From NCBI GenBank assembly GCA_014729395.1, contig WJJZ01000004.1, forward strand, positions 1 to 61,724: a stretch of 61,724 nt of DNA. Direction: 5' to 3'. The translations under genes and the position numbers were made by a program. This DNA is from Candidatus Magasanikiibacteriota bacterium (GTDB lineage: Bacteria; Patescibacteriota; Patescibacteriia; Magasanikbacterales; UBA922). Shown here in pieces: positions 1 through 61,724 of the stretch; within the stretch, counting starts at the first letter, position 1; every line of letters starts with the position of its first letter. Below the pieces are notes generated by a model. The model had not been told where the DNA came from, did not search any database, and saw only the letters and a program-made list of their open reading frames with translations.

Positions 1-146
1 AAAATTTATTAATAAAAAACAATTTGAGTATATAAATAATAAGAGAGGCGAGGTAGGTTATTTACTTTATAAATTAATGAACACTCTAGAGAATAAATAG
101 CCTTTTAAGCCTTTCTGGCATTTCAAGCTTTTTAAGCATTTTAAAT

Positions 147-491
147 ATGATTATAAATACAAAAGCTACAAACATGGATATGACTGATTCTATTCGCAAT
201 TATGTTGAAGAAAAGGTGAATAGTCTTTTAAAATATTTTGATAATATTCAGCAGGCCGATGTTGATGTTGGTTTACATTCACAACATCATCAAAAAGGAA
301 AAATATACTATGCAGAGATTAATCTACATGTTCCGGGTAAAATTTTACGGGTTACCAAAGATGCTGAAGATTTATATAAGGCAATAGACAAAGTTAAAGA
401 CCATTTAAAAGTAGAGCTTGAAAAAGTAAAAGGAAAAATGAGAGGTATTGATAAACAGGCTTTACGAGATCAGAAGAGTTATCAGGGATAA
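147..491 (+). CDS. hpf: ribosome hibernation promoting factor (RaiA/YfiA/HPF family, short form)
   Basis: 114-aa ORF. 'NMDMTDSIRNYVEEKV..LLKYF' and 'YYAEINLHVPGKILRV' match the HPF/sigma-54-modulation fold as I know it. A hairpin plus T-run follows. Confidence 0.85.
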   Translation: MIINTKATNMDMTDSIRNYVEEKVNSLLKYFDNIQQADVDVGLHSQHHQKGKIYYAEINLHVPGKILRVTKDAEDLYKAIDKVKDHLKVELEKVKGKMRGIDKQALRDQKSYQG

Positions 492-507
492 CGTTTTAAA
501 GACAAAG

Positions 508-529
508 ACCGCCCATTCGGGCGGTTTTA
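508..529 (+). terminator. intrinsic terminator after hpf
   Basis: Stem ACCGCCC (508-514) / GGGCGGT (519-525), loop ATTC, then TTTT. Confidence 0.75.
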
Positions 530-611
530 ATATCTACAATAAATAGCTAGACTTTTTCTATTTTTTATGCTAAACTAGTCAAGCTAAACAGATAACAAAA
601 CAGTGAAATTT

Positions 612-3455
612 ATGTCAATTTATTACAAAATTTTTGGAGATCCGAACAAAAAAACTCTTAAGAAATTACAGCCAAAAGTAGATGAGATTAATTCACTTGA
701 AGCTGAATTTGAAAAATTAAATGAACAGGAGTTGAAAGCTAAAACAGGAGAATTCAGAGAAAGATTGTCGTCCGGAGAAACTATGGATGATATTTTAGCC
801 GAGGCTTTTGCCACTGTTCGCGAGGCATCAAAGCGTACCACCGGTATGCGACATTATGATGTCCAGCTTTTGGGTGGTATGGTTTTGCATAGTGGCCAAA
901 TTGCCGAGATGAGAACCGGTGAAGGTAAAACACTCGTAGCCACATTGCCTGTTTATTTAAATGCTTTGCAGGGTAAGGGTGTACATGTGGTTACAGTAAA
1001 TGATTATTTAGCCAAGCGCGACGCGGTTTGGATGGGTCAAATTTATGATTTTTTAGGTCTCTCCATCGGAGTAATTCAGAACCAGAGAATTTCTTATATT
1101 TATGATTCCAATATAAAAGGTGGGGAAGAGGGTGAAGAAAAAGACTTGGAACGAGATGAGAGTGGTAGTTTCAAAGTGGAAGATGATTATTTGCGAGCCG
1201 CCAGTCGTCAAGAGGTTTATCAATGTGATATAACCTATGGTACGAATAATGAATTCGGTTTTGATTACCTAAGGGACAATATGGTGCAAAATGTAAAAGA
1301 AATGGTAATGAGACCGGGTAATGAGATGAATTTTTGTATTATAGATGAAGTTGATTCCATATTAATTGATGAAGCCAGAACACCGCTTATTATTTCCGCT
1401 CCGGCCGAAGAGGCAACTGAGAGATATTATCAGTTTGCAAAACTTGTAAGACAATTAAATGAAGAAGAAGATTACAATATTGATGAAAAATTAAAAGCGG
1501 CCACTTTGACCGAAAAAGGCATTGAAAAATTTGAGAACTGGCTTGGCATAGACAATATTTATGTCGAAGGCGGTATAAGAACAGTTCATCATATTGAACA
1601 AGCTCTTAAAGCGGAAGTACTTTTTAAAAAAGACAAAGATTATATAGTTGAAAATAATGAAGTTGTAATCATTGATGAATTTACCGGCAGAAAAATGCCG
1701 GGACGACGATATTCAGAAGGTTTGCACCAAGCAATCGAAGCAAAAGAAAACGTAGAGATTCAACGCGAGAGTCGAACTTTAGCTACGATTACGTTTCAAA
1801 ATTTATTTAGAATGTATAATAAAATGGCCGGCATGACGGGTACGGCTAAAACCGAAGAGGAAGAATTTTTAAAAATTTATAATACCGAGGTGGTGGTTAT
1901 ACCAACCAACAGACCTGACGCCAGACTTGATCACTCTGATAAAATTTACAAAAATGAAAGAGGAAAATTTAAAGCCATTACAAAAAAAATCAAAGAGTGT
2001 CAGGAAAAAGGCCAACCGGTTTTGGTTGGTACTATTTCAGTAGAAAAAAATGAACAATTAAGTGACTATTTGTCTAAAGAGGGTGTTCAACATGAACTTT
2101 TGAATGCCAAGAACCATGAAAGAGAGGGTGAAGTTGTCGCTCAGGCCGGTCGCAAAGGGGCGGTAACATTGGCTACCAATATGGCCGGTCGTGGTGTGGA
2201 TATTAAGCTTGGTGGGAGTCCGGCATCATCAGAACGAGAAGAAGAAATAAAAAAGCTGGGAGGTTTGTTTGTTTTGGGTACGGAAAGACATGAGTCACGT
2301 CGTATTGATAACCAATTGCGTGGTCGTGCCGCCAGACAGGGTGATCCCGGTGAAACTCAATTTTATGTTTCCACCGAAGATGATTTGATGCGTATTTTTG
2401 CCGGGGATAGGCTGAAAAGTATGATGACCAGACTGAAAGTCCCCGAAGATATGCCAATAGAACAAAAGATGATTACCAAGATGCTTGAAAGCGCTCAGAA
2501 AAAAGTTGAGGGCCATCATTTTGATATCAGGAAACATGTTTTGCAGTATGATGATGTTTTAAACAGACATAGAACTGTAATTTATGAAAAAAGAAAACAG
2601 ATTTTGGAATTATCCGAGGCTGTGGATATTTTACCCGAAGAAAGTATAAAAAAAGACGACTCTTCTAAAAGTCAAAACGAAACAAGTGGGTTTGAAATTG
2701 AGAATTATAACAGTCTCAAGGAAATTATAATGGACTATATTGAGCAGGAAATTGAATTTGTGGTTTCGTTTCATACTAACCCCGAGGAAAGGGTGGAGAC
2801 GGAAACCAGTTCTTCTGAATGGAATTTAAAAGAGATTTATGAAACCATGAGAACTATTTTCCCTTTTACAAGTAGTGAGAGGGAAAAATTGCTTCATATG
2901 AATCCGGGTAAAGAAGGTAAGATGGATGAAGTGGATGCCAGGGAAAAAATTGTACAATTTTTACTTGATAAGGCCAAGGGATCATACGAAGAGATTGAAA
3001 AGAGTATTGTCGGTTCTGCCGATTCTGAAGAAGAGGGTGTTAAAATATTGCGCGGTATTGAAAAAAGTATTCTTCTCAGGTCAATTGATTCTTTGTGGGT
3101 TGATCATCTGGTTGATATAGATTATCTTCGAACCGGAATTGGTTTGCGCGGTTATGGACAACGTGATCCGTTGGTTGAGTACAAGCGAGAAACTTATCAT
3201 ATGTTTAATAGACTATTATCCAGTATTCAAAAAGAAGTGGTATATTCATTTTTTAAAGTGGGCGTAGGTCTGCAATTGGCGCCAACCGTAATGGCGTCAG
3301 ACAAGCTGACCTTGAAAGGAGCGCAGAAATCAACCAGCCAGCAAGGAAGGCACATACAAAAGAAACCCAGAAATGATTCCGGTGAGAAAATCGGTAGAAA
3401 TGATCCTTGCCCTTGCGGTAGCGGTAAAAAGTATAAAAAATGCCATGGTCGATAA
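612..3455 (+). CDS. secA: preprotein translocase ATPase SecA
   Basis: Motifs 'MRTGEGKTLVATLP', 'IIDEVDSILIDEARTPLIIS', 'TNMAGRGVDIKLGG', 'LGTERHESRRIDNQLRGRAARQGDPG' and the C-terminal zinc motif 'CPCGSGKKYKKCHG'. The ORF opens at GTG 603, but ATG 612 gives the canonical 'M....KIFG' N-terminus. Confidence 0.97.
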   Translation: MSIYYKIFGDPNKKTLKKLQPKVDEINSLEAEFEKLNEQELKAKTGEFRERLSSGETMDDILAEAFATVREASKRTTGMRHYDVQLLGGMVLHSGQIAEMRTGEGKTLVATLPVYLNALQGKGVHVVTVNDYLAKRDAVWMGQIYDFLGLSIGVIQNQRISYIYDSNIKGGEEGEEKDLERDESGSFKVEDDYLRAASRQEVYQCDITYGTNNEFGFDYLRDNMVQNVKEMVMRPGNEMNFCIIDEVDSILIDEARTPLIISAPAEEATERYYQFAKLVRQLNEEEDYNIDEKLKAATLTEKGIEKFENWLGIDNIYVEGGIRTVHHIEQALKAEVLFKKDKDYIVENNEVVIIDEFTGRKMPGRRYSEGLHQAIEAKENVEIQRESRTLATITFQNLFRMYNKMAGMTGTAKTEEEEFLKIYNTEVVVIPTNRPDARLDHSDKIYKNERGKFKAITKKIKECQEKGQPVLVGTISVEKNEQLSDYLSKEGVQHELLNAKNHEREGEVVAQAGRKGAVTLATNMAGRGVDIKLGGSPASSEREEEIKKLGGLFVLGTERHESRRIDNQLRGRAARQGDPGETQFYVSTEDDLMRIFAGDRLKSMMTRLKVPEDMPIEQKMITKMLESAQKKVEGHHFDIRKHVLQYDDVLNRHRTVIYEKRKQILELSEAVDILPEESIKKDDSSKSQNETSGFEIENYNSLKEIIMDYIEQEIEFVVSFHTNPEERVETETSSSEWNLKEIYETMRTIFPFTSSEREKLLHMNPGKEGKMDEVDAREKIVQFLLDKAKGSYEEIEKSIVGSADSEEEGVKILRGIEKSILLRSIDSLWVDHLVDIDYLRTGIGLRGYGQRDPLVEYKRETYHMFNRLLSSIQKEVVYSFFKVGVGLQLAPTVMASDKLTLKGAQKSTSQQGRHIQKKPRNDSGEKIGRNDPCPCGSGKKYKKCHGR

Positions 3456-3462
3456 TACGAAC

Positions 3463-3491
3463 TTGACAATTATAAAAAAAAATTATAAATT
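3463..3491 (+). promoter_or_regulatory. sigma-70-like promoter candidate
   Basis: TTGACA (3463-3468), 17-nt spacer, TAAATT (3486-3491). Confidence 0.4.
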
Positions 3492-3502
3492 ATGTGTCAA
3501 CA

Positions 3503-3524
3503 AAGCCCCGCGATTGCGGGGTTT
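3503..3524 (+). terminator. hairpin after secA (terminator or 5' stem-loop of the next transcript)
   Basis: CCCCGC (3506-3511) / GCGGGG (3516-3521), loop GATT, weak TTT tail. It lies downstream of the 3463 promoter candidate. Confidence 0.45.
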
Positions 3525-3557
3525 ATGGTAGGGTTCTTTATACAGGGAGGTGCAATA

Positions 3558-3977
3558 ATGTTCAGAAAAAATAAAGCACTGTTTATCAGTGCAACCATAT
3601 TTATCTCCGGAGATAATCCGGATAATTTTGAAGTTAACGTCGATGCGGCCAATCGAATTTTTGATTGGGCGGCCAATGGTTTTTTGATTGTTTCAATTAT
3701 ATATAGCGGGGATTATAAAGATACCGATACGCGCAGAAAAATCAAAGAAAAAATTGATTTAGCTTTTAAAAAATATTGTAATTTCAAATTGGATAATTTA
3801 AAAATCATGTGTGTTTCAGATTTGAAAGATCCGGATCCTTTTTGGGATTTGATGAGAAAGTCCGCTGTGAATGCCAGTCGTAGTTTATTGGTTGCAGAAA
3901 CCGAGCGGGGGGAAGAGTTGGCCCGGATCATTGATGTTCGCTTTGAATATGCAAGAGACTTTTTACGACATATGTAA
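3558..3977 (+). CDS. hypothetical protein (139 aa)
   Basis: GGGAGG (3545-3550) lies 7 nt before ATG 3558. The track ORF from 3492 reads through the hairpin, so I trimmed it. I recognise no family. Confidence 0.6.
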   Translation: MFRKNKALFISATIFISGDNPDNFEVNVDAANRIFDWAANGFLIVSIIYSGDYKDTDTRRKIKEKIDLAFKKYCNFKLDNLKIMCVSDLKDPDPFWDLMRKSAVNASRSLLVAETERGEELARIIDVRFEYARDFLRHM

Positions 3978-3995
3978 AAAGTCTCTAAAAAAAAG

Positions 3996-4027
3996 AGGTT
4001 CAGCACAGGCTGAACCTTATTTTTTTA
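3996..4027. terminator. bidirectional intrinsic terminator between convergent genes
   Basis: AGGTTCAG (3996-4003) / CTGAACCT (4011-4018), with an A-run upstream and a T-run downstream. Confidence 0.7.
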
Positions 4028-4571
4028 TTTCCAGTTTAATTCCATTATCTCGAATATTGAAAAAATCAATATCTTCAGTGGTAAGACAGCGACTATCATG
4101 GAATTTATATTCTCTCTCATCCAGTAAAAATATATCTACGCATTTTTCATCATTTTCAATATAACAGTCATCCAATGATTGGCATGGGCAGCTTTGTATT
4201 GTACGATTGTTTACTCGATTGCGTCTCCATGTGGCAAGCGGTTCACCTTTTTTGCACATACCGTGCTCTACCGAATCATCAAATATTTCTCCGCAGCCAT
4301 GCCATATATTTAAGAAGCCGATTTTTTTTGATGCTCCACAATAACATATGTTTAAGACAACTGCCAATGATAAAATTGTGATTGAAATAATATATTTCCT
4401 TTGTTTTGCAATTACAAACTTATTATTTTCTTTGTAATAATCAAAAAAATATATTATAAAAATCACAGCTAACAACCACAGCAGTAGTGGGGGAAGAAAG
4501 GTGATACCGGCTATTACAAATAGAGATATCGCCACTATGAAAAATATAAGAATAAGTAATGCGCAACCCAT
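4017..4571 (-). CDS. hypothetical membrane protein with Cys-rich C-terminal domain
   Basis: 184 aa with three N-terminal hydrophobic helices, then about 10 cysteines. A strong SD (GGAGG at 4578-4582 on the minus strand) lies 6 nt before the ATG. Confidence 0.7.
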   Translation of the reverse strand: MGCALLILIFFIVAISLFVIAGITFLPPLLLWLLAVIFIIYFFDYYKENNKFVIAKQRKYIISITILSLAVVLNICYCGASKKIGFLNIWHGCGEIFDDSVEHGMCKKGEPLATWRRNRVNNRTIQSCPCQSLDDCYIENDEKCVDIFLLDEREYKFHDSRCLTTEDIDFFNIRDNGIKLEIKK

Positions 4572-4758
4572 TAGTCACCTCCTTTTTATTTAATGAACAT
4601 GATATATTGACATATAAATGGAAAAATGTCAAAGTAATTGCGGTAAAAATTATCCACATAGATTGATTTTAAAAAGAGGCGGAAATCTGTTAGTATGACC
4701 AAGACTATGAATAATAATTTTTCAAAAGAAAACCATTTATAATCCGGTGATATTTTAG

Positions 4759-4784
4759 CCACTCCAATCGAGTGGTCTTTTTTT
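4759..4784 (+). terminator. intrinsic terminator-like hairpin 50 nt upstream of the PRTase-like CDS
   Basis: CCACTC (4759-4764), loop CAATC, GAGTGG (4770-4775), then TCTTTTTTT. Confidence 0.55.
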
Positions 4785-4834
4785 GAAAGTTCTTTATTCA
4801 ATTATTTACCACCAATAGGTATGGGAGGTGTAGC

Positions 4835-5740
4835 ATGCAAGCTATAGAGAAAGGACTTTGGTCCAGTCAGATCGGAAACGCCACTGTATATGTCCTTGAG
4901 ACAGAGGACAGTATTGCTCTTGCCCACAGTCGTGATTTGGTTGGGGAGGAGAAGCGTAAGTTGATGAAGAGAGTGGCGAGGCAGTATTTTTTGAAGTTTG
5001 CCCGTTTCTTTCGCAGTCTTGACCATTTTTCGTGGGTTTTGATTGAGCGCGGCGGTCGTTTCGTGGCGCCAACAGACGATGAGATGCTCGCTTGGTGGGG
5101 TGGACCCCGTCCAATTTCACGACTTGAAATGAAGCGTGATTTGGATCAGAAAAAGGAGTGTTCATGGCGGGGAAGGTTTGTATGGGGTTTGGAGGACTTG
5201 CTGGCAAGGCGAGATCGTAATTGGGTGGTTGGTGAAACTTGCTTGGCCAGCGGCACCACCTTGTATACGCTTGTGTCAGCAGCTCTTGATGTTTATCCAC
5301 AACCGAGTCTTAGACATGTAATTTTGGTTTGCCCGGTAGTGGGTTCATACGGATTAAGACGACTTATTAAGCTGTGTAGTGCAAACAACATAGCGCTCAC
5401 CGTTTATACTTCCGGTATTTGGTGGGTAAATAGCGAAGGGTATGATTCCGGCCTGCCATTTACTGATTTTGTTATCAATGATGAACCGGATCCCGACAAC
5501 CTTCAGTTTGTACCACCAAAAACCAAGTCGGTTTATCAACAGCAATACAGGGGCAAGCCCGTATGCGTTGTGGGGGATGCGGGCGACAGCATGGCTGTAC
5601 GAGATGATGGGTTGGAGGATAACAAAGCACAGTTTAATTACATGCGTGATACAGTCAAAGGTTTCAAGAACCTTGGGCTTGATCCACATAAATATTTTCC
5701 TTCCTGGCCGCTCAATGAACTGATTCTGGCAGTGGCTTAG
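4835..5740 (+). CDS. divergent uracil phosphoribosyltransferase-family (type I PRTase fold) protein
   Basis: 301 aa. By-eye alignment to E. coli Upp: 'VLIERGGRF' ~ 'VPILRAGLGM', 'ISRLEMKRD' ~ 'ISVVGMYRNE', 'WVVGETCLASGTT' ~ 'LIVDPMLATGGS', 'VVGDAGDSM' ~ 'PGLGDAGDK'. GGGAGG (4823-4828) precedes the ATG. The gene is visibly G+C-richer than its flanks. Confidence 0.6.
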   Translation: MQAIEKGLWSSQIGNATVYVLETEDSIALAHSRDLVGEEKRKLMKRVARQYFLKFARFFRSLDHFSWVLIERGGRFVAPTDDEMLAWWGGPRPISRLEMKRDLDQKKECSWRGRFVWGLEDLLARRDRNWVVGETCLASGTTLYTLVSAALDVYPQPSLRHVILVCPVVGSYGLRRLIKLCSANNIALTVYTSGIWWVNSEGYDSGLPFTDFVINDEPDPDNLQFVPPKTKSVYQQQYRGKPVCVVGDAGDSMAVRDDGLEDNKAQFNYMRDTVKGFKNLGLDPHKYFPSWPLNELILAVA

Positions 5741-5748
5741 AGCGATAT

Positions 5749-5797
5749 ACCTGTTTGGAGACGTTGCAAAGCACCAAACTCCAAGCAGGTTTTTTTA
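5749..5797 (+). terminator. intrinsic terminator after the PRTase-like gene
   Basis: 12-bp stem ACCTGTTTGGAG / CTCCAAGCAGGT (one G-U pair), then TTTTTTT. Confidence 0.75.
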
Positions 5798-5819
5798 AAT
5801 CATCGATATAAAAAAAGTA

Positions 5820-5848
5820 TTGACGATATAAATAATTTACTATACAAT
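5820..5848 (+). promoter_or_regulatory. sigma-70-like promoter for secDF
   Basis: TTGACG, 17-nt spacer, TACAAT. The ATG at 5865 follows after a very short leader. Confidence 0.5.
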
Positions 5849-5864
5849 AATCCCCAGTTTAAAT

Positions 5865-7919
5865 ATGAATAAAGTTAAAAAAGCAAACAGCGCAAGGTCA
5901 AAGGTCAGGTGGGGTATAATTGGCATACTCGCGCTTTTTATTATAGCCGGTTTTTTTGATGTGCCAACCTGGGCAAACAAAGCGATTGATACGGTTAATA
6001 ATACCGCATATTTAGGTATACCCAGAATTCCCGAAAAGGGTTTTAATCTTGGGTTGGATTTACAGGGCGGCGCTCATCTTATTTACCAGGCGGATGTCAG
6101 TGGAATAAAAGAAAGTGAAAAAGGTGCTGCAGTAGAAGGGGTTAGAGATGTGATTGAAAGAAGAGTGAACGCAATCGGTGTCTCTGAACCTAATGTACAA
6201 ACCACCAAAGTGGGAAACGATTATCGAGTTATTGTGGAATTACCCGGGGTAACCGATATAAACGAAGCTATTAACATGATTGGCGAGACTCCAATTTTGG
6301 AATTTAAAGAAGAAAATGATGAGCCGCAAAGAGAGCTAACTGAAGGAGAGAAGCAGCAATTGAGTGATAATAATTTACAAGCAGCTCAAAAAGCTACTGA
6401 GGCTTTGGATAAGATTAAAGAAGGGGCTGAATTTGGTGAGATTGCAAAAGAGTATTCAGAAGATGAATTAAGTAAAAATAATGGCGGTTATTTGGGTTAT
6501 ATTGACAGATCTTCGCCTTATCCCGCGCTTTATTCATGGGCCGAAAATGCTCAAGAGGGGGATTTGGGAGAATTGGTTCAGTCAAGCGAGGGTTTAAACA
6601 TACTTAAAAGAGGAGCTGAACGAGACGGTCAGGTGGAAGTGGAAGCCAGTCATATTTTAATTTGTTATCAAGGAACACAATTTTGTCCTGATAACGAATT
6701 GACTAAAGACGAAGCGTTTTTAAAAGCTCAGTCACTTTTCCATGAAGCAAATGCGGAAAATTTTAGCGATTTGGCAAAAGAAAATTCCACAGATCCCGGG
6801 ACAAAAGATGTTGGTGGTGATCTGGGTTGGATAAGTAAAGGTCTACTTGTTACCGAAGTTGATGAGCCGCTTTTTTCATCTGAAGTTGGTCAAATAATCG
6901 GTCCGGTTGAATCTCCTTTCGGTTATCATATTTTATATAAAAAGAATCAAAGAGTAGGTAAAGAATATGAAATTTGGCGAATACTGGTAAAGACCATGAC
7001 AGCGGCAGACATTTTACCTCCTGATGATCCTTGGAAAAATACAGGATTATCCGGTAAGCAGCTTGAAAAAGCGGAAGTGGTTTCAGATCCACAAACCGGA
7101 GCTATACAGGTTTCTCTGTTGTTTGACGAAGAAGGAAAAGATTTATTTAAAGAACTTACAGAAAGAAATATCAGCAAACCGATAGCAATATTTCTAGATG
7201 GAGCACCGATTAGTATTCCAACCGTAAATAGTGTAATCCCGGATGGTAGAGCTGTAATTCAGGGTAATTTTAATCTAAGTGAGGCACAATTGTTGGCACA
7301 GAGATTAAATGCCGGTGCTCTGCCGGTTCCGGTTGAGCTGATTGCTCAGCAGAGTATTGGTGCCAGCTTGGGTGCCGAATCATTACAAAAAAGTTTGAAA
7401 GCCGGTATTGTCGGTTTGATCTTAGTAATGCTTTTCATGCTGATTTATTATAGATTGCCCGGTTTGGTGTCTGTTTTTTCTCTTACTTTGTATATCACTT
7501 TGACACTGGCCATTTTCAAATTGATCGGCGTTACTTTGACATTGGCCGGAATCGCAGGATTTATTTTGTCAATCGGTATGGCGGTTGATGCAAATGTTCT
7601 GATTTTTGAGAGATTAAAAGAAGAGCTTAAAGAAGGTAAAAGTCTAAAGGCCGCGGTTGAAGAAGGATTTTTACGAGCATGGACGTCTATCAGGGATGGG
7701 AATATTTCCACGCTGATTACTTGTGTACTGTTAATTTGGTTTGGTTCCAGTTTTGTGCAAGGTTTTGCCGTAACTTTGGCAATTGGTATTTTAATCAGTA
7801 TGTTTTCGGCTATTACAGTGACGCGTGTCATCTTGAGATTTGTGGTACCTTGGTTCAAACCGGAAGGCGGTTTCATGTTTTTGGGCAGTAAAAGAGTTGA
7901 GAACAAAAAGACTGAGTAA
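5865..7919 (+). CDS. secD: protein translocase subunit SecD with inserted PpiC/parvulin-type PPIase region
   Basis: SecD signatures: 'GLDLQGGAHLIYQ', 'ETPILEF', 'IAIFLDGAPISIPTV' and C-terminal TM helices containing 'GMAVDANVLIFERLKEE'. Residues ~153-385 carry parvulin motifs: 'GGYLGYI', 'ASHILI', 'GGDLGWI', 'PFGYHILY'. Confidence 0.9.
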   Translation: MNKVKKANSARSKVRWGIIGILALFIIAGFFDVPTWANKAIDTVNNTAYLGIPRIPEKGFNLGLDLQGGAHLIYQADVSGIKESEKGAAVEGVRDVIERRVNAIGVSEPNVQTTKVGNDYRVIVELPGVTDINEAINMIGETPILEFKEENDEPQRELTEGEKQQLSDNNLQAAQKATEALDKIKEGAEFGEIAKEYSEDELSKNNGGYLGYIDRSSPYPALYSWAENAQEGDLGELVQSSEGLNILKRGAERDGQVEVEASHILICYQGTQFCPDNELTKDEAFLKAQSLFHEANAENFSDLAKENSTDPGTKDVGGDLGWISKGLLVTEVDEPLFSSEVGQIIGPVESPFGYHILYKKNQRVGKEYEIWRILVKTMTAADILPPDDPWKNTGLSGKQLEKAEVVSDPQTGAIQVSLLFDEEGKDLFKELTERNISKPIAIFLDGAPISIPTVNSVIPDGRAVIQGNFNLSEAQLLAQRLNAGALPVPVELIAQQSIGASLGAESLQKSLKAGIVGLILVMLFMLIYYRLPGLVSVFSLTLYITLTLAIFKLIGVTLTLAGIAGFILSIGMAVDANVLIFERLKEELKEGKSLKAAVEEGFLRAWTSIRDGNISTLITCVLLIWFGSSFVQGFAVTLAIGILISMFSAITVTRVILRFVVPWFKPEGGFMFLGSKRVENKKTE

Positions 7920-7931
7920 ATATTTATAGTT

Positions 7932-8846
7932 ATGATCAACATAATCCAAAAAAGAAAAATTACATTTGCGCTTTCAAGTATTTTGTTTGTAGCCAGTATT
8001 GTTATTTTAATTGTTTTTGGTCTGAAGCCCGGAATAGATTTTACCGGAGGCTCATTGATGGAAGTTTCTTTTTCAGAGACAAGACCGGGTTTAAACGAAA
8101 TACAGGAGAGTTTATCTACGGTTGGATTCGATCTCGGATCAGTATCAACGCAACCGATTGATGATGATTCTTTTTTAATCAAAACACGGTTTATCTCGGA
8201 AGATGAACATCAATTGGTATTGGAGAAAATAAGAGCTGATTTTGAAAATGAAAATAATCGTGTTTTGGAAGAAAGAGTGGAGACAATCGGACCCGCTATC
8301 AGTTCGCAACTGCGAACCAGGGCTATCTATGCGGCAATTGCCGTAGTTTTGGCAATTGTTTTTTATGTAGCTTATGCTTTTCGACGTGTTTCAAAACCGG
8401 TTCAATCGTGGAAATATGGAATCACCGCAATTATTGCTTTGGTACATGATGTGACAATCACAATGGCCGTATTTGCTTTATTGGGTAGATTTTACGGTGT
8501 TGAGGTTGATATTCCTTTTGTGGTTGCATTGCTTACAATTTTAGGTTATTCGGTAAACGACACTATTGTTGTGTTTGACAGGGTTAGAGAAAATTTGATC
8601 AAAAGAGGCAGTTCGCAGTTTGCAGACACGGTTAATCTTGGTGTAAATCAAACTTTAACTAGATCATTCAATACTTCTTTGACTACCTTGGTGGTCTTGT
8701 CTGCTTTGTTTGTCTTTGGCGGCGCCACTATTCATTATTTTTCATTGGCTCTGATTATCGGAATTTTATTGGGAACATATTCATCAATATTTTTGGCAAG
8801 TCCATTGCTTGTGGTTTGGCAGGAGTATAAATACAGAAAAGTTTAG
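7932..8846 (+). CDS. secF: protein translocase subunit SecF
   Basis: 'GIDFTGGSLMEV' and 'LGYSVNDTIVVFDRVREN' are typical SecF motifs. It immediately follows secD. Confidence 0.93.
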   Translation: MINIIQKRKITFALSSILFVASIVILIVFGLKPGIDFTGGSLMEVSFSETRPGLNEIQESLSTVGFDLGSVSTQPIDDDSFLIKTRFISEDEHQLVLEKIRADFENENNRVLEERVETIGPAISSQLRTRAIYAAIAVVLAIVFYVAYAFRRVSKPVQSWKYGITAIIALVHDVTITMAVFALLGRFYGVEVDIPFVVALLTILGYSVNDTIVVFDRVRENLIKRGSSQFADTVNLGVNQTLTRSFNTSLTTLVVLSALFVFGGATIHYFSLALIIGILLGTYSSIFLASPLLVVWQEYKYRKV

Positions 8847-8872
8847 GACTGATAAATTTTTAGGTTTGAGCA

Positions 8873-8892
8873 GCCCCTTTTGGGGTTTTTTG
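8873..8892 (+). terminator. weak terminator after secF
   Basis: CCCC / GGGG stem with TTTT loop, followed by a T-run. Confidence 0.4.
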
Positions 8893-8913
8893 TTTTCTGG
8901 TATAATAAACACA

Positions 8914-8978
8914 ATCATAAATCATAAATCCTAATTCATAAAATATAAATTTATGATTTTAGACTTTAGATTTTAGAC
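8914..8978. repeat. tandem heptamer arrays (ATCATAA-type x5, TTTAGAC-type x3)
   Basis: In 7-nt register: ATCATAA ATCATAA ATCCTAA TTCATAA AATATAA (8914-8948), then TTTAGAC TTTAGAT TTTAGAC (8958-8978). AATCATAAAT and ATTTATGATT can pair. Confidence 0.8.
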
Positions 8979-8986
8979 TTATTTTT

Positions 8987-9148
8987 ATGTCCGACAATTT
9001 TATTCGTCATCTCATTTCGTTTATTGGTACATTGATTGTTTTGTTGGCCTATTTTTCCGGTTATATATCAGGAAGTAATGGCTGGTGGTGGACAGCAATC
9101 GGTATGTTGATTTTTTATGTCATAGTTTTTAAGCTGGTTGAAGCTTAA
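8987..9148 (+). CDS. small two-helix membrane protein (53 aa), absent from the ORF track
   Basis: I translated ATG 8987 to TAA 9146-9148 by hand: MSDNFIRHLISFIGTLIVLLAYFSGYISGSNGWWWTAIGMLIFYVIVFKLVEA. It has two hydrophobic helices and ends 9 nt before the next gene. Confidence 0.5.
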   Translation: MSDNFIRHLISFIGTLIVLLAYFSGYISGSNGWWWTAIGMLIFYVIVFKLVEA

Positions 9149-9157
9149 ACTTTCTTT

Positions 9158-10582
9158 ATGAATGTAGAAATTGGAATTTTTTCTTTCAATTTAGGTAGTC
9201 TTAGCGACTTTTTTGCACAAGGTATATTTCAAATCATTATTCAGTTGCTTGCTATTTTTGGCTGGTTGGTACTGGCCGCTCTTTTGTTATTTGTAGCTTT
9301 GTTTTTTTATCAGGAATATAGACAGGAAAAATATACCAAAGACTGGAAATGGGTTGTCTTGGCTATAGATATTCCACCTTTAAATTTACAAACTCCAAAA
9401 GCGGTCGAGCAGATGTTTGCCCAACTGGCCGGAGCATTTGACCAGCCAAATATTGCTGACAAATTTTATTATGGCTATAAACAAAAATGGTTTAGTTTTG
9501 AGATCGTTAGTATTGAGGGTTATATCCAATTTTTAGTGCGTACGGAAGAAGCTTTTAGAGATTTGGTTGAAGCATCTATATACGCTCAGTATCCGGATGC
9601 TGAAATTACAGAAGTGGAGGATTATGTGAATGAGATTCCCGATTCCTATCCAAATGAAGAATATGATTTGTGGATGGCTGATTTTGGTCTGGAAGAAGAA
9701 GATTCATATCCGATAAGAACTTTTGATGATTTTATGGACAAAATTTCAAAAGATGATATTTTGAAAGACCCGATGAGTGCTTTTTTGGAAAGTTTTTCCA
9801 GAATTGGTCCGGGAGAACAAATGTGGTTTCAGATTTTATTGGAACCCATATCCAGTTCATGGAAGGAGCAGTCAATAAAAAAGGTCAAAGAGTTGATCGG
9901 TGACAAAAGTTTGGGGAGTACTGGCGGGAGTAAAGTGGCTGAATTTATTACCAGTGGATCCCTAAAAGCGATTGAATCGATTGGAGACCAAGTTTTTGGT
10001 AGGGAGGCCGGCGCTTCAAATGGAAATGAAATTGATCGAGATGCTCCAAATCAGCTACAGTACTTAACTCCGGGTCAGACCAAGTTGGTGGAAGCGATTG
10101 AAAATAAAATAAGTAAAATCGGTTTTAAAGTTAAGTTGCGTGGTGGCTATATCGCGCGTAAAGAAGTTTTCAAAGCGGAGAGAGGGGTAAATTTAATGAT
10201 TGGTGCTATTAACCAATATAATATTCCAAGCGCAAATTCAATACTTCCGAAATATGGTGTTGGTGCTTCATACTTCTTCAAAGACCAAAGAAAAGCCTAC
10301 AGAAAGAGATTGTTAATCAAGGCGTACAAAAAAAGAAAAATAGCCGTGGGAGCTAATCCTTTTATATTAAATATTGAAGAACTGGCGACGTTGTGGCATT
10401 TTCCCATGTCTCAAGTTAAAGCACCATTATTGCAAAAAACTCAGGCAAAACAAACCGAACCCCCGATTGGCTTGCCGGTTGAAGGTGTTCCGGAACCGGA
10501 AAAAGAAGAGGAGAGTGAAGAAGAAGGTTATCAAATTGATACCGGAGATGTTGGATTTAAAGAAGATGTTGAGTTTGGTTAA
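9158..10582 (+). CDS. conserved-looking membrane-anchored protein of unknown function
   Basis: 474 aa with an N-terminal TM region. 'FSFEIVSIEGYIQFLVRTEE..IYAQYPDAEITEVEDY' and 'LATLWHFP' resemble a CPR/archaeal family that I recall neighbouring FtsK/VirD4-like ATPases. I cannot verify that here. Confidence 0.6.
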   Translation: MNVEIGIFSFNLGSLSDFFAQGIFQIIIQLLAIFGWLVLAALLLFVALFFYQEYRQEKYTKDWKWVVLAIDIPPLNLQTPKAVEQMFAQLAGAFDQPNIADKFYYGYKQKWFSFEIVSIEGYIQFLVRTEEAFRDLVEASIYAQYPDAEITEVEDYVNEIPDSYPNEEYDLWMADFGLEEEDSYPIRTFDDFMDKISKDDILKDPMSAFLESFSRIGPGEQMWFQILLEPISSSWKEQSIKKVKELIGDKSLGSTGGSKVAEFITSGSLKAIESIGDQVFGREAGASNGNEIDRDAPNQLQYLTPGQTKLVEAIENKISKIGFKVKLRGGYIARKEVFKAERGVNLMIGAINQYNIPSANSILPKYGVGASYFFKDQRKAYRKRLLIKAYKKRKIAVGANPFILNIEELATLWHFPMSQVKAPLLQKTQAKQTEPPIGLPVEGVPEPEKEEESEEEGYQIDTGDVGFKEDVEFG

Positions 10583-10625
10583 TACAAAAAAACGACCAAC
10601 TGTACATTGTTGGTCGAATATTTTT

Positions 10626-11768
10626 TTAGTTTATTAACCCCCTCATTTTTTCAAGAGCTAAATCTCTCAAGTCGTTTCTAGACTCGGAATACTTATATAG
10701 AATTCTCCATTCATCAAGGCTATGAGCAAGTATAGACATTTGTTCAAGAATAAAATTTTTAAAAATGGGGTCAGGTTCAGACCTATTTAAATAATTCGAA
10801 TATTCTTCAAAACTAATATTTGCCATTTTTACTTTATTCATAATTGCATTTTTAATATCCAACCTAAACTTCGCTTTTTCGTAAACAATACACAGTTCAG
10901 TAAAATTACCCGCCAATTCAGCCATTTTATTTAATGCTTTGTCTTGTATTATTTTACTATGTTCATTATTCGGACAAGATTCGTGCCATTTATTAAAATT
11001 TCGTTCAAATTCAGTCAATTTCTCCAGAACATTTATTTGCAAGTCTATAGATTCCTTATTCGAGGATTTCAAATCCCAAGTACTGTAGCATTTGATTAGT
11101 TCACTCATTTTTCTATGAATTATGTCTTTTAGTTCATTTTTTTTATTGGAATAAATGAATACATAAAACCATTGAAGAAAATTTACAGCAAATTTATACA
11201 TTTTTGTAATAGCAATTTCCCTATATTTACTACCCGGCAGAGAATGTTTGTAAATATAATGCCAGTCTTCAAAAGTATTAGCCAGTTTAACAAGTTTTTG
11301 AATTGCAATTTTGTCTAAATCATTCCAATCATCAAAACAAGCACAAAATTCCTTCCATTGTTCTGAGGTGAATTCAAAATCAATTATACGCTTCAAGGCC
11401 AAACGCAGTGACTTGCTGTCATATGAACAATTTAAAAAAAAATAACACCATTCATCAAAATTACCGGCCAATTCAGCCATTTTATCGAGAGCAATAAGTT
11501 TTATTCTACTCGACAAAGGAGCTGATTTGTAAACTTCCTCCCAATCACCAAATGTCTCACATTTTTGCTTTATTATTTTTAATATGAAATTTTCAATGTC
11601 GCTTTCCGGATTCGCATTGCAGTGTATTTTGACCAATTTTTCTATACTCAAAGATTCAAAAAATTCTTTATCCTCTGAAAGAGCGGGCCAAAGTAATACT
11701 ACGGTCAAACCAAATTTAAATTTTTTTTCCAATTCAGTAAAGGTTTTGTTTTGTTCGCTCGGTTTCAT
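10626..11768 (-). CDS. alpha-helical tandem-repeat protein (~31-residue period, ~10 repeats)
   Basis: Repeat pattern 'A..KM.ELA.NF.EW..........'; for example 'ALDKMAELAGNFDEW', 'AIQKLVKLANTFEDW', 'ALNKMAELAGNFTEL', 'ILEQMSILAHSLDEW'. A strong SD (GGAGG) lies 8 nt before the ATG. Confidence 0.7.
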   Translation of the reverse strand: MKPSEQNKTFTELEKKFKFGLTVVLLWPALSEDKEFFESLSIEKLVKIHCNANPESDIENFILKIIKQKCETFGDWEEVYKSAPLSSRIKLIALDKMAELAGNFDEWCYFFLNCSYDSKSLRLALKRIIDFEFTSEQWKEFCACFDDWNDLDKIAIQKLVKLANTFEDWHYIYKHSLPGSKYREIAITKMYKFAVNFLQWFYVFIYSNKKNELKDIIHRKMSELIKCYSTWDLKSSNKESIDLQINVLEKLTEFERNFNKWHESCPNNEHSKIIQDKALNKMAELAGNFTELCIVYEKAKFRLDIKNAIMNKVKMANISFEEYSNYLNRSEPDPIFKNFILEQMSILAHSLDEWRILYKYSESRNDLRDLALEKMRGLIN

Positions 11769-11911
11769 AATGAGCTCCTCCGTTTGCTTGTTAAATTGTA
11801 AAGGTCAGGTTCACGAAAAATAACACAAAAAGTCATTTAAGTCAACCGGGTCATGAGTAAAATTAGGATTTGCTTTTTTGTGTTGTTTTTTGGTAATCTA
11901 CCATAACAGTT

Positions 11912-11998
11912 TACGAGTCACGATACACGATTCATGCCTGCCTTTGGCAGGGAACACGATGCAAATTTTGTCTCGTGATACGTGTATCTTGAATCGTA
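11912..11998. repeat. heptamer-word region with central GC hairpin upstream of dnaG
   Basis: TACGAGT CACGATA CACGATT ... GTGATAC GTGTATC TTGAATC in 7-nt register. Central hairpin CCTGCC-TTTG-GCAGG. Confidence 0.6.
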
Positions 11999-12079
11999 TT
12001 TTTATTAATTCCCTTGTCCGACACCCGGCTAATCAAAAACCCATCTTCGCTTCGCTGCGTTGGGCAAGCAAACTAATAT

Positions 12080-13894
12080 ATGAGTGATACTCAACTAATC
12101 AAAGATAAACTCGATATTGTCGATTTCATATCTGAATACGTTCAACTAAAGCCGGCCGGAGTGAACCATAAAGCTTGTTGTCCTTTTCATCAAGAGAAGA
12201 CCCCTTCTTTTATGGTTAGTAGAGAGAGGCAATCTTGGAAATGTTTTGGTTGTGGCAAAGGCGGAGATATCTTTACTTTTGTGGAAGAAATGGAAGGTAT
12301 GGAATTTGTTGAAGCTTTAAAATTTTTAGCCCAAAGGGCAGGAGTGGAATTAAGCGGTCGAGTCAGCGAAATCAACACCAATCAAAAAAATCGTCTAAAA
12401 GATATAAATAGCGAAGCGGCCAGATTTTTTCATAATTTTTTAATTAAAATGCCGACTTCAAAACCCGCCTTGGATTATTTGCAAAACAGAGATTTGAAAA
12501 CGGACACAATTGAAGAATGGCAAATAGGTTATATTCCTGATCAATGGGATTTGTTGACAAAATATTTATTAAAAAAGGGTTACGGTATTGATGATTTGGT
12601 GGCAAGCGGACTTACAATCCAAAGAGAGGGAGCTGATTCTCGGACCGGTCGCGGCTATTATGATCGTTTTAGGGGTAGGATAATGTTTCCAATTAAAGAT
12701 GTTCATAATATAACCGTTGGTTTTACCGGTCGATTGCTTGAAGAAAAAGAAAATGCCGGAGGAAAATATATCAATACACCGCAAAGTCCTATTTATGATA
12801 AATCGAGGATTATTTATGGGTTAAACAAAGCGAAACAAGAGATAAAAAAGAAAGATTATGCTGTTGTCGTAGAGGGGCAAATGGATGTGATAACTAGTCA
12901 TCAAGCAGGTATGAAAAATGTGATAGCGTCAAGTGGTACAGCCCTAACAGAATACCAAATAAAGTTGATCGGTCGATTTACAAAGAATATCAAGATGGCG
13001 TTCGATGCCGATGATGCCGGTGAGAAGGCTGCATTGCGGGGAATAAATTTGGCAGTCCGGCAAGGGATGAATGTTCAGGTGATTCAGATACCCGATGGCA
13101 CGGGCAAGGATCCCGATGAATGTATAAAAAAAGATTTCAGTGTTTGGCAAAGAGCTGTTGAGGAAGCGGAAGCAGTCATGAATTGGCATTTTAAAAGAGT
13201 AATAAAAAATAGGGACAAAACCTCCCCCAAAGAAAAACAAGAAATTGCAAATTTACTTTTAGCGGAAATAGCCAATATTCCGTATGCTGTTGAAAAAGAT
13301 CATTGGTTGAAAGAATTGTCTATGGAAATTAATTCTGATGTGTCAGTATTAAGGGAAGACTTGAACAGGATTGCGAAAAATCAGAAAAAAAATATTTCAA
13401 ATAATTATAAAAAACCAGAAAAAAAAGATGACGCGAAAAATGAGAGTAATTTGGATATAATTGCAAGAAATTTATTATCGATATTTCTTGGCAATGAGGC
13501 TTTGTTTAAAAAGCATTGGAAAAAGATGGATAAAGATGTTTTGTCCACAAGTAAATATGCATCCCTTTACGAAAAGTTAAATAAGATGTATAATGATAAT
13601 ACTTTTATTCAAAAACAAGAACTTCGTGAAGACAAAGAAAAAAAACAAAAAAGTCACGAAGATAATGATATAGAAGACCTGATCTTAAATTTTGAGTGGT
13701 CTTTTTCTGGCATTTCTGAAAAAGACGCTGAGAATGAACTTGATAAGTTAATAAAAAGATTTTATAACGAGTGGAAAAAGCTAAAAAGAACTGAACTGCA
13801 AAACGAAATTAAGATTGCTGAAAAAAATAATGATGAAGAAAAAATCAAGATATTATTATCAAAAATAAACGAAATTAATAAAATTAAACCTTAG
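12080..13894 (+). CDS. dnaG: DNA primase
   Basis: CHC2 zinc finger '[30 protein letters not shown]', Toprim motifs '[10 protein letters not shown]' and '[10 protein letters not shown]'. Confidence 0.95.
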
Positions 13895-13902
13895 GCCAAC
13901 TC

Positions 13903-15270
13903 ATGCCTAGAAAAAAAAGTACAACTAAAAAGAAGTCAGCTGCAAAAAAGAAAAAAACAGCTGCAAAAAAGAAAGCAGTTAAAACTGCTAAAACAAAGAA
14001 GAAATCTTCCGGCAGAAAAAAAAGAAAACCAACAAAAAGAAAAAAAACTGCCAAGAGAAAAACTTCAAAGAAAACTGCCCGCAAGTCATCAAAACGGGCA
14101 AAGAGAACAACAAAAAAGAAAAAAACCAGAAAAACAACACGCAAAAAAAAGACCAGCAAAGTAAAGGAAGAAATAGTAGAGCCTTCCGATGCTCAAGTAA
14201 GAGATTTAATAAAAAAAGGAAGACAAAGAGGCTTTATTACGGAAGTGGAAGTTTTGCAAGTTTTTCCAAAAGTTGAATACTACATATATATTTATGAGGG
14301 TTTTTTGGATTTGGCTGCAAAAAATAATGTTGCGGTTGTGCAAATGAAGGAAGGACTCTTGGGACAAGGTGAAGAAAAGAATGATATATTAGCGGATTTG
14401 CAAGGTAAACAACCTGATATGGAAGGATCTTTTGATTTGGGTTCCATATCAGAGGATTCAATTCAAATGTACTTGCGTGAAATTGGTAAAATCCCATTAT
14501 TAACGGCCGAAGAAGAAGTTATTCTGGCCAAAGGTAAAGAAAGAGGCGATAGGAAGTCGGAAAGAAAGATGATTTTGGCTAATTTGCGACTTGTGGTTTC
14601 CATTGCAAAGAAGTTTGTCGGTAAACAGCTTTCACTACTTGATTTAATTCAAGAGGGTAACATTGGTCTATTTAGAGCGGTAAAAAAGTTTGATTATCGT
14701 AAGGGCTATAAATTTTCCACATATGCAACTTGGTGGATCAGGCAAGCTATTACCAGAGCATTGGCTGATCAATCCAGGACAATTAGAATTCCGGTTCATA
14801 TGGTTGAGACGATAAATCGTTTCAATCAGAGACAAAGAGCGTTGTTGCAAGACTTGGGAAGAGACCCTACACCGGAGGAAATGGCAGCCGAATTGGGAGA
14901 AGATTTAGACAAGGTAAAACAGATAATAAAAATATCACAAGATACTATTTCTCTTGAGACATCAGTGGGTGACGATGACGATGATTCGGCATTGGCGGAT
15001 TTTATAGAAGATGTAAAAAATGTCAGCCCATCACATTCAGCCGGAGTATCACTTTTAAAGGATTATATTGCCGATGCAATCAAAGATCTGTCACCCAGAG
15101 AGCAGAAAATTTTGGAGATGCGTTTTGGTCTAACCGATGGTGTTACGCATACTTTGGAAGAGGTTGGAAAAGAATTTGATGTTACTCGTGAGCGTATCAG
15201 ACAGATTGAAGCCAAATCTTTAGAAAAAATTCAGACGTACGACATTATCAGCAAATTAAGAGATTATTAG
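13903..15270 (+). CDS. rpoD: RNA polymerase sigma-70 family factor with Lys-rich N-terminal tail
   Basis: Region 2-4 motifs '[39 protein letters not shown]', 'IRIPVHM' and '[20 protein letters not shown]'. Residues 2-87 are almost only K/R/T/A/S. Confidence 0.93.
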
Positions 15271-15278
15271 TTATATTC

Positions 15279-15311
15279 AAAAACCCGCAGGTAATATCGC
15301 GGGTTTTTTTA
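15279..15311. terminator. bidirectional terminator between rpoD and the SOD gene
   Basis: ACCCGC / GCGGGT stem flanked by an A-run and a T-run. Confidence 0.75.
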
Positions 15312-15322
15312 TATTGAATTTT

Positions 15323-15904
15323 TTAAAAAAATTTTAGTACATTCCACCAATTATCAACATAGTCACCGCGTTTATTTTGGTATTTCAAATAGTATGCATG
15401 CTCCCATACGTCAATACAAAATATAGGCTCATCCCCGAGAGTATAGGGTGATTCCTGGTTTGATAGTGAATAAATCTTTAGTTGCTTGTTATCATCCCTT
15501 ACAAGCCATGCCCAACCGCTTCCAAAATGAGTTTTGGCCAGGTCACTGAATTTTTGTTTAAAATTTTCCATACTATTAAATTTTTCTTCAATTTCCGATA
15601 TCAAATTATCATCCATTTGCTTTTCAGATGACATTGATTGCCAAAATATATTATGATTTACATATCCGCCACCGTTATTTTTTATAGCATTTCTGTCGGA
15701 GTCGCTTACTTTCAAATCGTTCAAATTACTTAGTATTTCTTCAGGAGATTTATTTTGTAAATCAGGATAATTTTCCAGGACTTTATTAAATTTATCCAAA
15801 TATGATTGATGGTGCTTTGTATGGTGCACTTCCATGGTTTCTTTATCAATATAGGGTTCAAGGGCATCATGAGAATAGGGGAGCTCCGGTAGTTTGAAAG
15901 TCAT
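15323..15904 (-). CDS. Fe/Mn-family superoxide dismutase
   Basis: 'LPELPYSHDALEPYIDKETMEVHHTKHHQSY' and 'DVWEHAYYLKYQNKR' are canonical Fe/Mn SOD motifs. Confidence 0.93.
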   Translation of the reverse strand: MTFKLPELPYSHDALEPYIDKETMEVHHTKHHQSYLDKFNKVLENYPDLQNKSPEEILSNLNDLKVSDSDRNAIKNNGGGYVNHNIFWQSMSSEKQMDDNLISEIEEKFNSMENFKQKFSDLAKTHFGSGWAWLVRDDNKQLKIYSLSNQESPYTLGDEPIFCIDVWEHAYYLKYQNKRGDYVDNWWNVLKFF

Positions 15905-15999
15905 ATGTTTTATGGTTAAGTTTTACTTTTCATACTTATATGGTATAATTTAATTTATAAAAAGTCAAATTTGTATTTTGTCGATAAATTCGGTAATAT

Positions 16000-16992
16000 A
16001 TGTTGTGGATTGAATTAATAAAGTATTATATGATGAAAGATGCAATATTGGATTTTCCAAAACAATTTAATTATCAACCCAAGCTGGAAAACATTGAAAG
16101 AGAGATTCAAGCAAAATCTTACCTAGTTTGTGGAATGGGGGGTTCTCACCTATCAGCAGATCTTTTAAAAAGAATTAAACCTGATTTGAAACTTTCAATT
16201 CATAGTAATTATGGACTTCCAAAGAATTTAAATTATGACGATACCTTGGTTATTTTCAGTTCTTATTCGGGAAATACGGAGGAGGTGTTGGATGGATTTA
16301 ATTTAGCGCGTAAACATAATTATCAAACGGCTGTGATTTCGGTAGGAGGAAAATTATTGGAATTGGCTCGTGAAAATAATATTCCATATATTCAATTGCC
16401 GGATACCGGGATTCAACCAAGATCAGCTTTGGGTTTTAGTTTGCTGGCTTTAATGAAGATAATGAATTTGGATGAATTTATTAGTAAACTATCAGCATTG
16501 TCTCAAAAGCTTGACCCAAAGAGTTTGGCAAACGAGGCAGTCGGATTTGTAGAAAAACTAAAAAACAAAGTACCGGTTATATATTCTTCAGAATTAAATA
16601 AAGCCATTGCCTATAATTGGAAAATAAAAATGAATGAGACAGGTAAAATCCCCGCTTTTTATAATATTTTTCCCGAATTAAATCACAATGAGATGACCGG
16701 ATTTGATGTTGTAAAGGCAAGCGAAAAATTATCTGAAATATTTACTTTTATTTTTTTAAATGATAGTGGGGATCATCCGAAAGTAAACAAGAGAATAAAG
16801 ATAACCAAAGAACTTTATGAGGATAGAGGCTTGAAGACGGAGATGGTTGATCTAAAAGGTGACAATGTTTTTGAGAAGATATTTAATTCATTAATATTGG
16901 CTGATTGGATAGCTGTAAAATTAGCGGAATCTTACAACTTGGAATCAGAGCAGGTACCAATGGTGGAGGAATTTAAAAATAAAATAAAATAA
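16000..16992 (+). CDS. bifunctional phosphoglucose/phosphomannose isomerase (SIS domain)
   Basis: 'GMGGSHLSADLL', 'SYSGNTEE' and 'ELNHNEMTG'. The start could instead be ATG 16030. Confidence 0.8.
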   Translation: MLWIELIKYYMMKDAILDFPKQFNYQPKLENIEREIQAKSYLVCGMGGSHLSADLLKRIKPDLKLSIHSNYGLPKNLNYDDTLVIFSSYSGNTEEVLDGFNLARKHNYQTAVISVGGKLLELARENNIPYIQLPDTGIQPRSALGFSLLALMKIMNLDEFISKLSALSQKLDPKSLANEAVGFVEKLKNKVPVIYSSELNKAIAYNWKIKMNETGKIPAFYNIFPELNHNEMTGFDVVKASEKLSEIFTFIFLNDSGDHPKVNKRIKITKELYEDRGLKTEMVDLKGDNVFEKIFNSLILADWIAVKLAESYNLESEQVPMVEEFKNKIK

Positions 16993-17023
16993 TTTATAAG
17001 TAGTATTTATAACATAAATATAT

Positions 17024-17782
17024 ATGAGTGAAAAAAAACAGTTTACACCGGTACAAATGTTTGCAGGGGGGCTTGTAGTTGGGTTTCTATTATTATCTAC
17101 GATCGGTTTTTTTATAATGCTGGGTGTATATTTTAATGGAGATAAAAATTCGGTTACAGCCGGTGAGCCGGATAAAATAGTTAATGAAAATAGCGGAGAA
17201 GCAGTAGCACAAGCTGAGCCGGAAAAAAATGAACCGCAAGTCGATGTTGAACCTTTTGATGAGACGGTTGACCATGCGAGAGGTAATGAAAATGCTGAAG
17301 TTACTTTAATAGAGTATTCAGATATTGAATGCCCTTACTGCAAGCGTTTTCACGAGACATCCTTGCAATTATTAGACGAGTATGGAGATGACGTTAGATT
17401 TGTTTTTAGGCATTTTCCACTCGACAGTCTTCATAAAAATGCGAGAATAGAGGCAAATGCGACTGAATGTGCCGGAGAGCAAGGAGCTTTTTGGGAGATG
17501 CTTGATGCAATCTTTGATGAGACTTCATCCAATGACGGCTTTGATTTAGACAAATTACCTGATTTGGCATCGGATTTAAACTTGGATGTTGATCAGTTCA
17601 ATGAATGCGTGGAAGAAATGAAATATGCTGAAAAAATTCAAGATGATCAGGATAGTGGTGTTGCCGCAGGTGCGAGAGGCACGCCATATAGTGTGCTGTT
17701 GGGACCTGAAGGAGAGGTGCAAGTTTTAAGCGGTGCACAGCCATACCAAACAGTTGCCTCAGCAATTGAGCAGCTTTTATAG
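17024..17782 (+). CDS. membrane-anchored DsbA-family thiol:disulfide oxidoreductase
   Basis: N-terminal TM helix and thioredoxin-fold active site 'ECPYCKRFH'. Confidence 0.8.
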   Translation: MSEKKQFTPVQMFAGGLVVGFLLLSTIGFFIMLGVYFNGDKNSVTAGEPDKIVNENSGEAVAQAEPEKNEPQVDVEPFDETVDHARGNENAEVTLIEYSDIECPYCKRFHETSLQLLDEYGDDVRFVFRHFPLDSLHKNARIEANATECAGEQGAFWEMLDAIFDETSSNDGFDLDKLPDLASDLNLDVDQFNECVEEMKYAEKIQDDQDSGVAAGARGTPYSVLLGPEGEVQVLSGAQPYQTVASAIEQLL

Positions 17783-17843
17783 TTAATAACAAAACTTGCC
17801 CGTAAACGGGGTAAGTTTTGTTTTTCATACTAAGAGGCATAAT

Positions 17844-19055
17844 ATGAAAAAAATTATAAAATATTTTTTTATTGCATTGATTCTATTTACTTTTGTGCCT
17901 TCAATTGTTTTTGCATCGTCAGACTCCGGAATTGATGAAGAGATTGATAAAATTAATTTCAGTCTCTTTCATTCGTTCACCTGTCCGCATTGTAAAGATG
18001 AGATTGAGTTTATTAATAATGAGTTGGAACCCGAATATGGTGAGTGGGTTGAATTTAATTTATATGAAATCAGTGATCCTGAAAATCAAAAATTACTGGA
18101 TCAGTATGCTTATTTCTATAAGGCCTCGGTTAGCGGGGTGCCGATAACATTTATAGATGGACAGGTGGTATATGGATATGACAATGAAAAGACTACAGGA
18201 CAAGAACTAATAAGCATAATAGAAACAAAACTTAAGGAAAAAGGGATAGTTTATGAAAAAGATGCTAATGTCGAATCTGCAGAAAAGTTTGATCCATCTG
18301 ATTTTGTCACCGTTCCGGTGATTGGCGAGATTAATGCAAAGACTTTTTCGTTGCCTCTTTTGACGGTTATGATAGGATTACTCGATGGCTTCAATCCTTG
18401 TGCCATGTGGGTTTTACTTTTTTTAATTTCCTTGCTTTTAGGCATTGAGAACAGAAAAAGAATGTGGATTCTTGGATTGTTGTTTATAGTATCGTCCGGC
18501 TTGGTATATTTTTTCTTCATGGCTGCTTGGTTGCATTTTTTGATGTTTGTGGGGATGATATTTTTCGTACGTATCATTATCGGTTTGGTGGCAATTGGCG
18601 TAGGCGGATACAACCTGCGTGATTATTGGAAAAATAGAAAGTCAGACGGTGTAGTTTGTAAAGTATCCAATAAAGAAGGTACTAAAAAGACTTTTGATAA
18701 AATAAAAGACATTGTTTATAAAAAAAGTCTGCTATGGAGTATTACGGGAATAATACTACTTGGTTTTTCAGTAAATTTGGTTGAGTTGGCTTGTTCGGCC
18801 GGCTTTCCGGCAATTTTTACACAAATTTTGGCAATCAGTGACGTGGCTATGTGGAAACGATATCTTTATATGGCTGGATATATATTCTTTTATATGCTTG
18901 ACGATATGATTGTGTTCGCAATTGCCATGATAACATTGAAATCAAAAGTGGTAGGCAGTAAATTTGCCAAATATTCAAATCTTATAGGTGGGCTGATAAT
19001 TTTTGTTCTCGGTTTGCTATTGATTTTTAAACCCGCGTGGCTAATGTTTTCCTAA
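17844..19055 (+). CDS. secreted thioredoxin/glutaredoxin-like domain (CPHC) fused to a DsbD/CcdA-like polytopic membrane domain
   Basis: Signal-like N-terminus, 'FHSFTCPHCKDE', and membrane-embedded Cys motifs 'DGFNPCAMWVL' and 'LACSAGFP'. I chose ATG 17844 because AAGAGG lies upstream. Confidence 0.65.
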   Translation: MKKIIKYFFIALILFTFVPSIVFASSDSGIDEEIDKINFSLFHSFTCPHCKDEIEFINNELEPEYGEWVEFNLYEISDPENQKLLDQYAYFYKASVSGVPITFIDGQVVYGYDNEKTTGQELISIIETKLKEKGIVYEKDANVESAEKFDPSDFVTVPVIGEINAKTFSLPLLTVMIGLLDGFNPCAMWVLLFLISLLLGIENRKRMWILGLLFIVSSGLVYFFFMAAWLHFLMFVGMIFFVRIIIGLVAIGVGGYNLRDYWKNRKSDGVVCKVSNKEGTKKTFDKIKDIVYKKSLLWSITGIILLGFSVNLVELACSAGFPAIFTQILAISDVAMWKRYLYMAGYIFFYMLDDMIVFAIAMITLKSKVVGSKFAKYSNLIGGLIIFVLGLLLIFKPAWLMFS

Positions 19056-19061
19056 AAAAAT

Positions 19062-19622
19062 ATGAATAATAACGAGAAAAGATTTTTATTGAAATTATCT
19101 CGTAAGTCAATCAAAAATTTTTTAGAAACGGGAGAGAAAATAGTACCCAAACCGGAAGAGATTAAGTATAAAGTTTTACGAGAAAAAAAAGCCTGTTTTG
19201 TAACTTTGAAGCAAGATAACCTGTTGAGGGGTTGTGTAGGACATATAGAATCATTTCAACCATTGTATAAAGATGTAATTGATAATTCCATATCCGCCGC
19301 TTTTCAAGACAATAGATTTGAACCGCTCAAAAGCCATGAATTGGATAAAATTAATATTGAAATTTCTGTTTTGTCTCCACCGGAGAAGATATCATTTAGC
19401 TGCAAGCAAGATTTGTTGGAACAAATTACAGTCGGAATTGATGGTGTGGTGTTAAAGAGGGGTGACTCTAGGGCTGTATATTTACCACAGGTTTGGTCGA
19501 AATTTACTAACAAAGAAGACTTTTTAGATTCACTGGCTGAAAAAGCCGGCTTGTCAAAGGATGCTTGGAAAGATAAAAAAATGGAATTTTATAAATTTTC
19601 AGTAATCGAATTTTCCGATTAA
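19062..19622 (+). CDS. AMMECR1-domain protein
   Basis: 'LRGCVGHIES..PL...V..NSISAAFQDNRF.PL' matches the AMMECR1 core motif. Confidence 0.85.
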   Translation: MNNNEKRFLLKLSRKSIKNFLETGEKIVPKPEEIKYKVLREKKACFVTLKQDNLLRGCVGHIESFQPLYKDVIDNSISAAFQDNRFEPLKSHELDKINIEISVLSPPEKISFSCKQDLLEQITVGIDGVVLKRGDSRAVYLPQVWSKFTNKEDFLDSLAEKAGLSKDAWKDKKMEFYKFSVIEFSD

Positions 19623-19630
19623 TAATATAT

Positions 19631-19660
19631 TTGTTGCTTGCCTGACAATTGTGGTATAAT
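19631..19660 (+). promoter_or_regulatory. extended -10 promoter candidate
   Basis: TTGTTG, 18-nt spacer, TGG-TATAAT. Hairpin GCGGA/TCCGC (19666-19684) follows at about +1. Confidence 0.45.
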
Positions 19661-19711
19661 TAAGTGCGGAGAATTGGATTCCGCTAATTTTTTATTATAA
19701 TTCTAGAAGTT

Positions 19712-21466
19712 ATGCCAATTGAGAGCATGCATGCAAAAGGCGCTAAAACCGAACAACGCGACGAAGATTTATGTCTTTTTGCGAAGACTAATTTTCGTAA
19801 TCAAATGAGACGTTTTGGTATAAAAACTGATGACAGAAGAAGGCATACATATATAATTGGTAAAACCGGCATGGGAAAAACCACCATGATGGAAAATATG
19901 GTTTTACAAGATATTTACAAAGGTCATGGTGTCGGGGTAGTTGATCCTCATGGGGATTTTGCCGAGAAAATTATTGATTATATTCCATCTCATAGAATAA
20001 ACGATGTTGTTTATTTTAATCCGGCTGATATCCAGTTTCCAATCGGATTTAATGTACTGGAAGTAAAGTCAGAAGAGCAAAGACATTTGGTTGCCGCCGG
20101 TTTGATGGGGATATTCAAGAAAATTTGGCCTGATGTTTGGTCTTCAAGAATGGAGTACATCTTAAACAATACCTTGGCGGCTTTGTTGGAATATCCCGGT
20201 TCGACTTTGTTGGGTATAAACAGACTATTGGCTGAAAAATCTTATCGCAGAAGAGTTATAAAAAAATTAACCGATCCGGTAATCAGATCATTTTGGCAAA
20301 ATGAATTTGCTCAATATAATGATAGATATGCACAGGAGGCCGTAGCTCCAATTCAAAATAAAATCGGTCAATTTTTGTCTGCAAATGTTATCAGAAACAT
20401 GGTTGCTCAAGTCAAGTCTACTATAAATATTAGAGATATAATGGATGAAGGTAAAATATTTATCATGAACCTGTCAAAGGGTAGGATCGGAGAAGACAAC
20501 AGTCGACTTCTTGGTGGTATGTTGATTACAAAAATACAGTTGGCCGCCATGGAAAGGGTTGATATGCCTGAGGAAAAAAGAAAAGATTTTTTTCTATACG
20601 TTGATGAATTTCAAAATTTTGCCACTCCCAGTTTTGCAAATATACTCTCAGAAGCCAGAAAATATCGTCTAAGCTTGATCATGGCTCATCAATATGTGGC
20701 TCAGCTGGATGAATTGGTTGCGGACGCTGTTTTTGGAAACGTTGGGACTATTGTAACTTTTAGGGTAGGTGGAGCTGACGCCGAAAAATTAGTGCGAGAG
20801 TTTACTCCCACATTTACAGAAGACGATATCGTAAATTTGGCAAAATTTCATATTTTTTTGAAATTGATGATAGACGGCGTTGCTTCCCAGCCTTTTAGTG
20901 CGGTTACTATGCCTCCGATCGGATCACCAACAGAGTCAAAAGAAAAAGTAATAAAGGTTTCAAGAGAAAGGTATGGTAAACCCAGGGATGTAATAGAAGA
21001 TAAAATTTTAAGATGGAGTGGGATGGAGGATTCTGATGAAGATTCTTCCGGAAATAAGTCCAAGCAGGGCAAACAACAGTACGATAAGAAAAATAAAACA
21101 AAAAAGAATCAAAATTATAATAAAAATAGTAGCAGAGACAGATCAAATAATCAGAGACAGGGTAACGATAAAAAAAGAGAGGTGACAAAGAAGAAATCAA
21201 ACACAAAGCCAAACACAAAAAAAGAAAATTTTGTTTCCCTTTCGGATTTAAAAAAGAAAACTGAAAAAAATAATCAATCAAAAAATAGTTCAAAAAATAC
21301 TTCTGGTAATCAAGTCCAAGATAATAAAAAAAATTTTCAGCGGTCTGAAAAAAGTCGTGATACAAAAAAATTTGATAAAAATAGGAGAGCAAAGAATGAT
21401 TCCCAACCTAAAAATAACAAAAAAAGCGGAAAATTGTCTCCTGACCAAGTAATTGAATTTGATTAA
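19712..21466 (+). CDS. VirD4/TraD/FtsK-HerA-like P-loop ATPase with long K/N/S-rich C-terminal tail
   Basis: Walker A 'GKTGMGKTT', Walker B-like 'FFLYVDEFQNF', and 'LSEARKYRLSLIMAHQ'. The last ~150 aa are low complexity. Confidence 0.75.
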   Translation: MPIESMHAKGAKTEQRDEDLCLFAKTNFRNQMRRFGIKTDDRRRHTYIIGKTGMGKTTMMENMVLQDIYKGHGVGVVDPHGDFAEKIIDYIPSHRINDVVYFNPADIQFPIGFNVLEVKSEEQRHLVAAGLMGIFKKIWPDVWSSRMEYILNNTLAALLEYPGSTLLGINRLLAEKSYRRRVIKKLTDPVIRSFWQNEFAQYNDRYAQEAVAPIQNKIGQFLSANVIRNMVAQVKSTINIRDIMDEGKIFIMNLSKGRIGEDNSRLLGGMLITKIQLAAMERVDMPEEKRKDFFLYVDEFQNFATPSFANILSEARKYRLSLIMAHQYVAQLDELVADAVFGNVGTIVTFRVGGADAEKLVREFTPTFTEDDIVNLAKFHIFLKLMIDGVASQPFSAVTMPPIGSPTESKEKVIKVSRERYGKPRDVIEDKILRWSGMEDSDEDSSGNKSKQGKQQYDKKNKTKKNQNYNKNSSRDRSNNQRQGNDKKREVTKKKSNTKPNTKKENFVSLSDLKKKTEKNNQSKNSSKNTSGNQVQDNKKNFQRSEKSRDTKKFDKNRRAKNDSQPKNNKKSGKLSPDQVIEFD

Positions 21467-21556
21467 CAGCCACTCGTCAAAAACTGTTAATAAATAAAAC
21501 TAACTATGATATACTAGTTTTCAGCTATATATTAATATTATTTAAGCTAAATAATT

Positions 21557-23929
21557 ATGCCACTAATAGATTCATCTGCCACTGATGGCTTGTCCTCGGG
21601 GCTCTACCATAAAATATTAAAAAAAGCCTCCACCGCCTTGTTGGTTGTGGGAACGGTGTTAATTCCGATTTTTTATCTTCCATTCACAATGGATGTATTA
21701 AATTTACCGAAACAGTTTTTACTTTATATTATTGTATTGTTGGGCTTGCTCTTATGGTTATCTCAGGTAGTTTTAACCAAGGAACTCATTTTACGCAGGA
21801 CTATTTTAGATATTCCTTTGGTTGTGTTTGGTGTACTATCCATTATTTCGGCTATCGTTTCATTGTCTACCTCGCTTAGTTTTTTGGGAAAGACAGATAG
21901 TTTTGTTTTAAATGTCGGGGCAATATTTTCATTAATTTTTTGGTTTTGGCTTGTTATTCAAAATATTGATGAGAAGAAAAAACTTGATTTATTAATAAAC
22001 TCACATTTAGTATCCGGAATTATATTGTGTGTAGTATTTTTGATTAGAAAGTGGTCTGTGGTCTCCGGCATTACAAACTCGGTTGGTGATAATTTGGTGA
22101 GTAGGTTTAATAGTATTTTTGCCGTATATGTAGCGGCATTATTGGTAATGTCGCTCGGTTTGCTGATGGTAAAAAGCAGGTCATTGATAAAGCAGATAAT
22201 CCCGGCATTAAGTCTTGTTTTTTCGGCAATAGTCCTGGCTAGAGTAAGTTTTACGGTCGGATGGGTGGTTTTGTTGGTTGGTTTGGCATTGCTTCTCGTT
22301 ATTGGTATTACCATGCTTGCCGAAACAAGGATCTTTGTAATATCCCTGGGATTTTTCTTATTCTTGTTGACAATATTGATTTTGTTTGTTGGAAGCCCAC
22401 AGTTTATTAAAACAAATTTACCGGTGGAGGTTTCTCTGGGTAACAAAACCTCATGGAAAGTTTCTTACCAAACCATAACCGGAGGTGTTAAACCATTTTT
22501 GCTGGGGTCGGGACCGGGTACTTTCATTTATGATTTTTCTCATTATCGTCCGGCAGAATTCAATGTTAGTCAAATTGCCTGGTCAACTCGATTTCAACAA
22601 CCTTTCAACAGTGTTTATGCTATCTTATCCGAATTTGGAATATTGGGCTTTGTATCATTTATTTTTGTATTCCTCTTGTCTATTGGGGCCGTATTTAGCG
22701 GCTGGTTGAGAACAAGACCTTCAATATGGAACAAAGTGAAAGGAAAAGTGAGTAAAAAAGTTGAGGATATGGATAGAGTGGAGTCGTTTATACCTGCGGC
22801 CGCATGGTTAGCTTTTTCGGTAGGTTTGTTTGTGGCCTTCTTTGATTCGGTTGCTTGGTGGGCTTGGTTTTGGTTTTTGTCTATCAGTATTGTCTCTTTG
22901 TCCATGGTCGTGCCGGAGCTGGTAAGAAAAAGAAAAGTTATGCTTCAGGTTTCACCTCAGTACGCACTGGCCATGTCATTTGGAATGGTTCTGTTGTTTT
23001 CCGCAATTATTATATTTGGAGCTTTTGGTTTTAGGTATTATTTAGCTGAAGTTGCTTATAGTGAAGCGGCACGAAGCAATAATTTGAATACAATGGAAAA
23101 GGAATTAACCACTTCAATAAGATATAGACCTTCATATCCGCAGTATCACATTGCTATTGCCAGGGTTTATTTACAAAAGGCCAAAAATCTAGTCGAAGTG
23201 GAGAATGCCTCGCCGGAAGAAGTGGCTCCGGTATTGGCAAAGGCGGTTAATGAAGCTAAGTTGGCCACAGATGTACAACCAAACAATGTTCAGACTTGGG
23301 ATATATTATCTCTTATGTATTTAAATGCCAGGGCGTTTGCACCTGATGCCAATCAGTGGGCAAGAGATGCTTTGCAAAAGGCGGTTGATTTGGAACCAAC
23401 AAATCCAACATTATATTGGCGTTTGGCCAATACATATATTTTTGATAATGATCTTGAACAAGCGGAAGAACATTACAAAAAAGCGATTGAATTGAAACCG
23501 GACTATATTGATGCTTATAGTGAACTTTCTCGAGTATATGAGGTACAAGAAAGATATGATGAGGCAATTGCTCTCTATGAGCCAATTATGCCGGTGGTAC
23601 AACAGCAACCCGGACTCTTGTTTGATCTGGGTAGATTATTTTATAACAGGGATTCAGAAGGGGATATAAAAAAGGCGGAAATTTCTTGGTTAAGAGCGGT
23701 TGAATTAATGCCGGATTATTCAAATGCATTATATGGTTTGGCTGTATTGTATGAAAAGACAGGAAATACTGAAAAATCCCTGGAATATTATAGAAGAGTG
23801 CAGGAGTTGAACCCGGATAACCAAGATTTACAATCCAAATTGGATAGCTTGATAAATCCTCCGCCTCCGGCACCGGTAACACCCGAAGCTGAAGAAGGAG
23901 AAGAGGTGGAAGAGCCAACAGAACAATAG
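21557..23929 (+). CDS. polytopic O-antigen-ligase-like membrane protein fused to C-terminal TPR repeats
   Basis: About 12 hydrophobic helices, then TPR-like units such as 'AEEHYKKAIELKPDYIDAYSELSRVY' and 'ALYGLAVLYEKTGNTEKSLEYYRRVQELNPDN'. Confidence 0.75.
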   Translation: MPLIDSSATDGLSSGLYHKILKKASTALLVVGTVLIPIFYLPFTMDVLNLPKQFLLYIIVLLGLLLWLSQVVLTKELILRRTILDIPLVVFGVLSIISAIVSLSTSLSFLGKTDSFVLNVGAIFSLIFWFWLVIQNIDEKKKLDLLINSHLVSGIILCVVFLIRKWSVVSGITNSVGDNLVSRFNSIFAVYVAALLVMSLGLLMVKSRSLIKQIIPALSLVFSAIVLARVSFTVGWVVLLVGLALLLVIGITMLAETRIFVISLGFFLFLLTILILFVGSPQFIKTNLPVEVSLGNKTSWKVSYQTITGGVKPFLLGSGPGTFIYDFSHYRPAEFNVSQIAWSTRFQQPFNSVYAILSEFGILGFVSFIFVFLLSIGAVFSGWLRTRPSIWNKVKGKVSKKVEDMDRVESFIPAAAWLAFSVGLFVAFFDSVAWWAWFWFLSISIVSLSMVVPELVRKRKVMLQVSPQYALAMSFGMVLLFSAIIIFGAFGFRYYLAEVAYSEAARSNNLNTMEKELTTSIRYRPSYPQYHIAIARVYLQKAKNLVEVENASPEEVAPVLAKAVNEAKLATDVQPNNVQTWDILSLMYLNARAFAPDANQWARDALQKAVDLEPTNPTLYWRLANTYIFDNDLEQAEEHYKKAIELKPDYIDAYSELSRVYEVQERYDEAIALYEPIMPVVQQQPGLLFDLGRLFYNRDSEGDIKKAEISWLRAVELMPDYSNALYGLAVLYEKTGNTEKSLEYYRRVQELNPDNQDLQSKLDSLINPPPPAPVTPEAEEGEEVEEPTEQ

Positions 23930-23938
23930 AAATAAACG

Positions 23939-23970
23939 GACGTGCATGCCAAGTGCACGTCTCGTTGTTA
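23939..23970 (+). terminator. terminator hairpin
   Basis: GACGTGCA (23939-23946) / TGCACGTC (23954-23961), with a T-rich tail. Confidence 0.55.
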
Positions 23971-23987
23971 TTATTAATCAAATATAT

Positions 23988-24383
23988 ATGAATTTGAAAA
24001 GATCAATTTTTTTTGCGGTTATACTCTGGATTTTTATTTTTATAATAATTTCAGTGCTAATGTTTTTGCCGCAACTTCAAGGAAATGATTTGGCAATAAA
24101 CATTGTTTTTTGGATTATATTAATTCCACTTGTATTATTGTTAGCGAAATGGTACTTTAAAAAAGATCCGCCCAATATTAAAAAAGGCTTTTATTTGGGT
24201 GTTATCACACTCATTATAGGAACTATACTTGATTTAACTATTACAATACCTTTTTTTGTGCATTCATATGCGGATTTTTACAGTGATTGGATGATGTGGT
24301 TCGGATTTGCTGAGTTGTTAGTATTAACGACGTTTGCGGGTTTTGAATTTGATAAAACTTTTACTAAAAGAGAAAATAACTAA
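23988..24383 (+). CDS. small polytopic membrane protein
   Basis: Four hydrophobic helices. I moved the start to ATG 23988, downstream of the terminator hairpin. Confidence 0.6.
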   Translation: MNLKRSIFFAVILWIFIFIIISVLMFLPQLQGNDLAINIVFWIILIPLVLLLAKWYFKKDPPNIKKGFYLGVITLIIGTILDLTITIPFFVHSYADFYSDWMMWFGFAELLVLTTFAGFEFDKTFTKRENN

Positions 24384-24389
24384 AAAAAT

Positions 24390-25238
24390 ATGGAAACAAT
24401 AAACCCTAAAGGTAAAAAGAAAATAATAGGAGGGATTATTGCTTTTGTAATATTTATGGTGCTTCTTAGTATAGCCAGTAGTTTTTGGGTAGTGGTTCCC
24501 GCAGGAGAGACCGGAGTTTTATCATTATTTGGAAAAGTCAAAGATAATGAATACTCATCCGGTTTTCATTTGAAAAATCCGTTTGTCAGGGTTACCTTGA
24601 TGACTATCCGTACACAGGATTATACGATGAGTATTACTCAGGGTGAAGGTGAGAGGTATGGGTCTGATGTTATTACCGCTCTTACAAAAGAAGGCTTAAG
24701 TGTGGATTTGGATATTACCGTTTTGTATCACCTACGAGAAGAAAAAGCATCAGATGTTTATCGCGATATCGGTTTAAATTATGATGAAGTGGTAATAAGA
24801 CCACAGATTAGAAGTGTTATTAGAGAAGTGATAGCTCAATATAATTCTAAAGATATTTATTCGGAAAAAAGACAAGAAGCGGCAAAAAAAATACTTGATC
24901 AGTTAAAAGTTAAAATTGATCCCCGAGGGATTGAAGTTGAAGATGTGTTACTAAGACATGTTGAATTGCCGGAAAATTTGGCAAACAGTATCCAGCAGAA
25001 GTTGCAAGCGGAACAGGAGGCGCAACGATATGATTTTATTTTGGAAGCAGAAGAAAAAGAAGCAGAGAGAAAAAGGATCGAAGCTGCGGGGCAAAGAGAC
25101 GCTCAGCAAATAATAAATCAGAGTTTGACAAGCAACTATTTGAATTATTTATACATTCAGAGCTTAAAAGACAGAGAAGGTACAATTTATGTACCGGTCA
25201 ACCCAAATACAGGTATTCCCATGTTTAGATCTCTATAA
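24390..25238 (+). CDS. SPFH/band-7 (prohibitin/HflC-like) protein
   Basis: N-terminal TM helix, 'VVVPAGETGV', and a coiled 'QQKLQAEQEAQR..EAEEKEAERKRIEAAGQRDAQ'. Confidence 0.88.
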   Translation: METINPKGKKKIIGGIIAFVIFMVLLSIASSFWVVVPAGETGVLSLFGKVKDNEYSSGFHLKNPFVRVTLMTIRTQDYTMSITQGEGERYGSDVITALTKEGLSVDLDITVLYHLREEKASDVYRDIGLNYDEVVIRPQIRSVIREVIAQYNSKDIYSEKRQEAAKKILDQLKVKIDPRGIEVEDVLLRHVELPENLANSIQQKLQAEQEAQRYDFILEAEEKEAERKRIEAAGQRDAQQIINQSLTSNYLNYLYIQSLKDREGTIYVPVNPNTGIPMFRSL

Positions 25239-25240
25239 TC

Positions 25241-25269
25241 TTGTCAAATAGAGATAATGCTGATATAAT
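25241..25269 (+). promoter_or_regulatory. sigma-70-like promoter
   Basis: TTGTCA, 17-nt spacer, TATAAT. The ~125-nt leader begins with hairpin CTATCA/TGATAG (25281-25302). Confidence 0.55.
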
Positions 25270-25397
25270 TAGTTCAAATTCTATCAGAAGATCAAATGAT
25301 AGAAGGAAAATTACGCAAAGGGTGATAAAACTGACAAAAAAAGTCTAGTCATCTTGCGAAAAAGGTCGTTAATATTAATAAAAAAGTAGAAAAAATT

Positions 25398-25688
25398 ATG
25401 GATAACCAAGGTGACAGACAAATGTTCGAGGTTGACATAGAATGCGGAGAATGCGGTACAAAAATTACCGAACTCCCATTTGAGCCATCCGGAGATCGAC
25501 CTGTATATTGTACAGCTTGTCTGAAAGAAAGAAGAAACAATAGAGGTGGCGGCCGTGGTGAACGAAAAATGTTTGATGTGGATATTGAGTGTGCAGATTG
25601 CGGTACTCATATCTCACAACTACCATTTCAACCACGTGGAGACGGTCCAATCTATTGCTTTGAATGCAACAAAAAGCGTAGAGGTTAA
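25398..25688 (+). CDS. tandem CxxC-x18-CxxC zinc-ribbon protein (two copies)
   Basis: 'MFEVDIECGECGTKITELPFEPSGDRPVYCTACLKERR' is repeated as 'MFDVDIECADCGTHISQLPFQPRGDGPIYCFECNKKRR'. It resembles the 'CxxC-x17-CxxC' family as I recall it. Confidence 0.8.
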   Translation: MDNQGDRQMFEVDIECGECGTKITELPFEPSGDRPVYCTACLKERRNNRGGGRGERKMFDVDIECADCGTHISQLPFQPRGDGPIYCFECNKKRRG

Positions 25689-25765
25689 TTCTCTCACATT
25701 TTAAAGAAATCCCTATTTATAGGGGTTTCTTGATTTTTAAGAAGGTTTTAGGGATAATACAGTGA

Positions 25766-25836
25766 ATTGGAGACTGGAGATTAGTGACTGGAGACTATTT
25801 GACTATAAAATCAATCTCTAGTCTCCAATCACCAGT
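25766..25836. repeat. inverted heptamer array (ATTGGAG/ACTGGAG vs CTCCAAT/CACCAGT), probable terminator
   Basis: ATTGGAG ACTGGAG ATTAGTG ACTGGAG (25766-25793) and CTCTAGT CTCCAAT CACCAGT (25816-25836), followed by TTTTTATTTTTT. Confidence 0.8.
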
Positions 25837-25869
25837 TTTTATTTTTTATCTAAATATTCTACTGTTCTT

Positions 25870-26991
25870 ATGAAGAATAGCAAAGAAAGAGTTCTAGTTG
25901 CCATGTCCGGCGGGGTGGATTCATCCGTGGCGGCTTTACTATTGAAAAAAGAAGGTTATGATGTGGCTGGAGCATTCATGATAAACTACGAAGAAGAGAG
26001 TGGGAGTTCGTTTACAGGGAGCAGCGTAGCGGAGTCATGTTGGCGCGGGGATTACCGGGACGCTATTCGGGTGGCAGCTAAACTGGAAATTCCACTTATA
26101 AAATTGGACTTTAGAAAAGAATACAAGAAGTTTGTTTTGGATTATATGTTTTCTGAATATAAAACCGGTAGAACGCCAAATCCGGATGTTTTGTGTAATA
26201 AATTTATTAAATTCGGTGCGTGGTTGAAGAAGGCGAGGAAGCTCGGCTTCGAGAAGTTGGCCACTGGACATTATGCACAGCTTCGAAAAAGTAAGACTGG
26301 AGATTGGAGACTGGAGACTGGGAAAGATAAAGAAAAAGACCAGACTTATTTTTTGCACCAGTTAAATCAGGAGCAGTTAAGTCATGCTCTATTTCCAATT
26401 GGTGAATATACCAAAAAAGAAGTTAGAAATTTGGCTAAAAAATTCAATCTTGCAACAGCAGAAAAAGAAGAAAGTATGGGGATTTGTTTTGTGGGTGAAG
26501 TGCCGATGAAAGATTTTTTGATGCAGGAAATTAAATCAAAGCCTGGAAAGATTGTAACTTCAGATGCTGAGGTGATAGGTGAACATGAGGGATTAGCTTT
26601 TTATACTGTTGGCCAGCGCCATATAGGAGTTCACAGTTCACAGCCAACAGTTCACAGTCGGCAAGCGATAAATGACAGTAGACCTTTGTATGTCGTTGAT
26701 AAAAGGTTGGATACTAATGAACTCGTTGTTGGTTTTAAAGATGATCCTTTGTTATTTAAGCAAAAAATTGAAGTTAGTGAAGTAAACTGGATCGCTGGAC
26801 AGCCACCCAAATTTCCCCTAAAATGTAAAGTAAGACTTAGACATAGACAAACTCCTCAAAGAGCGGTGATCAGTGAGCGGGGAACAAAAATTTTGATAGA
26901 ATTTAAAAATGCACAACGAGCGGTAACCCCCGGGCAGTTTGCGGTTTTTTATAAAGGAGATGAATGTTTGGGGGGTGGAGTGATTTTGTAA
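25870..26991 (+). CDS. mnmA: tRNA 2-thiouridine(34) synthase MnmA
   Basis: PP-loop 'VAMSGGVDSSVAA', plus 'PNPDVLCN', 'ATGHYA', 'KDQTYFL' and 'ESMGICF'. Confidence 0.95.
   Translation: MKNSKERVLVAMSGGVDSSVAALLLKKEGYDVAGAFMINYEEESGSSFTGSSVAESCWRGDYRDAIRVAAKLEIPLIKLDFRKEYKKFVLDYMFSEYKTGRTPNPDVLCNKFIKFGAWLKKARKLGFEKLATGHYAQLRKSKTGDWRLETGKDKEKDQTYFLHQLNQEQLSHALFPIGEYTKKEVRNLAKKFNLATAEKEESMGICFVGEVPMKDFLMQEIKSKPGKIVTSDAEVIGEHEGLAFYTVGQRHIGVHSSQPTVHSRQAINDSRPLYVVDKRLDTNELVVGFKDDPLLFKQKIEVSEVNWIAGQPPKFPLKCKVRLRHRQTPQRAVISERGTKILIEFKNAQRAVTPGQFAVFYKGDECLGGGVIL
26296..26323. repeat. ACTGGAG-family heptamer array (4 units) inside mnmA
   Basis: ACTGGAG ATTGGAG ACTGGAG ACTGGGA, translated in frame as part of 'KTGDWRLETGK'. 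Confidence 0.85.
26630..26657. repeat. TTCACAG-family heptamer array (4 units) inside mnmA
   Basis: TTCACAG TTCACAG CCAACAG TTCACAG, translated in frame as part of 'VHSSQPTVHS'. Confidence 0.85.
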
Positions 26992-27010
26992 TTAATAAAT
27001 AAAATTTTAT

Positions 27011-28633
27011 ATGAATGAAAAGTATAATCAGATTCATAGTAAAATGGAACAAACAACTCACCCTGCTGAAGAAGAACTCTCTTCTGAGAGCTTGCCAATG
27101 CCGAATGAATATATTGAACAAATGAGGGAAAGTGGCTTGGAAGGTCATGCCGAGGCATATAAACAAGTTGTGGATTTATGTGAAATTATCAAAGCTGAGG
27201 GCGGTAGGGCTTTGTTGGTGGGTGGATCAGTAAGGGATCATTTTATGGGAAAAATAAGTAAAGATTTTGATATAGAGGTTTATGGTCTTGAGTCCAATGT
27301 CATTGAAGAGATAATCTCAAATAAATTCGGTAGAGTATCAGACGTAGGTAAAGCCTTTGGTCATCTTAAAGTTTTTTTGGAGGGTGGAATTGATATAGAC
27401 GTTACTTTGCCTCGTACCGATTCAAAAGTAAGTGAGGGGCATAAAGGTTTTGATATTAAAACCGATCCTTTTATGAGTATAAAAGAAGCCGCCAGGAGGC
27501 GTGATTTTACCATGAATACCTTGGCTGCTGACCCTATGTCCGGAGAAGTTTTTGACTATTTTGGCGGTATAAAAGACACCAAAGAAAGAAGATTAAAAGT
27601 GACGGATGTTGAGAGGTTTAAAGACGACCCTCTTCGTGTAATGCGAGCAATGCAATTTGTCGGTCGGTTTGGTTTGGAAATAGATCCACAATCAGTGGTT
27701 ATAATGCAGGAGATGTCCAAGCAATTAAAAGAAATAGCAAAGGAAAGAGTGGAAGAAGAATGGAAAAAGCTGCTTTTAAAATCAGAAAAACCATCTCTGG
27801 GCTTGGCTGCCGGACTTTCCTTGGGTGTGCTAAGAGAGTTGCACCCTCAATTACCACCTCTTGTTGAAACTCCTCAAGAACCGGATTGGCATCCGGAGGG
27901 CGATGTTTGGGTTCATACTTTGATGGTGGTGGATGAAGCAGCAAAAATAATTAGAAGGGAAAACATAGAAGATGATAAACAAAAATTTAGTATAATGCTG
28001 GCATCATTATGCCATGATTTAGGTAAACCCGAAGTGACTGAAGAAGTTGATGGGGTATTGGTCTCACATGGACATGAACAAGCAGGTTTTGAGCCGACAC
28101 AAAAATTTTTGGCCGGAATCGGGATACACTCAAATAATGAAATGAGAAAAAGGGTGGTAAAGCTTGTTGTAAATCATATGGCACCGACTATGCTGTATGT
28201 TAACTCGGAGATTAGAGGAAATGTTGTAAAAGACGGTGCGATTAGGCGTTTGGCGGAAAGATTGCATCCGGCGACAATTCGTGAACTGGTTCTGCTTTGT
28301 GAGGCGGATCATATGGGCAGGGGTGCGTTTGAGCCCGACATAGCTGAACAAATGATGCTTTCCCCAAAAGAATATAAACCGGGAGACTGGTTGATGGAAT
28401 ATGCCGCAAGACTGGCTGTAGAGGATTCAAAACCAACTTCGCTTACAAGAGGTAGAGATTGGATCAAGCTGGGATTTAAACCCGGTGTGGAATTTGGAAA
28501 ATTAATCAGATTGAGTGATAAACTTAGGGATGAAAATAATTATACACGAGAAATGATATTTGCTGCCGTGGATGGAGCAAAAACCGGCGGGGAGGCAATC
28601 AAGAAGCTTGAAAAAATTTTAGAATCGAAATAA
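27011..28633 (+). CDS. cca: CCA-adding tRNA nucleotidyltransferase with HD domain
   Basis: 'LLVGGSVRDHFMGK..KDFDIEV', 'RRDFTMN', and HD motif 'LCHDLGK'. Confidence 0.85.
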   Translation: MNEKYNQIHSKMEQTTHPAEEELSSESLPMPNEYIEQMRESGLEGHAEAYKQVVDLCEIIKAEGGRALLVGGSVRDHFMGKISKDFDIEVYGLESNVIEEIISNKFGRVSDVGKAFGHLKVFLEGGIDIDVTLPRTDSKVSEGHKGFDIKTDPFMSIKEAARRRDFTMNTLAADPMSGEVFDYFGGIKDTKERRLKVTDVERFKDDPLRVMRAMQFVGRFGLEIDPQSVVIMQEMSKQLKEIAKERVEEEWKKLLLKSEKPSLGLAAGLSLGVLRELHPQLPPLVETPQEPDWHPEGDVWVHTLMVVDEAAKIIRRENIEDDKQKFSIMLASLCHDLGKPEVTEEVDGVLVSHGHEQAGFEPTQKFLAGIGIHSNNEMRKRVVKLVVNHMAPTMLYVNSEIRGNVVKDGAIRRLAERLHPATIRELVLLCEADHMGRGAFEPDIAEQMMLSPKEYKPGDWLMEYAARLAVEDSKPTSLTRGRDWIKLGFKPGVEFGKLIRLSDKLRDENNYTREMIFAAVDGAKTGGEAIKKLEKILESK

Positions 28634-28634
28634 T

Positions 28635-30146
28635 ATGACAAATTTTTTTACGGAAAAAACAATTTCAAAAAATTGGCGGCTGGCTTATATGGGCTTTGCT
28701 TTGTTGATTGCTATTTTATACGATGTTTTCTTATGGGATTTGAAGCTGGGTTTGGGATTTTTTGTATATGTTGTAGTTTATTTGCTTGGATTTGTAATAA
28801 TATCAGCTCTAAGTGGTCAATTAAGGCAGCCGCTTGCTTTTCTTTTGCTTATCCCTATTTTAATTTTGAGTTTTGATGTACTGCTATATAATAATCGCTT
28901 GGTTAGTCACTTTGTACCGTGGTTTGTATTAGTTTTGTGTTTTGTTTTTTCTATTCTTTTGACCTTGCAAAATCCAAATAATTATAAGTTTTCTTTTCTT
29001 AAAATTCCAATATTAACGCATATTGACCTACCTTTTGCAAAGTGGATTACAATGTATAATGATTTTTTTAAATGGGACGTAAGTGGCAGTAAGGCAATTA
29101 TAAAAAAAGTTTTGACAGGTGTGGTAATTGCTTTACCAATTTTAGTGATTTTTTTATCTCTTTTCATGGGGGCTGATGCTGTTTTTGCGGAAACGGTGGA
29201 GAAAATTTTTGATTTTAGATTGCCGGATCAGTTTGTCTGGAGAATATTGAGAACTTTTTTTATAACTCTGATTTTTTCCAGTCTATTTTATGTGCTTATC
29301 AGCAAGGACAATGTGATGGGTAATAAAATTAATAAGTCCATTAAAATGGATAAGACTGTGGTCGGTACTATATTCTTACTGGTTAATTTCCTTTTTTTCG
29401 GTTTTGTATTGATTCAATTTAAATATCTATTTGCCGGCTCAATGGATTTTGTTTTAGAGAGTGGCTATACTTTTGCCGAGTATGCCAGACAGGGTTTTTT
29501 TGAACTGGCTTGGGTCATTGGTTTGGCAGCCATACTCTTGATGTTTTTTTATCGTTCGGCTTCTGACCATGGTTTTCATTTAGTTATAAAAATATTAAAA
29601 GTAATTTTTGTTTTGCAAGTTGGAGTGATTGCTTATTCCGCCTTAAAGCGCATGAATTTATACCAAGATGCATATGGATTTACTGTCTTGCGTCTTTATG
29701 TAGAGTGGTTTATTTATTTTAGCATGGTAATTTTGTTATTTGCGGCCGTCAGTTTGGTGATTGAGAATAAATTTAGAACTTTTTTGTATAGTTCCATGGT
29801 ATTGGGCGTGATCGCTTTAACCGTAGTTTCTTGTATAAATGTAGATAAAATGATCGCCAATGAAAATGTAGACCGTTATTTAGACGAAGGAAAGGAATTG
29901 GACATTTTATATTTGACTCAAGATTTATCACTGGACACATACACAGAAGTAAGGAGGGCTTTTGAGAGCGGTTTTGTCTTCGCAGATGATACTTATAGAA
30001 TTGCAGTTGAGCAGGGGGAGGCGTATACCACAAATACTTTTAATAAAGACAATTTCCATGCGCTTTATAATGTCAGCAATATGGCTGGAGATTCTTGGCG
30101 TGAATTTAATTTCAATCTGAATAATTTTTTAATCAACTTTAAATAA
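28635..30146 (+). CDS. polytopic membrane protein (possibly DUF4153/DUF4173 family)
   Basis: More than 10 hydrophobic helices. 'LKRMNLYQDAYGFTVLRLYV' resembles that family from memory only. Confidence 0.6.
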   Translation: MTNFFTEKTISKNWRLAYMGFALLIAILYDVFLWDLKLGLGFFVYVVVYLLGFVIISALSGQLRQPLAFLLLIPILILSFDVLLYNNRLVSHFVPWFVLVLCFVFSILLTLQNPNNYKFSFLKIPILTHIDLPFAKWITMYNDFFKWDVSGSKAIIKKVLTGVVIALPILVIFLSLFMGADAVFAETVEKIFDFRLPDQFVWRILRTFFITLIFSSLFYVLISKDNVMGNKINKSIKMDKTVVGTIFLLVNFLFFGFVLIQFKYLFAGSMDFVLESGYTFAEYARQGFFELAWVIGLAAILLMFFYRSASDHGFHLVIKILKVIFVLQVGVIAYSALKRMNLYQDAYGFTVLRLYVEWFIYFSMVILLFAAVSLVIENKFRTFLYSSMVLGVIALTVVSCINVDKMIANENVDRYLDEGKELDILYLTQDLSLDTYTEVRRAFESGFVFADDTYRIAVEQGEAYTTNTFNKDNFHALYNVSNMAGDSWREFNFNLNNFLINFK

Positions 30147-30149
30147 TTT

Positions 30150-31973
30150 ATGACCACCAAAGAACTACGTAGAAAATATTTAGAATTTTTTAAAAGCAAA
30201 GGACACTCGGTTATTCCGAGCGCTTCTTTGATTCCGGAAAATGATCCGACGGTTTTATTTACCACGGCCGGCATGCATCCGCTTGTACCATACTTGATGG
30301 GCGAAAAGCACCCCGAAGGAACCAGATTGACTGATGTGCAAAAGTGTATTCGTACCGGAGATATTGATGAGGTGGGGGATAATAGTCACTTAACTTTTTT
30401 TGAAATGCTTGGTAATTGGTCTTTGGGAGATTATTTTAAAAAAGAAGCGATTGAATGGAGTTTTGAATTTTTGAGTTCACCGGATTGGTTGGGAATAGAT
30501 ATTAAGAAATTGTCTGTTTCTGTATTTGAGGGTGATGATGATGCACCGCGTGACGAAGAGTCGGCTGAAATTTGGCATTCTCTTGGTATAGAAAAAAATA
30601 AAATCGCTTACCTACCAAAAAAAGAAAATTGGTGGGGCCCGGCCGGTCAGACCGGTCCATGCGGACCTGATACGGAAATGTTTTATTGGGTAGGGGAATC
30701 AGAATATCCGCCGGAGGGTAGTAATCCAGGTACTGATGAAGAAAATTGGTTGGAAATCTGGAATGATGTTTTTATGCAGTATAATAAACAGACAGATGGT
30801 TCGTTCGCAACTCTTGAACAAATGAATGTTGATACCGGCATGGGTCTTGAGAGGGTGGTAGCTGTATTAAGCGGACTGAAAGATGTATATCAGGTAGATA
30901 CCATGTGGCCGATTGTTCAAAAAATTGAAGAAATTAGCGGCCGGGAGTATATAGAAAATATAGAAGTAATAAAATCAATGCGGATTATTGCCGACCATCT
31001 TCGAGCAGCTGTGATGATAATGGGTGATAATAAAGGCATAGGTCCCAGTAATGTTGACCAAGGTTATGTTGTCAGAAAACTTATCAGACGTTCCATACGT
31101 CATGGTAAAAATCTTGGTATAAATGATAATTTTTGTTCAAAAATCGCAGAAGTAGTGGTAGATATTTTTAAAGATGTTTATCCTGAAATAGAAACCAACA
31201 AGGATTTTGTAATTACTCAAATTGCCGAAGAAGAAAGTAGATTTAGAAACACCCTTGAACAAGGTATAAAAAGATTCAATCAATTAGTAGAAGGTAGGGG
31301 AGAAGATTCAGTTATCTCGGGTTTGGAAGCTTTTGATTTATATCAAACTTATGGTTTCCCGGTTGAAATGACAGTTGAGCTGGCTAAAGAAAAAGGTTTG
31401 GAAGTTGATTTAAAGAATTTTGAAATAGAAATGGAAAAGCATCAAGAGCTGTCCAGAAAAGGGGCTGAACAAAGATTTAAGGGTGGTTTGGCTGATCAAG
31501 GGGAAGAAACTAAAAGATTGCACACAGCTACTCATCTTTTGCATGCTGCCCTAAGAAAGATTCTTGGAGAGCATGTAGAACAACGAGGCAGTAATATTAC
31601 AGCCGATAGATTGCGCTTTGATTTTTCTCACCCCGAAAAACTAACTCCGGAACAAAAACAGGAAGTGGAAGACTTGGTTAATGCTGCTATAAAGAAAGAT
31701 TATCCGGTAAGTTTTCAAGAAATGACGGTCGATGAGGCTAAGGAGCAGGGTGCAATTGGCTTGTTTGAGGATAAATATGGCGCAAAGGTTAAGGTTTATA
31801 CGATTGGCGACCCGGATGGTGCACCTGAGGCTAGTTCACAGTCTGAAACTTTTAGTAGAGAAATTTGTGGAGGTCCGCATGTTAGCCATACTGGTGAATT
31901 GGGTCATTTTCGTATTAAAAAAGAAACATCCAGTAGCGCGGGAATTAGAAGAATTAAGGCGATCTTAGAATAA
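30150..31973 (+). CDS. alaS: alanine--tRNA ligase, short form (no C-terminal C-Ala/DHHA1 region)
   Basis: 'LRRKYLEFFKSKGH..IPSASLIP.NDPT.LFTTAGM', editing-site motifs 'HTATHLLHAALR' and 'CGGPHV'. Only 607 aa. Confidence 0.93.
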   Translation: MTTKELRRKYLEFFKSKGHSVIPSASLIPENDPTVLFTTAGMHPLVPYLMGEKHPEGTRLTDVQKCIRTGDIDEVGDNSHLTFFEMLGNWSLGDYFKKEAIEWSFEFLSSPDWLGIDIKKLSVSVFEGDDDAPRDEESAEIWHSLGIEKNKIAYLPKKENWWGPAGQTGPCGPDTEMFYWVGESEYPPEGSNPGTDEENWLEIWNDVFMQYNKQTDGSFATLEQMNVDTGMGLERVVAVLSGLKDVYQVDTMWPIVQKIEEISGREYIENIEVIKSMRIIADHLRAAVMIMGDNKGIGPSNVDQGYVVRKLIRRSIRHGKNLGINDNFCSKIAEVVVDIFKDVYPEIETNKDFVITQIAEEESRFRNTLEQGIKRFNQLVEGRGEDSVISGLEAFDLYQTYGFPVEMTVELAKEKGLEVDLKNFEIEMEKHQELSRKGAEQRFKGGLADQGEETKRLHTATHLLHAALRKILGEHVEQRGSNITADRLRFDFSHPEKLTPEQKQEVEDLVNAAIKKDYPVSFQEMTVDEAKEQGAIGLFEDKYGAKVKVYTIGDPDGAPEASSQSETFSREICGGPHVSHTGELGHFRIKKETSSSAGIRRIKAILE

Positions 31974-31974
31974 A

Positions 31975-32217
31975 TTACAATTTATAAGTATTATCATTTC
32001 TTTTTTCAAAGGCTAAGATTTTAATTTTAGCCTCTTTTTTTAAAAAGATTATTCTCTTATTTCCTTTTCTAACGCGAAATATATCTTTGTTATTTTTAAG
32101 TCTTTTTATATCCAAATTTTTAAAATTGCCTTTCTGGATTTGAGAGAGTAACTCTTTAAAAGATTTTTTTTCTTTTGAATTTAATTTATTCAATGCCTTC
32201 GTAATTTTATCGACCAT
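31975..32217 (-). CDS. RelE/ParE-like type II toxin
   Basis: 80 aa; 'IFRVRKGNKRIIFLKKEAKIKILAFEKRNDNTY' fits the RelE/ParE C-terminal pattern. It lies 2 nt downstream of the antitoxin-like ORF. Confidence 0.6.
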   Translation of the reverse strand: MVDKITKALNKLNSKEKKSFKELLSQIQKGNFKNLDIKRLKNNKDIFRVRKGNKRIIFLKKEAKIKILAFEKRNDNTYKL

Positions 32218-32219
32218 AC

Positions 32220-32435
32220 TTATAAACGTTTCAGGATTTCATCAATATCAACCCCACCTTTTTTTATTTTTGTAAAATCAATTACTTCTTCCCAGCGCTG
32301 ATTTTCTTCTATGGGTGAAATTTTAAAAAGAGGCTTTGATCGTTTCAAAACTATAAAAGACTCCCCGGATTTAACTTTTTCAGCATAATGGTTCATTTTT
32401 TGTCTTAAATCATTTAAAGCAATAAATTTTTGCAT
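32220..32435 (-). CDS. Phd/YefM-like antitoxin
   Basis: 71 aa; 'IALNDLRQKMNHYAEKVKSGESFIVLKRSKPLFKISPIEE' fits the Phd/YefM N-terminal pattern. Confidence 0.6.
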   Translation of the reverse strand: MQKFIALNDLRQKMNHYAEKVKSGESFIVLKRSKPLFKISPIEENQRWEEVIDFTKIKKGGVDIDEILKRL

Positions 32436-32530
32436 ATTTTTATTTATTAAATATTATGTGTAGTTTATGTTAAAATCATGTTTACGTCAAGTCTTGTTGA
32501 GATGGTTTTTTTGTCAATTTTAATTGTTAG

Positions 32531-32559
32531 TTGCTAAACTGTCTGATTTTTGCTATAAT
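32531..32559 (+). promoter_or_regulatory. extended -10 promoter candidate
   Basis: TTGCTA, 17-nt spacer ending in TGC, TATAAT. Confidence 0.45.
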
Positions 32560-32653
32560 TAACTTGTGTATAATTATTAAATAATAGCTACAATCTGCTA
32601 AAAAAGTTATTATTTAGCCAAATTTTAATATAGACATGCCTGGCAAAATACCC

Positions 32654-32682
32654 TTGACAGGAATTTTGATATCTAGTAAAAT
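32654..32682 (+). promoter_or_regulatory. promoter for the infA / ribosomal protein operon
   Basis: TTGACA, 17-nt spacer, TAAAAT, 25 nt before the infA ATG. Confidence 0.55.
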
Positions 32683-32706
32683 AGCGCCAGGTTAAAATAT
32701 ACAAAC

Positions 32707-32925
32707 ATGGGAAAAAATAAAGACGTTGTAGAAGTGCGCGGGGTAATTGAAGAACTTTTACCCGGAGCCACGTTTAGAATTAAACTGGAAAATGAGCACG
32801 AAATAATTGCTCATCTATCAGGAAAAATGAGAATGAACAGAATTCGTTTGGGAGTTGGTGATGAAGTAAAGGTTGAAATGACTCCATATGATTTGACAAA
32901 GGGTAGGATCACATATCGTTTCTAA
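32707..32925 (+). CDS. infA: translation initiation factor IF-1
   Basis: 72 aa; '[60 protein letters not shown]'. Confidence 0.97.
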
Positions 32926-33059
32926 ATTAAAAAATATCAACCGGTGCGGTGTAGCATTTCTCTGCGAATGGGCCGATATGTCATTAGAGAAAGCACAGAT
33001 ATCGCGGCAGTGGTTGGTATTTTTGTTTTCATAAATACATATTTGATAATAAATTTATT

Positions 33060-33197
33060 ATGAAGGTTCAGTCTTCTGTTAAAAAACGATGCGCAAAATG
33101 TAAGACCGTAAGGCGACGCGGTGTGGTTTATGTTATTTGTGAAAATCCCAGACACAAACAAAGACAGGGCACAAAAATAAGAAAGAAAGCGGCATAA
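33060..33197 (+). CDS. rpmJ: 50S ribosomal protein L36 (absent from the ORF track)
   Basis: Hand translation: [45 protein letters not shown]. It has the canonical L36 core and sits in the expected infA-rpmJ-rpsM position. Confidence 0.9.
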
Positions 33198-33228
33198 GAG
33201 ATATTTTATATAATAATTTTTCAATTTT

Positions 33229-33615
33229 ATGAGAGTATCCGGAGTAACAATTCCCAAGGATAAAAGAGTAATTATTGGATTGACATATATTTATGGTATC
33301 GGTAATGCTCGAGCTAAGAAAATTTTGAGTCAGGCACAAGTTGATGAGAATGTTCGCGTAAAGGATTTAAGCCAGCAACAGGAAGACCAGATTAGAAATA
33401 CAATAGAAAAAAATTATAAAACCGAAGGTGATTTGCGAAGAGAAGTTGTCGGTAATGTGAAAAGACTTAAAGAAATAAAAAGCTATAGAGGTCTTCGTCA
33501 TACAAAAAGATTACCTTCACGAGGACAAAGAACAAAGACAAATAGTCGTACAGTACGTGGAAATGTTCGTAATATTGCAACCAGTGGAAGGAAACCGTCT
33601 GCTCAAAAAACCTAA
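33229..33615 (+). CDS. rpsM: 30S ribosomal protein S13
   Basis: 'GLTYIYGIG...A..IL', 'IKSYRGLRH..RLP.RGQRTKTN'. Confidence 0.96.
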   Translation: MRVSGVTIPKDKRVIIGLTYIYGIGNARAKKILSQAQVDENVRVKDLSQQQEDQIRNTIEKNYKTEGDLRREVVGNVKRLKEIKSYRGLRHTKRLPSRGQRTKTNSRTVRGNVRNIATSGRKPSAQKT

Positions 33616-33637
33616 ATTTTAAAATTATTGATTTTTT

Positions 33638-34033
33638 ATGGCTAATAAGCCCAAAAGAAAAAATAAAAAGAAAAAAATTATAAAACAGGTCCCTCACGGA
33701 CATGCATATATTCAAGCTACTTTTAATAATACTATTGTATCAGTTACAGATCAGAATGGGGATGTTTTAGGATGGTCAAGCGCCGGACTGGTGGGATTTA
33801 AAGGGCCAAAGAAAGCAACACCGTATGCTGCGACTCAGGTGGTTAAAAGATTAGTCGAAAACATAAATGATTATAACGTAAAAGAGGTAAACGTATTTGT
33901 AAAAGGTATCGGTGGTGGTAGAGAGTCGGCAATTAGAGCTTTTAACAGTAATGGTATTCAAGTTTTGTCGATTAAAGATGTAACACCAATACCACACAAC
34001 GGATGTAGACCTCCAAAGAGACGAAGAGTGTAG
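33638..34033 (+). CDS. rpsK: 30S ribosomal protein S11
   Basis: 'HGHAYIQATFNNTIVSVTDQNG', 'PYAA', 'DVTPIPHNGCRPPKRRR'. Confidence 0.96.
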   Translation: MANKPKRKNKKKKIIKQVPHGHAYIQATFNNTIVSVTDQNGDVLGWSSAGLVGFKGPKKATPYAATQVVKRLVENINDYNVKEVNVFVKGIGGGRESAIRAFNSNGIQVLSIKDVTPIPHNGCRPPKRRRV

Positions 34034-34114
34034 TCGATTTTAAATTAAATTATTTATTAAATAAACTATTTAAATGTTATAACCCAGAGGGTTATGATAT
34101 CAAAGTAATAAATT

Positions 34115-34738
34115 ATGGGAAGATATATTGGACCAAAAAATAAAATAGCGCGCAGATTTGGCGTAAATTTAGGTTTGAAGACAAATGCAGCCAAAGTAGC
34201 ACGCAGATTAAACCAGAGACCGGGTGTACATGGTAAAAGTCGCAGACGCGGATCTCTTTCCAGTTATGGCAAACAATTGCTTGAAAAACAGAAAGCAAAA
34301 TATATGTACGGAATTAGAGAAGGTCAATTGCGAAGATATGTACGAGAGGCAAATAGGATGGAGGGGAATTCCGGTATCAATTTGCAGCAGATTTTGGAAA
34401 TGAGACTAGACAATGTGATATATAGATTGGGTTTTGCTGTTACCAGAGCTCAAGCCAGGCAGTTTGTGAGTCACGGTATGTTTACTTTAAATGATAGGAA
34501 AATGAATATTCCTTCTCATATTGTGAAACCCGGTGATGAAATAAAATTAAAAGAAAATAAAGCAAAAAAGACAGTTTTTGAAAATATTACTGAAAAGCTA
34601 TCAAAGACGGAAGCGCCATCATGGCTTCGCGTGGATCCTGCAAAAAAGACAGGAAAAGTATTACACAAGCCGAGTAATGCTGACTTTGATCGTATATTTG
34701 ATGTTAAACTTATCATTGAGTACTATTCATCTCGTTAA
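34115..34738 (+). CDS. rpsD: 30S ribosomal protein S4
   Basis: 'MGRYIGPK.K..RR.G', 'YG.QL.EKQK', and S4 domain 'RLDNVIYRLGFA.TR.QARQ.V.HG'. Confidence 0.96.
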   Translation: MGRYIGPKNKIARRFGVNLGLKTNAAKVARRLNQRPGVHGKSRRRGSLSSYGKQLLEKQKAKYMYGIREGQLRRYVREANRMEGNSGINLQQILEMRLDNVIYRLGFAVTRAQARQFVSHGMFTLNDRKMNIPSHIVKPGDEIKLKENKAKKTVFENITEKLSKTEAPSWLRVDPAKKTGKVLHKPSNADFDRIFDVKLIIEYYSSR

Positions 34739-34771
34739 TTTAGGGGGGCGACCTCAAATAAATTAAAAAAT

Positions 34772-35602
34772 ATGGAAAATATCCTCTTACCGTCAAAAAT
34801 TGAATTTACTGAATTGAATAATCCTAATACAGGAGAAGTTGTTATATCACCATGTCACCAAGGTTATGGAACAACGCTCGGTAATGCACTAAGACGAGTT
34901 TTATTGTCTTCATTACCCGGAGCTGCAGTAGAATCAGTAAAAATAAAAGGTGTACAGCATGAATTTTCAGCCATAGAAGGGGTTCAGGAAGACGTAGTTC
35001 AGGTTATTCTAAATTTAAAACAACTTGCTGTAAGATGTTATTCTGATGAACATGTTACTTTATCTTTGTCCAAAAAAGGAAAGGGTGACATTTTGGCCAG
35101 TGATTTTGAAAAAAATGCTGATGTAGAAATAATGAATCCGGATCATAAAATTGCGTCTATTACCGATGATAAACTGAGTTTTGAGATGGAAATAACTATT
35201 GGCAAAGGCCGTGGCTATGTAGCTGTTTCAGAAAAAGAAACGTCCGATATGGGTCTTGGCACTATAGCCATAGATTCTTTATATACGCCAATTAAAGATA
35301 TTGGTTATAATGTAGAAATGACACGTGTAGGTGATGTTACCAACTACGAAAAATTAACATTGTCAATTGAAACGAATGGAACAATTACACCAAAAGAAGC
35401 CGTTGCTCAGGCTACAAAAATTTTAATGGATCATTTTGAGTTGATTTTAAATGAAGCGGAAAATAATGCACCAAAAAAAGAGAGTGAAGAGAAAGATTCG
35501 GCTGATGAGGAATCAACAGATGAAAATGAAGACAATGAAGATATGAAAGAGTCCGGCGACGATGAAGAAAAGGATACTGAAGAAAAAAAAGATGAAAAAT
35601 AA
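34772..35602 (+). CDS. rpoA: RNA polymerase alpha subunit, N-terminal domain only, with acidic tail
   Basis: 'GYGTTLGNALRRVLLSSLPGAAV', 'IDSLYTPI', 'NYEKLTLSIETNGTITPKEA'. Residues 229-276 are D/E/K/S low complexity, and I can find no alpha-CTD. Confidence 0.9.
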   Translation: MENILLPSKIEFTELNNPNTGEVVISPCHQGYGTTLGNALRRVLLSSLPGAAVESVKIKGVQHEFSAIEGVQEDVVQVILNLKQLAVRCYSDEHVTLSLSKKGKGDILASDFEKNADVEIMNPDHKIASITDDKLSFEMEITIGKGRGYVAVSEKETSDMGLGTIAIDSLYTPIKDIGYNVEMTRVGDVTNYEKLTLSIETNGTITPKEAVAQATKILMDHFELILNEAENNAPKKESEEKDSADEESTDENEDNEDMKESGDDEEKDTEEKKDEK

Positions 35603-35605
35603 AAT

Positions 35606-35956
35606 ATGAGACATAATAAAAAGAAACATACACTGGGAAGAGAAAAAGCCCACAGAGAAGCTATGATGAGAAATTTATCGGATAGTTTATTGGTTCATGG
35701 TTCTGTTGTAACCACCTTGGCAAAAGCAAAAGCCTTGCGAACTGTGGTAGAGCCATTAATAACCAAGGCTAAAAAAGGTGATATAAATGCCCGTCGTCTT
35801 ATAATAAAGAAACTTTATACAGACGAAGCGGTAAACAAAATAATGAATGATATCGCTCCAAAATACAAAGACAGAAAAGGTGGCTACACCAGAATAATAA
35901 AACTGGGAAGACGAAGCAATGACAAAGCCGAGATGGCAAAAATTGAATTGGTTTAA
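35606..35956 (+). CDS. rplQ: 50S ribosomal protein L17
   Basis: 'MRH.KK...LGR...HR.AM.RNL...L..H..I.TT..KAK' pattern. Confidence 0.95.
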   Translation: MRHNKKKHTLGREKAHREAMMRNLSDSLLVHGSVVTTLAKAKALRTVVEPLITKAKKGDINARRLIIKKLYTDEAVNKIMNDIAPKYKDRKGGYTRIIKLGRRSNDKAEMAKIELV

Positions 35957-35978
35957 ATTAGGTAGAATTTTGAAAATT

Positions 35979-36341
35979 ATGAAAAAACAAATAAAAAGGC
36001 AAAAACATGAATTAGATGCCACCGACAGAGCTGTCGGAAGGCTTGCTTCAGAAGCGGCAAAATATTTGATGGGTAAAAACAAACCAGACTACAGTCCAAA
36101 TATTGACGGCGGTGATTTTGTTACTATTATCAACGCATCAAAATTAAAATTTACCGGAAAAAAACTCGAACAGAAAGATTATTATCATCACACTTTGTTT
36201 CCGGGAGGATTGAAAAAAACTTCCATGAAAAAAGTTTTTGAAAAAAATCCTGAAGATGTAATTAGACGAGCCGTTAGAAGCATGCTACCAAAAAATAAGT
36301 TGCGTAATGAAATGCTAAAAAGATTAAATATTAAAGCATAA
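35979..36341 (+). CDS. rplM: 50S ribosomal protein L13
   Basis: 'LDATDRAVGRLASEAAKYLMGKNKP.Y.PN.D.GD.V..INA'. I trimmed the start to ATG 35979 because the track ORF overlaps rplQ. Confidence 0.93.
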   Translation: MKKQIKRQKHELDATDRAVGRLASEAAKYLMGKNKPDYSPNIDGGDFVTIINASKLKFTGKKLEQKDYYHHTLFPGGLKKTSMKKVFEKNPEDVIRRAVRSMLPKNKLRNEMLKRLNIKA

Positions 36342-36361
36342 AAAAGATAAAAAGATGTACT

Positions 36362-36760
36362 ATGGAAAGTAAAACCACACATGAAAGATCAGTGGGTAGA
36401 AGAAAAAAAGCTTCTGCTCGAGTTCGTCTTGAAAAAGGAAAAGGTGAAATAATAATTAACAATAAGAAATTACAAGAGTATTTTCCAATTTCATTTTGGA
36501 AAGATAAAGTTTTGGCACCGTTAAAAAAAATTGGTAAAGAAAAAGATTTTGATATTTCCGTGAAAGTGGCGGGCGGTGGTAAAAATGGGCAAGCCGAAGC
36601 GGTTCGACATGGTATTGCGAGAGCTCTGGTAGAATGGAATGAAGAGTTTAGACCGGTTTTAAAAGCTGAGGGCTTTTTAACTCGTGATCCAAGAGCAAAA
36701 GAGAGAAAGAAATACGGACTTCACAAAGCTAGACGTGCTCATCAGTGGAAGAAGAGGTAA
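36362..36760 (+). CDS. rpsI: 30S ribosomal protein S9
   Basis: 'GRRK.A.ARV.L..G.G.I.IN', 'GGG..GQAEAVRHGIARAL', 'RD.R.KERKKYG...ARR..Q..KR'. Confidence 0.96.
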   Translation: MESKTTHERSVGRRKKASARVRLEKGKGEIIINNKKLQEYFPISFWKDKVLAPLKKIGKEKDFDISVKVAGGGKNGQAEAVRHGIARALVEWNEEFRPVLKAEGFLTRDPRAKERKKYGLHKARRAHQWKKR

Positions 36761-36772
36761 ATATTTACTACA

Positions 36773-36795
36773 ATCCCGCTCTTGGCGGGATTTTA
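36773..36795 (+). terminator. terminator after rpsI
   Basis: ATCCCGC / GCGGGAT stem, then TTTT. Confidence 0.7.
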
Positions 36796-36836
36796 AAATT
36801 GAATTTTCTCATATTTTAACGTAAAATAAAAATATT

Positions 36837-38267
36837 ATGTTGAACCCCACGGCAAAAAACACCGCTTTTATGACTATTTCTTCTGTTGGTCAGAAAGTGG
36901 TATCTTTTGTTTATTTTACATTGATTGCCCGGATGATAGGGGCTGAAGGAATGGGAAAATATTTTTTAGCTCTATCTTTTACAACAATTTTTGTCGTTTT
37001 TGTAGATTTGGGTTTTAGTAATGTGTTGGTTAGAGAATCGGCTAAATATAAAGATAAAGCTCAAGAATACTTTTCCAATGTTTTGGCTGTTAAATTTTTT
37101 TTGGGGCTGTTTACTTATATTGCATTGTTAATAACCGTCAATATATTGGAGTATTCGACAGAGGTAAAGAATTTGATTTACCTCTCAGGAGTTACTATGC
37201 TCTTTGACTCGCTTCACTTATCAATTTATAGTATTTTCAGGGCCTTTGGAAAATTAAAATATGAAGCGATTGGCATCGTTGGCAGTCAAATATTAACTTT
37301 GTTAATGGGCAGCTTCTTCTTGTTTTCAGGCTATCCTTTGATTTTTTTGATACTTGCTTTTACTATACCGTCATTTATAAATGTGTGTTTTGCAGCAGTA
37401 TTTTTATATAGAGAATACAAGATAAAACTTTTACCAAAATATAACAAGAAAATTTTTTTATACCTGGGTTCAATTGCAATTCCATTCGGCCTTGCTGCTA
37501 TTTTTTCTCGAGTATATACGTATATTGATTCTGTTATGTTGTCAAAAATGGCAGGTGAGGCGGCAGTCGGTTGGTATAGTATTCCACATAAGATTGTTCA
37601 GGCTTTTTTGTTTATACCCGGAGCCTTAGTAGCGGTAATTTATCCAAGATTTAGCGAATTGTTTATAAAAGATAAAAAAAGACTTGCCTATGTATTTGAA
37701 AGAAGTTTTAAGTATTTGTTGATCATAGCTATGCCGATCGCTGTCGGTATCGTAGTGTTAGCTAAAGATATTATTGTACACATTTTTACAGAAGAATATC
37801 TTAATTCGGTTTTACCTTTGCAAATTTTAATAGTTGGATTGATTTTTTCATTTACCGCACTTTTGATCGGTTCTTTTTTGAATGCGTGTAATCGCCAAGT
37901 GGCTCAAACCACTATAGCCGCTTTGGTTATGGTAGTAAATATTGTATTAAATTTAATATTAATTCCAATTTATGGCATAGTTGGCGCTGCCATCTCTGCA
38001 CTGGTAGGTAATATTTTATTGGTAAAAATCGGCTATTTATTGATTCCAAAAATTACCCGCTTATCTCATACATATATATTAAAAAATATCATAAAATTAG
38101 GCAGTTCCAGCATTGCTATGGGGTTAATTGTTTGGATAGTTAATATGCATTATAATTTCATCTCGGCAATCGTTGTTGGAATTTTGGTTTATCCCATAAT
38201 GCTTGTTTTAACAAATGCTATAAATAAATCTCAAATAAAGGAAGCATTTGAGATGATAAAAAAATAA
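36837..38267 (+). CDS. Wzx/MOP-superfamily oligosaccharide flippase
   Basis: 476 aa with ~12-14 TM helices. The N-terminus 'KNTAFMTISSVGQKVVSFVYFTLIAR.IGAEGMG.Y' is typical of polysaccharide-biosynthesis flippases. Confidence 0.75.
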   Translation: MLNPTAKNTAFMTISSVGQKVVSFVYFTLIARMIGAEGMGKYFLALSFTTIFVVFVDLGFSNVLVRESAKYKDKAQEYFSNVLAVKFFLGLFTYIALLITVNILEYSTEVKNLIYLSGVTMLFDSLHLSIYSIFRAFGKLKYEAIGIVGSQILTLLMGSFFLFSGYPLIFLILAFTIPSFINVCFAAVFLYREYKIKLLPKYNKKIFLYLGSIAIPFGLAAIFSRVYTYIDSVMLSKMAGEAAVGWYSIPHKIVQAFLFIPGALVAVIYPRFSELFIKDKKRLAYVFERSFKYLLIIAMPIAVGIVVLAKDIIVHIFTEEYLNSVLPLQILIVGLIFSFTALLIGSFLNACNRQVAQTTIAALVMVVNIVLNLILIPIYGIVGAAISALVGNILLVKIGYLLIPKITRLSHTYILKNIIKLGSSSIAMGLIVWIVNMHYNFISAIVVGILVYPIMLVLTNAINKSQIKEAFEMIKK

Positions 38268-38268
38268 T

Positions 38269-39414
38269 ATGAAAAAGGCTCTTATCATAACAATGGAATA
38301 CCCTCCGCAAATTGGAGGTATTGCCACTTATACGCATGATATGGCCGATGTTATGGACAAAAATAACACTATCGTTTTAGCTCCGATCTGGCATGATAAA
38401 ATAGAGCAAAAGAAATTTGATGGAAGAGTTAAATATAAAACCATAAGAGCCAATTTTTTATATAAAAATATAATATGGCCAAGATGGTTAAAGCTTTTTT
38501 TTAAAGTCAGAAAGATTGTAAGAGAGGAAAATATAGAAGTATTGCTAATCCATCATGCATTACCGGTTGGCTATATCGGCGTTTTAATAAAAATTTTATC
38601 AGGTGTACCTTTTTTATTATTTTCTCATGGAACGGATTTAACAAGCGGGATAAGTTCAAGATGGAAAAAAATGATGATGAATTTTGTTTGCAAAGGGTCA
38701 CAAAAAATTTTTTTTAACAGTAATTCATTAATGAGAAGATTTCAAGAAAATTTTTCAGGTTTTGATGATAAATCCGTTGTATTATATCCATGTCCCGAAA
38801 GAGATTTTTTGGAAGCCCCTGATCGCGAAGTTATTGAAGAATTAAGAAGAAATTATGCCTTGATCGGCAAACAGGTTATTTTATCGGTTGGCAGATTTGA
38901 TGAAGGTAAAGGTTTTTTGCATTTATTGAGAATAATGCCAAAATTAGTGGAAAGATTTCCAAATTTGGTGTGGATCTTGGTTGGTGATGGACCGAAAAAA
39001 GATCAAATAATTAAAAATATTCAGAGTTTGGGTCTGCAAAATAATATCAGGTATATCGGACAAGTGGAGCACGATGAACTAAAGAAATATTATTATTTGG
39101 CTGATCTATTTGTTCTATTAACCCATCCGAACAAAGGCAGGGAAGAAGGCTTGGGATTGGTTTTTTTGGAGGCATCTGCAGCAGCTTTGCCGGTTGTAGC
39201 CGGTAGGAGCGGAGGAACGAAAGAGTCTGTATTGGATGGTAAAACCGGTTTTGTTGTTAATACAGATGCGGAAAAAGAAGTTTTTGATACTGTTGTTACA
39301 CTGCTTCGCAATCCTTCTTTTGCGGAAAAAATAGGTTATAACGGCAAAAAAAGAATCATATCGGAATTCAATTGGCAGGAACAAATTAAGAAATTGGAAC
39401 CATACTTAAAGTAA
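38269..39414 (+). CDS. GT4-family (GT-B) glycosyltransferase
   Basis: 'EGLGLVFLEASAAALPVVAGRSGGTKESVLDGKTGF' is the E-x7-E region of GT4. Confidence 0.85.
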   Translation: MKKALIITMEYPPQIGGIATYTHDMADVMDKNNTIVLAPIWHDKIEQKKFDGRVKYKTIRANFLYKNIIWPRWLKLFFKVRKIVREENIEVLLIHHALPVGYIGVLIKILSGVPFLLFSHGTDLTSGISSRWKKMMMNFVCKGSQKIFFNSNSLMRRFQENFSGFDDKSVVLYPCPERDFLEAPDREVIEELRRNYALIGKQVILSVGRFDEGKGFLHLLRIMPKLVERFPNLVWILVGDGPKKDQIIKNIQSLGLQNNIRYIGQVEHDELKKYYYLADLFVLLTHPNKGREEGLGLVFLEASAAALPVVAGRSGGTKESVLDGKTGFVVNTDAEKEVFDTVVTLLRNPSFAEKIGYNGKKRIISEFNWQEQIKKLEPYLK

Positions 39415-39422
39415 TATAAAGT

Positions 39423-40145
39423 ATGAAATCACTAATCAGCGTAATAATACCTGTATACAATCAAGCGACAGCTCTAGAAAAATGCCTTGAATCAATCAGA
39501 GGGCAGTCATATTCCAATATTGAAACTATAGTTATTGATGATGGAAGTACGGACACTCTCCGATCTCAAATTACCAGTCTTCAATCTAAATTTTCCTTTC
39601 AATATTATAGTCAATCCAACAAAGGTGCACCGGCTGCACGCAACAAAGGTTTTGAATTGTCCGGTGGTGAATATGTTATATTTTGGGATGCTGATATCGT
39701 AGGAAAAAGCGATATGCTGGCAAAAATGCTACAGTCTCTGAAAGATAATCCCGAGGCAAGTTACTCCTATTCCAATTTCTATTTTAGTAATGGCAAAAAA
39801 ATGAAATGCGGTAAATTCAGCGAAGATAAATTAAAAAGACAAAATTATATTACCACAACCAGCTTGATAAAGAGATGTGATTTTCCGGGATTTGATGAAA
39901 GTTTAAAAAGATTTCAAGATTGGGATCTCTGGTTTACAATGATGGAACAGAATAAGTTTGGCATTTGGATAGATGAATATTTATTCAGAATTATTTCCAA
40001 GGGCTCTATCAGTACGTGGCTTCCCAAATTTGCCTATAAAGGTTTTTTTAAAAAATTACCTTTTATAAAACCCAGAGTTGAAAATTATGAAAAAGCAAGA
40101 AAAAAAATATATAAAAAACATGGCTTGATTGATACGAACGCTTGA
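39423..40145 (+). CDS. GT2-family (GT-A) glycosyltransferase
   Basis: 'ISVIIPVYNQ...L..CL.SI..QSY.NIE.IVIDDGSTD' and 'FWDAD'. Confidence 0.88.
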   Translation: MKSLISVIIPVYNQATALEKCLESIRGQSYSNIETIVIDDGSTDTLRSQITSLQSKFSFQYYSQSNKGAPAARNKGFELSGGEYVIFWDADIVGKSDMLAKMLQSLKDNPEASYSYSNFYFSNGKKMKCGKFSEDKLKRQNYITTTSLIKRCDFPGFDESLKRFQDWDLWFTMMEQNKFGIWIDEYLFRIISKGSISTWLPKFAYKGFFKKLPFIKPRVENYEKARKKIYKKHGLIDTNA

Positions 40146-40170
40146 CAAGCTAAAATCATTATGATATTTT
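40142..40170 (+). promoter_or_regulatory. promoter candidate for the small zinc-ribbon ORF
   Basis: TTGACA, 17-nt spacer, TATTTT. It overlaps the GT2 stop codon. Confidence 0.4.
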
Positions 40171-40209
40171 AATTTGTTCATTAATGAAGGAAACATAAGG
40201 GAGGTATAA

Positions 40210-40428
40210 GTGAAAGAAAAGAAATCTTTTGTAAAGTTTGAGGCTGAATGCGAAAAGGGGCACAAGTCCGATATCGTGTCCATACAGTCTCCATTTGAAA
40301 TTATAAAATACACTCGCTGTCCATTTTGTATGAGAGAGTTTGTAAGTGTTTTTAGAAAAAATGAAGATGGTGGATTTGGTGGGGGAGCCATCAATAAAAA
40401 ATTTGTCAAGAAAACGGTACAGAATTAG
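40210..40428 (+). CDS. small Cys/His protein (possible zinc ribbon), GTG start
   Basis: 72 aa; 'CEKGH...CPFC'. AAGGGAGG lies 5 nt before GTG 40210. The 3' end overlaps the convergent gene by 4 nt. Confidence 0.5.
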   Translation: MKEKKSFVKFEAECEKGHKSDIVSIQSPFEIIKYTRCPFCMREFVSVFRKNEDGGFGGGAINKKFVKKTVQN

Positions 40429-41930
40429 GTCTGCATATTGGTAGACCTTTTTTTTATTCTATTGAATATTCTATACAGAGTTGTCACAAGTTTTTCAAAA
40501 ATATTTGCGGGTTTGAGAGCAAGAGATAATATTAATACAATAAAAATAATTCCAAAGGTGTGAAATAGAGCCGGTGTAGTTATGTTTATTACGAGCATAG
40601 CGATAATTGCAGCCAAAGAACCGACATAAAAATCATGCCAATCACTTACAAATTTAATTTTATTTATTATTCTTGTTGTGGAAAAAATGTAGATTGCTAA
40701 TAAAATTATTGACCCAATGACACCTAGTTCGGCTAGCATTTCCAAGTAACCCCAGTCATATTGGCCGGTGGTTGTGTAATCGTTGCTGTTAGGGTTTAGA
40801 TATGTAAAGCTTGAGCCAAGTCCATTTCCCAGCATTGGGTTTTCACTAATTTGTTCCAATATACTTGGTAATATTATCATGCGAGTGGCCGAGCTCGTTT
40901 CTATTTTAGGACTGGCAAGGCTGGCCAATCTTACGCCAAATAATTCCCAGCCCAATGTTTTTCCGTTACTGGAAACTATTGAAAAACTTGTAAAAATTAA
41001 AACCACGAGACCAATGGTTGTACACGAAACAATAAACCACCTTGAAGCAATATGTTTGTATTTTAAAATTAACAATCCGACAAAAAGTGCCAGTAAAAAA
41101 GACCTTGATAAATTTAATACCAAAATAATAATAGATAAAAATAGTAAAATCCTCCACATTTTGTGATGGTGTTCATCACGCATTAAAAGGGATGAAATGA
41201 TCAATATTATTGGAGCAATCAATAAATGTTCGGGAAGGACAATCCTGAAAAAACCATTACCCATGTTTGTAATTTTGCCGTTTGCCGCATCTCTGAACCA
41301 TTTGTAAAAAGGTTCTTGCAACTCAACCATTCCGCTGGAAAACATGATAAAAGTAAAAATCGAAAAAAGCGCTGATCCGATAATAAATACAATTATCAAT
41401 CTTATGAAATATTCATAATTGTTTTTTTTGTTTAACAAGTGATAAGTTGGAAATACTAATGGCAGGTAAAGATATGGAATCAAATCTTGAATAATATGTT
41501 TATAATTATTTCCATTAATTATACCGTTTATACTGGCAAACATTAAAAATAAATAGAGAATAATTAAAATTATCGTAAAATATTTGTTAATTAAAAAACG
41601 CTTTCTGAACTCACGCTTCCAAATTATATGATTTGTCCACAAAAATAAAAAAATACTAATTAAAAGTGTCCTTATGGAGAGGCCTGCAAATTCCAAATAG
41701 TTACCCGAACCTCCTAAAAAAATTTCTCCAATTAAGATAAAAAAAGCCCAATCAGGGTTTTTAAAATATACAATCCCAAAAAACATTAGTAAGCTAAAAA
41801 CCAGAATTCCTTGTATAATCAAATGATTGTGAAAAGAAAACGAAACAAATCTTATTGTAAAAAAAACCAGTAGTAAAAATAAGGTTTGCCAGTTTAGAAA
41901 GATGGATTTAGTTGTGAGACGGTTAAGCAT
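40425..41930 (-). CDS. O-antigen ligase/polymerase (Wzy_C-like) membrane protein
   Basis: 501 aa, polytopic. 'LNLSRSFLLALFVGLLIL' is followed by a large loop, as expected for the family. Confidence 0.75.
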   Translation of the reverse strand: MLNRLTTKSIFLNWQTLFLLLVFFTIRFVSFSFHNHLIIQGILVFSLLMFFGIVYFKNPDWAFFILIGEIFLGGSGNYLEFAGLSIRTLLISIFLFLWTNHIIWKREFRKRFLINKYFTIILIILYLFLMFASINGIINGNNYKHIIQDLIPYLYLPLVFPTYHLLNKKNNYEYFIRLIIVFIIGSALFSIFTFIMFSSGMVELQEPFYKWFRDAANGKITNMGNGFFRIVLPEHLLIAPIILIISSLLMRDEHHHKMWRILLFLSIIILVLNLSRSFLLALFVGLLILKYKHIASRWFIVSCTTIGLVVLIFTSFSIVSSNGKTLGWELFGVRLASLASPKIETSSATRMIILPSILEQISENPMLGNGLGSSFTYLNPNSNDYTTTGQYDWGYLEMLAELGVIGSIILLAIYIFSTTRIINKIKFVSDWHDFYVGSLAAIIAMLVINITTPALFHTFGIIFIVLILSLALKPANIFEKLVTTLYRIFNRIKKRSTNMQT

Positions 41931-41944
41931 GAATTTTAAATTTA

Positions 41945-42020
41945 AAATTTTGAATTTCGAATCAATTTTAAATTTATTAATTAAAAAATTAACAATTCAA
42001 TCAAAATTTAAAATTCGAAA
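41945..42020. repeat. AT-rich inverted-repeat element, copy 1 (shares both arms with 58043-58177)
   Basis: AAATTTTGAATTT (41945-41957) and AATTCAATCAAAATT (41994-42008) recur identically at 58056-58068 and 58142-58156. Confidence 0.7.
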
Positions 42021-42023
42021 TTA

Positions 42024-42950
42024 TTAATTTAAAATGTTGCTGGCAATTTTTTGATAACCACGCAAAAATCCTTCGACATCCATAGCTTTTTTACCTTCAA
42101 GTTGAAGTTTTAGCACCTCAATTGCGTTTTTCGCACATCCTATATACATTTTACCATTTTCTAGCACCACCTTGCCAGCTTCTATTTGTAGATCAACCGG
42201 TTTGATTTTTATCAACTTCAATCGCTTATTCTTCCAGCTTGTCCAAATACCGGGCCAAGGATTTAGACCACGGTATCGGTTATAAATATCAGTAGCCGAT
42301 TTTGTCCAGTCAATTTTGCCATCATCTCTGGTAAACTGGCCGCAAGTGGAGGCTTGTAAATTATCTTGTGGAATGGGCTCTAATTCACCGCTTATATACT
42401 TTGGGATAGCCTCCAGCAAAGCTATTTTGCCGATCTCAGCCAGTTTTTTGTCTAAATCAATATAAGTGTCATGTTCACCTATTTTGATTGGTTTTTGTAG
42501 GATTATCGGTCCGGTATCAAGCCCCTCATCCATTTTCATAATAGTAACTCCGGTTTCAGTTTCGCCATTTATCAAAGCTGATTGGATAGGGGAGGCGCCA
42601 CGGTATTTTGGTAGTAGTGAAGTGTGGACGTTTAAAAATCCGTGAGGTGAATCATCTAATAGTTTTTTCGGAATAATTATTCCATATTGAGCTACTATAG
42701 CGATGTGGTAGTCAGATATTGGTAGCTGGTAAATTCTTAATGATGCGGGTTGAATTATTGGGAGATCGTATTTTTCAGCCAAAATTTTTACAGGAGATTT
42801 TTTTAGTTCTTTTTTGCGTCCTACGGGTTTGTCCGGCTGGGTGATTACCAGCTCAACTGTAATAAAAGGACTGCTGATAAGTCCTTCGAGTATAGTGGCA
42901 GCGAATTCATGCGTGCCGAAGAAAATAGCCCTAATTTTTCTATCATTCAT
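42024..42950 (-). CDS. fmt: methionyl-tRNA formyltransferase
   Basis: 'IFFGT.EFA...L..L', 'HGFLNVHTSLLPKYRGASPIQ.A...G...TGVTIM.M...LDTG'. I trimmed the start to ATG 42950 because the track ORF extends through the heptamer array. Confidence 0.93.
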   Translation of the reverse strand: MNDRKIRAIFFGTHEFAATILEGLISSPFITVELVITQPDKPVGRKKELKKSPVKILAEKYDLPIIQPASLRIYQLPISDYHIAIVAQYGIIIPKKLLDDSPHGFLNVHTSLLPKYRGASPIQSALINGETETGVTIMKMDEGLDTGPIILQKPIKIGEHDTYIDLDKKLAEIGKIALLEAIPKYISGELEPIPQDNLQASTCGQFTRDDGKIDWTKSATDIYNRYRGLNPWPGIWTSWKNKRLKLIKIKPVDLQIEAGKVVLENGKMYIGCAKNAIEVLKLQLEGKKAMDVEGFLRGYQKIASNILN

Positions 42951-42952
42951 AA

Positions 42953-43026
42953 AGTAGATGATAAGTGATAAGTGATAAGTGATAGCTTTTCTTAGTAAAA
43001 CTATCACTTATCATCTATCATTTATT
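42953..43026. repeat. inverted heptamer array (GATAAGT x4 vs ACTTATC/ATCTATC) between def and fmt
   Basis: GATAAGT GATAAGT GATAAGT GATAGCT (42960-42987), 18-nt loop, then ACTTATC ATCTATC ATTTATT (43006-43026). Confidence 0.85.
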
Positions 43027-43082
43027 ATTTAAAATATCTCCAAAATCAATTTTTTTATCTCGTCTCCTGGGTCAGACACTTA

Positions 43083-43562
43083 TCACTCAATCTCATATAC
43101 ATCTCTCGCTTTATCAATAAACAACACACCATCAAGATGGTCAACTTCATGTTGAATAACTCTGGCAAAAAGTTTTTCAGCTTCAAACTCAATTTTCTCT
43201 CCTTTTTCGTTAGTCGCAGTTACTTGTATTTTGTTATAACGCTTTACTTTTCCAAATGTTTTGGGAATAGATAGACAGCCTTCCAAATCTACAATTTTTT
43301 TTCTGCTTAATTTATTCCATCTTGGATTGATTAAAACAAGATCTTTTTTATCGGGATTTGCATCTTTTCCAATTATTACTATTCTAATATTTTTCCCTAT
43401 CTGAGGAGCAGCTAAACCAACACCATCATCATTATGCATTGTTTCTATCATGTTTTTGATCAAATTTTGAGTATCCTCTTTCAATATAAAATTACGATCC
43501 ACTTCATCAGATCGTTTTCTTAAAATTTCGTTTGGATGAGTTATCACTACTAGTTTAGTCAT
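43083..43562 (-). CDS. def: peptide deformylase
   Basis: 'GVGLAAPQIG', 'EGCLSIP', 'QHEVDHLDG'. Confidence 0.96.
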   Translation of the reverse strand: MTKLVVITHPNEILRKRSDEVDRNFILKEDTQNLIKNMIETMHNDDGVGLAAPQIGKNIRIVIIGKDANPDKKDLVLINPRWNKLSRKKIVDLEGCLSIPKTFGKVKRYNKIQVTATNEKGEKIEFEAEKLFARVIQHEVDHLDGVLFIDKARDVYEIE

Positions 43563-43618
43563 GATTATGTATTTTTATATTATAATTTTTGCCATATCAC
43601 CGTTTTTTTACGATTAAA

Positions 43619-45493
43619 TTATGGTGATAATATGGAAATTGGGTTTGGATCAATTTTCCACCCGGTCGGTATTATTTTATTAATCTTTGCAATTGAGTTT
43701 GGCCAATTTTTTGCGTCAAGTTTTATTAAAAATACATGCCAGTATTTATTTCGATAAAACTTTGGGTGCATTTCAATTGGACCGCTAATCTTAGCATTTT
43801 TTTGTGTTTTTGTCAATTCTCCGCTTATTATATCATACACTTGTTCAGACTCCTGTTTGGAGAGTTGAAAATTAGTGTTGCCATAAAAATATCGGACCAT
43901 ATAGCTATATGGAGGGTAATTTAAGCCTTTTCTTAAATTTAAATCGGTTCTGTAAAATCTATCCGGTTGCTCAAGTGATTTGAATATCAAATGACTTGGA
44001 TTGTGAGTTTGAATGATGAAATTGGATTTTTTATTTTTTTTGTAGTTTATCTTGGCAATTAGATGCCAAATTTTTTCATTTGATAGGTATTCCGGTATAT
44101 TTAGTATTCTATCAATATCCAGAATTACAAACAGAGTTGTTTTTTCCCAATCAATGTAACGCAGGGCTGAAGTGGTCCCTATTATGATCTTCCTCTTTTT
44201 TGTATATAATTTTTTTTCTGAAATTGTACTATCAATGCGTAATATTTTATAATTTTTTTTATTTTTCATTATTTTTTTTATTCTCTTCTCCACATATTGA
44301 ATTGCTTTGCCTTTTAACTTGCCAAGATTTATTTTGCATTGAGGACATTTTATTGGAAGAGTTTTATTTTTTTTACAATATTTACATATAATTTGATTTT
44401 CTTTTTCAATATATATCATTGGCAAGCTGCAATCGGGACATTTTGCCGTATAAGCGCATTTTTCACAATTTAAAGAAGTGGCAAATCCCAATCTGTTAGT
44501 CATCAAAAAAATATCATTTTTGCTATTTTCAATTAGTTCTTCGGTTCTGTATGAGAGTAAATCAAAATTACCCGTTTGTCTTTCTTTGGCTATGTCAAAA
44601 ATACTTGCCTTAATCGGTTCAATTGATAATTTTTTATCTGTTAAAAGATTATAATTGTCTTTATGAATATGGTAGTAGCTTGTACATGATGGCGAAAAAC
44701 TCATGTATTTAATTTTTGTACTAAATTTGTATGCGTAGAGCCGGGCTATGTCTTTGTCATAAAATCTCGGAGTTTGATCCCAGTGTTTGTGATTTTCGTC
44801 ATGTTCATAATCAATTATTATTGACTCCAAATCAAAAAAAGCCAAGAAAATCGCACTGCGTGTTCCGATAATAATATTTTTTTCTCCATTTCTAACCTGT
44901 ATCCACCTATCATATTTCTGTTTATCACCAAGTTCGCTATGCCAAACGACTGTTTGTTTTTGTTTTTCAATCGGTAATAGTCTTCTAATATCATCAATAA
45001 GGTGAATTTCAGGTACAAGTATGAGGGTTTGGCCTTTTATGCAAGACAATAAACATTTTTTATGCTCTTTTTCGTTCTTATAATAACAATAAGAAGATTT
45101 TGATTTTTTTTCTGCAATCTTTGAATTCGAATCATCATTCTGATGTGACTTTAATTCTATCTTTTTCAGTTTATTTTTCTTAAGAGGTAATAAGCTTTTT
45201 TTTAATATGTCTCCCAACGAGGTTTTATATATTAAGCTTAATGATTTATAAAAATTAAGTTGGTTTTTTGTTAAAAAAGGTTCTGAACTTACAATGGATT
45301 TTATTTGCTTGGTTTTTCCGTATTTTTGTTTTATATCTACAGCCAAAACAAGTCCGAAGATTTCGGACTTGCGAAAAGGAATTATCACCATCTGGCCAAC
45401 ATGAATTTTTTTTGTTAATTCTTTTGGTACAGAGTAATCAAATTCACTTACCTTAGCCGGTAGGCGTTTTATTGGAGCGACTTTGATAATCAT
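43619..45493 (-). CDS. priA: PriA-like primosomal protein N' with degenerate helicase motifs
   Basis: N-terminal 'FDYSVP..L......G..V.IPF', 'LILVPEI', 'IIIGTRSAIF', a four-CxxC zinc region 'CEKCAYTAKCPDCS...CKYCKK...CPQCK', and 'IIQTHNPSH'. The Walker A 'G.TGSGKT' and motif VI 'GRAGR' are absent. Confidence 0.8.
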   Translation of the reverse strand: MIIKVAPIKRLPAKVSEFDYSVPKELTKKIHVGQMVIIPFRKSEIFGLVLAVDIKQKYGKTKQIKSIVSSEPFLTKNQLNFYKSLSLIYKTSLGDILKKSLLPLKKNKLKKIELKSHQNDDSNSKIAEKKSKSSYCYYKNEKEHKKCLLSCIKGQTLILVPEIHLIDDIRRLLPIEKQKQTVVWHSELGDKQKYDRWIQVRNGEKNIIIGTRSAIFLAFFDLESIIIDYEHDENHKHWDQTPRFYDKDIARLYAYKFSTKIKYMSFSPSCTSYYHIHKDNYNLLTDKKLSIEPIKASIFDIAKERQTGNFDLLSYRTEELIENSKNDIFLMTNRLGFATSLNCEKCAYTAKCPDCSLPMIYIEKENQIICKYCKKNKTLPIKCPQCKINLGKLKGKAIQYVEKRIKKIMKNKKNYKILRIDSTISEKKLYTKKRKIIIGTTSALRYIDWEKTTLFVILDIDRILNIPEYLSNEKIWHLIAKINYKKNKKSNFIIQTHNPSHLIFKSLEQPDRFYRTDLNLRKGLNYPPYSYMVRYFYGNTNFQLSKQESEQVYDIISGELTKTQKNAKISGPIEMHPKFYRNKYWHVFLIKLDAKNWPNSIAKINKIIPTGWKIDPNPISILSP

Positions 45494-46278
45494 AATTCAA
45501 AGTTACCAACCAAATATCCAACTCCAAATGGTCCTTCGTACGAATAGTTTTTAAAACTATAATTAGTGTTTTTCAGTAGACCCAGTAAGGTCACAATTGA
45601 AAGGTAACCGCACTGAGCAGCGTTTTCGACAAAGCCAGGATCCATGTTTGTTATACCGACTGTGTTTTTGGTTTCCAGTAATTCTATAATTTTTTTGTCA
45701 AAATCAGCGCCCACTTGGCTAAAACCTGCCGGAGCATCAGTAGTCAGACCGTGCGATAGATCACCTGACGCGATTACCGCAATTCTGTTATTTGATTTGG
45801 TTATTACTTTTTTAAGTATTTCACCAAATTGAAGATGCTTTTTTGTATTCATTGCACAAAAACCAAGCGGCAGTATTTTTGTATTTTCGATATGTTTTGT
45901 CAGATAAAATAGAGGAACTCCGCTGCCATGATCTAAATTTTCACGACATATCAGTTTAATATTTAAATTGTTCTTATTGGCTTCATCTTCTATCAATTGC
46001 GCGGTCTCCGGAGATCCGGTTAATTCTCTGTTTGTATCAAAATCTCCAAATTCTGAAAAATTTAATTTAAAATTTGGACAGCTGTACGCTGAAAAGTAAT
46101 CGTCAAATTTACTGGCATGTGGAGATATTATCAAAATTAAATCCGGCTTGGCAACGTATAAATCTTTTTCCAATTGTTCCAAAGCCTCTTTTGTTTTTTT
46201 TACCTTTTCTATTTGCTCTTTTCCTATATTGGGTATAAGAAGAGGAGGGTGGGGGGTAATGGCAGCAAAAACTAGCAT
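45490..46278 (-). CDS. class III extradiol dioxygenase subunit B-like / Memo-family protein
   Basis: 'AAITPHPPLLIP', 'ISPH', 'LDHGSGVPL', 'ASGDLSH'. It overlaps the priA start by 4 nt. Confidence 0.7.
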   Translation of the reverse strand: MLVFAAITPHPPLLIPNIGKEQIEKVKKTKEALEQLEKDLYVAKPDLILIISPHASKFDDYFSAYSCPNFKLNFSEFGDFDTNRELTGSPETAQLIEDEANKNNLNIKLICRENLDHGSGVPLFYLTKHIENTKILPLGFCAMNTKKHLQFGEILKKVITKSNNRIAVIASGDLSHGLTTDAPAGFSQVGADFDKKIIELLETKNTVGITNMDPGFVENAAQCGYLSIVTLLGLLKNTNYSFKNYSYEGPFGVGYLVGNFEL

Positions 46279-46318
46279 AAAATGAATATTGAATATAGAT
46301 GAATTCCCTGTTTATAAC

Positions 46319-48589
46319 TTAAAATTGCTCGACAACCAATTCCGCCAGACGATTCGGTTCTGCAAATCTATCGTCTTTTGGCATACCCATGTTTATTATT
46401 ACAAATTTTTTACCATCTTCAGGTCTTTCAATCAGCATTATCAAACCAGCTCCGGATTCATATAGATATCCGGTTTTACTGGCTATAATATTATATTTTA
46501 ACCCTTCTTCATTTACCAGGTCATTACTGTGATAGTCATAGTGATGCGGTTTGTCGTCCAAATCCAGAACTTCATCGTATTCATACCCCTTCATAGCCAG
46601 GATATTTTTCAAAGTAACATTATCTATCGCTCTTGTAAATAATGCAAAATATTCACGAGCGGTTGATTTGTTTTCAGTATAAATCCCGGAGGTATCGGCA
46701 AATTTTGTATTATCAAGACCCCATTCCTTTGCTTGTTCGTTCATTCTTCGAACAAAATCACTTTCATTCGGTTCAACTGAATCTACAAGCATGCGAGATG
46801 GAGTGTTTAGGGATGAAATCAACATTGCATACATCAAGTGAATATTTTTTATTTTCTCTCCCACGGTTACTCGGAATGTATGGTAGCTTGCATTATGCTC
46901 CTCAGGGTTATAAGTTGTTACACCGGCGCTTGTTCTCAGGCCTTCTTTTAGTAATCTGTATGCAGTCATGACTTTGGTAAATGAGGCGATAGGTCTTACA
47001 ACATCAACATTTTTTCCCATTAAAATTTCTCCCGAATCATAATCCGCTACCAAATATACGTCGCTTGCGGTATCAAACTTTTCTCCAATATATTGAGTAT
47101 CTTCTTCCGGAGTTTTTTGCATTAGTAAATCCGGATCAAAACTTTGTTTTTCGTCTATAATTGAGCTTTGTCCGGCTACGGTTTGAGTTTGGTCAATATT
47201 ATCATTTAAATCAGACCGAAGGTAGACAGATTGGCCGTTTTCATGTGCCATTCCGGCAAATTGGTTTACCCAGACAATATTCTCCCATTTATAGCCGAGA
47301 CCATTATATACATCTTCGGAAGCGATATGTCTTTTGCGACCGTTTTCAACCACATATATTCTATTTGAACCTTCTATACCAAACAAAGTACCATCTTTTA
47401 ATAAAAGCGGGTCTCCGTGTTCAAATTCATTCATTTCCTCTGCAGGGATAGAGCTAATTTCCATGTTGGGAAAATTATTTTTCGCTACCGCTTTATCGAT
47501 TACCGAATGATATTTACCATCTTTTAGAAAAAACATTTCACCTGTCTCATCTAGTTTTACCAGTTTTCCAAGAGGATTTGCTAGGTCAGCGGTAATGGTT
47601 TTTCCCAATTCGAATGGGGCGATGTCGCTTTTATTAACTTCAATGAATTCTTCCGGATGATATCCTAATTTTTTTATAACATCGTAGTTGGCAAAAGGTC
47701 TTAATGTTAGATTATCCAGTAAGTAATATGTAGAGCCGTTTTTCAGTATTGAATAATTGGGGAAGTCAATTTTATCTCCTGTTTCATAACGCCTGATCTC
47801 ATCTTCGCTTACCTCTACGATCAATTTGGGGTCAAATCTGGTTACAAGTGCTGTCATACTCCCAATAGGTCGTTTTTTTGACTCTTCCAATAAATAGACA
47901 ATGGGACTATCTTCGGATTTTATCAAAGATCCGTCCGGGTATATCTGGTCGAACCATTTTTGCCATAATATCCAGAAATTTTGATTTCCATGAATATGAG
48001 GTGTGTAAGTATAGAGAAATGCGGTTGCCAGATTTGTCGGTGATACAAGTTCACCATCGATCAGATAGCTTTGTCCCGATCTCATAATCCATGGTTCGTT
48101 TTTGTAATTATCATAATACCAACGCATAATCCCGGCGGCGTAATCTACTTGGTTCCCAAAACCTTTAAATTTTTGTATAGAAGGGTCGTTCATGCTGCAA
48201 CTGTCGCAGACGCCATATCCGGTTGCCCAATTAAGGGCTTTCTGGGTGGGGTTTTCATTGGTAATAAGACTTTGTTCTTTTTGCAGTTTTACTAAAATGT
48301 ATTTGGGGTTTATTTGGTACTCTCTTGCCGCTTGGTAAATAATGTCGGATGCTAAACGTTGAGTTCCTTCCCAGTCATCGGTTCTATAATTTGATAAATA
48401 ACTTCGGTGATCCAACAAAAAAGCTTGAATATCAGCTCGATCCATTGTACCCCAATCCTGCATTTCTTCATCACTAATAATGAAGTTGGGATTGAATTCC
48501 GTACTGGAATCGGCAAAGACCGAGGCACCGGGGATTGTCATGCCAACAATGACTAAAAAAACTATTAGTTTTGTAGCTAAATTTTTCAT
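46319..48589 (-). CDS. secreted S11-type D-alanyl-D-alanine carboxypeptidase with ~480-aa N-terminal extension
   Basis: Signal peptide, then C-terminal SxxK 'ASFTKVM', SxN 'SSLN' and KTG 'SKTGY'. Confidence 0.8.
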   Translation of the reverse strand: MKNLATKLIVFLVIVGMTIPGASVFADSSTEFNPNFIISDEEMQDWGTMDRADIQAFLLDHRSYLSNYRTDDWEGTQRLASDIIYQAAREYQINPKYILVKLQKEQSLITNENPTQKALNWATGYGVCDSCSMNDPSIQKFKGFGNQVDYAAGIMRWYYDNYKNEPWIMRSGQSYLIDGELVSPTNLATAFLYTYTPHIHGNQNFWILWQKWFDQIYPDGSLIKSEDSPIVYLLEESKKRPIGSMTALVTRFDPKLIVEVSEDEIRRYETGDKIDFPNYSILKNGSTYYLLDNLTLRPFANYDVIKKLGYHPEEFIEVNKSDIAPFELGKTITADLANPLGKLVKLDETGEMFFLKDGKYHSVIDKAVAKNNFPNMEISSIPAEEMNEFEHGDPLLLKDGTLFGIEGSNRIYVVENGRKRHIASEDVYNGLGYKWENIVWVNQFAGMAHENGQSVYLRSDLNDNIDQTQTVAGQSSIIDEKQSFDPDLLMQKTPEEDTQYIGEKFDTASDVYLVADYDSGEILMGKNVDVVRPIASFTKVMTAYRLLKEGLRTSAGVTTYNPEEHNASYHTFRVTVGEKIKNIHLMYAMLISSLNTPSRMLVDSVEPNESDFVRRMNEQAKEWGLDNTKFADTSGIYTENKSTAREYFALFTRAIDNVTLKNILAMKGYEYDEVLDLDDKPHHYDYHSNDLVNEEGLKYNIIASKTGYLYESGAGLIMLIERPEDGKKFVIINMGMPKDDRFAEPNRLAELVVEQF

Positions 48590-48665
48590 ATGAAAGTTAT
48601 TAATTTTGATGTATACATTATATCATAATGGAGAATTACTTAACAATCTCAGCTAAGTATTGTTT

Positions 48666-48694
48666 TTGACATAAAAGCTTTTTTCTTGTATTTT
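48666..48694 (+). promoter_or_regulatory. promoter candidate for the DUF488 cassette
   Basis: TTGACA, 17-nt spacer, TATTTT. Confidence 0.4.
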
Positions 48695-48731
48695 GCATAG
48701 GATTTCGATCTTTACATTTTAGGAGGTAAAT

Positions 48732-49385
48732 ATGGACGAAAAACAACTTGATTTGTTGAGTATCAAACAGGTACAGATGATTCCAAAACTCGAGAAACCG
48801 CCGCATCTTAGGGCTATTTGCAGTATCAGTTGCAGTATGCCCGCCAGACTTTTTTTTGGTATTCTTAAAAAAAATCAGGTTACCATGATTATGGATACCC
48901 GACGGACTCGAGATTATAGAGGGAGGGGTTTTTTTACCAGTGAAGATGATTTTCGTTATCTTTGCAAATGTCATGATCTTGTTTACAAGGTGGTACGGGA
49001 GTTGTCTCCCACAAGAGAGATGAGGGCGACTTTTGCTGATGAATTTAAATTTGTCAAAAAGGCAAAAGATCGAGACCCGATGGCCTGGACTAATTTTTTA
49101 CGTAGTTATGAAGATATTTTACGTAGTGAAAGACCGTTACGACAGGGTAGGGTACATGATCTTCTTTATGGTGAGCATAGAGTAATTGCGATTATCTGTG
49201 CTTGTCAGCACCATGAAGATTGTCATCGTATGTTGGCAACAACTATGATGGCAAGGTATTTACCGGGAGTGGAGTTAAAAATTCTCTATCCTGAAGATAA
49301 AGAGCCCAGGAGGTCTTACCCACGACGATATCGTCTGGAGGATTTTCCACATTTCGGTATCCAGGCCGATCCGCCAAGGAGATAG
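48732..49385 (+). CDS. DUF488-family protein
   Basis: By eye, 'ICSISCS..ARLFFGILKKNQVTMIMDTRR' and 'RVIAIICACQHHEDCHRMLATTMM' fit the DUF488 pattern (I.TIGHS...F...L....I..L.DVR ... ..L.C.E.....CHR..IA). AGGAGG lies 5 nt before the ATG. Confidence 0.65.
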   Translation: MDEKQLDLLSIKQVQMIPKLEKPPHLRAICSISCSMPARLFFGILKKNQVTMIMDTRRTRDYRGRGFFTSEDDFRYLCKCHDLVYKVVRELSPTREMRATFADEFKFVKKAKDRDPMAWTNFLRSYEDILRSERPLRQGRVHDLLYGEHRVIAIICACQHHEDCHRMLATTMMARYLPGVELKILYPEDKEPRRSYPRRYRLEDFPHFGIQADPPRR

Positions 49386-49388
49386 AGA

Positions 49389-50105
49389 ATGAAAGGTATA
49401 ATTCTTTCACATACGAGAATGGGTGCAACCAACTCCGGTTTTTGCACCAACATTCTAGTTGAAGATGGTAATGGAAATCCTATTCAAATAAGGCCCAGAT
49501 CTCTTCCGAACAATAATCTGTTTATTTGCTCATTTGGAATGAATGAAAATCAGATGATGAAGAAGTGGCGGCCTGGCTGTTGGGTGAGACTTCCCAAATT
49601 CAAGTACGTTGTTGGGGAATATCGAAGACCAACACATCCTGAAGATGTAATTTTGGATCACTATGAGGGAGTGGAGGTTGATTTTGAAAAAATAGTGAAG
49701 AAATCATCCTACATTGAATTAATAGAACCTTTTTGCTATAGGGGGATTGATGAACTGTTTCCTGATGTCAGGATTAAGCGGGGTTCTTTTAATAAATGGT
49801 ATGTACCGGGGGGTCTAAATTTAAATCATTCGGTTGGCTATATCTACTCTAAAGAGGTAAAAATATATGTAGATTTTGATAAGTTTCGAGCTAGAATAAC
49901 CGATGAGAATGGCAATATTATCAATGGGCCTCTCAAAGATGAACATTTGCTAAGAAAACTGAAAAAAAAGAAAGAAAAAATCCAACAGAAATCATTGATA
50001 TATAAAAACAAATTGTTAAGGCTGTCTCTCGCAAACCCTTGGAACGAGGGAAATAGAATGGGTGAGTCTCGTTGTTTTGTGATGGTGAGTCATATTGTTA
50101 AGTGA
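49389..50105 (+). CDS. hypothetical protein, translationally coupled to the DUF488 gene
   Basis: 238 aa. AAGGAG sits inside the upstream gene's last codons, 3 nt separate its stop from this start, and the ORF ends in TGA. I have only a weak recollection of a similar 'dual-OB' family ('..IRP...', 'LRLSLANPW....CFVMVSHI'). Confidence 0.6.
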   Translation: MKGIILSHTRMGATNSGFCTNILVEDGNGNPIQIRPRSLPNNNLFICSFGMNENQMMKKWRPGCWVRLPKFKYVVGEYRRPTHPEDVILDHYEGVEVDFEKIVKKSSYIELIEPFCYRGIDELFPDVRIKRGSFNKWYVPGGLNLNHSVGYIYSKEVKIYVDFDKFRARITDENGNIINGPLKDEHLLRKLKKKKEKIQQKSLIYKNKLLRLSLANPWNEGNRMGESRCFVMVSHIVK

Positions 50106-50126
50106 ATAATAGGAGAAGAAATTATA

Positions 50127-50155
50127 AAGAGTCTGAAATAAGGCTCTTTTTTTGC
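50127..50155 (+). terminator. terminator after the cassette
   Basis: AAGAGTC / GGCTCTT stem (one G-U pair), then TTTTTTT. Confidence 0.6.
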
Positions 50156-50189
50156 CTTTTTAATAATACTTTGCTAAAGTTAAGGCAAT

Positions 50190-50894
50190 ATGAAAAAAGG
50201 AAAATTATATATTGTTGCTACGCCAATCGGAAATTTGGACGACATCACAATTCGTGCCATAGACACAATGAAAAGTGTTGATTTTGTAGCTTGCGAAGAT
50301 ACCAGAGTAACCAGAAAAATTTTGAATCATTACAAAATAGAAACACCAACGATTAGTTACCATCAACATAGCGGTGAGTCAAAGATGTTGGAAATTAGAG
50401 ATTTGTTGCTTTCCGGCAAAAATATCGCATTAGTAACGGATGCCGGTACTCCCGGAATTAGTGATCCGGGGAATAAGTTAATCGAGTTCATAGTTCATAG
50501 TTCACAGTTCTCAGACATTGTTCCTGTTCCGGGAGCTTCGGCAGTTACGGCAGCTTTGTCAGTATCAGGATTTCCTACAGACAAGTTTGTATTTATGGGG
50601 TTCCCGCCACATAAAAAAAGAAGAAAACAATTTTTTCAAGAAATTGCAGACAATAAATACACAACGGTTTTTTACGAATCATCGCATAGAATAAAAAAAG
50701 CTCTGCAAAATTTGGCAGAGGTGTTGGTTGAGGAAAGACAGTCCGCCTCCGCTAAAGCTTCGGCGAGACAAGTGTGTGTATGTCGTGAACTTACAAAAAA
50801 ATTTGAGAGCATTTACAGGGGTTCTGTGTCCGAGGTTGTAGGTATGGATATTACAGAAAAAGGGGAGTTCGTAGTTATAGTACGTAGTCAATAA
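50190..50894 (+). CDS. rsmI: 16S rRNA (cytidine1402-2'-O)-methyltransferase
   Basis: 'LYIVATPIGNL.DIT.RA......VD.VACEDTR.T..IL', 'DAGTPGISDPG', 'PGASA'. Confidence 0.9.
   Translation: MKKGKLYIVATPIGNLDDITIRAIDTMKSVDFVACEDTRVTRKILNHYKIETPTISYHQHSGESKMLEIRDLLLSGKNIALVTDAGTPGISDPGNKLIEFIVHSSQFSDIVPVPGASAVTAALSVSGFPTDKFVFMGFPPHKKRRKQFFQEIADNKYTTVFYESSHRIKKALQNLAEVLVEERQSASAKASARQVCVCRELTKKFESIYRGSVSEVVGMDITEKGEFVVIVRSQ
50487..50514. repeat. TTCACAG-family heptamer array (4 units) inside rsmI
   Basis: TTCATAG TTCATAG TTCACAG TTCTCAG, translated in frame as 'FIVHSSQFS'. Confidence 0.85.
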
Positions 50895-50920
50895 TTAACA
50901 AAAAAATATAAAATAAAAAA

Positions 50921-51085
50921 AGCCCGGACTCCAATTCCTTGTGGCTTTTGAGTGGACAGACAGGTTAGCTATATTGGTGAGAAGAATGGGAGCCGGGCGG
51001 ACTAATTTGAATTTTTTTGCCATCCAATCGTGGTTAACCGGCGAAAGGACATTCCGAATGAATATTAAGGCTTTCAAATTAGCTT
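50921..51085. ncRNA. unassigned G+C-rich structured element (two stem domains); strand and identity unresolved
   Basis: Domain 1: GCCCGGACTCC (50922-50932) pairs with GGGAGCCGGGC (50987-50997), with inner CCAAT/ATTGG. Domain 2: CTAATTTGAA (51002-51011) pairs with TTCAAATTAG (51073-51082). Much G+C-richer than other spacers. Confidence 0.35.
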
Positions 51086-51122
51086 ACAGTTAGTATAATG
51101 AAATAAATAATTTTGTAAAGAT

Positions 51123-51467
51123 ATGAAAAAAGAAATTTGGTTTCAAGGACCCAAAAAAGGACCTGAGATTGTTTTCACAGACAATAATATATTGAAAGTT
51201 GATACTCATGATGAGAGAGGGGTTATTGAGCTGGATATTAATGATATTATAGGTGATTATATAAAATATTTAAAAAATGTGAGAAAAATTTACGATGAAG
51301 ACAAAGAATCAACCTATAGAATAAGTGAATCGGTTTTTCAGGAATTATTTGATGAAATGATTAGCCATGTCCGACAGGCAAATAACTTGCATGACATGGA
51401 TTTACCAAAAGAATTCTTAGATAAATTAAAAAGTGATTTTAAATTATTATTTGAAATTGAGAATTAA
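51123..51467 (+). CDS. hypothetical protein (114 aa)
   Basis: ORF ending 3 nt before metG. I recognise no family. Confidence 0.55.
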   Translation: MKKEIWFQGPKKGPEIVFTDNNILKVDTHDERGVIELDINDIIGDYIKYLKNVRKIYDEDKESTYRISESVFQELFDEMISHVRQANNLHDMDLPKEFLDKLKSDFKLLFEIEN

Positions 51468-51470
51468 ATT

Positions 51471-52988
51471 ATGAGTGAAAAATATTATATATCCACCGCC
51501 ATTCCTTATGTAAACGCCAAGCCTCATATTGGGCATGCTTTGGAATATGTCCAAACCGATGTGCTTGCCAGGTTTAATAGAATGCTTGGTAGAGATGTTT
51601 TTTTCTTGACCGGAACTGATGAAAATTCTTTAAAAAATATCCAAGCCGCTGAAAAAGCTGGTGTACCAATTGAAAAATTTGTTGAAGAAAATGCCAAGTA
51701 TTTTTCAGATTTTAAGTCTGCCCTTAATATTTCTTACGATGAATTTATCCGTACTGTAGAAGGTAGGCATTTCAAGGGTGCACAGAAGTTGTGGAGTAAG
51801 TGCAACCAGGATGATATATATAAGAAAAAATACAAAGGCCTGTATTGTGTGGGCTGCGAGGCTTTCTATACAGAAGAAGATTTAGAAGATGGTAAATGTC
51901 CGGAACACAAAAAAGAATTGGAAGTTATAGAAGAAGAAAATTATTTTTTCAGGCTAAGCAATTATGCAGAAAAATTGAAAACGATATTAGAGAATAATCA
52001 AGTAAAGGTTGTTCCGGAGTTTAGAAAAAACGAATGGCTGGCTTTTATTGACCGCGGCCTGGAAGATTTTAGTATTTCTCGCTCTCACAAGCGGGCTTAT
52101 GGCTGGGGTGTACCCGTTCCCGGTGACGAAGAACAAATTATGTATGTTTGGTTTGATGCTTTGTCAAATTATATTACTGCTTTAAATTTTGGAACCAATG
52201 AAGAGTTGTATAAAAAATATTGGCTGCAGGAAAACCAAGATAGAGAAGTGGTGCATGTGATTGGTAAAGGTATAGGCAGATTTCATGTGATTTACTGGTT
52301 GGCGATGTTGCTTTCTGCCAAAATACCATTACCAACAACTGAATTTATCCATGGTTATGTAACGGTTGAAGGTGAAAAGATCAGTAAGTCTTTGGGAAAC
52401 GTCGTAGACCCTTATGAAGTGGTCGAAAAATATGGTACAGATCCGGTTAGGTATTATTTATTGGGTGCTATTCCGGCTGCCAAAGATGGCGATTTTTCAA
52501 CAGAGAAATTTGAAGAGTATTATACTGCTCATTTAGTAAACGGAATCGGAAATTTGACTTCCAGAATTCTTACCATGCTCGAAAAGTATAATGACGGAGT
52601 GGTACCGGAGAGGGATGAAGATATTTTTGATACACCAACTTTTTGGGATAACTATGAAGACACTTTGGAAGAATTCCAATTTGATCAAAATATTGGTTAT
52701 ATAAACAGACTTGTTTCAGCTTGTGATGAGGTTATTTCTGAACAAAAACCATGGGAAAAGGCAAAAGCCGGTGAAGATATTAAACCGCTTTTATACCAGC
52801 TGGCCGAATGTTTGCGACACATCGGTTTATCACTTCTACCAATTATACCTGAGACCGGAGAAAAAATATTAAATCAGCTTGGAATAAAAATCGAATCTTT
52901 AAAAGATTTGAGTATTGAAAAAAAATGGGGTGGATTGGAAAGAGGTAAAACGGTCAATAAAGACAGTATTTTATTCAATAGACTTTAG
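51471..52988 (+). CDS. metG: methionine--tRNA ligase (core, no C-terminal tRNA-binding domain)
   Basis: HIGH motif 'PYVNAKPHIGHALE', CxxC knuckles 'CVGCEAF...CPEH', and KMSKS as 'KISKSLGN'. Confidence 0.95.
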   Translation: MSEKYYISTAIPYVNAKPHIGHALEYVQTDVLARFNRMLGRDVFFLTGTDENSLKNIQAAEKAGVPIEKFVEENAKYFSDFKSALNISYDEFIRTVEGRHFKGAQKLWSKCNQDDIYKKKYKGLYCVGCEAFYTEEDLEDGKCPEHKKELEVIEEENYFFRLSNYAEKLKTILENNQVKVVPEFRKNEWLAFIDRGLEDFSISRSHKRAYGWGVPVPGDEEQIMYVWFDALSNYITALNFGTNEELYKKYWLQENQDREVVHVIGKGIGRFHVIYWLAMLLSAKIPLPTTEFIHGYVTVEGEKISKSLGNVVDPYEVVEKYGTDPVRYYLLGAIPAAKDGDFSTEKFEEYYTAHLVNGIGNLTSRILTMLEKYNDGVVPERDEDIFDTPTFWDNYEDTLEEFQFDQNIGYINRLVSACDEVISEQKPWEKAKAGEDIKPLLYQLAECLRHIGLSLLPIIPETGEKILNQLGIKIESLKDLSIEKKWGGLERGKTVNKDSILFNRL

Positions 52989-52991
52989 CTC

Positions 52992-53516
52992 ATGTATTGG
53001 ATTGATCTACTAATAATTGCAACCATCGTATTATTTGCTTACCAAGGATTTCGCAATGGTTTTTTACGCAGTTTGGTTTCGGTAGTGGGTTTTGTAATAT
53101 CTACATATTTGGCAGTTAAATTATATGAGCCGATTTCTTTTTGGCTTGTGGAAAAAAGCGGTTGGGGGGTTAATTTTACCAGGATTTTGGTTTTTATAAT
53201 TATTATAGTATTGGTGACCAGGCTGATCTACCTCATATATTTTATTTTGTATAAAACTTTCCGTTTTTTACGGTGGATACCTCTTACCAGAACAATCAAT
53301 AGGATTTTGGGTTCATTCTTTGGATTTATTGAAGGAATACTTCTTTTAGGTTTTATATTTTTCTTTTTGGAAAAACATCCTTTTACAGAATCAGCTATGA
53401 AATATGTTGATAATGCGGTATTGCCCGAATATTTATCAAAATTTGTTCAATATATTTTAAAAATTATTCCACATGGTACTGAAATATTTGATTCCACGGT
53501 AAATTATATTGTTTAG
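52992..53516 (+). CDS. cvpA: CvpA-family membrane protein
   Basis: 'WIDLLIIATIVLFAYQGFRNGFLRSLVSVVGFV' is a typical CvpA N-terminus. Four TM helices. Confidence 0.8.
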   Translation: MYWIDLLIIATIVLFAYQGFRNGFLRSLVSVVGFVISTYLAVKLYEPISFWLVEKSGWGVNFTRILVFIIIIVLVTRLIYLIYFILYKTFRFLRWIPLTRTINRILGSFFGFIEGILLLGFIFFFLEKHPFTESAMKYVDNAVLPEYLSKFVQYILKIIPHGTEIFDSTVNYIV

Positions 53517-53519
53517 ATT

Positions 53520-55355
53520 ATGAAGAAGTTTTTTTTAATAGTATTTTTGTGTATAATCTTGGGAGGTTGTGCTCCGAATGTTGAGAAAAATTCTAGATTA
53601 AACATGGAAAAAGAAATTGCTGAACCCGAAGTAATTATTTCATTGCCGGGAGAAAACAAAGATAATTTTTATTCAGGTGGTAGAGATATCTATATGTATA
53701 AAAAATTTATCAATAATGCTGATAAAATAGATAGAGAAGAAAAAATAAAAGGCGGTTTTTATAGTGCTTATTTGCCTGCCGGTCATATTGATGCATCTTT
53801 TTTTAATTCTCTTTTATCCGATAATCCGGAGTTATTGATTTTAATTGAAGAAGGAGATTTGGGTACAAGAGATACAAAGATTCTTAGCAGTAAAAAAAAT
53901 TGGGATACTGTTTTTGGAACAGTAAATACGGACAGCGATTTAATTGAAAAAATTTCTGAAAAAGGATTATTAAAAATAGATGACCAATTTATTGAAGCTA
54001 AATTTAGAGGATATTCACCAATACCTTTTGTTGCGTATTATTCAAATAAAACCAAAATACTACCATTGGTGTTGGACAGTTCTACAAGTGCAGTGGAATT
54101 GGGAGGTCTGATAAAAAATTTGGAGGAAATTTTACCCGGGGACACTGTCGTTGCGGCAAAGGTGAACCTTTCCAGCTTCCTTAGAGAGTCAGTCGCTGCT
54201 TTTCATGATTCCAATTCAATTGCTCGTATAAAAAGGTTCAACATTGATCAAATTTCAAGTTCAGAAATCAAAACAAAAAAAACAGTGGAATTATTCCTGG
54301 CTTTAATGCAATTTTATGGAGCTGAAAAAATTGTTTATGAAAAATGGAGTAATTCCGCCGAACTGTCAAAGATTGATAAAGTAGAGTCCTGTACCGGCTA
54401 TTATTGGCCTTATTTTTCAAAAGGAGAAAAAGATGAAAACAATAAAGTTGCCATATTGCATGTTGGTGACATTATGCTCGATAGGGACGTAAAATTATTT
54501 ATAGATCAATATGGTTATGATTATATATTGGAAAATATAGCCGGATATAATAGAAAATTTTTTCAAGGCTTGGATCTGGTAGCCGGTAATTTGGAGGGAT
54601 CATTTGCCGACTATCGCAGGCATACCAGCAAAGAGATCGCTTTTCGTTTTGATCCGAATTTAATTCCTTTTTTAAAAAAATACAATTTTAATATTTTTAA
54701 TTTAGCCAATAATCATATTTTAGACATGGGTTTTGGAGGTTTGGAAGAAACCATAGAGAATTTGGAATCTGCAGATATTGATTTTTATGGAGCTAAATTG
54801 GTTGGCAATGATTTTAGTTACATTGAAAAAGATATTAACGGTTTAAAAATAGCCTTTATCGGTTTTGATGATGTCAATTCCAGAATTAATACTGATTATT
54901 TGAAAAAAACAATTGAAAAAATTGACGACACTAATGATTATGTGGTTGTTAATATCCATTGGGGTAATGAATACCATCCTTATCAATCAAATTCACGACA
55001 GCAAATGCTGGCACACATGATGATTGATAGCGGTGCAGATGTTATTATCGGTCACCATCCACACGTAATTCAAGAAATTGAAGTTTATAAAGATAAACCG
55101 ATATTTTATTCATTGGGCAATTTTATTTTTGATCAATATTGGTCGCAAGAAACACAGGAGGGTTTGGCAGTCGGTATGGTGTTGGATAGAGGTGATATGG
55201 AAATATATCTTTATCCGGTTGAATCAAAAATTATGCAAGTACAGTTAATGGATTTTGAGAAAACTGACAAAACTATACAAAAATTAATAGACCATAGTCG
55301 TCTTGGTGAGTATAATTTTAGTAATAATTTTTTAAAAATTAATATAAGTGATTAA
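53520..55355 (+). CDS. lipoprotein: possible degenerate Memo-like N-terminal half fused to a CapA-type metallophosphatase
   Basis: Lipobox 'ILGGC'. CapA motifs 'HVGDIMLDR', 'NLEG', 'ANNHILDMG', 'VNIHWGNEY', 'IIGHHPHVIQ'. The N-terminal 'WDTVFGTVNTDSDL....PIPFV' loosely resembles Memo. Confidence 0.75.
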   Translation: MKKFFLIVFLCIILGGCAPNVEKNSRLNMEKEIAEPEVIISLPGENKDNFYSGGRDIYMYKKFINNADKIDREEKIKGGFYSAYLPAGHIDASFFNSLLSDNPELLILIEEGDLGTRDTKILSSKKNWDTVFGTVNTDSDLIEKISEKGLLKIDDQFIEAKFRGYSPIPFVAYYSNKTKILPLVLDSSTSAVELGGLIKNLEEILPGDTVVAAKVNLSSFLRESVAAFHDSNSIARIKRFNIDQISSSEIKTKKTVELFLALMQFYGAEKIVYEKWSNSAELSKIDKVESCTGYYWPYFSKGEKDENNKVAILHVGDIMLDRDVKLFIDQYGYDYILENIAGYNRKFFQGLDLVAGNLEGSFADYRRHTSKEIAFRFDPNLIPFLKKYNFNIFNLANNHILDMGFGGLEETIENLESADIDFYGAKLVGNDFSYIEKDINGLKIAFIGFDDVNSRINTDYLKKTIEKIDDTNDYVVVNIHWGNEYHPYQSNSRQQMLAHMMIDSGADVIIGHHPHVIQEIEVYKDKPIFYSLGNFIFDQYWSQETQEGLAVGMVLDRGDMEIYLYPVESKIMQVQLMDFEKTDKTIQKLIDHSRLGEYNFSNNFLKINISD

Positions 55356-55358
55356 ACT

Positions 55359-55544
55359 ATGTCATGCAACAATTCAATAGATGAAAACAAAAAAGAAATA
55401 AATATTACCGAAAATTCAAACACAAAAGTTTTGAAACCTCGATTAAAAACCTTTTTTTTATATTTAATTTTACCGATGTTTTCGACGATAGTGGTAGCTA
55501 TCTTGGTGTATGGAGGATTAATTTTTTCAGAAAATTTTATTTAA
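55359..55544 (+). CDS. small membrane protein (61 aa)
   Basis: A single C-terminal hydrophobic helix; packed tightly between flanking genes. Confidence 0.45.
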   Translation: MSCNNSIDENKKEINITENSNTKVLKPRLKTFFLYLILPMFSTIVVAILVYGGLIFSENFI

Positions 55545-55545
55545 T

Positions 55546-56400
55546 ATGATAATTGATTCGCATTGCCACTTACAATTTGGAGCTTTTGAAAAAGACCGTG
55601 ATGAGGTGTTGAAGCGATGTAAAGAGAATAATATGTTGATGAACGTGGTTGGTACACAAAGAGATACCAGTGCCTATGCAGTTCGTTTATCAAAAAAGTA
55701 TGATAATGTTTATGCGAGTGTCGGTCTGCATCCAATACAGGAATATAGTACCAGGGTAATTGAAGAAAATGATGACTTTCTGAGCAGATCTGAGGATTTT
55801 GACAGAAAATATTATCAGAAATTATTAGATAATAAAAAAGTTATAGCAGTAGGTGAAACCGGATTGGATAGATTTCACATACGTGACAATGCCGAAGTTA
55901 AAAAGATATTTTTTAAACAAAAATTAATTTTTTTTGAACACTATCTTTTGGCAAAAAAAAATAATTTACCTCTTGTTATCCATGTTCGTGACGCGCATAG
56001 GGAAATGCTGGAATTATTAAATGGATTGGATTTACCGATTAGAGGGGTGGTGCATTGCTATTCGGGAAATTGGGATCAAGCAAAAAAATATTTGAGTATG
56101 GGCTTACATTTGGGTTTTACCGGTGTAGTTACGTTTCCTCCGAAAAAAAGCGACCCAAGTACGCAGCTTGATCTGTTAGAGGTAGTAAAAAAAGCACCTA
56201 TTGATAGAATTTTAGTGGAGACGGATTCTCCATATCTGGCACCTCAAAAATATCGTGGAAAAAGATGTGAACCCTGGATGGTAAATGACGTAATAAAAAA
56301 AATAGCTGAAATTAGGGATATTTCTTATGATGAATTTAAAAAAAATGCAACTGAAAATACTTTGAAATTATTCACAAAAATAGATAAAAAAATAGGTTGA
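55546..56400 (+). CDS. tatD: TatD-family metal-dependent hydrolase
   Basis: 'IDSHCHL', 'GETGLD', 'VIHVRDA', 'GVVHCYSG', 'ETDSPYLAP'. Confidence 0.9.
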   Translation: MIIDSHCHLQFGAFEKDRDEVLKRCKENNMLMNVVGTQRDTSAYAVRLSKKYDNVYASVGLHPIQEYSTRVIEENDDFLSRSEDFDRKYYQKLLDNKKVIAVGETGLDRFHIRDNAEVKKIFFKQKLIFFEHYLLAKKNNLPLVIHVRDAHREMLELLNGLDLPIRGVVHCYSGNWDQAKKYLSMGLHLGFTGVVTFPPKKSDPSTQLDLLEVVKKAPIDRILVETDSPYLAPQKYRGKRCEPWMVNDVIKKIAEIRDISYDEFKKNATENTLKLFTKIDKKIG

Positions 56401-56425
56401 CGGAATCAAAAAAATACAGTATAAT
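56397..56425 (+). promoter_or_regulatory. atp operon promoter
   Basis: TTGACG, 17-nt spacer, TATAAT. It overlaps the tatD stop. Confidence 0.6.
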
Positions 56426-56427
56426 AT

Positions 56428-56454
56428 GTGCGTTCAAATTTGAACGTACTTTTT
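56428..56454 (+). promoter_or_regulatory. promoter-proximal palindrome / 5' stem-loop with T-run
   Basis: GTGCGTTCAAATTTGAACGTAC has a perfect 16-bp core, CGTTCAAATTTGAACG (56431-56446). TTTTT follows, and then directly ATG 56455. Confidence 0.5.
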
Positions 56455-56721
56455 ATGTCAAACTTGATTCCAAAAGGGAAAGATAGAAAATATATGTTGA
56501 TGGGTCTGCGTATTGCGGGTGATTTTGGTGCTACGATTGCAGTACCGCTTATAATGTTTGTTTTACTGGGGCAGTGGTTGGATGAAAAGTACGGTTCCGG
56601 TCCATTATTTCTTGTATTGGCTTTTGTAGTGTCGGCTATACTTTCGGGAGTAATGATTTACAAAAAAGCAAAGAAGTACGGTGAGGAATATAAGGTACTG
56701 GATAAAAAAAATACTAATTAG
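56455..56721 (+). CDS. AtpZ/AtpI-like small membrane protein
   Basis: 'GLRIAGDFGATIAVPLIMFVLLGQWLDEKYGSGPLFLVLAFVVSAILSG' fits the AtpZ pattern. GTG 56428 lies upstream of the predicted transcription start, so I used ATG 56455. Confidence 0.7.
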   Translation: MSNLIPKGKDRKYMLMGLRIAGDFGATIAVPLIMFVLLGQWLDEKYGSGPLFLVLAFVVSAILSGVMIYKKAKKYGEEYKVLDKKNTN

Positions 56722-56812
56722 AAAAATAATCTTCATTCTTAATTTTTCAATCCGTTAAGACTCAAGATTGAAAAATAAAGATTAGAGATTAAATTTGAAA
56801 AAAGCTTAATTT

Positions 56813-57601
56813 ATGGCGAGTGAAATTCACATTCCGACTTTGGCACCAGAGGTTCTGTTTCAAATAGGACCGGTGAATGTTACCAACACAATGATAAACG
56901 CATGGATTGCGATAATAATATTTCTTATTTTGGGGATTTTTATAAAAAAAAGAATAAATTTAAGCCCGGGTAAACTACAGAACTATTCTGAATATTTTTT
57001 GGATAAGTTATTGGGTTATTTTGACCAGGTTACGGGAGATCGTAAAAAAACAATTGGCTTTTTACCGATTGTCGGATCGATCTTCTTTTTTATTTTATTA
57101 TCAAATTGGCTTGGTCTGTTGCCGGGCACCGGGAGTATAATGGTAGGACACAGTATGTTGCTTAGACCGGCCAACACAGATTTGAACCTTACGGTTGCTA
57201 TGGCACTGGTTGCGGTTGTTAGTTCACATATATTTGGTTTTGTTGCGATCGGTTTTTTTACTCATCTGGGAAAATTTATTCAAATAGGCAATATTTTAAA
57301 GAGTTTCAAAAAAGGCCCAATGGCTATTTTTACAGCTATAATAGAATTTGGTGTTGGTTTACTGGAAATAATTTCTGAAATTGCCAAAGTCTTATCACTG
57401 TCTTTACGTCTGTTTGGGAATATATTTGCCGGTGAAGTATTGATTTCAGTAATAAGCGCTCTTGTTGCAGCTCTTGCACCAGCTCCATTTATGCTTTTGG
57501 AAGTTTTGGTCGGTATTATCCAGGCCAGTGTGTTTGCAATGCTTACATTGGTTTATTTAACGGTTGCTACGAGTAAACCGCATGGGGCGGAAGAACATTA
57601 A
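56813..57601 (+). CDS. atpB: F0 ATP synthase subunit a
   Basis: 'LSLSLRLFGNIFAGEVL' (conserved Arg helix), polytopic. Confidence 0.93.
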   Translation: MASEIHIPTLAPEVLFQIGPVNVTNTMINAWIAIIIFLILGIFIKKRINLSPGKLQNYSEYFLDKLLGYFDQVTGDRKKTIGFLPIVGSIFFFILLSNWLGLLPGTGSIMVGHSMLLRPANTDLNLTVAMALVAVVSSHIFGFVAIGFFTHLGKFIQIGNILKSFKKGPMAIFTAIIEFGVGLLEIISEIAKVLSLSLRLFGNIFAGEVLISVISALVAALAPAPFMLLEVLVGIIQASVFAMLTLVYLTVATSKPHGAEEH

Positions 57602-57674
57602 CAACAGTTCACAGTGATCAGTTCACAGTTAGCAGGATTATATCCTCTGTTGGTTGTGAACTGAAAACTGCGAA
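57601..57674. repeat. inverted heptamer array (TTCACAG family) between atpB and atpE
   Basis: ACAACAG TTCACAG TGATCAG TTCACAG TTAGCAG (57601-57635), 11-nt loop, then CTGTTGG TTGTGAA CTGAAAA CTGCGAA (57647-57674). It begins on the last base of the atpB TAA. Confidence 0.85.
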
Positions 57675-57687
57675 TGGACATTATTAA

Positions 57688-57987
<300 letters not shown>

Positions 57988-58042
57988 GTTGATCAAAGAA
58001 GGGCAATGAAAAAATATTGTCCTTCCTGATGAGTTTATCTTT

Positions 58043-58177
58043 AATTTTGGATTTCAAATTTTGAATTTTGAGTAAATTTCAAATGATTTAATTTTAAACT
58101 TGTCCTGAAAGTTTTGAATGATTAATTCATTAGTAATTAAAAATTCAATCAAAATTCATAATTCAAAATTCATAATT
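58043..58177. repeat. AT-rich inverted heptamer element, copy 2 (AATTTTG vs CAAAATT/CATAATT)
   Basis: AATTTTG GATTTCA AATTTTG AATTTTG (58043-58070) and CAAAATT CATAATT CAAAATT CATAATT (58150-58177). Confidence 0.75.
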
Positions 58178-58190
58178 AAATTATAATAAT

Positions 58191-58787
58191 ATGCCAGAAA
58201 ATACTGAACATACAAGTGAAGTACTTCATGAAGACCAGGTAGTTACTGAAACTCATGAAGAAGTTAGTCATTCTACCGCCGGCGATGATAGTGTTTTGGC
58301 TTCATTGGGTATAAATGGTCAGTTATTTGCTTTTCAGTTGCTAAACTTTGCCATTGTAGCGGCAATTTTATGGTTTTTGATATTGAAACCACTGACTAAG
58401 AAAATGGAAGAACGTAAAAAAATGATTGATGACAGTATTGAAAATACTCAAAAAGTGGAGACAAAGTTGCAGATGAGCGAGCAAAAATATCAAGAAAAAA
58501 TTGATGAAGCTAAAATGGAAGCAAATAAGGTAATTGAAAAAGCTCAAAAAGAAGCAGAAAGCTTGAAAGCAGATATGAGAGAAAAAGCCAAGAAAGAAAT
58601 AGAAACCTTAATTAACCAGGCAAAGCGAAATATCCAAATAGAAAAAGAAGACATGGTAGAAGAGTTGAAAAAAGAAACCGCTGATTTAATAGCGGTAGCT
58701 GTTGAAAAAATTATTGATCAAAAGTTGGATGCGAAAAAAGACCGTGAGTTGATAGAAAAATCAATCAGTGATTTACAAACTAAATAA
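58191..58787 (+). CDS. atpF: F0 ATP synthase subunit b with acidic N-terminal extension
   Basis: TM helix 'FQLLNFAIVAAILWFLILKPL', then a long charged helix. Confidence 0.88.
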   Translation: MPENTEHTSEVLHEDQVVTETHEEVSHSTAGDDSVLASLGINGQLFAFQLLNFAIVAAILWFLILKPLTKKMEERKKMIDDSIENTQKVETKLQMSEQKYQEKIDEAKMEANKVIEKAQKEAESLKADMREKAKKEIETLINQAKRNIQIEKEDMVEELKKETADLIAVAVEKIIDQKLDAKKDRELIEKSISDLQTK

Positions 58788-58789
58788 TT

Positions 58790-59191
58790 ATGAGTAAGAT
58801 TTCAAATCGACAATATGCCAGAGCCTTGTATGAGGTGAGTTTGGAAATGGAGCAGAAAAATATGGAAATAACTGAATTAATAACTGCGTTTTTGGCCGTT
58901 TTAAAAAAAGACCATAAAATTAAGCAGGTGGATAACATAATTAAGGAGTTTATTAAAATTGAGAAAGAGCAGTCAGGTGTAAAAGATATTGAAATAACCG
59001 CATCGGACGAACTTGATAAAAAGACTGTAGAAGTGATAAAAAAAGCTTTTGGTGATAAGGTAGAGGAAACTTTGGTGGTAGATAAGACTATTTTGGGTGG
59101 TGTGAAAGTTAAATTAGGTGATAAGATTTTTGACGCCAGTTTAAGAACGCAATTGGAAAGATTAAAATATGTTTTATATTTCAATAATTAA
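58790..59191 (+). CDS. atpH: F1 ATP synthase subunit delta (short, 133 aa)
   Basis: 'YARALYEVS' and C-terminal 'ILGGVKVKLGDKIFDASLRTQLERLK'. Confidence 0.85.
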   Translation: MSKISNRQYARALYEVSLEMEQKNMEITELITAFLAVLKKDHKIKQVDNIIKEFIKIEKEQSGVKDIEITASDELDKKTVEVIKKAFGDKVEETLVVDKTILGGVKVKLGDKIFDASLRTQLERLKYVLYFNN

Positions 59192-59209
59192 TTCAAATAA
59201 TTAATTCAT

Positions 59210-60061
59210 ATGAGGGAAACTAAGGAAGGAAATGTTAAACCACTACAGATTGAATTAAATAATATAAATATTGATGGTCTTGTACCAGAAGGTTTTATAA
59301 ATAATTTTCAAAAAGAAAAAAAAGATATTATAAAAAATGAAGAAGAGAGAATTGCTAGAGTAAAAGAATATAACCCAGATGAGGAGATTGATTATCGAAA
59401 AAGAATGGAATTAGCTATTCGTGAATGGGTAGATAATAAATTTAAATCTATTTACTATAAAAGATATAAAGATTTGATTTCTAAATATAGGCCTGATTTT
59501 GAACCTTACAGTTTTAATAAGTTTATTAGATCGGGTGCATTGGGGAGATTTAAATTTATTGACAAACTTGGTATAAAACCTGGTTTATATGTACTTAAAT
59601 CTTTACCTGAGGAGAATTCATATAGAAAATACAGAATTGATGGTATTACACCAAATTGTTATTTAAGATTAGAAGGAAAGCGTGGTCATTATTTCCCATC
59701 TGGCGATTTAAAAATTGTGGAAGAAGAGGATTTGACTAATTTTAATATTAAAGAGGTTGGGGAAGATGATAAAAATTTAAAAGATTCAAAAAAGAAAGAA
59801 GAGATTCCAAAAATAAGAAGAATGACCGGAGATGAACACAAAGATGTGCAAGCGAATAGTGGGGAAGATGTCGAGGAGGATGTTCTTGAGCCAGTAGAAA
59901 AAATGAAACAAGTCGTAAAAAAAATAAAAACAAGAGAGCAGGAAAGAATCAAGAAAGAACGAAGTGAATTTAATAAAGAAGCTGTAGAAGTTTATCAGAT
60001 GGCAAGAAGGACAAGTAAGCATGATTTTATTAAATGGTTTATTGATAATTATATTAAATAG
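59210..60061 (+). CDS. hypothetical charged protein inserted between atpH and atpA
   Basis: 283-aa ORF, very A+T-rich and K/E-rich. I recognise no family. Confidence 0.55.
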   Translation: MRETKEGNVKPLQIELNNINIDGLVPEGFINNFQKEKKDIIKNEEERIARVKEYNPDEEIDYRKRMELAIREWVDNKFKSIYYKRYKDLISKYRPDFEPYSFNKFIRSGALGRFKFIDKLGIKPGLYVLKSLPEENSYRKYRIDGITPNCYLRLEGKRGHYFPSGDLKIVEEEDLTNFNIKEVGEDDKNLKDSKKKEEIPKIRRMTGDEHKDVQANSGEDVEEDVLEPVEKMKQVVKKIKTREQERIKKERSEFNKEAVEVYQMARRTSKHDFIKWFIDNYIK

Positions 60062-60101
60062 AAATATTTAGTGCCCTGTGGGCTTTGTAAATATAAAAAA
60101 T

Positions 60102-61592
60102 ATGTCAACGAATACAATTGTAAATGAATTAAAAAAACATATCTCATCATTCGAAAAACAGGTTGAGGTGGAAGAAGTCGGAACAGTTATTGAGGTAGGA
60201 GATGGTATTGCCAGAATGGATGGTTTGACAAGCTGTCAGGCTCAAGAGATGCTTGAGTTTCCGGGTGGAGTCTATGGGGTGGCTCTTAATTTAGAAGAAG
60301 AAACCGTTGGAGCCATTATTTTGGGTGAATATAAAAATATTAAAGAAGGTGATACTGTCAAAAGAACCGGCAGAATTTTGTCTGTCCCTGTTGGCGAAGC
60401 GGTTGTAGGCAGAGTTTTGAATGCTTTGGGTGAGCCGGTTGATGGCAAAGGAGAATTAAAGACAAAAGATTATTATCCAATGGAGAGAATTGCGCCGGGT
60501 GTTATGACTCGTGAACCGGTTAGCGAACCTGTGCAAACGGGAATTAAAGCGATTGACGCTATGATCCCAATCGGGCGTGGTCAGCGTGAGCTTATTATTG
60601 GAGACAGACAAACCGGTAAAACCGCGATTGCAATTGATGCTATTATCAATCAAAAGGGTCAAAACATGAAATGTATTTATGTGGCGGTTGGTCAAAAAGA
60701 ATCAAAAATTGCCAGAATTGTTGCCAAATTGGAAGAAACCGGTGCTATGGAATACACGACTATTGTTATTGCCGGTGCATCTGATCCGGCCAGTATGAGT
60801 TATTTGGCTCCGTACGCAGGTGTAGCCATGGCGGAATATTTTGCTGACAAAGGCGAGGATGTATTGATAATTTACGATGATTTGAGTAAACAGGCTTGGG
60901 CCTATCGTGAAATTTCTCTGCTTCTTAGAAGACCTCCCGGACGTGAAGCTTATCCCGGTGATGTATTTTATCTACATTCAAGATTACTAGAGAGAGCATG
61001 TAATTTAAACAAAGAAAACGGCGGCGGTTCTATTACGGCATTACCGATTATTGAAACTCAAGCCAGTGATGTATCCGCTTATATTCCGACAAATGTGATT
61101 TCCATTACAGACGGTCAAATTTTCTTGGAAACAGATTTGTTTTACAAAGGTATCAGACCGGCTCTAAACGTTGGTATTTCCGTATCTCGTGTTGGTGGTT
61201 CGGCTCAGCTGAAACCAATGAAAAAAGTAGCCGGAAAGATGAAGTTGGCAATGGCTCAATTTAGAGAGCTGGAAGCTTTCGCTCAATTCGCCAGTGACCT
61301 GGATCCGGAAACAAAAAAACAGATTGAGTTAGGTCAAAGAATTACAGAACTTATGAAACAAGCCCAATATTCACCGATGTCGGTTGAGGATCAAGTAGTT
61401 GTTATTTATGCGGTTAATAATGGTTATTTTGATGATGTAGAGGTAGATAAAGTATCAGAATATGAGACTAAGTTAGTAGATTTTATGAATAAAAGTAAAA
61501 GAAAATTATTAGATAAAATTGCCGGTAATGAGTGGAATGACGAGATTGAAAAAGAATTGAAAGAGGCCTGTGAAGAATTTAAGAAAAGCTAG
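60102..61592 (+). CDS. atpA: F1 ATP synthase subunit alpha
   Basis: '[18 protein letters not shown]', '[42 protein letters not shown]'. I chose ATG 60102. Confidence 0.96.
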
Positions 61593-61634
61593 AAAAAGCT
61601 AGAGAGGCCTGAAAAGCCGGAAAGGCTAGGATAG

Positions 61635-61724
61635 TATGCAAGATTATCATGATTTATTAGTCTGGAAACGAACTGTAGAATTTACCAAATTAATTTATCG
61701 TTTAACTCAGAAATTTCCAGAAGA
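61635..61724 (+). CDS. four-helix-bundle protein (23S rRNA IVS protein / Avd-like family), 5' fragment cut by the window end
   Basis: Hand translation 'MQDYHDLLVWKRTVEFTKLIYRLTQKFPE' matches the family N-terminus ('L.VW......L...IY..T..FP..E'). Confidence 0.6.

Follow-up and report, generated by a model that had tools for sequence, protein, structure and literature searches.

Why would a handful of genes carry long Shine-Dalgarno (SD) sites when the core genes around them have none? This question is raised by a 61,724-nt stretch of DNA, hereafter the window, from an uncultured member of the Patescibacteria (CPR), in which the original prediction placed GGAGG-type sites before a few non-core genes only. 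We read the 30 nt 5' of the ORF start for each named site. All seven strong sites are present where they had been placed, before the genes starting at 3558, 4571 (minus strand), 4835, 11768 (minus strand), 40210, 48732, and 49389. These 7 of the 61 window genes have an SD match of at least 5 nt, when chance predicts about one (Poisson p ~1e-4); the background was provided by 11,839 internal in-frame start codons, 1.7% of which show such a match. The remaining 54 called genes have A/T leaders. As had been claimed, the core genes are among them, with Pfam identifying SecA, SecD/SecF, DnaG, RpoD, SOD, PGI, AlaRS, MetRS, uS13, uS4, RpoA, Fmt, PriA, AtpA, and others. The weaker AAGAGG proposed upstream of 17844 is not an SD. 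It is a chance 4-nt match, GAGG, in the native-type context AAT ATG, with T at -1, before a gene (17844..19055, plus strand) whose start is a true one, located 3' of a terminator-like hairpin.

The dichotomy holds across the source genome (G000), where classical SD are absent from nearly all native genes and are not equally frequent on core genes. The 3' end of its 16S rRNA (contig C11) is the canonical GGATCACCTCCTTT, hence the anti-SD is present. The same tail, with its canonical anti-SD (CCUCC), is found in each of the 16 relatives whose 16S is full-length and ends cleanly. CCUCC is reportedly missing from some Parcubacteria (PMC9297842). We scored SD by exact-complement matching to the 16S tail. 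Controls were noisy when duplex energies with a 13-nt tail were computed in ViennaRNA, and this matching was used instead. In each frame, the start codon met first was taken mechanically as the start, which is wrong in some cases. GGAG/GAGG peaks at -12 to -9 relative to these starts, with 47 occurrences at -10 compared with around 3 per background position. The signal is bimodal over the ~936 genes, around 8% of which have a perfect SD of 7-9 nt, the others having A/U leaders. A match of at least 5 nt precedes 72 of the 936 first starts (7-9 nt in 49 of the 72), 854 lack any match, and 4-nt matches are depleted (1.1% observed vs. 4.1% in the background). The comparisons between classes oppose 78 SD-led genes, a few of which are false (e.g., a probable pheT with an upstream TTG), to 858 SD-less genes. 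In 41 genomes, GGAGGTG-N3-8-ATG was compared with a reversed-pattern control, and its excess was nil in G013, G007, and G036 and reached +23 in the source genome. The latter has the highest excess of strong SD, while G013, a genome of the same family, has essentially none.

The two classes differ in gene content. Only 6 of the 78 SD-led genes (8%) have a homologue in G013, compared with 570 of the 858 SD-less genes (66%, Fisher p 2.5e-25). The SD-led genes have higher GC (0.40 vs. 0.36) and GC3 (0.38 vs. 0.30), are shorter, and have lower codon scores. Hence, they are atypical in composition. GC is not high in some of them (0.30-0.32). The slots that SD-led genes occupy, between syntenic core genes, are variable. 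These genes had been described as hypothetical or accessory without exception, and this is correct for most of them, but the class also includes rpsU, encoding bS21, and several ordinary enzymes (transketolase, UDP-glucose dehydrogenase, phosphoribosyltransferases). Hydrophobic N-terminal segments are not enriched in SD-led proteins (19% vs. 25%).

The classes are also laid out differently. SD-led genes more often have a promoter (53% vs. 17%) and a terminator (42% vs. 15%), the gap upstream of them is larger (146 vs. 70 nt), and their starts are rarely coupled (4% vs. 32%). A accounts for 43-51% at many upstream positions, but the sharp signal is a T at -1, present in 77% of the SD-less genes and in 22% of the SD-led genes. 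One window gene, 11768, has both an SD and a T at -1. A leader box, G[TA]TC[AT]TT, is present between -60 and -12 in 24 of the 78 SD-led genes (31%) and in 9 of 836 SD-less genes (1%). In the window cassettes, this box lies 3' of promoter-like sites.

The anatomy of these cassettes is best seen at the 5' end of the window. The 3558 cassette (plus strand) has a sigma-70-type promoter-like site, TTGACA-17-TAAATT (3463..3491), a GC-rich hairpin (3506..3521) 5' of a BoxA-like leader box GTTCTTT (3533..3539), and the SD AGGGAGGTG (3544..3552). The gene (3558..3977) encodes 139 aa with no Pfam family. Its orthologue in the congener G001 is 37% identical, is also SD-led, and begins at the equivalent ATG behind AAAGGAGG, showing that the start is 3558 and not 3492. 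A bidirectional intrinsic terminator (3995..4018) is common to this cassette and the convergent one on the minus strand, which comprises the SD AAAGGAGGTGA (4575-4585), a box GTTCATT (4592-4598), the two together spanning 4575..4598, and a gene (4017..4571) encoding 184 aa with an N-terminal hydrophobic segment, with GC 0.32 and no family, that was not found in G001. Upstream of the next gene on the plus strand is a stretch (4758..4795) with a hairpin and T-run (4758-4776) and a box GTTCTTT (4789-4795); the 3' arm of the hairpin, the T-run, and the box are all conserved in G001. The SD GGGAGGTG (4823..4830) then precedes an orphan gene of 301 aa and GC 0.48 (4835..5740). Of 5.8 billion proteins, only the orthologue in G001 is homologous to its product, at 60% identity and with the SD kept.

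Three further leaders follow the same plan. On the minus strand, an orphan gene of 380 aa and GC 0.30 (10626..11768), for which the homologue search found none, has a leader (11776..11845) with the SD GGAGGA (11776-11781), the box CCTTTACAATTTAACAA (11788-11804), and a promoter-like site (11817-11845). A bidirectional terminator (10593..10616) lies 3' of this gene and of the 9158 gene on the plus strand. The 40210 leader (40142..40206, plus strand) comprises the promoter TTGACA-17-TATTTT (40142-40170), a box GTTCATT (40176-40182), and the SD AAGGGAGGTA (40197-40206), followed by a 72-aa gene with a GTG start (40210-40428) and a terminator (40427-40448), altogether 40210..40448. Its G001 orthologue, 35% identical, lies behind GGGAG. 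The last cassette (plus strand) has two genes. Its leader (48666..48728) carries the promoter TTGACA-17-TATTTT (48666-48694), the box GATCTTTACATTTTAG from 48707, and the SD AGGAGGTA (48721-48728). The first gene (48732..49385) encodes a DUF488 (N3a) protein matching the PADLOC candidate family PDC-M45C, with 40-42% identity matches in two Ca. Uhrbacteria assemblies. The second (49389-50105), with its own SD AAGGAGA (49376-49382) and a terminator (50126-50149) that extends the unit to 49389..50149, encodes a DuOB-domain protein with one match at 32% identity. In G001, G003, and G013, the slot lacks the entire pair. Altogether, four of the seven SD-led window genes (4017-4571, 10626-11768, and the 48732-50105 pair) are missing from the syntenic G001 slot, whereas 3558, 4835, and 40210 are shared. 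The window has no Rfam matches, and a search that did not extend to flanking repeats revealed no mobility genes or integration sites associated with the cassettes.

The most probable explanation, in our view, is that the genome has two mutually exclusive types of translation start and that the SD-led cassettes are flexible. There appear to be two routes to the ribosome in this cell. The native type, around 92% of the genes, comprises all conserved housekeeping genes and accessory ones such as those encoding glycosyltransferases, SD-less and often tightly packed or coupled. These genes would initiate without SD pairing, their starts being recognized through an unstructured A/U leader, possibly with the help of bS1, and through a fourth base pair, U(-1):A37, with the initiator tRNA. 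The genome encodes a bS1 with four S1 domains and an initiator tRNA carrying A37, and a base pair of this kind, U(-1):A37, has been documented in E. coli (PMC10018350). The fixed-distance TATAAT that leaderless mRNA would leave upstream of native genes is not seen in the composition profile. The remaining 8%, around 75 cassettes, form a flexible, lineage-specific, poorly conserved set of stand-alone units, typically ordered as a consensus TTGACA promoter, often a GTTC(A/T)TT box, an SD, an ORF, and an intrinsic terminator. The SD, a perfect 7-9 nt complement to the 16S tail placed 4-7 nt before the start, would drive initiation, as its conservation and statistics suggest. The lineage may have retained its anti-SD for rpsU at the minimum, as in Bacteroidia, and the cassettes would exploit it. 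They are probably gained and lost by horizontal transfer and kept under selection once resident.

The native ORFs bear on whether the anti-SD is accessible. Compared with synonymous shuffles, which take no account of codon-pair bias, internal GGAGG, AGGAGG, and GGAGGT are depleted to 0.83, 0.66, and 0.71 in the source genome. Avoidance is stronger in G013 (0.64, 0.44, and 0.44). Look-alike control words are mostly not depleted, with the exception of AGAGG in G013. This avoidance suggests that the anti-SD is not blind in general.

The closest known system is the SD-independent initiation of Bacteroidia, with autoregulation of rpsU, described in Flavobacterium johnsoniae (PMC6847099, PMC7797042, PMC9976891, PMC13000453). 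The ribosomes of these bacteria do not recognize SD in vitro and bind the 3' tail on the platform, with a signature made of a bS21 that has Tyr54 and a C-terminal part of lower basicity, a bS18 with Phe50/Asn56/Gln58, and the C-terminal helix of bS6 (PMC6847099, PMC7797042, PMC9976891, PMC13000453). In Flavobacteriales, an extended SD is conserved on rpsU (PMC7797042, PMC9976891, PMC13000453). The source genome resembles this system in keeping a canonical anti-SD while almost no native gene has an SD, in its A/U-rich leaders and SD-less ribosomal protein genes (uS13, uS4), and in the bS21 gene as a conserved exception, whose extended SD is complementary to the 16S tail. It is the one conserved SD-led gene, with an SD in the source genome (AGGAGGTGA before a GTG start on contig C11) and GGAGGTGA-type sites in 19 of 20 relatives. 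However, the source genome belongs to a different phylum (CPR), its start context appears to be dominated by U at -1 (77-87%) and not by A at -3, -6, -12, and -13, and around 8% of its genes, all flexible, are SD-led, where rpsU is virtually alone in F. johnsoniae: besides rpsU, there are around 70-80 more. The U before the start codon and the A37 of the tRNA recall the quadruplet pairing of E. coli and the Chlamydomonas chloroplast (PMC10018350). This effect is a modest tuning in E. coli (PMC10018350), whereas here it would seem to be a main determinant.

The likeness raises the question of whether bS21, with bS18 and bS6, hides the anti-SD here too, so that only ribosomes lacking bS21 would read extended SD. 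The SD-led cassettes would then be a regulon switched by bS21 occupancy, beside rpsU autoregulation, a reading that refines the two-start-type explanation and is compatible with it. Throughout the order, rpsU carries a conserved extended SD, GGAGGTGA, just as it does in Flavobacteriales. The presence of long SD only (7-9 nt), weak ones being missing, is the threshold behaviour to be expected of a pairing that has to win against a sequestering pocket, and the anti-SD is kept though 92% of the genes make no use of it. Yet the bS21 of the source genome aligns with the ordinary, E. coli-type protein, and its C-terminal part is strongly basic (13 K/R vs. 4 D/E, one Tyr), unlike that of Bacteroidia. 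The share of SD-led genes is far above that of Flavobacteriales, and the avoidance of SD-like words, even stronger in G013, sets these native ORFs apart from Bacteroidia. Sequestration of the anti-SD is here a proposal, which we regard as rather unlikely while giving it more weight than the other alternatives.

The leader box links the cassettes to rRNA operons. Upstream of the 16S of the source genome, at 287 nt, lies ATTCTTTACAATT; a box of the same kind is found upstream of the 16S in 9 of 16 relatives, the source genome counted, the other eight having GTTCATTACAATT, GATCATTACAA, or similar boxes. G013 was left out of this comparison because its 16S is unassembled. The box of the 11768 cassette has 14 of 15 core letters identical to the 16S leader. 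No clear copy was found before the 23S. BoxA/Nus-factor elements occur outside rRNA operons, in the E. coli suhB leader and in CRISPR array leaders. The cassettes resemble these in having a short box, similar to BoxA (GCTCTTTAACAA), near the 5' end of mRNA leaders, in sharing it with the 16S leaders of the family, and in a genome that encodes NusB. They differ in that the box marks a whole class, 31% of the SD-led accessory cassettes. The RNA-binding domain of Rho (Rho_RNA_bind) was not detected in the source genome. The SD-led cassettes could conceivably give the flexible genome an expression channel of its own, which the rrn-like BoxA leader and the extended SD would tie to Nus-modified transcription and to ribosomes with a free anti-SD (e.g., bS21-free). 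We regard this as rather unlikely too. If true, the level of bS21, one small ribosomal protein, would turn dozens of genes of an accessory or defence type on or off, separately from the core genes with their U(-1) starts.

The original prediction offered recent imports from SD-using donors as one of two options, and one may go further and see the SD as relics, neutral or useless in the host and decaying. Higher GC, poorer codon fit, short length, patchy distribution, the G001 slot devoid of four of the seven window genes, and the recurrence of the DUF488-DuOB pair in two GC-rich Ca. Uhrbacteria assemblies all agree with recent arrival. They do not account for the whole class. Four orthologue pairs retain the SD between the source genome and G001 at 37-60% protein identity (the median for native genes is 69%), no donors of the window orphans were detected among 5.8 billion proteins or viral contigs, and the leader box is common to the cassettes and the family's own 16S leaders. 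Furthermore, the SD are uniformly long and correctly spaced, decayed intermediates are absent, and in two SD-led window genes GC is host-like or lower. Four SD-led window proteins had no relatives among viral contigs, where only close ones are detectable, and matched no PHROG family. We thus consider relics improbable. The other suggestion of the original prediction, a special class with SD-dependent initiation, fits better than imports, with a mechanism that we infer. As for the possibility that start codons were misassigned, that small ORFs are spurious, or that foreign contigs entered the bin, the 17-contig assembly and the first-start-codon calls leave room for errors, but an artefact is largely refuted already and has a negligible probability, since SD-led genes lie within contigs between syntenic core genes, the -12 to -9 peak is independent of any SD-aware choice of start, and orthologues, Pfam domains, promoters, and terminators point to real genes.

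If two start types coexist, this lineage would be a second, very distant bacterial group whose core genome has given up the SD interaction while a defined purpose for it remains, and this purpose here appears to reach from the control of bS21 to a whole mobile or flexible gene class. The combination of SD and leader box, as opposed to U at -1, would provide a marker of the CPR flexible genome readable from the sequence itself, and a gene caller trained on a single motif will misplace the starts of one class or the other. The system could also serve to study how ribosome heterogeneity partitions translation in nature. Finally, the bS21 of the source genome was missed by Pfam PF01165, found through its SD, and confirmed against the bS21 chains in PDB. 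In part, the bS21 losses reported in Parcubacteria may be failures of detection.

The original prediction had placed seven strong Shine-Dalgarno (SD) sites in the window, and inspection of the 30 nt before each of its 61 genes found all of them, upstream of the genes that we name by their starts: 3558, 4571, 4835, 11768, 40210, 48732, and 49389. Around one site would be expected by chance, given a rate of 1.7% at internal start codons. The start of 3558 is settled, since its orthologue in the same-genus congener G001 starts at the equivalent ATG, behind AAAGGAGG. The weaker AAGAGG reported for 17844 amounts to a GAGG that occurs by chance in a native-type context (AAT ATG). The remaining genes of the window all have A/T leaders, in agreement with the claimed lack of SD before core genes. 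Pfam confirmed 28 of 30 sampled genes of this type, including SecA, SecD/SecF, DnaG, RpoD, AlaRS, MetRS, uS13, uS4, RpoA, Fmt, PriA, and AtpA. The 16S rRNA of the studied genome (G000), encoded outside the window, ends in GGATCACCTCCTTT, and an anti-SD therefore exists. Hence, the dichotomy stands on the two points proposed for its refutation: the anti-SD is present and core genes are not equally SD-led.

The G000 assembly comprises 1.01 Mb in 17 contigs (36% GC, completeness 94.7%) and uses all three stop codons; the window covers the entire contig C16. The small genome, the four-domain bS1, and homologues in Ca. Uhrbacteria fit a placement in the Patescibacteria/CPR. Gene calling used an ORF picker based on codon bias, which sets each start at the first ATG, GTG, or TTG without regard to SD motifs, and gave 936 genes. 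GGAG/GAGG words peak sharply 9-12 nt before these starts (47 genes at -10 vs about 3 elsewhere). SD strength is bimodal: 854 starts have nothing, 10 have a 4-nt match, which is fewer than in the internal control, and 72 have a match of at least 5 nt. In 49 of these 72 the match reaches 7-9 nt, typically AAAGGAGGTG with a spacer of 4-7 nt. The SD and U(-1) signals exclude each other, because T occupies position -1 in 77% of SD-less genes (G in only 3%) and in 22% of SD-led genes. The initiator tRNA of G000 has A37, and a fourth base pair U(-1):A37 has a documented enhancing effect in E. coli (PMC10018350). The start signature of Bacteroidia, A at -3, -6, -12, and -13 (PMC6847099), is not the dominant feature in G000. 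The U(-1) context is kept throughout G000, G001, and the same-family genome G013, despite a GC content ranging within one family from 31% (G013) to 36% (G000) and 43% (G001 sample). Across the genome, C comes after GGAGGTG in 20 of the 33 occurrences of this word in SD-led leaders, often as GGAGGTGCA, where the 16S tail would pair with A; the rpsU leader has GGAGGTGA. This may limit helix length or reflect a common origin of the cassettes.

The working set of SD-led genes has 78 members, including strong alternative starts and a few false members. They encode shorter proteins than SD-less genes (157 vs 262 aa), have higher GC (0.40 vs 0.36) and GC3 (0.38 vs 0.30), and show poorer codon adaptation (all p <1e-7). 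They are mildly clustered, and most stand alone: the upstream gap is 146 nt (70 nt in SD-less genes) and only 4% are coupled (vs 32%). TTGACA-type promoters (53% vs 17%) and intrinsic terminators (42% vs 15%) are more frequent around them, and every SD-led unit of the window has this anatomy. Pfam assigns a family to only two of the seven SD-led proteins in the window (DUF488-N3a and DuOB), and the DUF488 protein matches the PADLOC candidate defence family PDC-M45C. Outside the window, 14 of the 30 largest have families: a DUF559 nuclease-like protein, a pentapeptide protein, a MopE-repeat giant, two phosphoribosyltransferases, GNAT, UDP-glucose dehydrogenase, GCS2, a B12 radical-SAM enzyme, a CxxCxxCC zinc/iron-chelating domain protein, a transketolase, a histidine-kinase ATPase, and, as a weak match, a zinc-ribbon. 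The class is therefore flexible rather than simply hypothetical; the statement that every SD gene is hypothetical or accessory fails for rpsU, and several SD-led genes encode ordinary enzymes.

Alignment of the leaders revealed a second element, G(T/A)TC(A/T)TT, which lies 13-35 nt upstream of the SD and often runs on into ACA or CAA. Of the 78 SD-led leaders, 24 contain it, compared with 9 of 836 SD-less ones (odds ratio 41, p 1e-20); among SD-less genes whose upstream gap is long, the count is 4 of 313. In the window, five of the six SD-led transcription units fit the pattern. The sixth (11768) has CCTTTACAATTTAACAA, whose 15-letter core agrees in 14 letters with the leader of the G000 16S. 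Nine of the 16 relatives with a full-length 16S, G000 among them, have similar boxes (GTTCATTACAATT, GATCATTACAA, and others) 115-410 nt upstream of this gene; judged by sequence and placement, these boxes sit where BoxA would and roughly resemble it. G000 encodes NusB, and we detected no Rho RNA-binding domain in its assembly (94.7% complete). Upstream of 4835, the box and a preceding hairpin and T-run are conserved at the G001 orthologue. This terminator-like element lies directly before the box (window 4758-4776; L023 ~6990-7010 in G001), and could serve as an attenuator or form the BoxB-like half of a leader of the rrn type. The 16S matches of G012, G022, and G025 (L125, L126, and L127) have non-canonical ends or, in G025, span ~2 kb, likely from insertions in or near the gene, which are known for CPR.

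Members of the class are rarely conserved. In the whole genome of G013, 6 of 78 SD-led genes have a homologue, against 570 of 858 SD-less genes (p 2.5e-25), and only rpsU is a convincing orthologue among the six. The proposed association of SD with GC and codon atypicality and with phyletic distribution was borne out. Apart from rpsU, G013 is practically free of SD-led genes, and 87% of its genes have T at -1. The 151-kb sample of G001 (148 genes) shows the dichotomy of G000, with 11 SD-led genes and T at -1 in 0% of them vs 73% of the rest. Pattern counts over 41 relatives, with reversed patterns as control, gave a patchy strong-SD load, highest in G000 (33 vs 10 in the control), with no excess in G013, G007, G011, G014, G016, G024, G031, and G036.

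In the secA-secD slot, G000 has three SD-led genes and G001 a set that differs in part and is likewise SD-led; the slot is empty in G002, G003, and G010. Genes 3558, 4835, and 40210 are common to G000 and G001 (37%, 60%, and 35% protein identity); their flanking genes have 57-80% identity and native orthologues a median of 69%. The G001 counterparts of 3558 and 4835 keep the SD and that of 40210 keeps a GGGAG remnant; when two loci outside these three are counted, the clear orthologue pairs with an SD in both species number four. The gene at 10626-11768 and the DUF488-DuOB pair are absent from the syntenic slots of G001. Among 5.8 billion proteins, the 4835 protein has no homologue except its G001 orthologue, the protein database search gave none for 11768, and DuOB had one distant match. 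Four SD-led window proteins were searched against viral contigs for close relatives, and none was found. DUF488(N3a)-DuOB (48732-50105) is a conserved two-gene module: the pair recurs together in two Ca. Uhrbacteria assemblies of 64% GC (41% and 27% identity), where it follows (L103, L104 ~2870-5290) a homologue of the G000 protein C6:26076-26489.

The conserved exception is rpsU (C11:21709-21945 (-); L042:710-946 (-)), a 78-aa ORF with a GTG start and the SD AGGAGGTGA, which matches bS21 chains in PDB (E 2.7e-5). A GGAGGTGA-type sequence precedes rpsU in 19 of 20 relatives. The same extended arrangement at rpsU of F. johnsoniae gives autoregulation, because bS21 there helps sequester the anti-SD (PMC7797042, PMC9976891, PMC13000453). 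The Pfam model PF01165 misses the G000 protein, which is below threshold, and its cut-off is exceeded in only 4 of 41 relatives. In some Parcubacteria, bS21 has been described as absent and anti-SD motifs as missing (PMC9297842). The frequent absence of bS21 in published accounts may in part reflect failed detection. The SD of rpsU and the absence of weak SDs favour an SD mode in which bS21 occupancy acts as the gate, as it does in Bacteroidia, but the bS21 tail is basic and native ORFs avoid internal SD-like words, and we regard such gating as a tentative, rather unlikely explanation.

This avoidance was measured against synonymous-codon shuffles. Native ORFs of G000 have GGAGG at 0.83 of expectation (z -5.3), AGGAGG at 0.66, and GGAGGT at 0.71; those of G013 have 0.64, 0.44, and 0.44 (z ~ -8). 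The look-alike controls GAGGG, GGGAG, and GAGAG are not depleted, while AGAGG is depleted in G013. The depletion points to some effect of SD-like sequences in these cells; it argues against relic SDs and, mildly, against fully SD-blind ribosomes. The suggested recent import keeps some ground, as three window loci (4 genes) are not common to the G001 slots and SD-led genes are atypical in GC and codons, but SDs are kept in orthologue pairs, and pure relic import is poorly supported and improbable. That the dichotomy is an artefact is poorly supported too, and hardly credible.

The best reading is that two initiation modes coexist. Native genes would use an SD-independent mode based on U(-1) and the A/U leader; G000 also encodes a bS1 with four domains. 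The lineage would retain the SD-dependent mode for rpsU, and the same mode would be used by a variable set of self-contained cassettes. These would come and go between syntenic core genes and, once resident, would keep the SD and often the box. Our literature search found no published description of such a dichotomy in CPR. Non-SD Prodigal motifs have been described in a Roizmanbacterium (PMC6509639), and the papers searched treat the Bacteroidia system in depth and CPR only for missing anti-SD/bS21 and non-SD motifs.

Two other features of the window deserve mention. A phased AAGC...TTT repeat (86-150) lies just upstream of a hibernation-factor gene (147-491), with ~6 copies of the element in G000 and ~23 in G013. 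This contig (C16) shares its first ~141 nt with the start of C10, the probable reason for the break in the assembly. In SecD (5865-7919), a peptidyl-prolyl isomerase domain of the PPIC type (residues ~246-357) is inserted in the periplasmic P1 region, and this insertion is conserved in G001, G002, and G013.

Follow-up and report, generated by a model that had tools for sequence, protein, structure and literature searches.

A G+C-rich gene predicted to encode a UPRT-like phosphoribosyltransferase of a rare, cassette-exchanged family

The gene and its control region

The window analysed here (the whole stretch of DNA, 61.7 kb) contains at positions 4835–5740 a gene for a 301-aa protein, whose neighbours are SecA, a 161-aa ORF, a 184-aa membrane ORF and SecD(F). 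Its features, some of them compared with the aligned locus of a related genome (L001), were assigned as follows.

4650–4658, plus strand: TTATCCACA, identical with the DnaA-box consensus, a candidate operator 185 nt upstream of the ATG
4688–4696, plus strand: putative extended -10 element TGTTAGTAT, kept as TGATAGAAT in the aligned L001
4707–4742, plus strand: 11-codon micro-ORF (MNNNFSKENHL) in the leader, its ATG aligning with an ATG in L001
4758–4784, plus strand: leader hairpin GCCACTC-CAATC-GAGTGGT with a T-run after it, picked up by the terminator scan, approximately 50 nt before the ATG
4823–4828, plus strand: ribosome-binding site GGGAGG, 6 nt before the ATG (GGAGGTG kept in L001)
4835–5740, plus strand: coding sequence starting with ATG, 301 aa, predicted UPRT-like type I phosphoribosyltransferase (PRTase) of a new rare family
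5293–5301, plus strand: second copy of TTATCCACA, inside the coding sequence, not conserved in L001
5749–5797, plus strand: intrinsic terminator with a 12-bp stem and then T7 (-20 kcal/mol, z=-4.4)

The two copies of TTATCCACA in the window compare with 0.83 expected. The upstream position was the conserved one: the motif lies on the same strand, 108–210 nt 5' of the family gene, in L001, L006, L008, L009, L012 and L013, and the perfect 9-mer is kept 5' of the family gene in seven loci from two lineages. We infer that 4650–4658 is a candidate DnaA-binding site, with a predicted operator at the promoter; the copy within the coding sequence may be a chance occurrence. The putative -10 element was read from the alignment with L001, and a generic promoter scan had no entry for it at 4688–4696. 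The significance of the micro-ORF is doubtful, its peptide not being conserved in L001 and no Shine–Dalgarno sequence preceding it.

L001 keeps the leader hairpin, in which one change on a single side leaves the pairing intact, and an analogous hairpin is found 5' of the family gene in nine of 12 loci; it could serve as an attenuator/terminator or as a 5' stabiliser. For the downstream terminator, none of 200 shuffled sequences folded as well, and in L001 an analogous hairpin with a T-run follows the stop codon of the family gene. The first-pass annotation had described both the GGGAGG site and the bracketing hairpins from the sequence, and they were recovered here, the upstream hairpin by the terminator scan and the downstream one by folding. 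In an Rfam search of 3400–6000 the leader matched neither a riboswitch nor a PyrR element at E<=1, and over the whole window nothing matched at the gathering score; a sub-threshold match to RsmY at 3422–3525 is probably due to chance. From these elements the gene is predicted to form a transcription unit of its own, made up of the TTATCCACA box, promoter, leader hairpin with U-run, ribosome-binding site, coding sequence and terminator.

The G+C-richer island described earlier by eye was borne out by computation. The G+C content of the ORF was 0.478, compared with 0.353 on average across the window (sd 0.034, z=3.6), making it the highest-G+C 906-bp stretch in the window. Its GC3 was 0.467, whereas none of the 48 other window ORFs of at least 120 aa exceeded 0.36; for a protein of this sequence encoded with the codon usage of the window, a G+C of 0.417 and a GC3 of 0.333 would be expected. 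The synonymous excess of +0.134 was 4.1 sd above the other window genes and the codon log-likelihood 3.9 sd below them, so the gene is an outlier in G+C and, at z of approximately 4, in GC3 and codon usage. Approximately half of the G+C excess is therefore attributable to amino-acid composition (R, W, V, D, P and G up; K, I, N and E down) and approximately half to synonymous codon choice. The codon positions in the plus frame follow the order GC1>GC3>GC2. Both strands carry shadow ORFs across the gene (152, 111, 93, 74 and 61 aa), as had been noticed at first pass, and they are expected because stop codons are scarce in G+C-richer DNA.

Predicted fold and base pocket

The protein was modelled with AlphaFold2 on an 18-sequence family alignment, which gave a confident single domain (pLDDT 90.1, pTM 0.90); this model replaced one built on a two-sequence alignment (pLDDT 51.5). 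The top 18 Foldseek matches in the PDB were all UPRTs (E 1e-8 to 1e-5, best 9.6e-9; TM normalized to the target 0.55–0.65), followed by XPRT, HGPRT and PyrR, the last at ranks 34–40. Thus the modelled fold is closest to UPRT. At the sequence level the link to UPRT is weak: hhalign of the family against a UPRT profile gave E=2e-4 locally and 4.5e-5 globally, with a probability of just 42–48%. The hhalign alignment paired R72, R101, E134 and G247–D251 with R78, R103, D130 and G198–D202 of Upp respectively, and the following elements were delineated in the protein.

Residues 72–74: PPi loop R72-G73-G74 (by hhalign to Upp)
Residue 101: flexible-loop Arg R101, with K100-R101 aligning with Y-R of Upp (by hhalign)
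Residues 134–142: PRPP loop E134-T-C-L-A-S-G-T-T (by hhalign)
Residues 191–203: YTSGIWWVNSEGY
Residues 204–243: family-specific insert with T210, D211 and Y238
Residues 244–252: CVVGDAGDS (C244–S252)
Residues 253–301: helical C-terminal extension

The motifs of Upp for PRPP, PPi and the flexible loop are therefore matched in order along the fold, mostly as first described, by similar rather than identical residues. Across the 18 members, position 134 was D or E in 18 of 18, R101 was kept in 17 of 17, D248 in 17 and C136 in 16, and A138, G202, T210, D211, C244 and G247 were invariant, as was Y238; R72 was exchanged for W, S, T or N in six members. The PRPP loop and the CxVGDxGxS motif had the lowest entropy, the Upp-aligned motifs forming conserved islands in a family that is otherwise highly variable. 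One earlier claim did not survive the alignment, namely that the acidic pair of the PRPP loop is altered: E134 aligns with D130 of Upp, so that the loop keeps its acid, and Upp itself has D-P there rather than two acidic residues.

The base-binding side was different. The uracil-binding segment of Upp, G-Y-I-x-P-G-L-G-D-A-G-D-R-x-F-G-T, is not contiguous in the 301-aa protein, where E-G-Y (201–203) and V-G-D-A-G-D-S (246–252) lie approximately 40 residues apart and the R-x-F-G-T end is absent. The insertion before GDAGD noted at first pass is thus present, with approximately 37–40 residues in place of the uracil-binding Y-I-I-P-G turn of Upp, although the alignment to Upp is ambiguous between residue 199 and C244. 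Because an insert carrying invariant residues breaks the uracil-binding segment, base specificity has probably changed, and the acceptor is probably not plain uracil, or not uracil alone. The changed substrate suggested earlier is, on this family-specific insert, plausible.

Family, allele exchange and composition

The protein did not group with ordinary Upp: it matched nothing in Pfam or NCBIfam even at E<=10 (including UPRTase PF14681 and TIGR01091), nor Pfam Pribosyltran, and single-sequence searches of PADLOC, PHROGs and the PDB gave no match. Among 1.84 billion representative proteins we found one close and 16 distant clusters, which gives a family of approximately 18 clusters, and among 5.8 billion proteins just one or two matches; a word-indexed profile search added only P0017. 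Four of the 18 members matched Pfam UPRTase weakly (best E 5e-4), and the family profile matched the PRTase 1wd5 at 6.7e-5 and a Sulfolobus UPRT at 0.011. A search of GTDB genomes for related loci returned the contig of L001 and nothing else, and no related locus was detected in JGI metagenomes. A degenerate PRPP-loop DNA pattern found no match, and no relatives were recovered from viral contigs (three queries) or by translated searches of phages and plasmids. A literature search on UPRT in CPR, PRTase-CE and DUF6938 likewise found no match.

The orthologue in L001 shares 60% protein identity and occupies the same SecA–SecD slot of a related genome; four-fold sites are near saturation between the source genome and L001, and the orthologue shows the same G+C offset (0.572 compared with 0.42). 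A syntenic orthologue with nearly saturated synonymous sites argues against a single recent acquisition of the gene. The relatives in L006, L008, L009, L012 and L013 presented another picture. Their flanks are 80–95% identical in DNA and the neighbouring proteins 89–93% identical, whereas the alleles in the slot share only 23–39% protein identity and have no DNA similarity. In an NJ tree on Poisson distances, the slot alleles of these five related genomes fell into two deep clades with support of 1.0 each, and their grouping in situ had support of 0.0. Closely similar flanks around deeply different alleles indicate xenologous cassette replacement. Horizontal exchange at the family level, with cassette-like xenologous replacement in the relatives, is real on these comparisons. 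Of the horizontal acquisition proposed at first pass, exchange at the family level stands and a recent single transfer into this genome does not.

The G+C excess characterises the family as a whole. The family gene exceeded its host by +0.089 on average and by at least 0.07 in eight of 12 loci, the excess recurring in 8–9 of the 12, and gene G+C tracked host G+C (r=0.70). Of the accounts considered, a history of exchange best explains the anomaly in G+C and codon usage; it covers the atypical composition but not the consistently positive sign of the offset.

Each family locus resembles an independent transcription unit, and across the loci no gene for a partner, antitoxin or sensor recurs. Neighbours connected with nucleotide metabolism occurred in just two of 12: L010 has an ABC importer, ribose-1,5-bisphosphate isomerase and RuBisCO III, and in L014 a DCD-family gene lies 5 nt downstream. 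Canonical upp was absent from the window and from L001. Two sets of candidate partners were rejected: DUF6938 and EamA are separate units that stay while the family gene swaps and are absent from the window, and the small G+C-rich ORFs adjoining some alleles, considered as antitoxin-like partners, are mutually unrelated. Such unrelated small G+C-rich ORFs also occur in the variable segments.

Possible roles and known systems

We consider it about an even bet that the gene encodes a catalytically competent type I PRTase from the Upp branch, belonging to a distinct, very rare family and carried as an exchangeable accessory cassette. The protein would bind PRPP-Mg and move ribose 5-phosphate on to a nitrogen heterocycle, with the insert bearing T210-D211 and Y238, together with C244 and C136, replacing the uracil-reading Y-I-I-P-G of Upp; relatives would carry deeply different alleles behind one control region in one chromosomal slot. 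Counting against this explanation are the weak sequence link to UPRT, the ambiguous alignment between residue 199 and C244, the exchange of R72 in six members, the scarcity of nucleotide-metabolism neighbours, the consistently positive G+C offset, and the extreme allelic diversity, which is unusual in a salvage enzyme and points to a conflict-related role.

Such a role would make the protein an anti-phage or inter-bacterial effector that depletes PRPP or the nucleotide pool, or makes a modified nucleotide, being silenced by the leader terminator and induced by stress. We regard this as unlikely. A hypervariable gene of atypical composition, xenologous alleles at a fixed slot, the unrelated small G+C-rich ORFs of the variable segments and the terminator-like hairpin between promoter and ribosome-binding site are all consistent with it, and there are precedents for toxins and effectors with a PRTase fold (PMC11961720, PMC12746101 and PMC5512222). 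However, PADLOC and PHROGs had no match, no partner, antitoxin or sensor gene is conserved, the window neighbours are SecA and SecDF rather than defence genes, and relatives were absent from the viral contigs, phages and plasmids searched. Furthermore, the protein has neither the hydrolase domain of ShosT nor a DprA-like neighbour, and is closest to UPRT rather than to the APRT- or ComFC-like PRTases of conflict systems.

Alternatively, the gene might be the lineage's own uracil-salvage enzyme, a fast-diverged analogue of Upp in a reduced, low-G+C genome that needs base salvage. The fold and all of the PRPP-binding and catalytic motifs are UPRT-like, neither the window nor L001 has a canonical upp, the relatives in L010 and L014 adjoin nucleotide-salvage genes and a DCD gene respectively, and the gene is syntenic and kept in two genomes. 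Even so, this seems unlikely to us: an insert of 37–40 aa with family-invariant residues breaks the uracil-reading segment, a core salvage enzyme should be lineage-wide rather than confined to approximately 18 clusters, and 23–39% identity between alleles of near-identical genomes is unlike a housekeeping enzyme, the true Upp proteins of E. coli and Thermus sharing approximately 50% identity.

PyrR is an RNA-binding attenuator with the PRTase fold, and a conserved hairpin with a U-run stands in the leader of most family genes, so we also considered a PyrR-like regulator that would bind the leader hairpin of its own mRNA, or of others, in nucleotide-responsive control of termination. PyrR is among the fold matches, but UPRT scores far better; the leader matches neither the PyrR element nor any other Rfam family at E<=1, the short leader of the L008 group leaves no room for alternative antiterminator folds, and hypervariable alleles behind a conserved leader speak against a specific protein–RNA pairing, which leaves this role very improbable. 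That the abrupt composition shift and many shadow ORFs betray a mis-assembled or contaminating G+C-rich fragment, or non-coding DNA with a chance ORF, is effectively refuted by the syntenic orthologue at the same SecA–SecD position in the independent L001 assembly, where the leader is conserved and the protein 60% identical while four-fold sites are near-randomised, as well as by the plus-frame order GC1>GC3>GC2 and the confident fold model.

Returning to the reading of an Upp-branch PRTase carried as an exchangeable cassette, the locus appears from the model and alignments to define an unannotated UPRT-derived family with an intact PRPP site and a rebuilt base pocket, marked by allele replacement in a fixed slot, a conserved DnaA-box promoter with leader hairpin, and a G+C content nearly always above that of the host. 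If the acceptor is new, a reaction would be added to the nucleotide metabolism of poorly understood small-genome bacteria; if conflict drives the diversity, the gene would be a new one-gene module for defence or offence. Salvage is the textbook role of type I phosphoribosyltransferases, and recent work has shown anti-phage toxins among them, such as ShosT (PMC11961720). We put forward tentatively, as a rather unlikely extension, that these genes are stand-alone hypervariable PRTase cassettes with a genetic-conflict role, whose swapped alleles perhaps differ in specificity and recombine behind one DnaA-box/attenuator control region in small-genome, possibly CPR-like, bacteria. A nucleotide-like molecule would be made or destroyed, or PRPP drained, against phages or competitors, and recombination-linked biased gene conversion (gBGC) would account for the lasting G+C excess. 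Whichever reading holds, the family-wide offset is a clean test case for genes that resist amelioration.

Among known systems, ShosT, the PRTase-fold toxin of the ShosTA anti-phage toxin–antitoxin system, resembles the present protein in its use of PPi, flexible and PRPP loops for PRPP (binding being predicted here) and in its rapidly exchanged accessory context (PMC11961720). It differs in having an N-terminal hydrolase (pyrophosphatase) domain joined to an APRT-like PRTase and in being paired with the DprA-like ShosA (PMC11961720), whereas the 301-aa protein consists of one UPRT-like domain and lacks such a neighbour; a PADLOC search with the protein and its two upstream neighbours gave no match. 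PRTase-superfamily domains also serve in genetic conflict, beyond ordinary salvage, in retron type III-A3 effectors (for example Retron-Eco11; PMC12746101) and polyvalent proteins of phages and plasmids (PMC5512222). Those occur either alongside a reverse transcriptase and an ncRNA or as fusions with MuF and further domains, and share a DD motif and ComFC-like features, whereas the present gene has no reverse transcriptase, ncRNA or fusion and its loop reads G-E; no RT-sized ORF lies within 4 kb of it, and 3400–6000 gave no Rfam match. PyrR shares the type I PRTase fold, and here too a leader with a terminator hairpin precedes the gene, but PyrR matches the fold less well than UPRT does, and its binding RNA element is absent from the leader.

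Upp (PF14681; for example PDB 2ehj, 1i5e, 1o5o and 5e38) is the best structural match, with a common order of elements: the R-[AG]-G PPi loop, the flexible-loop Arg, the [DE]-x-x-L-A-[ST]-G PRPP loop at near-equal residue number (134 compared with 130 in Upp), the Y-T-[AS]-x-I strand and G-D-A-G-D. Identity is nevertheless just 11–17%. The extensions reported at first pass at both ends are present, as an additional N-terminal hairpin of approximately 15 aa, with the Upp 51–69 hairpin missing, and a helical C-terminal extension of approximately 45–50 aa where Upp ends in R/K-x-F-G-T-K. Cys136, Thr210-Asp211, Tyr238 and Cys244 are family-specific and have no counterpart in Upp, and the gene described here is hypervariable and cassette-exchanged, whereas upp is a housekeeping gene.

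Composition and age of the gene

The UPRT-like gene (ORF 4835-5740, forward strand; 301 aa, ATG start, GGGAGG 6 nt before the ATG) had a G+C content of 0.478 (window mean 0.353; z=3.6) and ranked first among all 906-bp stretches of the window. Its GC3 was 0.467, compared with ≤0.36 in every other window ORF of at least 120 aa and with 0.333 (overall G+C 0.417) predicted from the 301-aa sequence and the synonymous-codon usage of the window. The synonymous G+C excess was 4.1 sd above, and the codon log-likelihood 3.9 sd below, the other window genes. The protein contained more R, W, V, D, P and G, and less K, I, N and E. Both amino-acid composition and codon choice contribute to the G+C excess. 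The first-pass annotation had described a G+C-rich gene with a GGGAGG RBS, overlain by long shadow ORFs and bracketed by hairpin terminators, and had proposed a codon-usage test; these observations were confirmed. Shadow ORFs of 152, 111, 93, 74 and 61 aa were present because G+C-richer DNA has fewer stop codons, and hairpins were found upstream at 4758-4784, with a T-run, and downstream at 5749-5797, the latter a terminator (-20 kcal/mol, z=-4.4).

The offset was not confined to the window. Across 12 loci (the window, L001, L002, L005, L006 and L008-L014, the L-numbers being related loci in other genomes or contigs), gene-minus-host G+C averaged +0.089 and was at least 0.07 in eight, with L009 at +0.069; only L006, L010 and L014 had no excess. 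Gene G+C followed host G+C (r=0.70). The excess might stem from biased gene conversion, the donor pool or selection. In L001, whose genome is G+C-richer than that of the window, the orthologue P0002 had a G+C of 0.572 against 0.42 for its genome, and a GC3 of 0.683 against ~0.48. It occupies the same position as the window gene, in the order SecA, 161-aa ORF homologue, variable stretch, family gene, SecD, SecF, DUF8128, DnaG, RpoD, SOD and PGI. Neighbouring proteins were 56-85% identical between the two loci and the family protein 60%, and four-fold sites were near random (0.29-0.37 identical, 0.22-0.24 expected). The syntenic, G+C-elevated orthologue and the near-random four-fold sites therefore indicate that the gene predates the split of the two lineages, and simple incomplete amelioration following one recent transfer does not account for the offset.

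The DNA from SecA to the family gene also varied (window 3492-4571, L001 7281-9659). Its 161/140-aa ORF was only 37-38% identical between the two, and was followed by non-homologous minus-strand genes. In the window these encode a membrane protein rich in Cys; in L001 they encode two lipoproteins, and the gene for one is G+C-rich (0.528). A bidirectional terminator at window 3995-4018 (10-bp stem, T-runs on both strands) separates the convergent genes 3492-3977 (+) and 4017-4571 (-). Precomputed Pfam matches placed PpiC-type rotamase domains in the L001 SecD (11019-13049), an unusual SecD-PPIase fusion; the window SecD (5865-7919) was of equal length and 77% identical. The MAG of L001 and L007, which contains the sole close homologue, is labelled 'uncultured Gammaproteobacteria bacterium', but its gene content, low G+C and short RpoD with a Lys-rich N-terminus look unlike that group, and the label may be wrong. 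Low G+C and gene content, together with the groundwater and RuBisCO-III settings of relatives, may point to a lineage with small genomes, possibly CPR-like.

Replacement at a fixed slot and the control region

Five closely related genomes have a family gene in one slot, flanked by a peptidase-M4 gene and, downstream, by a DUF6938/EamA pair whose proteins are 89-93% identical.

Family alleles at the shared slot
L006, 493-1578
L008, 6717-7637
L009, 1961-3022
L012, 830-1888
L013, 461-1384

Flanking DNA was 80-95% identical up to ~25 nt before the start and again from ~8 nt past the stop, whereas the five hypervariable alleles (proteins P04, P07, P09, P13 and P05) were only 23-39% identical and had no DNA similarity. 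By neighbour joining on Poisson distances, with 500 bootstraps, they fell into two clades, each with support 1.0, and the L008 allele was closest to that of L005, which has another context; same-slot monophyly had support 0.0. The pattern is one of xenologous replacement and not of divergence in situ. The proposal of horizontal acquisition was thus partly supported, as exchange in relatives and not as a single recent transfer into this genome. Some variable segments carried extra small G+C-rich ORFs (L009, 82 aa, 3090-3338; L012, 83 and 111 aa, 287-538 and 2206-2541) or, in L001, a G+C-rich 230-aa lipoprotein gene. These were unrelated to each other, and therefore no conserved partner gene was found.

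The sequence TTATCCACA, the DnaA-box consensus, occurred only twice in the window (0.83 expected), and on the same strand 108-210 nt 5' of the family gene in six other loci. The loci sharing it represent two lineages with family proteins only ~25% identical.

Occurrences of TTATCCACA
Window 4650-4658 (+), 185 nt before the start codon
Window 5293-5301, inside the family gene
L001 9814
L006 367
L008 6597
L009 1853
L012 620 and 1959
L013 336

The box adjoins a TTGCAT-N16/17-TATAAT promoter in L009, L012 and L013, and in nine of the 12 loci the region between promoter and RBS contains a GC hairpin with a T-rich run after it. In the window (4758-4784) and L001 this hairpin is a canonical intrinsic terminator, differing by one one-sided substitution that keeps the pairing. 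Neither a riboswitch nor a PyrR element nor any other Rfam family matched the leader. We read the gene as a regulated, self-contained transcription unit; DnaA control and attenuation at the leader hairpin are hypotheses. Across the entire window (1-61724) Rfam gave no match at gathering threshold, so no tRNA, rRNA or riboswitch was detected in the 61.7 kb. One RsmY-like match below threshold, at 3422-3525 (E=0.022), probably arose by chance.

Predicted fold and active site

With permissive thresholds, the single 301-aa sequence still had no match in Pfam, NCBIfam, PADLOC, PHROGs or PDB. A search of 5.8 billion proteins gave one homologue, P0002 (60% identity), and HMMER, run exhaustively against 1.84 billion representatives, added 16 distant clusters (19-26%). 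These matches establish a genuine family, though a very rare one. In the PRPP loop its profile matched a Thermus PRTase (1wd5, 6.7e-5) and the UPRT of Sulfolobus (0.011), and four members matched Pfam UPRTase weakly.

An AlphaFold2 model from the 18-sequence alignment reached pLDDT 90.1 and pTM 0.90; that from a two-sequence alignment was unusable. The best 18 Foldseek matches in the PDB were all UPRTs (E 9.6e-9 to 9e-6, TM(target) 0.55-0.65, 11-16% identity), followed by XPRT, HGPRT and PyrR. With a UPRT profile built from four solved sequences, hhalign paired residues 16-257 with Upp 1-208 (E=4.5e-5 global, 1.9e-4 to 2e-4 local); the E. coli Upp sequence used was identical to that of 2ehj.

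Correspondences with E. coli Upp (hhalign)
PPi loop: R72-G73-G74 with R78-A79-G80
Flexible loop: R101 with R103
PRPP loop: E134 with D130
Strand: LTVYTSGIWW with VELYTASIDQ
C-terminal base-site motif: G247-D-A-G-D251 with G198-D202

The by-eye alignment along the Upp fold was therefore largely right. Compared with Upp, the protein has an extra 15-aa N-terminal hairpin, lacks the 51-69 hairpin, and carries ~37-40 additional residues that separate the E-G-Y turn from C244 and a helical C-terminal extension of 45-50 aa, much as had been anticipated. The supposed alteration of the PRPP-loop acidic pair was not upheld: Upp itself has D-P there, and all 18 members have D or E at position 134.

Although members are otherwise 15-47% identical, catalytic positions were the best conserved: R101 in 17/17, A138 and G247 invariant, G140 and D248 each in 17/18. 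Entropy was lowest in the PRPP loop and the CxVGDxGxS motif. Such a pattern marks an active site that has been maintained. Conserved residues without a Upp counterpart, namely C136 (16/18), G202, T210-D211, Y238 (17/18) and C244 (invariant), sit in or beside the insert replacing the uracil-reading turn of Upp. In UPRT structures, recognition of uracil falls mainly to the backbone of the Y-I-x-P-G-L-G-D segment, from which we infer that PRPP binding was probably kept and base specificity changed.

Functional context and known systems

Few neighbours were informative, and these favour nucleotide metabolism. In L010 (323-6147) the member sits within the operon of an NMT1-type ABC importer, flanked by its binding-protein and ATPase genes, and immediately precedes the genes for ribose-1,5-bisphosphate isomerase and type III RuBisCO, the nucleotide-salvage pentose-bisphosphate module. 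In L014 (1526-3042) a 168-aa DCD (dCTP-deaminase family) gene follows 5 nt downstream, apparently in one operon; this member has no G+C excess. The remaining loci had housekeeping or envelope neighbours.

The most likely reading, to which we give about an even chance, is that the 301-aa protein would be an active PRPP-dependent transferase using a non-canonical acceptor and carried on an exchangeable cassette. Of its two main rivals, a role as a conflict effector is unlikely; searches of viral contigs, phage genomes and plasmids found no family relatives, and identity with a retron effector or with ShosT was rejected. ShosT is a two-domain protein whose PRTase resembles APRT, and it is paired with a DprA-like protein (PMC11961720). 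Plain uracil salvage, in which the acceptor would be the canonical one, is slightly less probable still.

Identity with a polyvalent-protein PRTase (PMC5512222) and with PyrR was also rejected. Upp is structurally the nearest known system, and on the model the two would share type I PRTase action. Two defining features set them apart: the Upp family model does not recognize the protein, and the contiguous uracil-binding segment is missing. We have filed the family as UPRT-derived and so far unnamed within the PRTase superfamily, and its protein as a variant of that superfamily not previously described.

Follow-up and report, generated by a model that had tools for sequence, protein, structure and literature searches.

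How does a run of 7-nt words come to be read in frame within a conserved tRNA-modification gene, and how is it related to the inverted array of the same words that lies just upstream? Heptanucleotide repeats have been known in cyanobacteria since 1990 and later in Xanthomonas and Beggiatoaceae, and to our knowledge they have been regarded as essentially intergenic. In the 61,724-nt stretch of Candidatus Magasanikiibacteriota DNA analyzed here (the window), a four-unit array occupies positions 26296..26323 (+) in frame inside mnmA, with units starting at 26296 (ACTGGAG), 26303 (ATTGGAG), 26310 (ACTGGAG) and 26317 (ACTGGGA). A sequence-only reading had reported this array, placed it in a variable loop of the enzyme and suggested that such words can be templated between coding and non-coding DNA. 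The sequence and coordinates it gave are exact, the reading frame within the ORF 25870..26991 was checked, and the peptide it assigned to the region, KSKTGDWRLETGKDK, is borne out by translation. The observation is confirmed; its interpretation is only partly supported.

The array encodes residues T143 to G151 (TGDWRLETG) and the first base of the K152 codon. Since 7 = 2 x 3 + 1, each of the three frames is used once in a run of three units, and three copies of ACTGGAG yield TGDWRLE, a peptide that matches the MnmA family pattern aromatic-x-L-x-x-G. TRF describes the tract (26294-26321) as period 7 with 4.0 copies and 90% matches; the 4 units carry 3 mismatches, and the coding array alone forms no structure. 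The single word ACTGGAG is not over-represented in the window (4 copies against 2.9 expected), and all four copies are confined to two arrays, the one in mnmA and the hairpin in its leader. The 14-mer, with up to 2 mismatches allowed, occurs 6 times against 0.16 expected, a count reached in 0 of 100 shuffles. A metagenome-wide scan for three successive copies of AYTGGAG returned at least 120 contigs, mostly of 50-70% GC and unrelated, and the word is therefore not lineage-specific; none of these matches lay in mnmA, and the scan yielded no closer relative of the window.

Pfam matches, solved structures and a structural model all point to the host gene (25870..26991, +; 373 aa, intact ORF) being mnmA, encoding the tRNA 2-thiouridine(34) synthase. 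The ORF matches the three MnmA domains PF03054, PF20259 and PF20258, as well as the solved MnmA structures 9hlv and 2hma (E 1e-95) over residues 3-372. The PP-loop S13-S18 (SGGVDS) is invariant and the two catalytic cysteines, C109 and C206, are conserved in the MnmA alignment; the AF2 model has a pLDDT of 86. Among 5.8 billion proteins the nearest homologue is 73% identical, its protein cluster has one member, and the nearest named relatives belong to Candidatus Magasanikbacteria / Patescibacteria.

The array codes for a canonical beta-hairpin and adds no length. Its region, in the segment before the KDQ[ST]YFL motif (loop 1), aligns without gaps to 9hlv and 2hma (KTGDWRLETGKD versus EDGTVHMLRGVD). 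The AF2 model predicts strands at 136-140 and 146-150, with a pLDDT of 95 for residues 141-150, and the array codes for the turn and the second strand of this predicted hairpin preceding KDQTYFL, including L148, a residue that, like D153, is invariant in the MnmA alignment. At 20 aa, loop 1 of the window has the same length as in the two closest relatives (P0002 and P0003) and equals the median of array-free loops. The ungapped structure alignment and the equal loop length in the closest relatives rule out that the array is a loop insertion; taken with the confident hairpin and L148, they contradict its placement in a variable loop. At the level of the family the idea fares better, with heptamer-driven changes of length in MnmA falling mainly in the segment before KDQ[ST]YFL.

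The upstream array is a predicted hairpin at 25766-25836 (MFE -30 kcal/mol, z -4.6). Its left arm (25766..25796, +) reads ATTGGAG ACTGGAG ATTAGTG ACTGGAG ACT, oriented like the coding array, and 25773-25796 is identical to 26296-26319 at 22 of 24 positions. The right arm (25812..25836, +), whose reverse complement reads ACTGGTG ATTGGAG ACTAGAG ATTG, is identical to the coding array at 22 of 25. With both arms at ~90% identity, the coding and non-coding arrays are indeed built from the same 7-nt words, and the unit order ACT-ATT-ACT-ACT is common to the two, recurring twice in the leader. A T-rich run, TTTTTATTTTTTAT (25837..25850, +), directly follows the hairpin and lies 20 nt ahead of the ATG of mnmA. 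The hairpin is unlikely to be the terminator of the upstream zinc-ribbon gene, which is followed by a conventional terminator-like stem-loop with a T tail (25704..25731, +) and then by a -35/-10-like site (25730-25758) upstream of the heptamer hairpin; given these two elements, the hairpin belongs to a putative mnmA leader and not to the end of the zinc-ribbon gene. As RNA, the right arm finds its best partner in the entire window in the coding array (-37.1 kcal/mol), versus only -26 to -31 kcal/mol with its own left arm, and the right arm and the coding array form 25-nt inverted repeats 460 bp apart. An Rfam search of the whole window gave no match, and no tRNA genes were found in the window.

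Period 7 stands out in the window, which holds 8 such arrays; 100 dinucleotide shuffles average 0.01, and at periods 6 and 8-12 the window itself has none. The word families are ACTGGAG, CAGTTCA, AATCATA, TTTAGAC, TGATAAG and GAATTTT/AATTTTG, distributed over about 7 intergenic loci versus 3 coding arrays. The intergenic arrays are mostly inverted pairs, predicted to form long hairpins of -28 to -32 kcal/mol, and these sit in putative 5' leaders, ending 3-35 nt upstream of start codons; this proximity is a property of the intergenic arrays and not of the flagged coding array. The mnmA leader hairpin ends (25836) 33 nt from the ATG. An inverted TGATAAG/CTTATCA array (42953..43031, -; hairpin -27.7 kcal/mol, z -6.5) stops 3 nt short of the ATG of an fmt-like gene on the minus strand. 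Four copies of AATCATA and three of TTTAGAC (8912..8980, +), with a weak fold, are preceded by a -10-like box and lie 6 nt ahead of the ATG at 8987, and inverted arrays of AATTTTG ... TCAAAAT/TCATAAT (58043..58180, +) end ~10 nt before the ATG at 58191. A GAATTTT/AAATTTA array (41930..41962) abuts the minus-strand start codon at 41930.

The two other coding arrays share one word family with each other and with an intergenic inverted array of CAGTTCA (57604..57670, +; hairpin -32 kcal/mol, z -5). One is a second in-frame array of mnmA, in loop 2 (26629..26663, +), which reads GTTCACA GTTCACA GCCAACA GTTCACA GTCGGCA and encodes VHSSQPTVHSRQ. With an 8-aa gap against the solved structures and a pLDDT below 50, this one is a true loop insertion. 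The other (50485..50512, +) reads AGTTCAT AGTTCAT AGTTCAC AGTTCTC and lies in frame in an RsmI-like ORF (50190-50894), with the peptide EFIVHSSQF.

If the loop-1 peptide were ordinary conserved sequence, periodic by chance, close relatives could be expected to code for it with non-repetitive codons. On this point the relatives are divided. In loop 1 of locus L082, the closest relative (73% identity), the related peptide PGNYLLETG has non-periodic codons and no array; locus L081 (65% identity) keeps a periodic array, ACTGGAA ACTGGAT ACTTGAA ACTGGGG, so that its synonymous sites are still periodic although the proteins differ by 35%. With this array in L081, the periodicity cannot be put down to chance in the coding of a conserved peptide. 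(G/A)AACTG-type arrays occupy the same MnmA site in relatives that are only 60-65% identical; loop 1 of L083 and L084 has GAAACTN three times followed by AATTTCC or AGTTTCC arrays, and that of L086 has CGAAACT four times and then CGAGTAT four times. Some relatives carry an in-frame inverted pair at loop 1, with a loop longer by ~18-21 aa, and the hairpins predicted there within the CDS reach -31 kcal/mol (z -6.4) in L084 and -27.6 kcal/mol in L086. Relatives have several heptamer arrays per mnmA gene, the GAAACTG word being found in both loop 1 and loop 3 of L084, and the related loci too show period-7 over-representation. L085 has a leader array (9945-9974, AATTTTG) immediately upstream of mnmA and GAATTTC in loop 1; the leader array is absent in L081, L083, L084, L086 and L087, although loop-1 arrays are present.

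Loop length had been expected to vary in steps of 7 or 21 nt. This is what we see in loop 2, where 26644-26664 is an exact 21-nt surplus (3 units, 7 aa) of the window over L082, and not in loop 1, for which no 7-aa steps in length were seen across 118 homologues. The arrays are in frame in all 8 Magasanik-type mnmA loci and in the other CPR loci inspected; loci that failed a search for the ATGHY motif, and were considered as frameshifted alleles, carry ASGHY and are intact. In a rough NJ tree, GAAACTG-bearing relatives split between two separate clades. As L082 has no array, continuous inheritance needs decay in the L082 lineage, or else the word was acquired more than once; an alternative to orthology of the arrays is convergence under the aromatic-x-L-x-x-G constraint.

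At the DNA level, mnmA carries 20 arrays in 9.3 kb versus 13 in 123 kb of flanks, a count taken from loci partly selected by their loop peptides. Unlike this count, a peptide-level survey provides an unbiased sample. Among the 120 nearest MnmA homologues, 30 (25%) contain heptamer-coded peptides, in 44 segments, of which 29 fall in loop 1; the same sequences reversed or shuffled give 0-1 heptamer-compatible segments. Loop 1 has a median length of 32 aa with arrays versus 20 aa without. Heptamer-coded peptides were found in 7 of 120 RsmI homologues, all at one site, and there, as in loop 1 of the window mnmA, arrays replace canonical sequence with the length unchanged. For the CCA enzyme, encoded by a neighboring gene, the count is 0 of 120 homologues (64k aa), and other ORFs give 2 segments in 35k aa. 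Judged from these comparisons, heptamer repeats appear to have settled repeatedly in one MnmA loop across related bacteria, and with 44 segments in MnmA versus 0 in the length-variable CCA enzyme, simple tolerance is no obvious explanation.

The reading that we favor, with a probability of roughly 0.6, is that the 28-nt array is a coding member of a genome-wide, STRR-like heptamer family, whose members become fixed at permissive sites alone. Replication slippage or template switching would create the arrays and keep their units homogeneous, resulting in concerted evolution. This is suggested by the fact that the window units all end in G versus A or T for the units of L081, a signal based on very few nucleotide positions. 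Coding arrays would reach fixation only through 21-nt steps or compensated +/-7 events, and would hence accumulate at a few structurally permissive sites, perhaps with a preference for conditionally dispensable genes, among them mnmA and rsmI. Slippage in four imperfect units should be rare. Once the L081 lineage had branched off, the leader hairpin and the coding array may have traded a segment of at least 24 nt through gene conversion or template switching; their shared unit order, absent from the orthologous array of L081, fits the templated exchange between coding and non-coding DNA that had been proposed from the window.

Cyanobacterial STRR words, which Mazel and colleagues are said to have described in 1990, reportedly include STRR1 (CCCCAGT) and STRR3 (CAACAGT). 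Over-representation of heptamer SSRs and inverted arrangements are documented in bacteria, with GGGAATC repeats in Xanthomonas and GGGGAYT repeats in Nostoc (PMC4692102). The arrays of the window resemble STRRs and long SSRs in their 7-nt unit, their 3-6 copies and the several word families per genome; they too are mostly intergenic, sometimes as inverted pairs capable of forming stem-loops, and stand above neighboring periods, and slippage has been proposed as the origin. Unlike for the STRRs, however, the host is a low-GC CPR bacterium and not a heterocystous cyanobacterium, and the words are not STRR1-3. They are not G-rich either, so the G-quadruplex argument does not apply.

A literature search found no description of heptamer repeats in CPR or Patescibacteria. 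The CPR lineage studied here has its own rich heptamer word set, its intergenic arrays are predicted hairpins just before start codons, and its arrays have time and again made or remade the same surface loops in a single housekeeping enzyme, in 25% of the nearest MnmA homologues. This makes it a countable system for the question of how simple-sequence slippage makes protein loop diversity in reduced genomes, and why in certain genes. Should tolerance be all that lies behind the hot spot, it is still a clear natural case of non-triplet repeats writing protein in all three frames.

Could the array instead be the remnant of a mobile element? Rickettsia palindromic elements (RPEs) are dispersed elements of ~150 bp, with a conserved family sequence and encoded peptide, that lie in frame in genes (PMC10969869). 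By analogy, an in-frame mobile hairpin, an inverted array like those of the intergenic leaders, would have entered loop 1 of mnmA in an ancestor; the window array would be what is left of it, its left arm, after loss of the right arm and the loop, and the leader hairpin would represent a further copy. RPEs offer a precedent for in-frame palindromic repeats at protein surfaces (PMC10969869), and the repeats described here likewise form hairpins in frame in unrelated housekeeping genes, in a manner compatible with the protein fold. L084 and L086 provide the direct analogue, with complete inverted-array hairpins in frame in loop 1; the coding array of the window, structureless alone, behaves as an orphan arm, and its ~90% identity to the leader arms extends over 24-25 nt, unit order included. 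An extra in-frame surface peptide, as expected of an RPE, is present in L083, L084 and L086 and in loop 2 of the window, and not at the flagged array. We nevertheless consider this scenario unlikely. The arrays measure 20-45 nt, consist of lineage-specific 7-nt words and add no residues to loop 1 of the window; no dispersed conserved element of ~100-150 bp was found, only 7-nt words being shared between arrays, and the words differ at every locus and lineage. There are no target-site duplications, terminal repeats or links to a transposase, and insertion alone does not explain length-neutral replacement, as in loop 1 of the window mnmA and at the RsmI site.

A role in regulation in cis would draw on another precedent. 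TAACTGA heptamers of Beggiatoaceae, Cyanobacteria and Bacteroidetes occur in 2-6 copies a few nt ahead of start codons, in many cases with no Shine-Dalgarno sequence, and a part in translational control has been put forward for them (MacGregor 2015, PMC4679880); the few copies inside ORFs give a 7-aa repeat in the protein, always from the orientation that is free of stop codons (PMC4679880). The arrays described here are similar in lying close before start codons, with occasional copies inside ORFs. However, TAACTGA is one dominant word in direct repeats with no predicted RNA structure, whereas here there are many words, mostly in folding inverted pairs, and its copies within ORFs are found at protein termini or in hypothetical proteins rather than in a recurrent internal loop of a conserved enzyme. 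In the regulatory hypothesis, the right arm would have two possible partners, the left arm, with which it makes a hairpin followed by a U-run, and the coding array ~460 nt downstream; which of them it takes would affect how the mnmA mRNA is terminated or translated, or how stable it is. In another version, a single heptamer-recognizing factor would bind both arrays. Both versions strike us as quite improbable. In their favor, the duplex of the right arm with the coding array is the best site of the window and beats the own left arm, a promoter-like site and a U-run flank the hairpin, L085 likewise has an array of the same word immediately upstream of mnmA, and a role as translational regulators was proposed for the start-codon-adjacent TAACTGA heptamers (PMC4679880). 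Against them, most related loci named above have loop-1 arrays and no leader array (L085 being the case with both), the local hairpin would form first during transcription, translating ribosomes would melt any pairing within the CDS, and Rfam holds no match to the window. A sequence-specific factor is, moreover, hard to reconcile with words that change from one lineage to the next and from loop to loop within one gene.

MnmA and RsmI both modify the decoding apparatus, at s2U34 of tRNA and Cm1402 of 16S rRNA, respectively. It is tempting, if highly speculative, to see the mnmA and rsmI arrays and the matching leader arm as a reversible switch or sensor that tunes a translation-fidelity enzyme, a "translational phasevarion" acting through +/-7 slippage, inversion or leader-CDS pairing. 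If the hot spot did reflect regulation or switching of a tRNA-modification enzyme, this would be a new kind of translation control in CPR bacteria. We are also very doubtful of a contingency locus, in which mnmA would be turned off reversibly, either by +/-7-nt slippage or by an inversion between the leader right arm and the coding array, and a fraction of the population would decode Lys, Glu and Gln codons differently. The proven on/off switch of this type in coding DNA is neuO of E. coli K1, where 3-53 perfect units of (5'-AAGACTC-3')n lie at the 5' end; slippage and on/off genotypes have been demonstrated, the full-length protein is made only if the repeat number is divisible by 3, and the gene is out of frame in 66% of genomes (PMC13001214). 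As in neuO, the heptamer repeat of mnmA is translated, three units make a 7-aa block and only 21-nt steps keep the frame. The concentration of arrays in mnmA and rsmI, non-ribosomal enzymes that act on the decoding apparatus, and the presence of several arrays per gene would also suit a switch. Unlike in neuO, however, the array has 4 imperfect units in the middle of the gene and all observed alleles are in frame (8 of 8 Magasanik-type mnmA loci, together with the other CPR loci inspected); the arrays in general are short (3-5 units) and imperfect, far below typical phase-variable SSR lengths.

That the conserved peptide TGDWRLETG merely happens to have periodic codons can be dismissed, for although the array spans constrained residues (L148 and G151) and L082 codes for its related peptide with non-periodic DNA, the idea is rejected by the shuffles and period controls (8 arrays versus 0.01 expected in the window, 44 segments versus 0-1 in reversed or shuffled homologues) and is at odds with the unit order found twice more in the leader and with the synonymous-site periodicity of L081.

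As a lead and no more, the words themselves have a feature in common with those of other bacteria: in a set of 38 arrays that are not independent of one another, the ACTG/CAGT core shared with STRR1, STRR3 and the TAACTGA words is present in 7, against 4% expected.

The stretch at 26296-26323 reads ACTGGAG ATTGGAG ACTGGAG ACTGGGA and forms codons T143-G151 of the ORF 25870..26991(+), inside the peptide KSKTGDWRLETGKDK; Tandem Repeats Finder describes it as period 7, 4.0 copies and 90% matches. The array is therefore real, with the units, coordinates and frame that the sequence-only reading had given. The bare 7-mer ACTGGAG is not over-represented in the window (4 copies, 2.9 expected), but all four exact copies are confined to this array and the intergenic hairpin at 25766-25836, and two units in tandem, allowing up to 2 mismatches, are found 6 times where 0.16 would be expected. 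The host gene is mnmA: its product carries three Pfam MnmA domains and matches solved MnmA over residues 3-372 (E 1e-95); across 30 aligned homologues the PP-loop is invariant and the catalytic cysteines are conserved. The closest named relatives of the window's MnmA, RsmI and CCA enzyme are Candidatus Magasanikbacteria / Patescibacteria, and the gene order Band_7, zinc-ribbon (zf_Tbcl_2), mnmA is kept in several relatives, most clearly in loci L083 and L085. The 61.7-kb window (35% G+C) contains no tRNA or tmRNA gene detected by ARAGORN and no Rfam family at the gathering threshold.

The array had been taken for an extra piece tolerated in a variable loop, which proved wrong. In the 30-homologue alignment, the GHY-to-KDQ segment (loop 1) has the same length as in the two closest homologues, P0002 (73%) and P0003 (65%), and L148 and D153 are invariant. 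The array segment aligns without gaps to the solved structures 9hlv and 2hma (KTGDWRLETGKD vs EDGTVHMLRGVD), and the loop, at 20 aa, equals the median of those loops, among 118 homologues, that lack a heptamer-like peptide. Equal loop length, gap-free alignment and the 20-aa median rule out an insertion. Because strands fall at residues 136-140 and 146-150 in the AlphaFold2 model (mean pLDDT 86 overall, 95 over 141-150), the array is predicted to supply the turn and the second of the two strands in a canonical beta-hairpin. The extra-piece description fits instead the second mnmA array, five units of GTTCACA at 26629-26663 translated in frame as VHSSQPTVHSRQ (loop 2). This loop shows an 8-aa gap against solved MnmA structures, has a pLDDT below 50 at residues 256-266, and exceeds that of the closest relative, L082 (the locus of P0002), by exactly 21 nt, or three units and 7 aa (26644-26664), one of the length steps that the sequence-only reading had proposed to look for in the first array's loop. 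Loop 2 of L081, the locus of P0003, has an array of GTTCAGA/GTTCACA that is orthologous to the window's, with a word in common. The N-terminal loop EESGSSFTGSSVAES (residues 41-56; window 25975-26055) is also 11 aa longer than in L082, with a pLDDT below 50; its DNA, GAGAGTG GGAGTTC GTTTACA GGGAGCA GCGTAGC GGAGTCA, shows a weak heptamer periodicity, perhaps the remnant of an array.

Heptamer arrays are concentrated in mnmA. Across eight Magasanik-type loci, 20 arrays fall in 9.3 kb of mnmA and 13 in the 123 kb flanking it, a count biased for loop 1, since five of the eight were picked for repeat-like loop-1 peptides, but not for loop 2 or for loop 3, a further array site in relatives' mnmA. 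At the peptide level the sample was unbiased, and 9-aa windows were scored when they agreed with the translation of any pure heptamer array at eight or more of nine positions. The 120 best MnmA hits (44.7k residues) gave 44 segments spread over 30 proteins, loop 1 accounting for 29 and loops 2 and 3 for 6 each, against 0-1 when reversed or shuffled. The adjacent CCA-adding enzyme, sampled as a neutral control in 120 homologues (64k residues), gave none, and the remaining ORFs at the Magasanik loci (35k residues) gave two, one of them from an N-terminus wrongly extended across an intergenic hairpin. In 120 RsmI homologues (27.3k residues) there were seven segments, one site in 7/120 proteins (residues ~96-101) at the position of the window's rsmI array, with length unchanged. 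Loop 1 has a median length of 32 aa with a heptamer-like peptide and 20 aa without. The loop before KDQ, singled out as variable from the outset, is where heptamers drive variation across the family, and the MnmA hot spot is strong and reproducible. Of the control periods, 5 gave no segment in MnmA and 8 gave five, compared with no period-8-compatible segment in the RsmI or CCA enzyme homologues; an in-frame 8-nt array, GCACGACA in three copies, lies in loop 3 of the P0006 gene (L085 11009-11128). The hot spot is thus not exclusive to period 7.

Seven relatives (L081-L087) were compared at the DNA level at the homologous loop-1 position. L081 reads ACTGGAA ACTGGAT ACTTGAA ACTGGGG; L083 (P0021) has GAAACTG GAAACTA GAAACTA followed by four AATTTCC; L084 (P0118) has GAAACTT GAAACTA GAAACTG, a 14-nt loop and 3.5 AGTTTCC; L086 (P0093) has four CGAAACT, then four CGAGTAT; L085 (P0006) and L087 (P0018) carry GAATTTC and AAATTTT arrays, respectively; and L082 reads CCTGGGA ATTATTT ATTAGAG ACTGGAA, with no periodicity. 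In L084 and L086 the arrays have expanded into hairpins, as RNA or DNA, that stay in frame within the coding sequence (-31 kcal/mol with z -6.4 in L084, -27.6 kcal/mol in L086). By eye, units end in G throughout the window's array and in A or T in L081, and the units of one genome resemble each other more than they do their positional orthologues, which reads as a signature, resting on few sites, of concerted evolution. Rotated, ACTGGAA reads GAAACTG, and it differs at one base from the window's ACTGGAG. A rough NJ tree groups the window and L082 with L081 and places L083, L084 and L086 elsewhere, so that the common word would either go back to a shared ancestor, having been lost and replaced in the lineages between, or have been favoured by selection more than once. 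The latter is plausible, since the word, read in all three frames, gives N/D-W-K/R-L-E-T-G, in keeping with the family pattern aromatic-x-L-x-x-G. Arrays also occur in loops 2 and 3 of relatives, and loop-1 arrays with their own words in other CPR lineages (Moranbacteria, Parcubacteria and others); there were none in the Bacteroidetes and Firmicutes mnmA genes examined.

The zinc-ribbon gene upstream of mnmA has its own conventional terminator (25704-25731), followed by a -35/-10-like site (25730-25758); the heptamer hairpin at 25766-25836 (-30 kcal/mol, z -4.6) with its T-run is therefore most simply read as part of a putative mnmA leader. Words are indeed shared between coding and non-coding DNA here, ACTGGAG occurring in both mnmA and this hairpin. 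By eye, 25773-25796 matches 26296-26319 at 22/24 positions, and 25812-25836, reverse-complemented, agrees with 26296-26320 at 22/25; the unit order ACT-ATT-ACT-ACT is common to the coding array and the matching blocks of both arms. We read these blocks as homologous, beyond having a word in common. The coding ATT unit is a synonymous GAC-to-GAT change missing in L081, which fits exchange, in either direction, of 24 nt or more between leader and coding array after the split from the L081 lineage. Templated exchange between arrays, as first suggested, is thus plausible. Pairing between leader and coding RNA, or a heptamer-binding factor, is a rival: as RNA, the right arm finds its best partner window-wide in the coding array (-37.1 kcal/mol, vs -26 to -31 for the left arm), and the coding array folded alone has no structure. 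Specific evidence makes this rival unlikely, and five relatives with loop-1 arrays have no leader array. Words also recur in L085, where an AATTTTG/GAATTTY array ends ~25 nt before the mnmA ATG and GAATTTC lies in loop 1, and in L084, where GAAACTG in loops 1 and 3 encodes KLETG at both. In L083, ~320 comparatively G+C-rich, ORF-poor nt (5620-5940), flanked by a terminator-like hairpin and the promoter region of mnmA, look like a structured non-coding RNA.

Arrays would arise and homogenise by replication slippage or template switching, an origin already proposed for bacterial heptamer SSRs (PMC4692102). Inside genes they would be fixed solely through 21-nt steps or compensated +/-7 events, and so would gather at permissive sites; the bias to MnmA and RsmI could possibly reflect conditionally dispensable genes outliving a transient frameshift until it is compensated. 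The closest known kinds include cyanobacterial STRR and other heptanucleotide long SSRs (PMC4692102), the start-codon-proximal TAACTGA repeats of Beggiatoaceae, Cyanobacteria and Bacteroidetes (PMC4679880), Rickettsia palindromic elements inserted in frame (RPEs, PMC10969869) and the neuO heptanucleotide contingency repeat (PMC13001214). Structurally the locus belongs to the heptanucleotide SSR family, but it differs from STRR and TAACTGA in taxon and word. Specific evidence makes an RPE-like mobile hairpin unlikely as the source of the arrays, the locus lacking the conserved element of RPEs, and likewise a contingency switch, its tract being shorter than is typical of contingency loci. We found no description of heptamer arrays in CPR bacteria, or of a recurrent in-frame MnmA hot spot, in the open-access literature. 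An ACTG/CAGT core, also contained in STRR1, STRR3 and TAACTGA, occurs in 7/38 array consensus words (window, L081, L083-L087) against 4% expected; as the arrays are not independent, this is merely a lead.

Chance periodicity is excluded: under a fixed criterion of 80% or more self-identity at lag p across three units, after removal of low-complexity stretches, the window contains eight period-7 arrays, against a mean of 0.01 in 100 dinucleotide shuffles, and none of periods 6 or 8-12. The coding array belongs to a class of repeats spread through the genome. Intergenic arrays are mostly inverted pairs of a single word folding into long hairpins, as at 42953-43031 (minus strand; -27.7 kcal/mol, z -6.5), 57604-57670 (-32 kcal/mol, z -5) and 58043-58180 (-29.9 kcal/mol); others lie at 8912-8980 and 41930-41962. 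Gaps from array end to start codon are 3, 6, 10 and 33 nt; those other than the mnmA leader's end 0-10 nt before the starts of an fmt-like gene, a small membrane ORF and ATP-synthase genes, with no obvious Shine-Dalgarno between array and ATG, and resemble the TAACTGA repeats of Beggiatoaceae. Besides the two in mnmA, the third coding array (AGTTCAY, 50485-50512) lies in frame in the RsmI-like ORF 50190-50894, encodes EFIVHSSQF and shares its word and the peptide VHSSQ with mnmA loop 2. CAGTTCA recurs at 26.6, 50.5 and 57.6 kb; word reuse is not solely local. Two-copy 23-nt direct repeats, unrelated to the heptamer words, lie immediately 5' of rsmI (50061-50105, GGTGAGTCACATTGTTAAGTGAT) and at 3645-3690 (GCGGCCAATCGAATTTTTGATTGG). 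AYTGGAG arrays of at least three units occur in at least 120 unrelated metagenome contigs (L088-L167 among them), mostly of 50-70% G+C, and often adjoin other heptamers, as in L103 (four ATTGGAG, then five GCTATCT); multi-word heptamer arrays thus appear widespread, well past the taxa in the literature.
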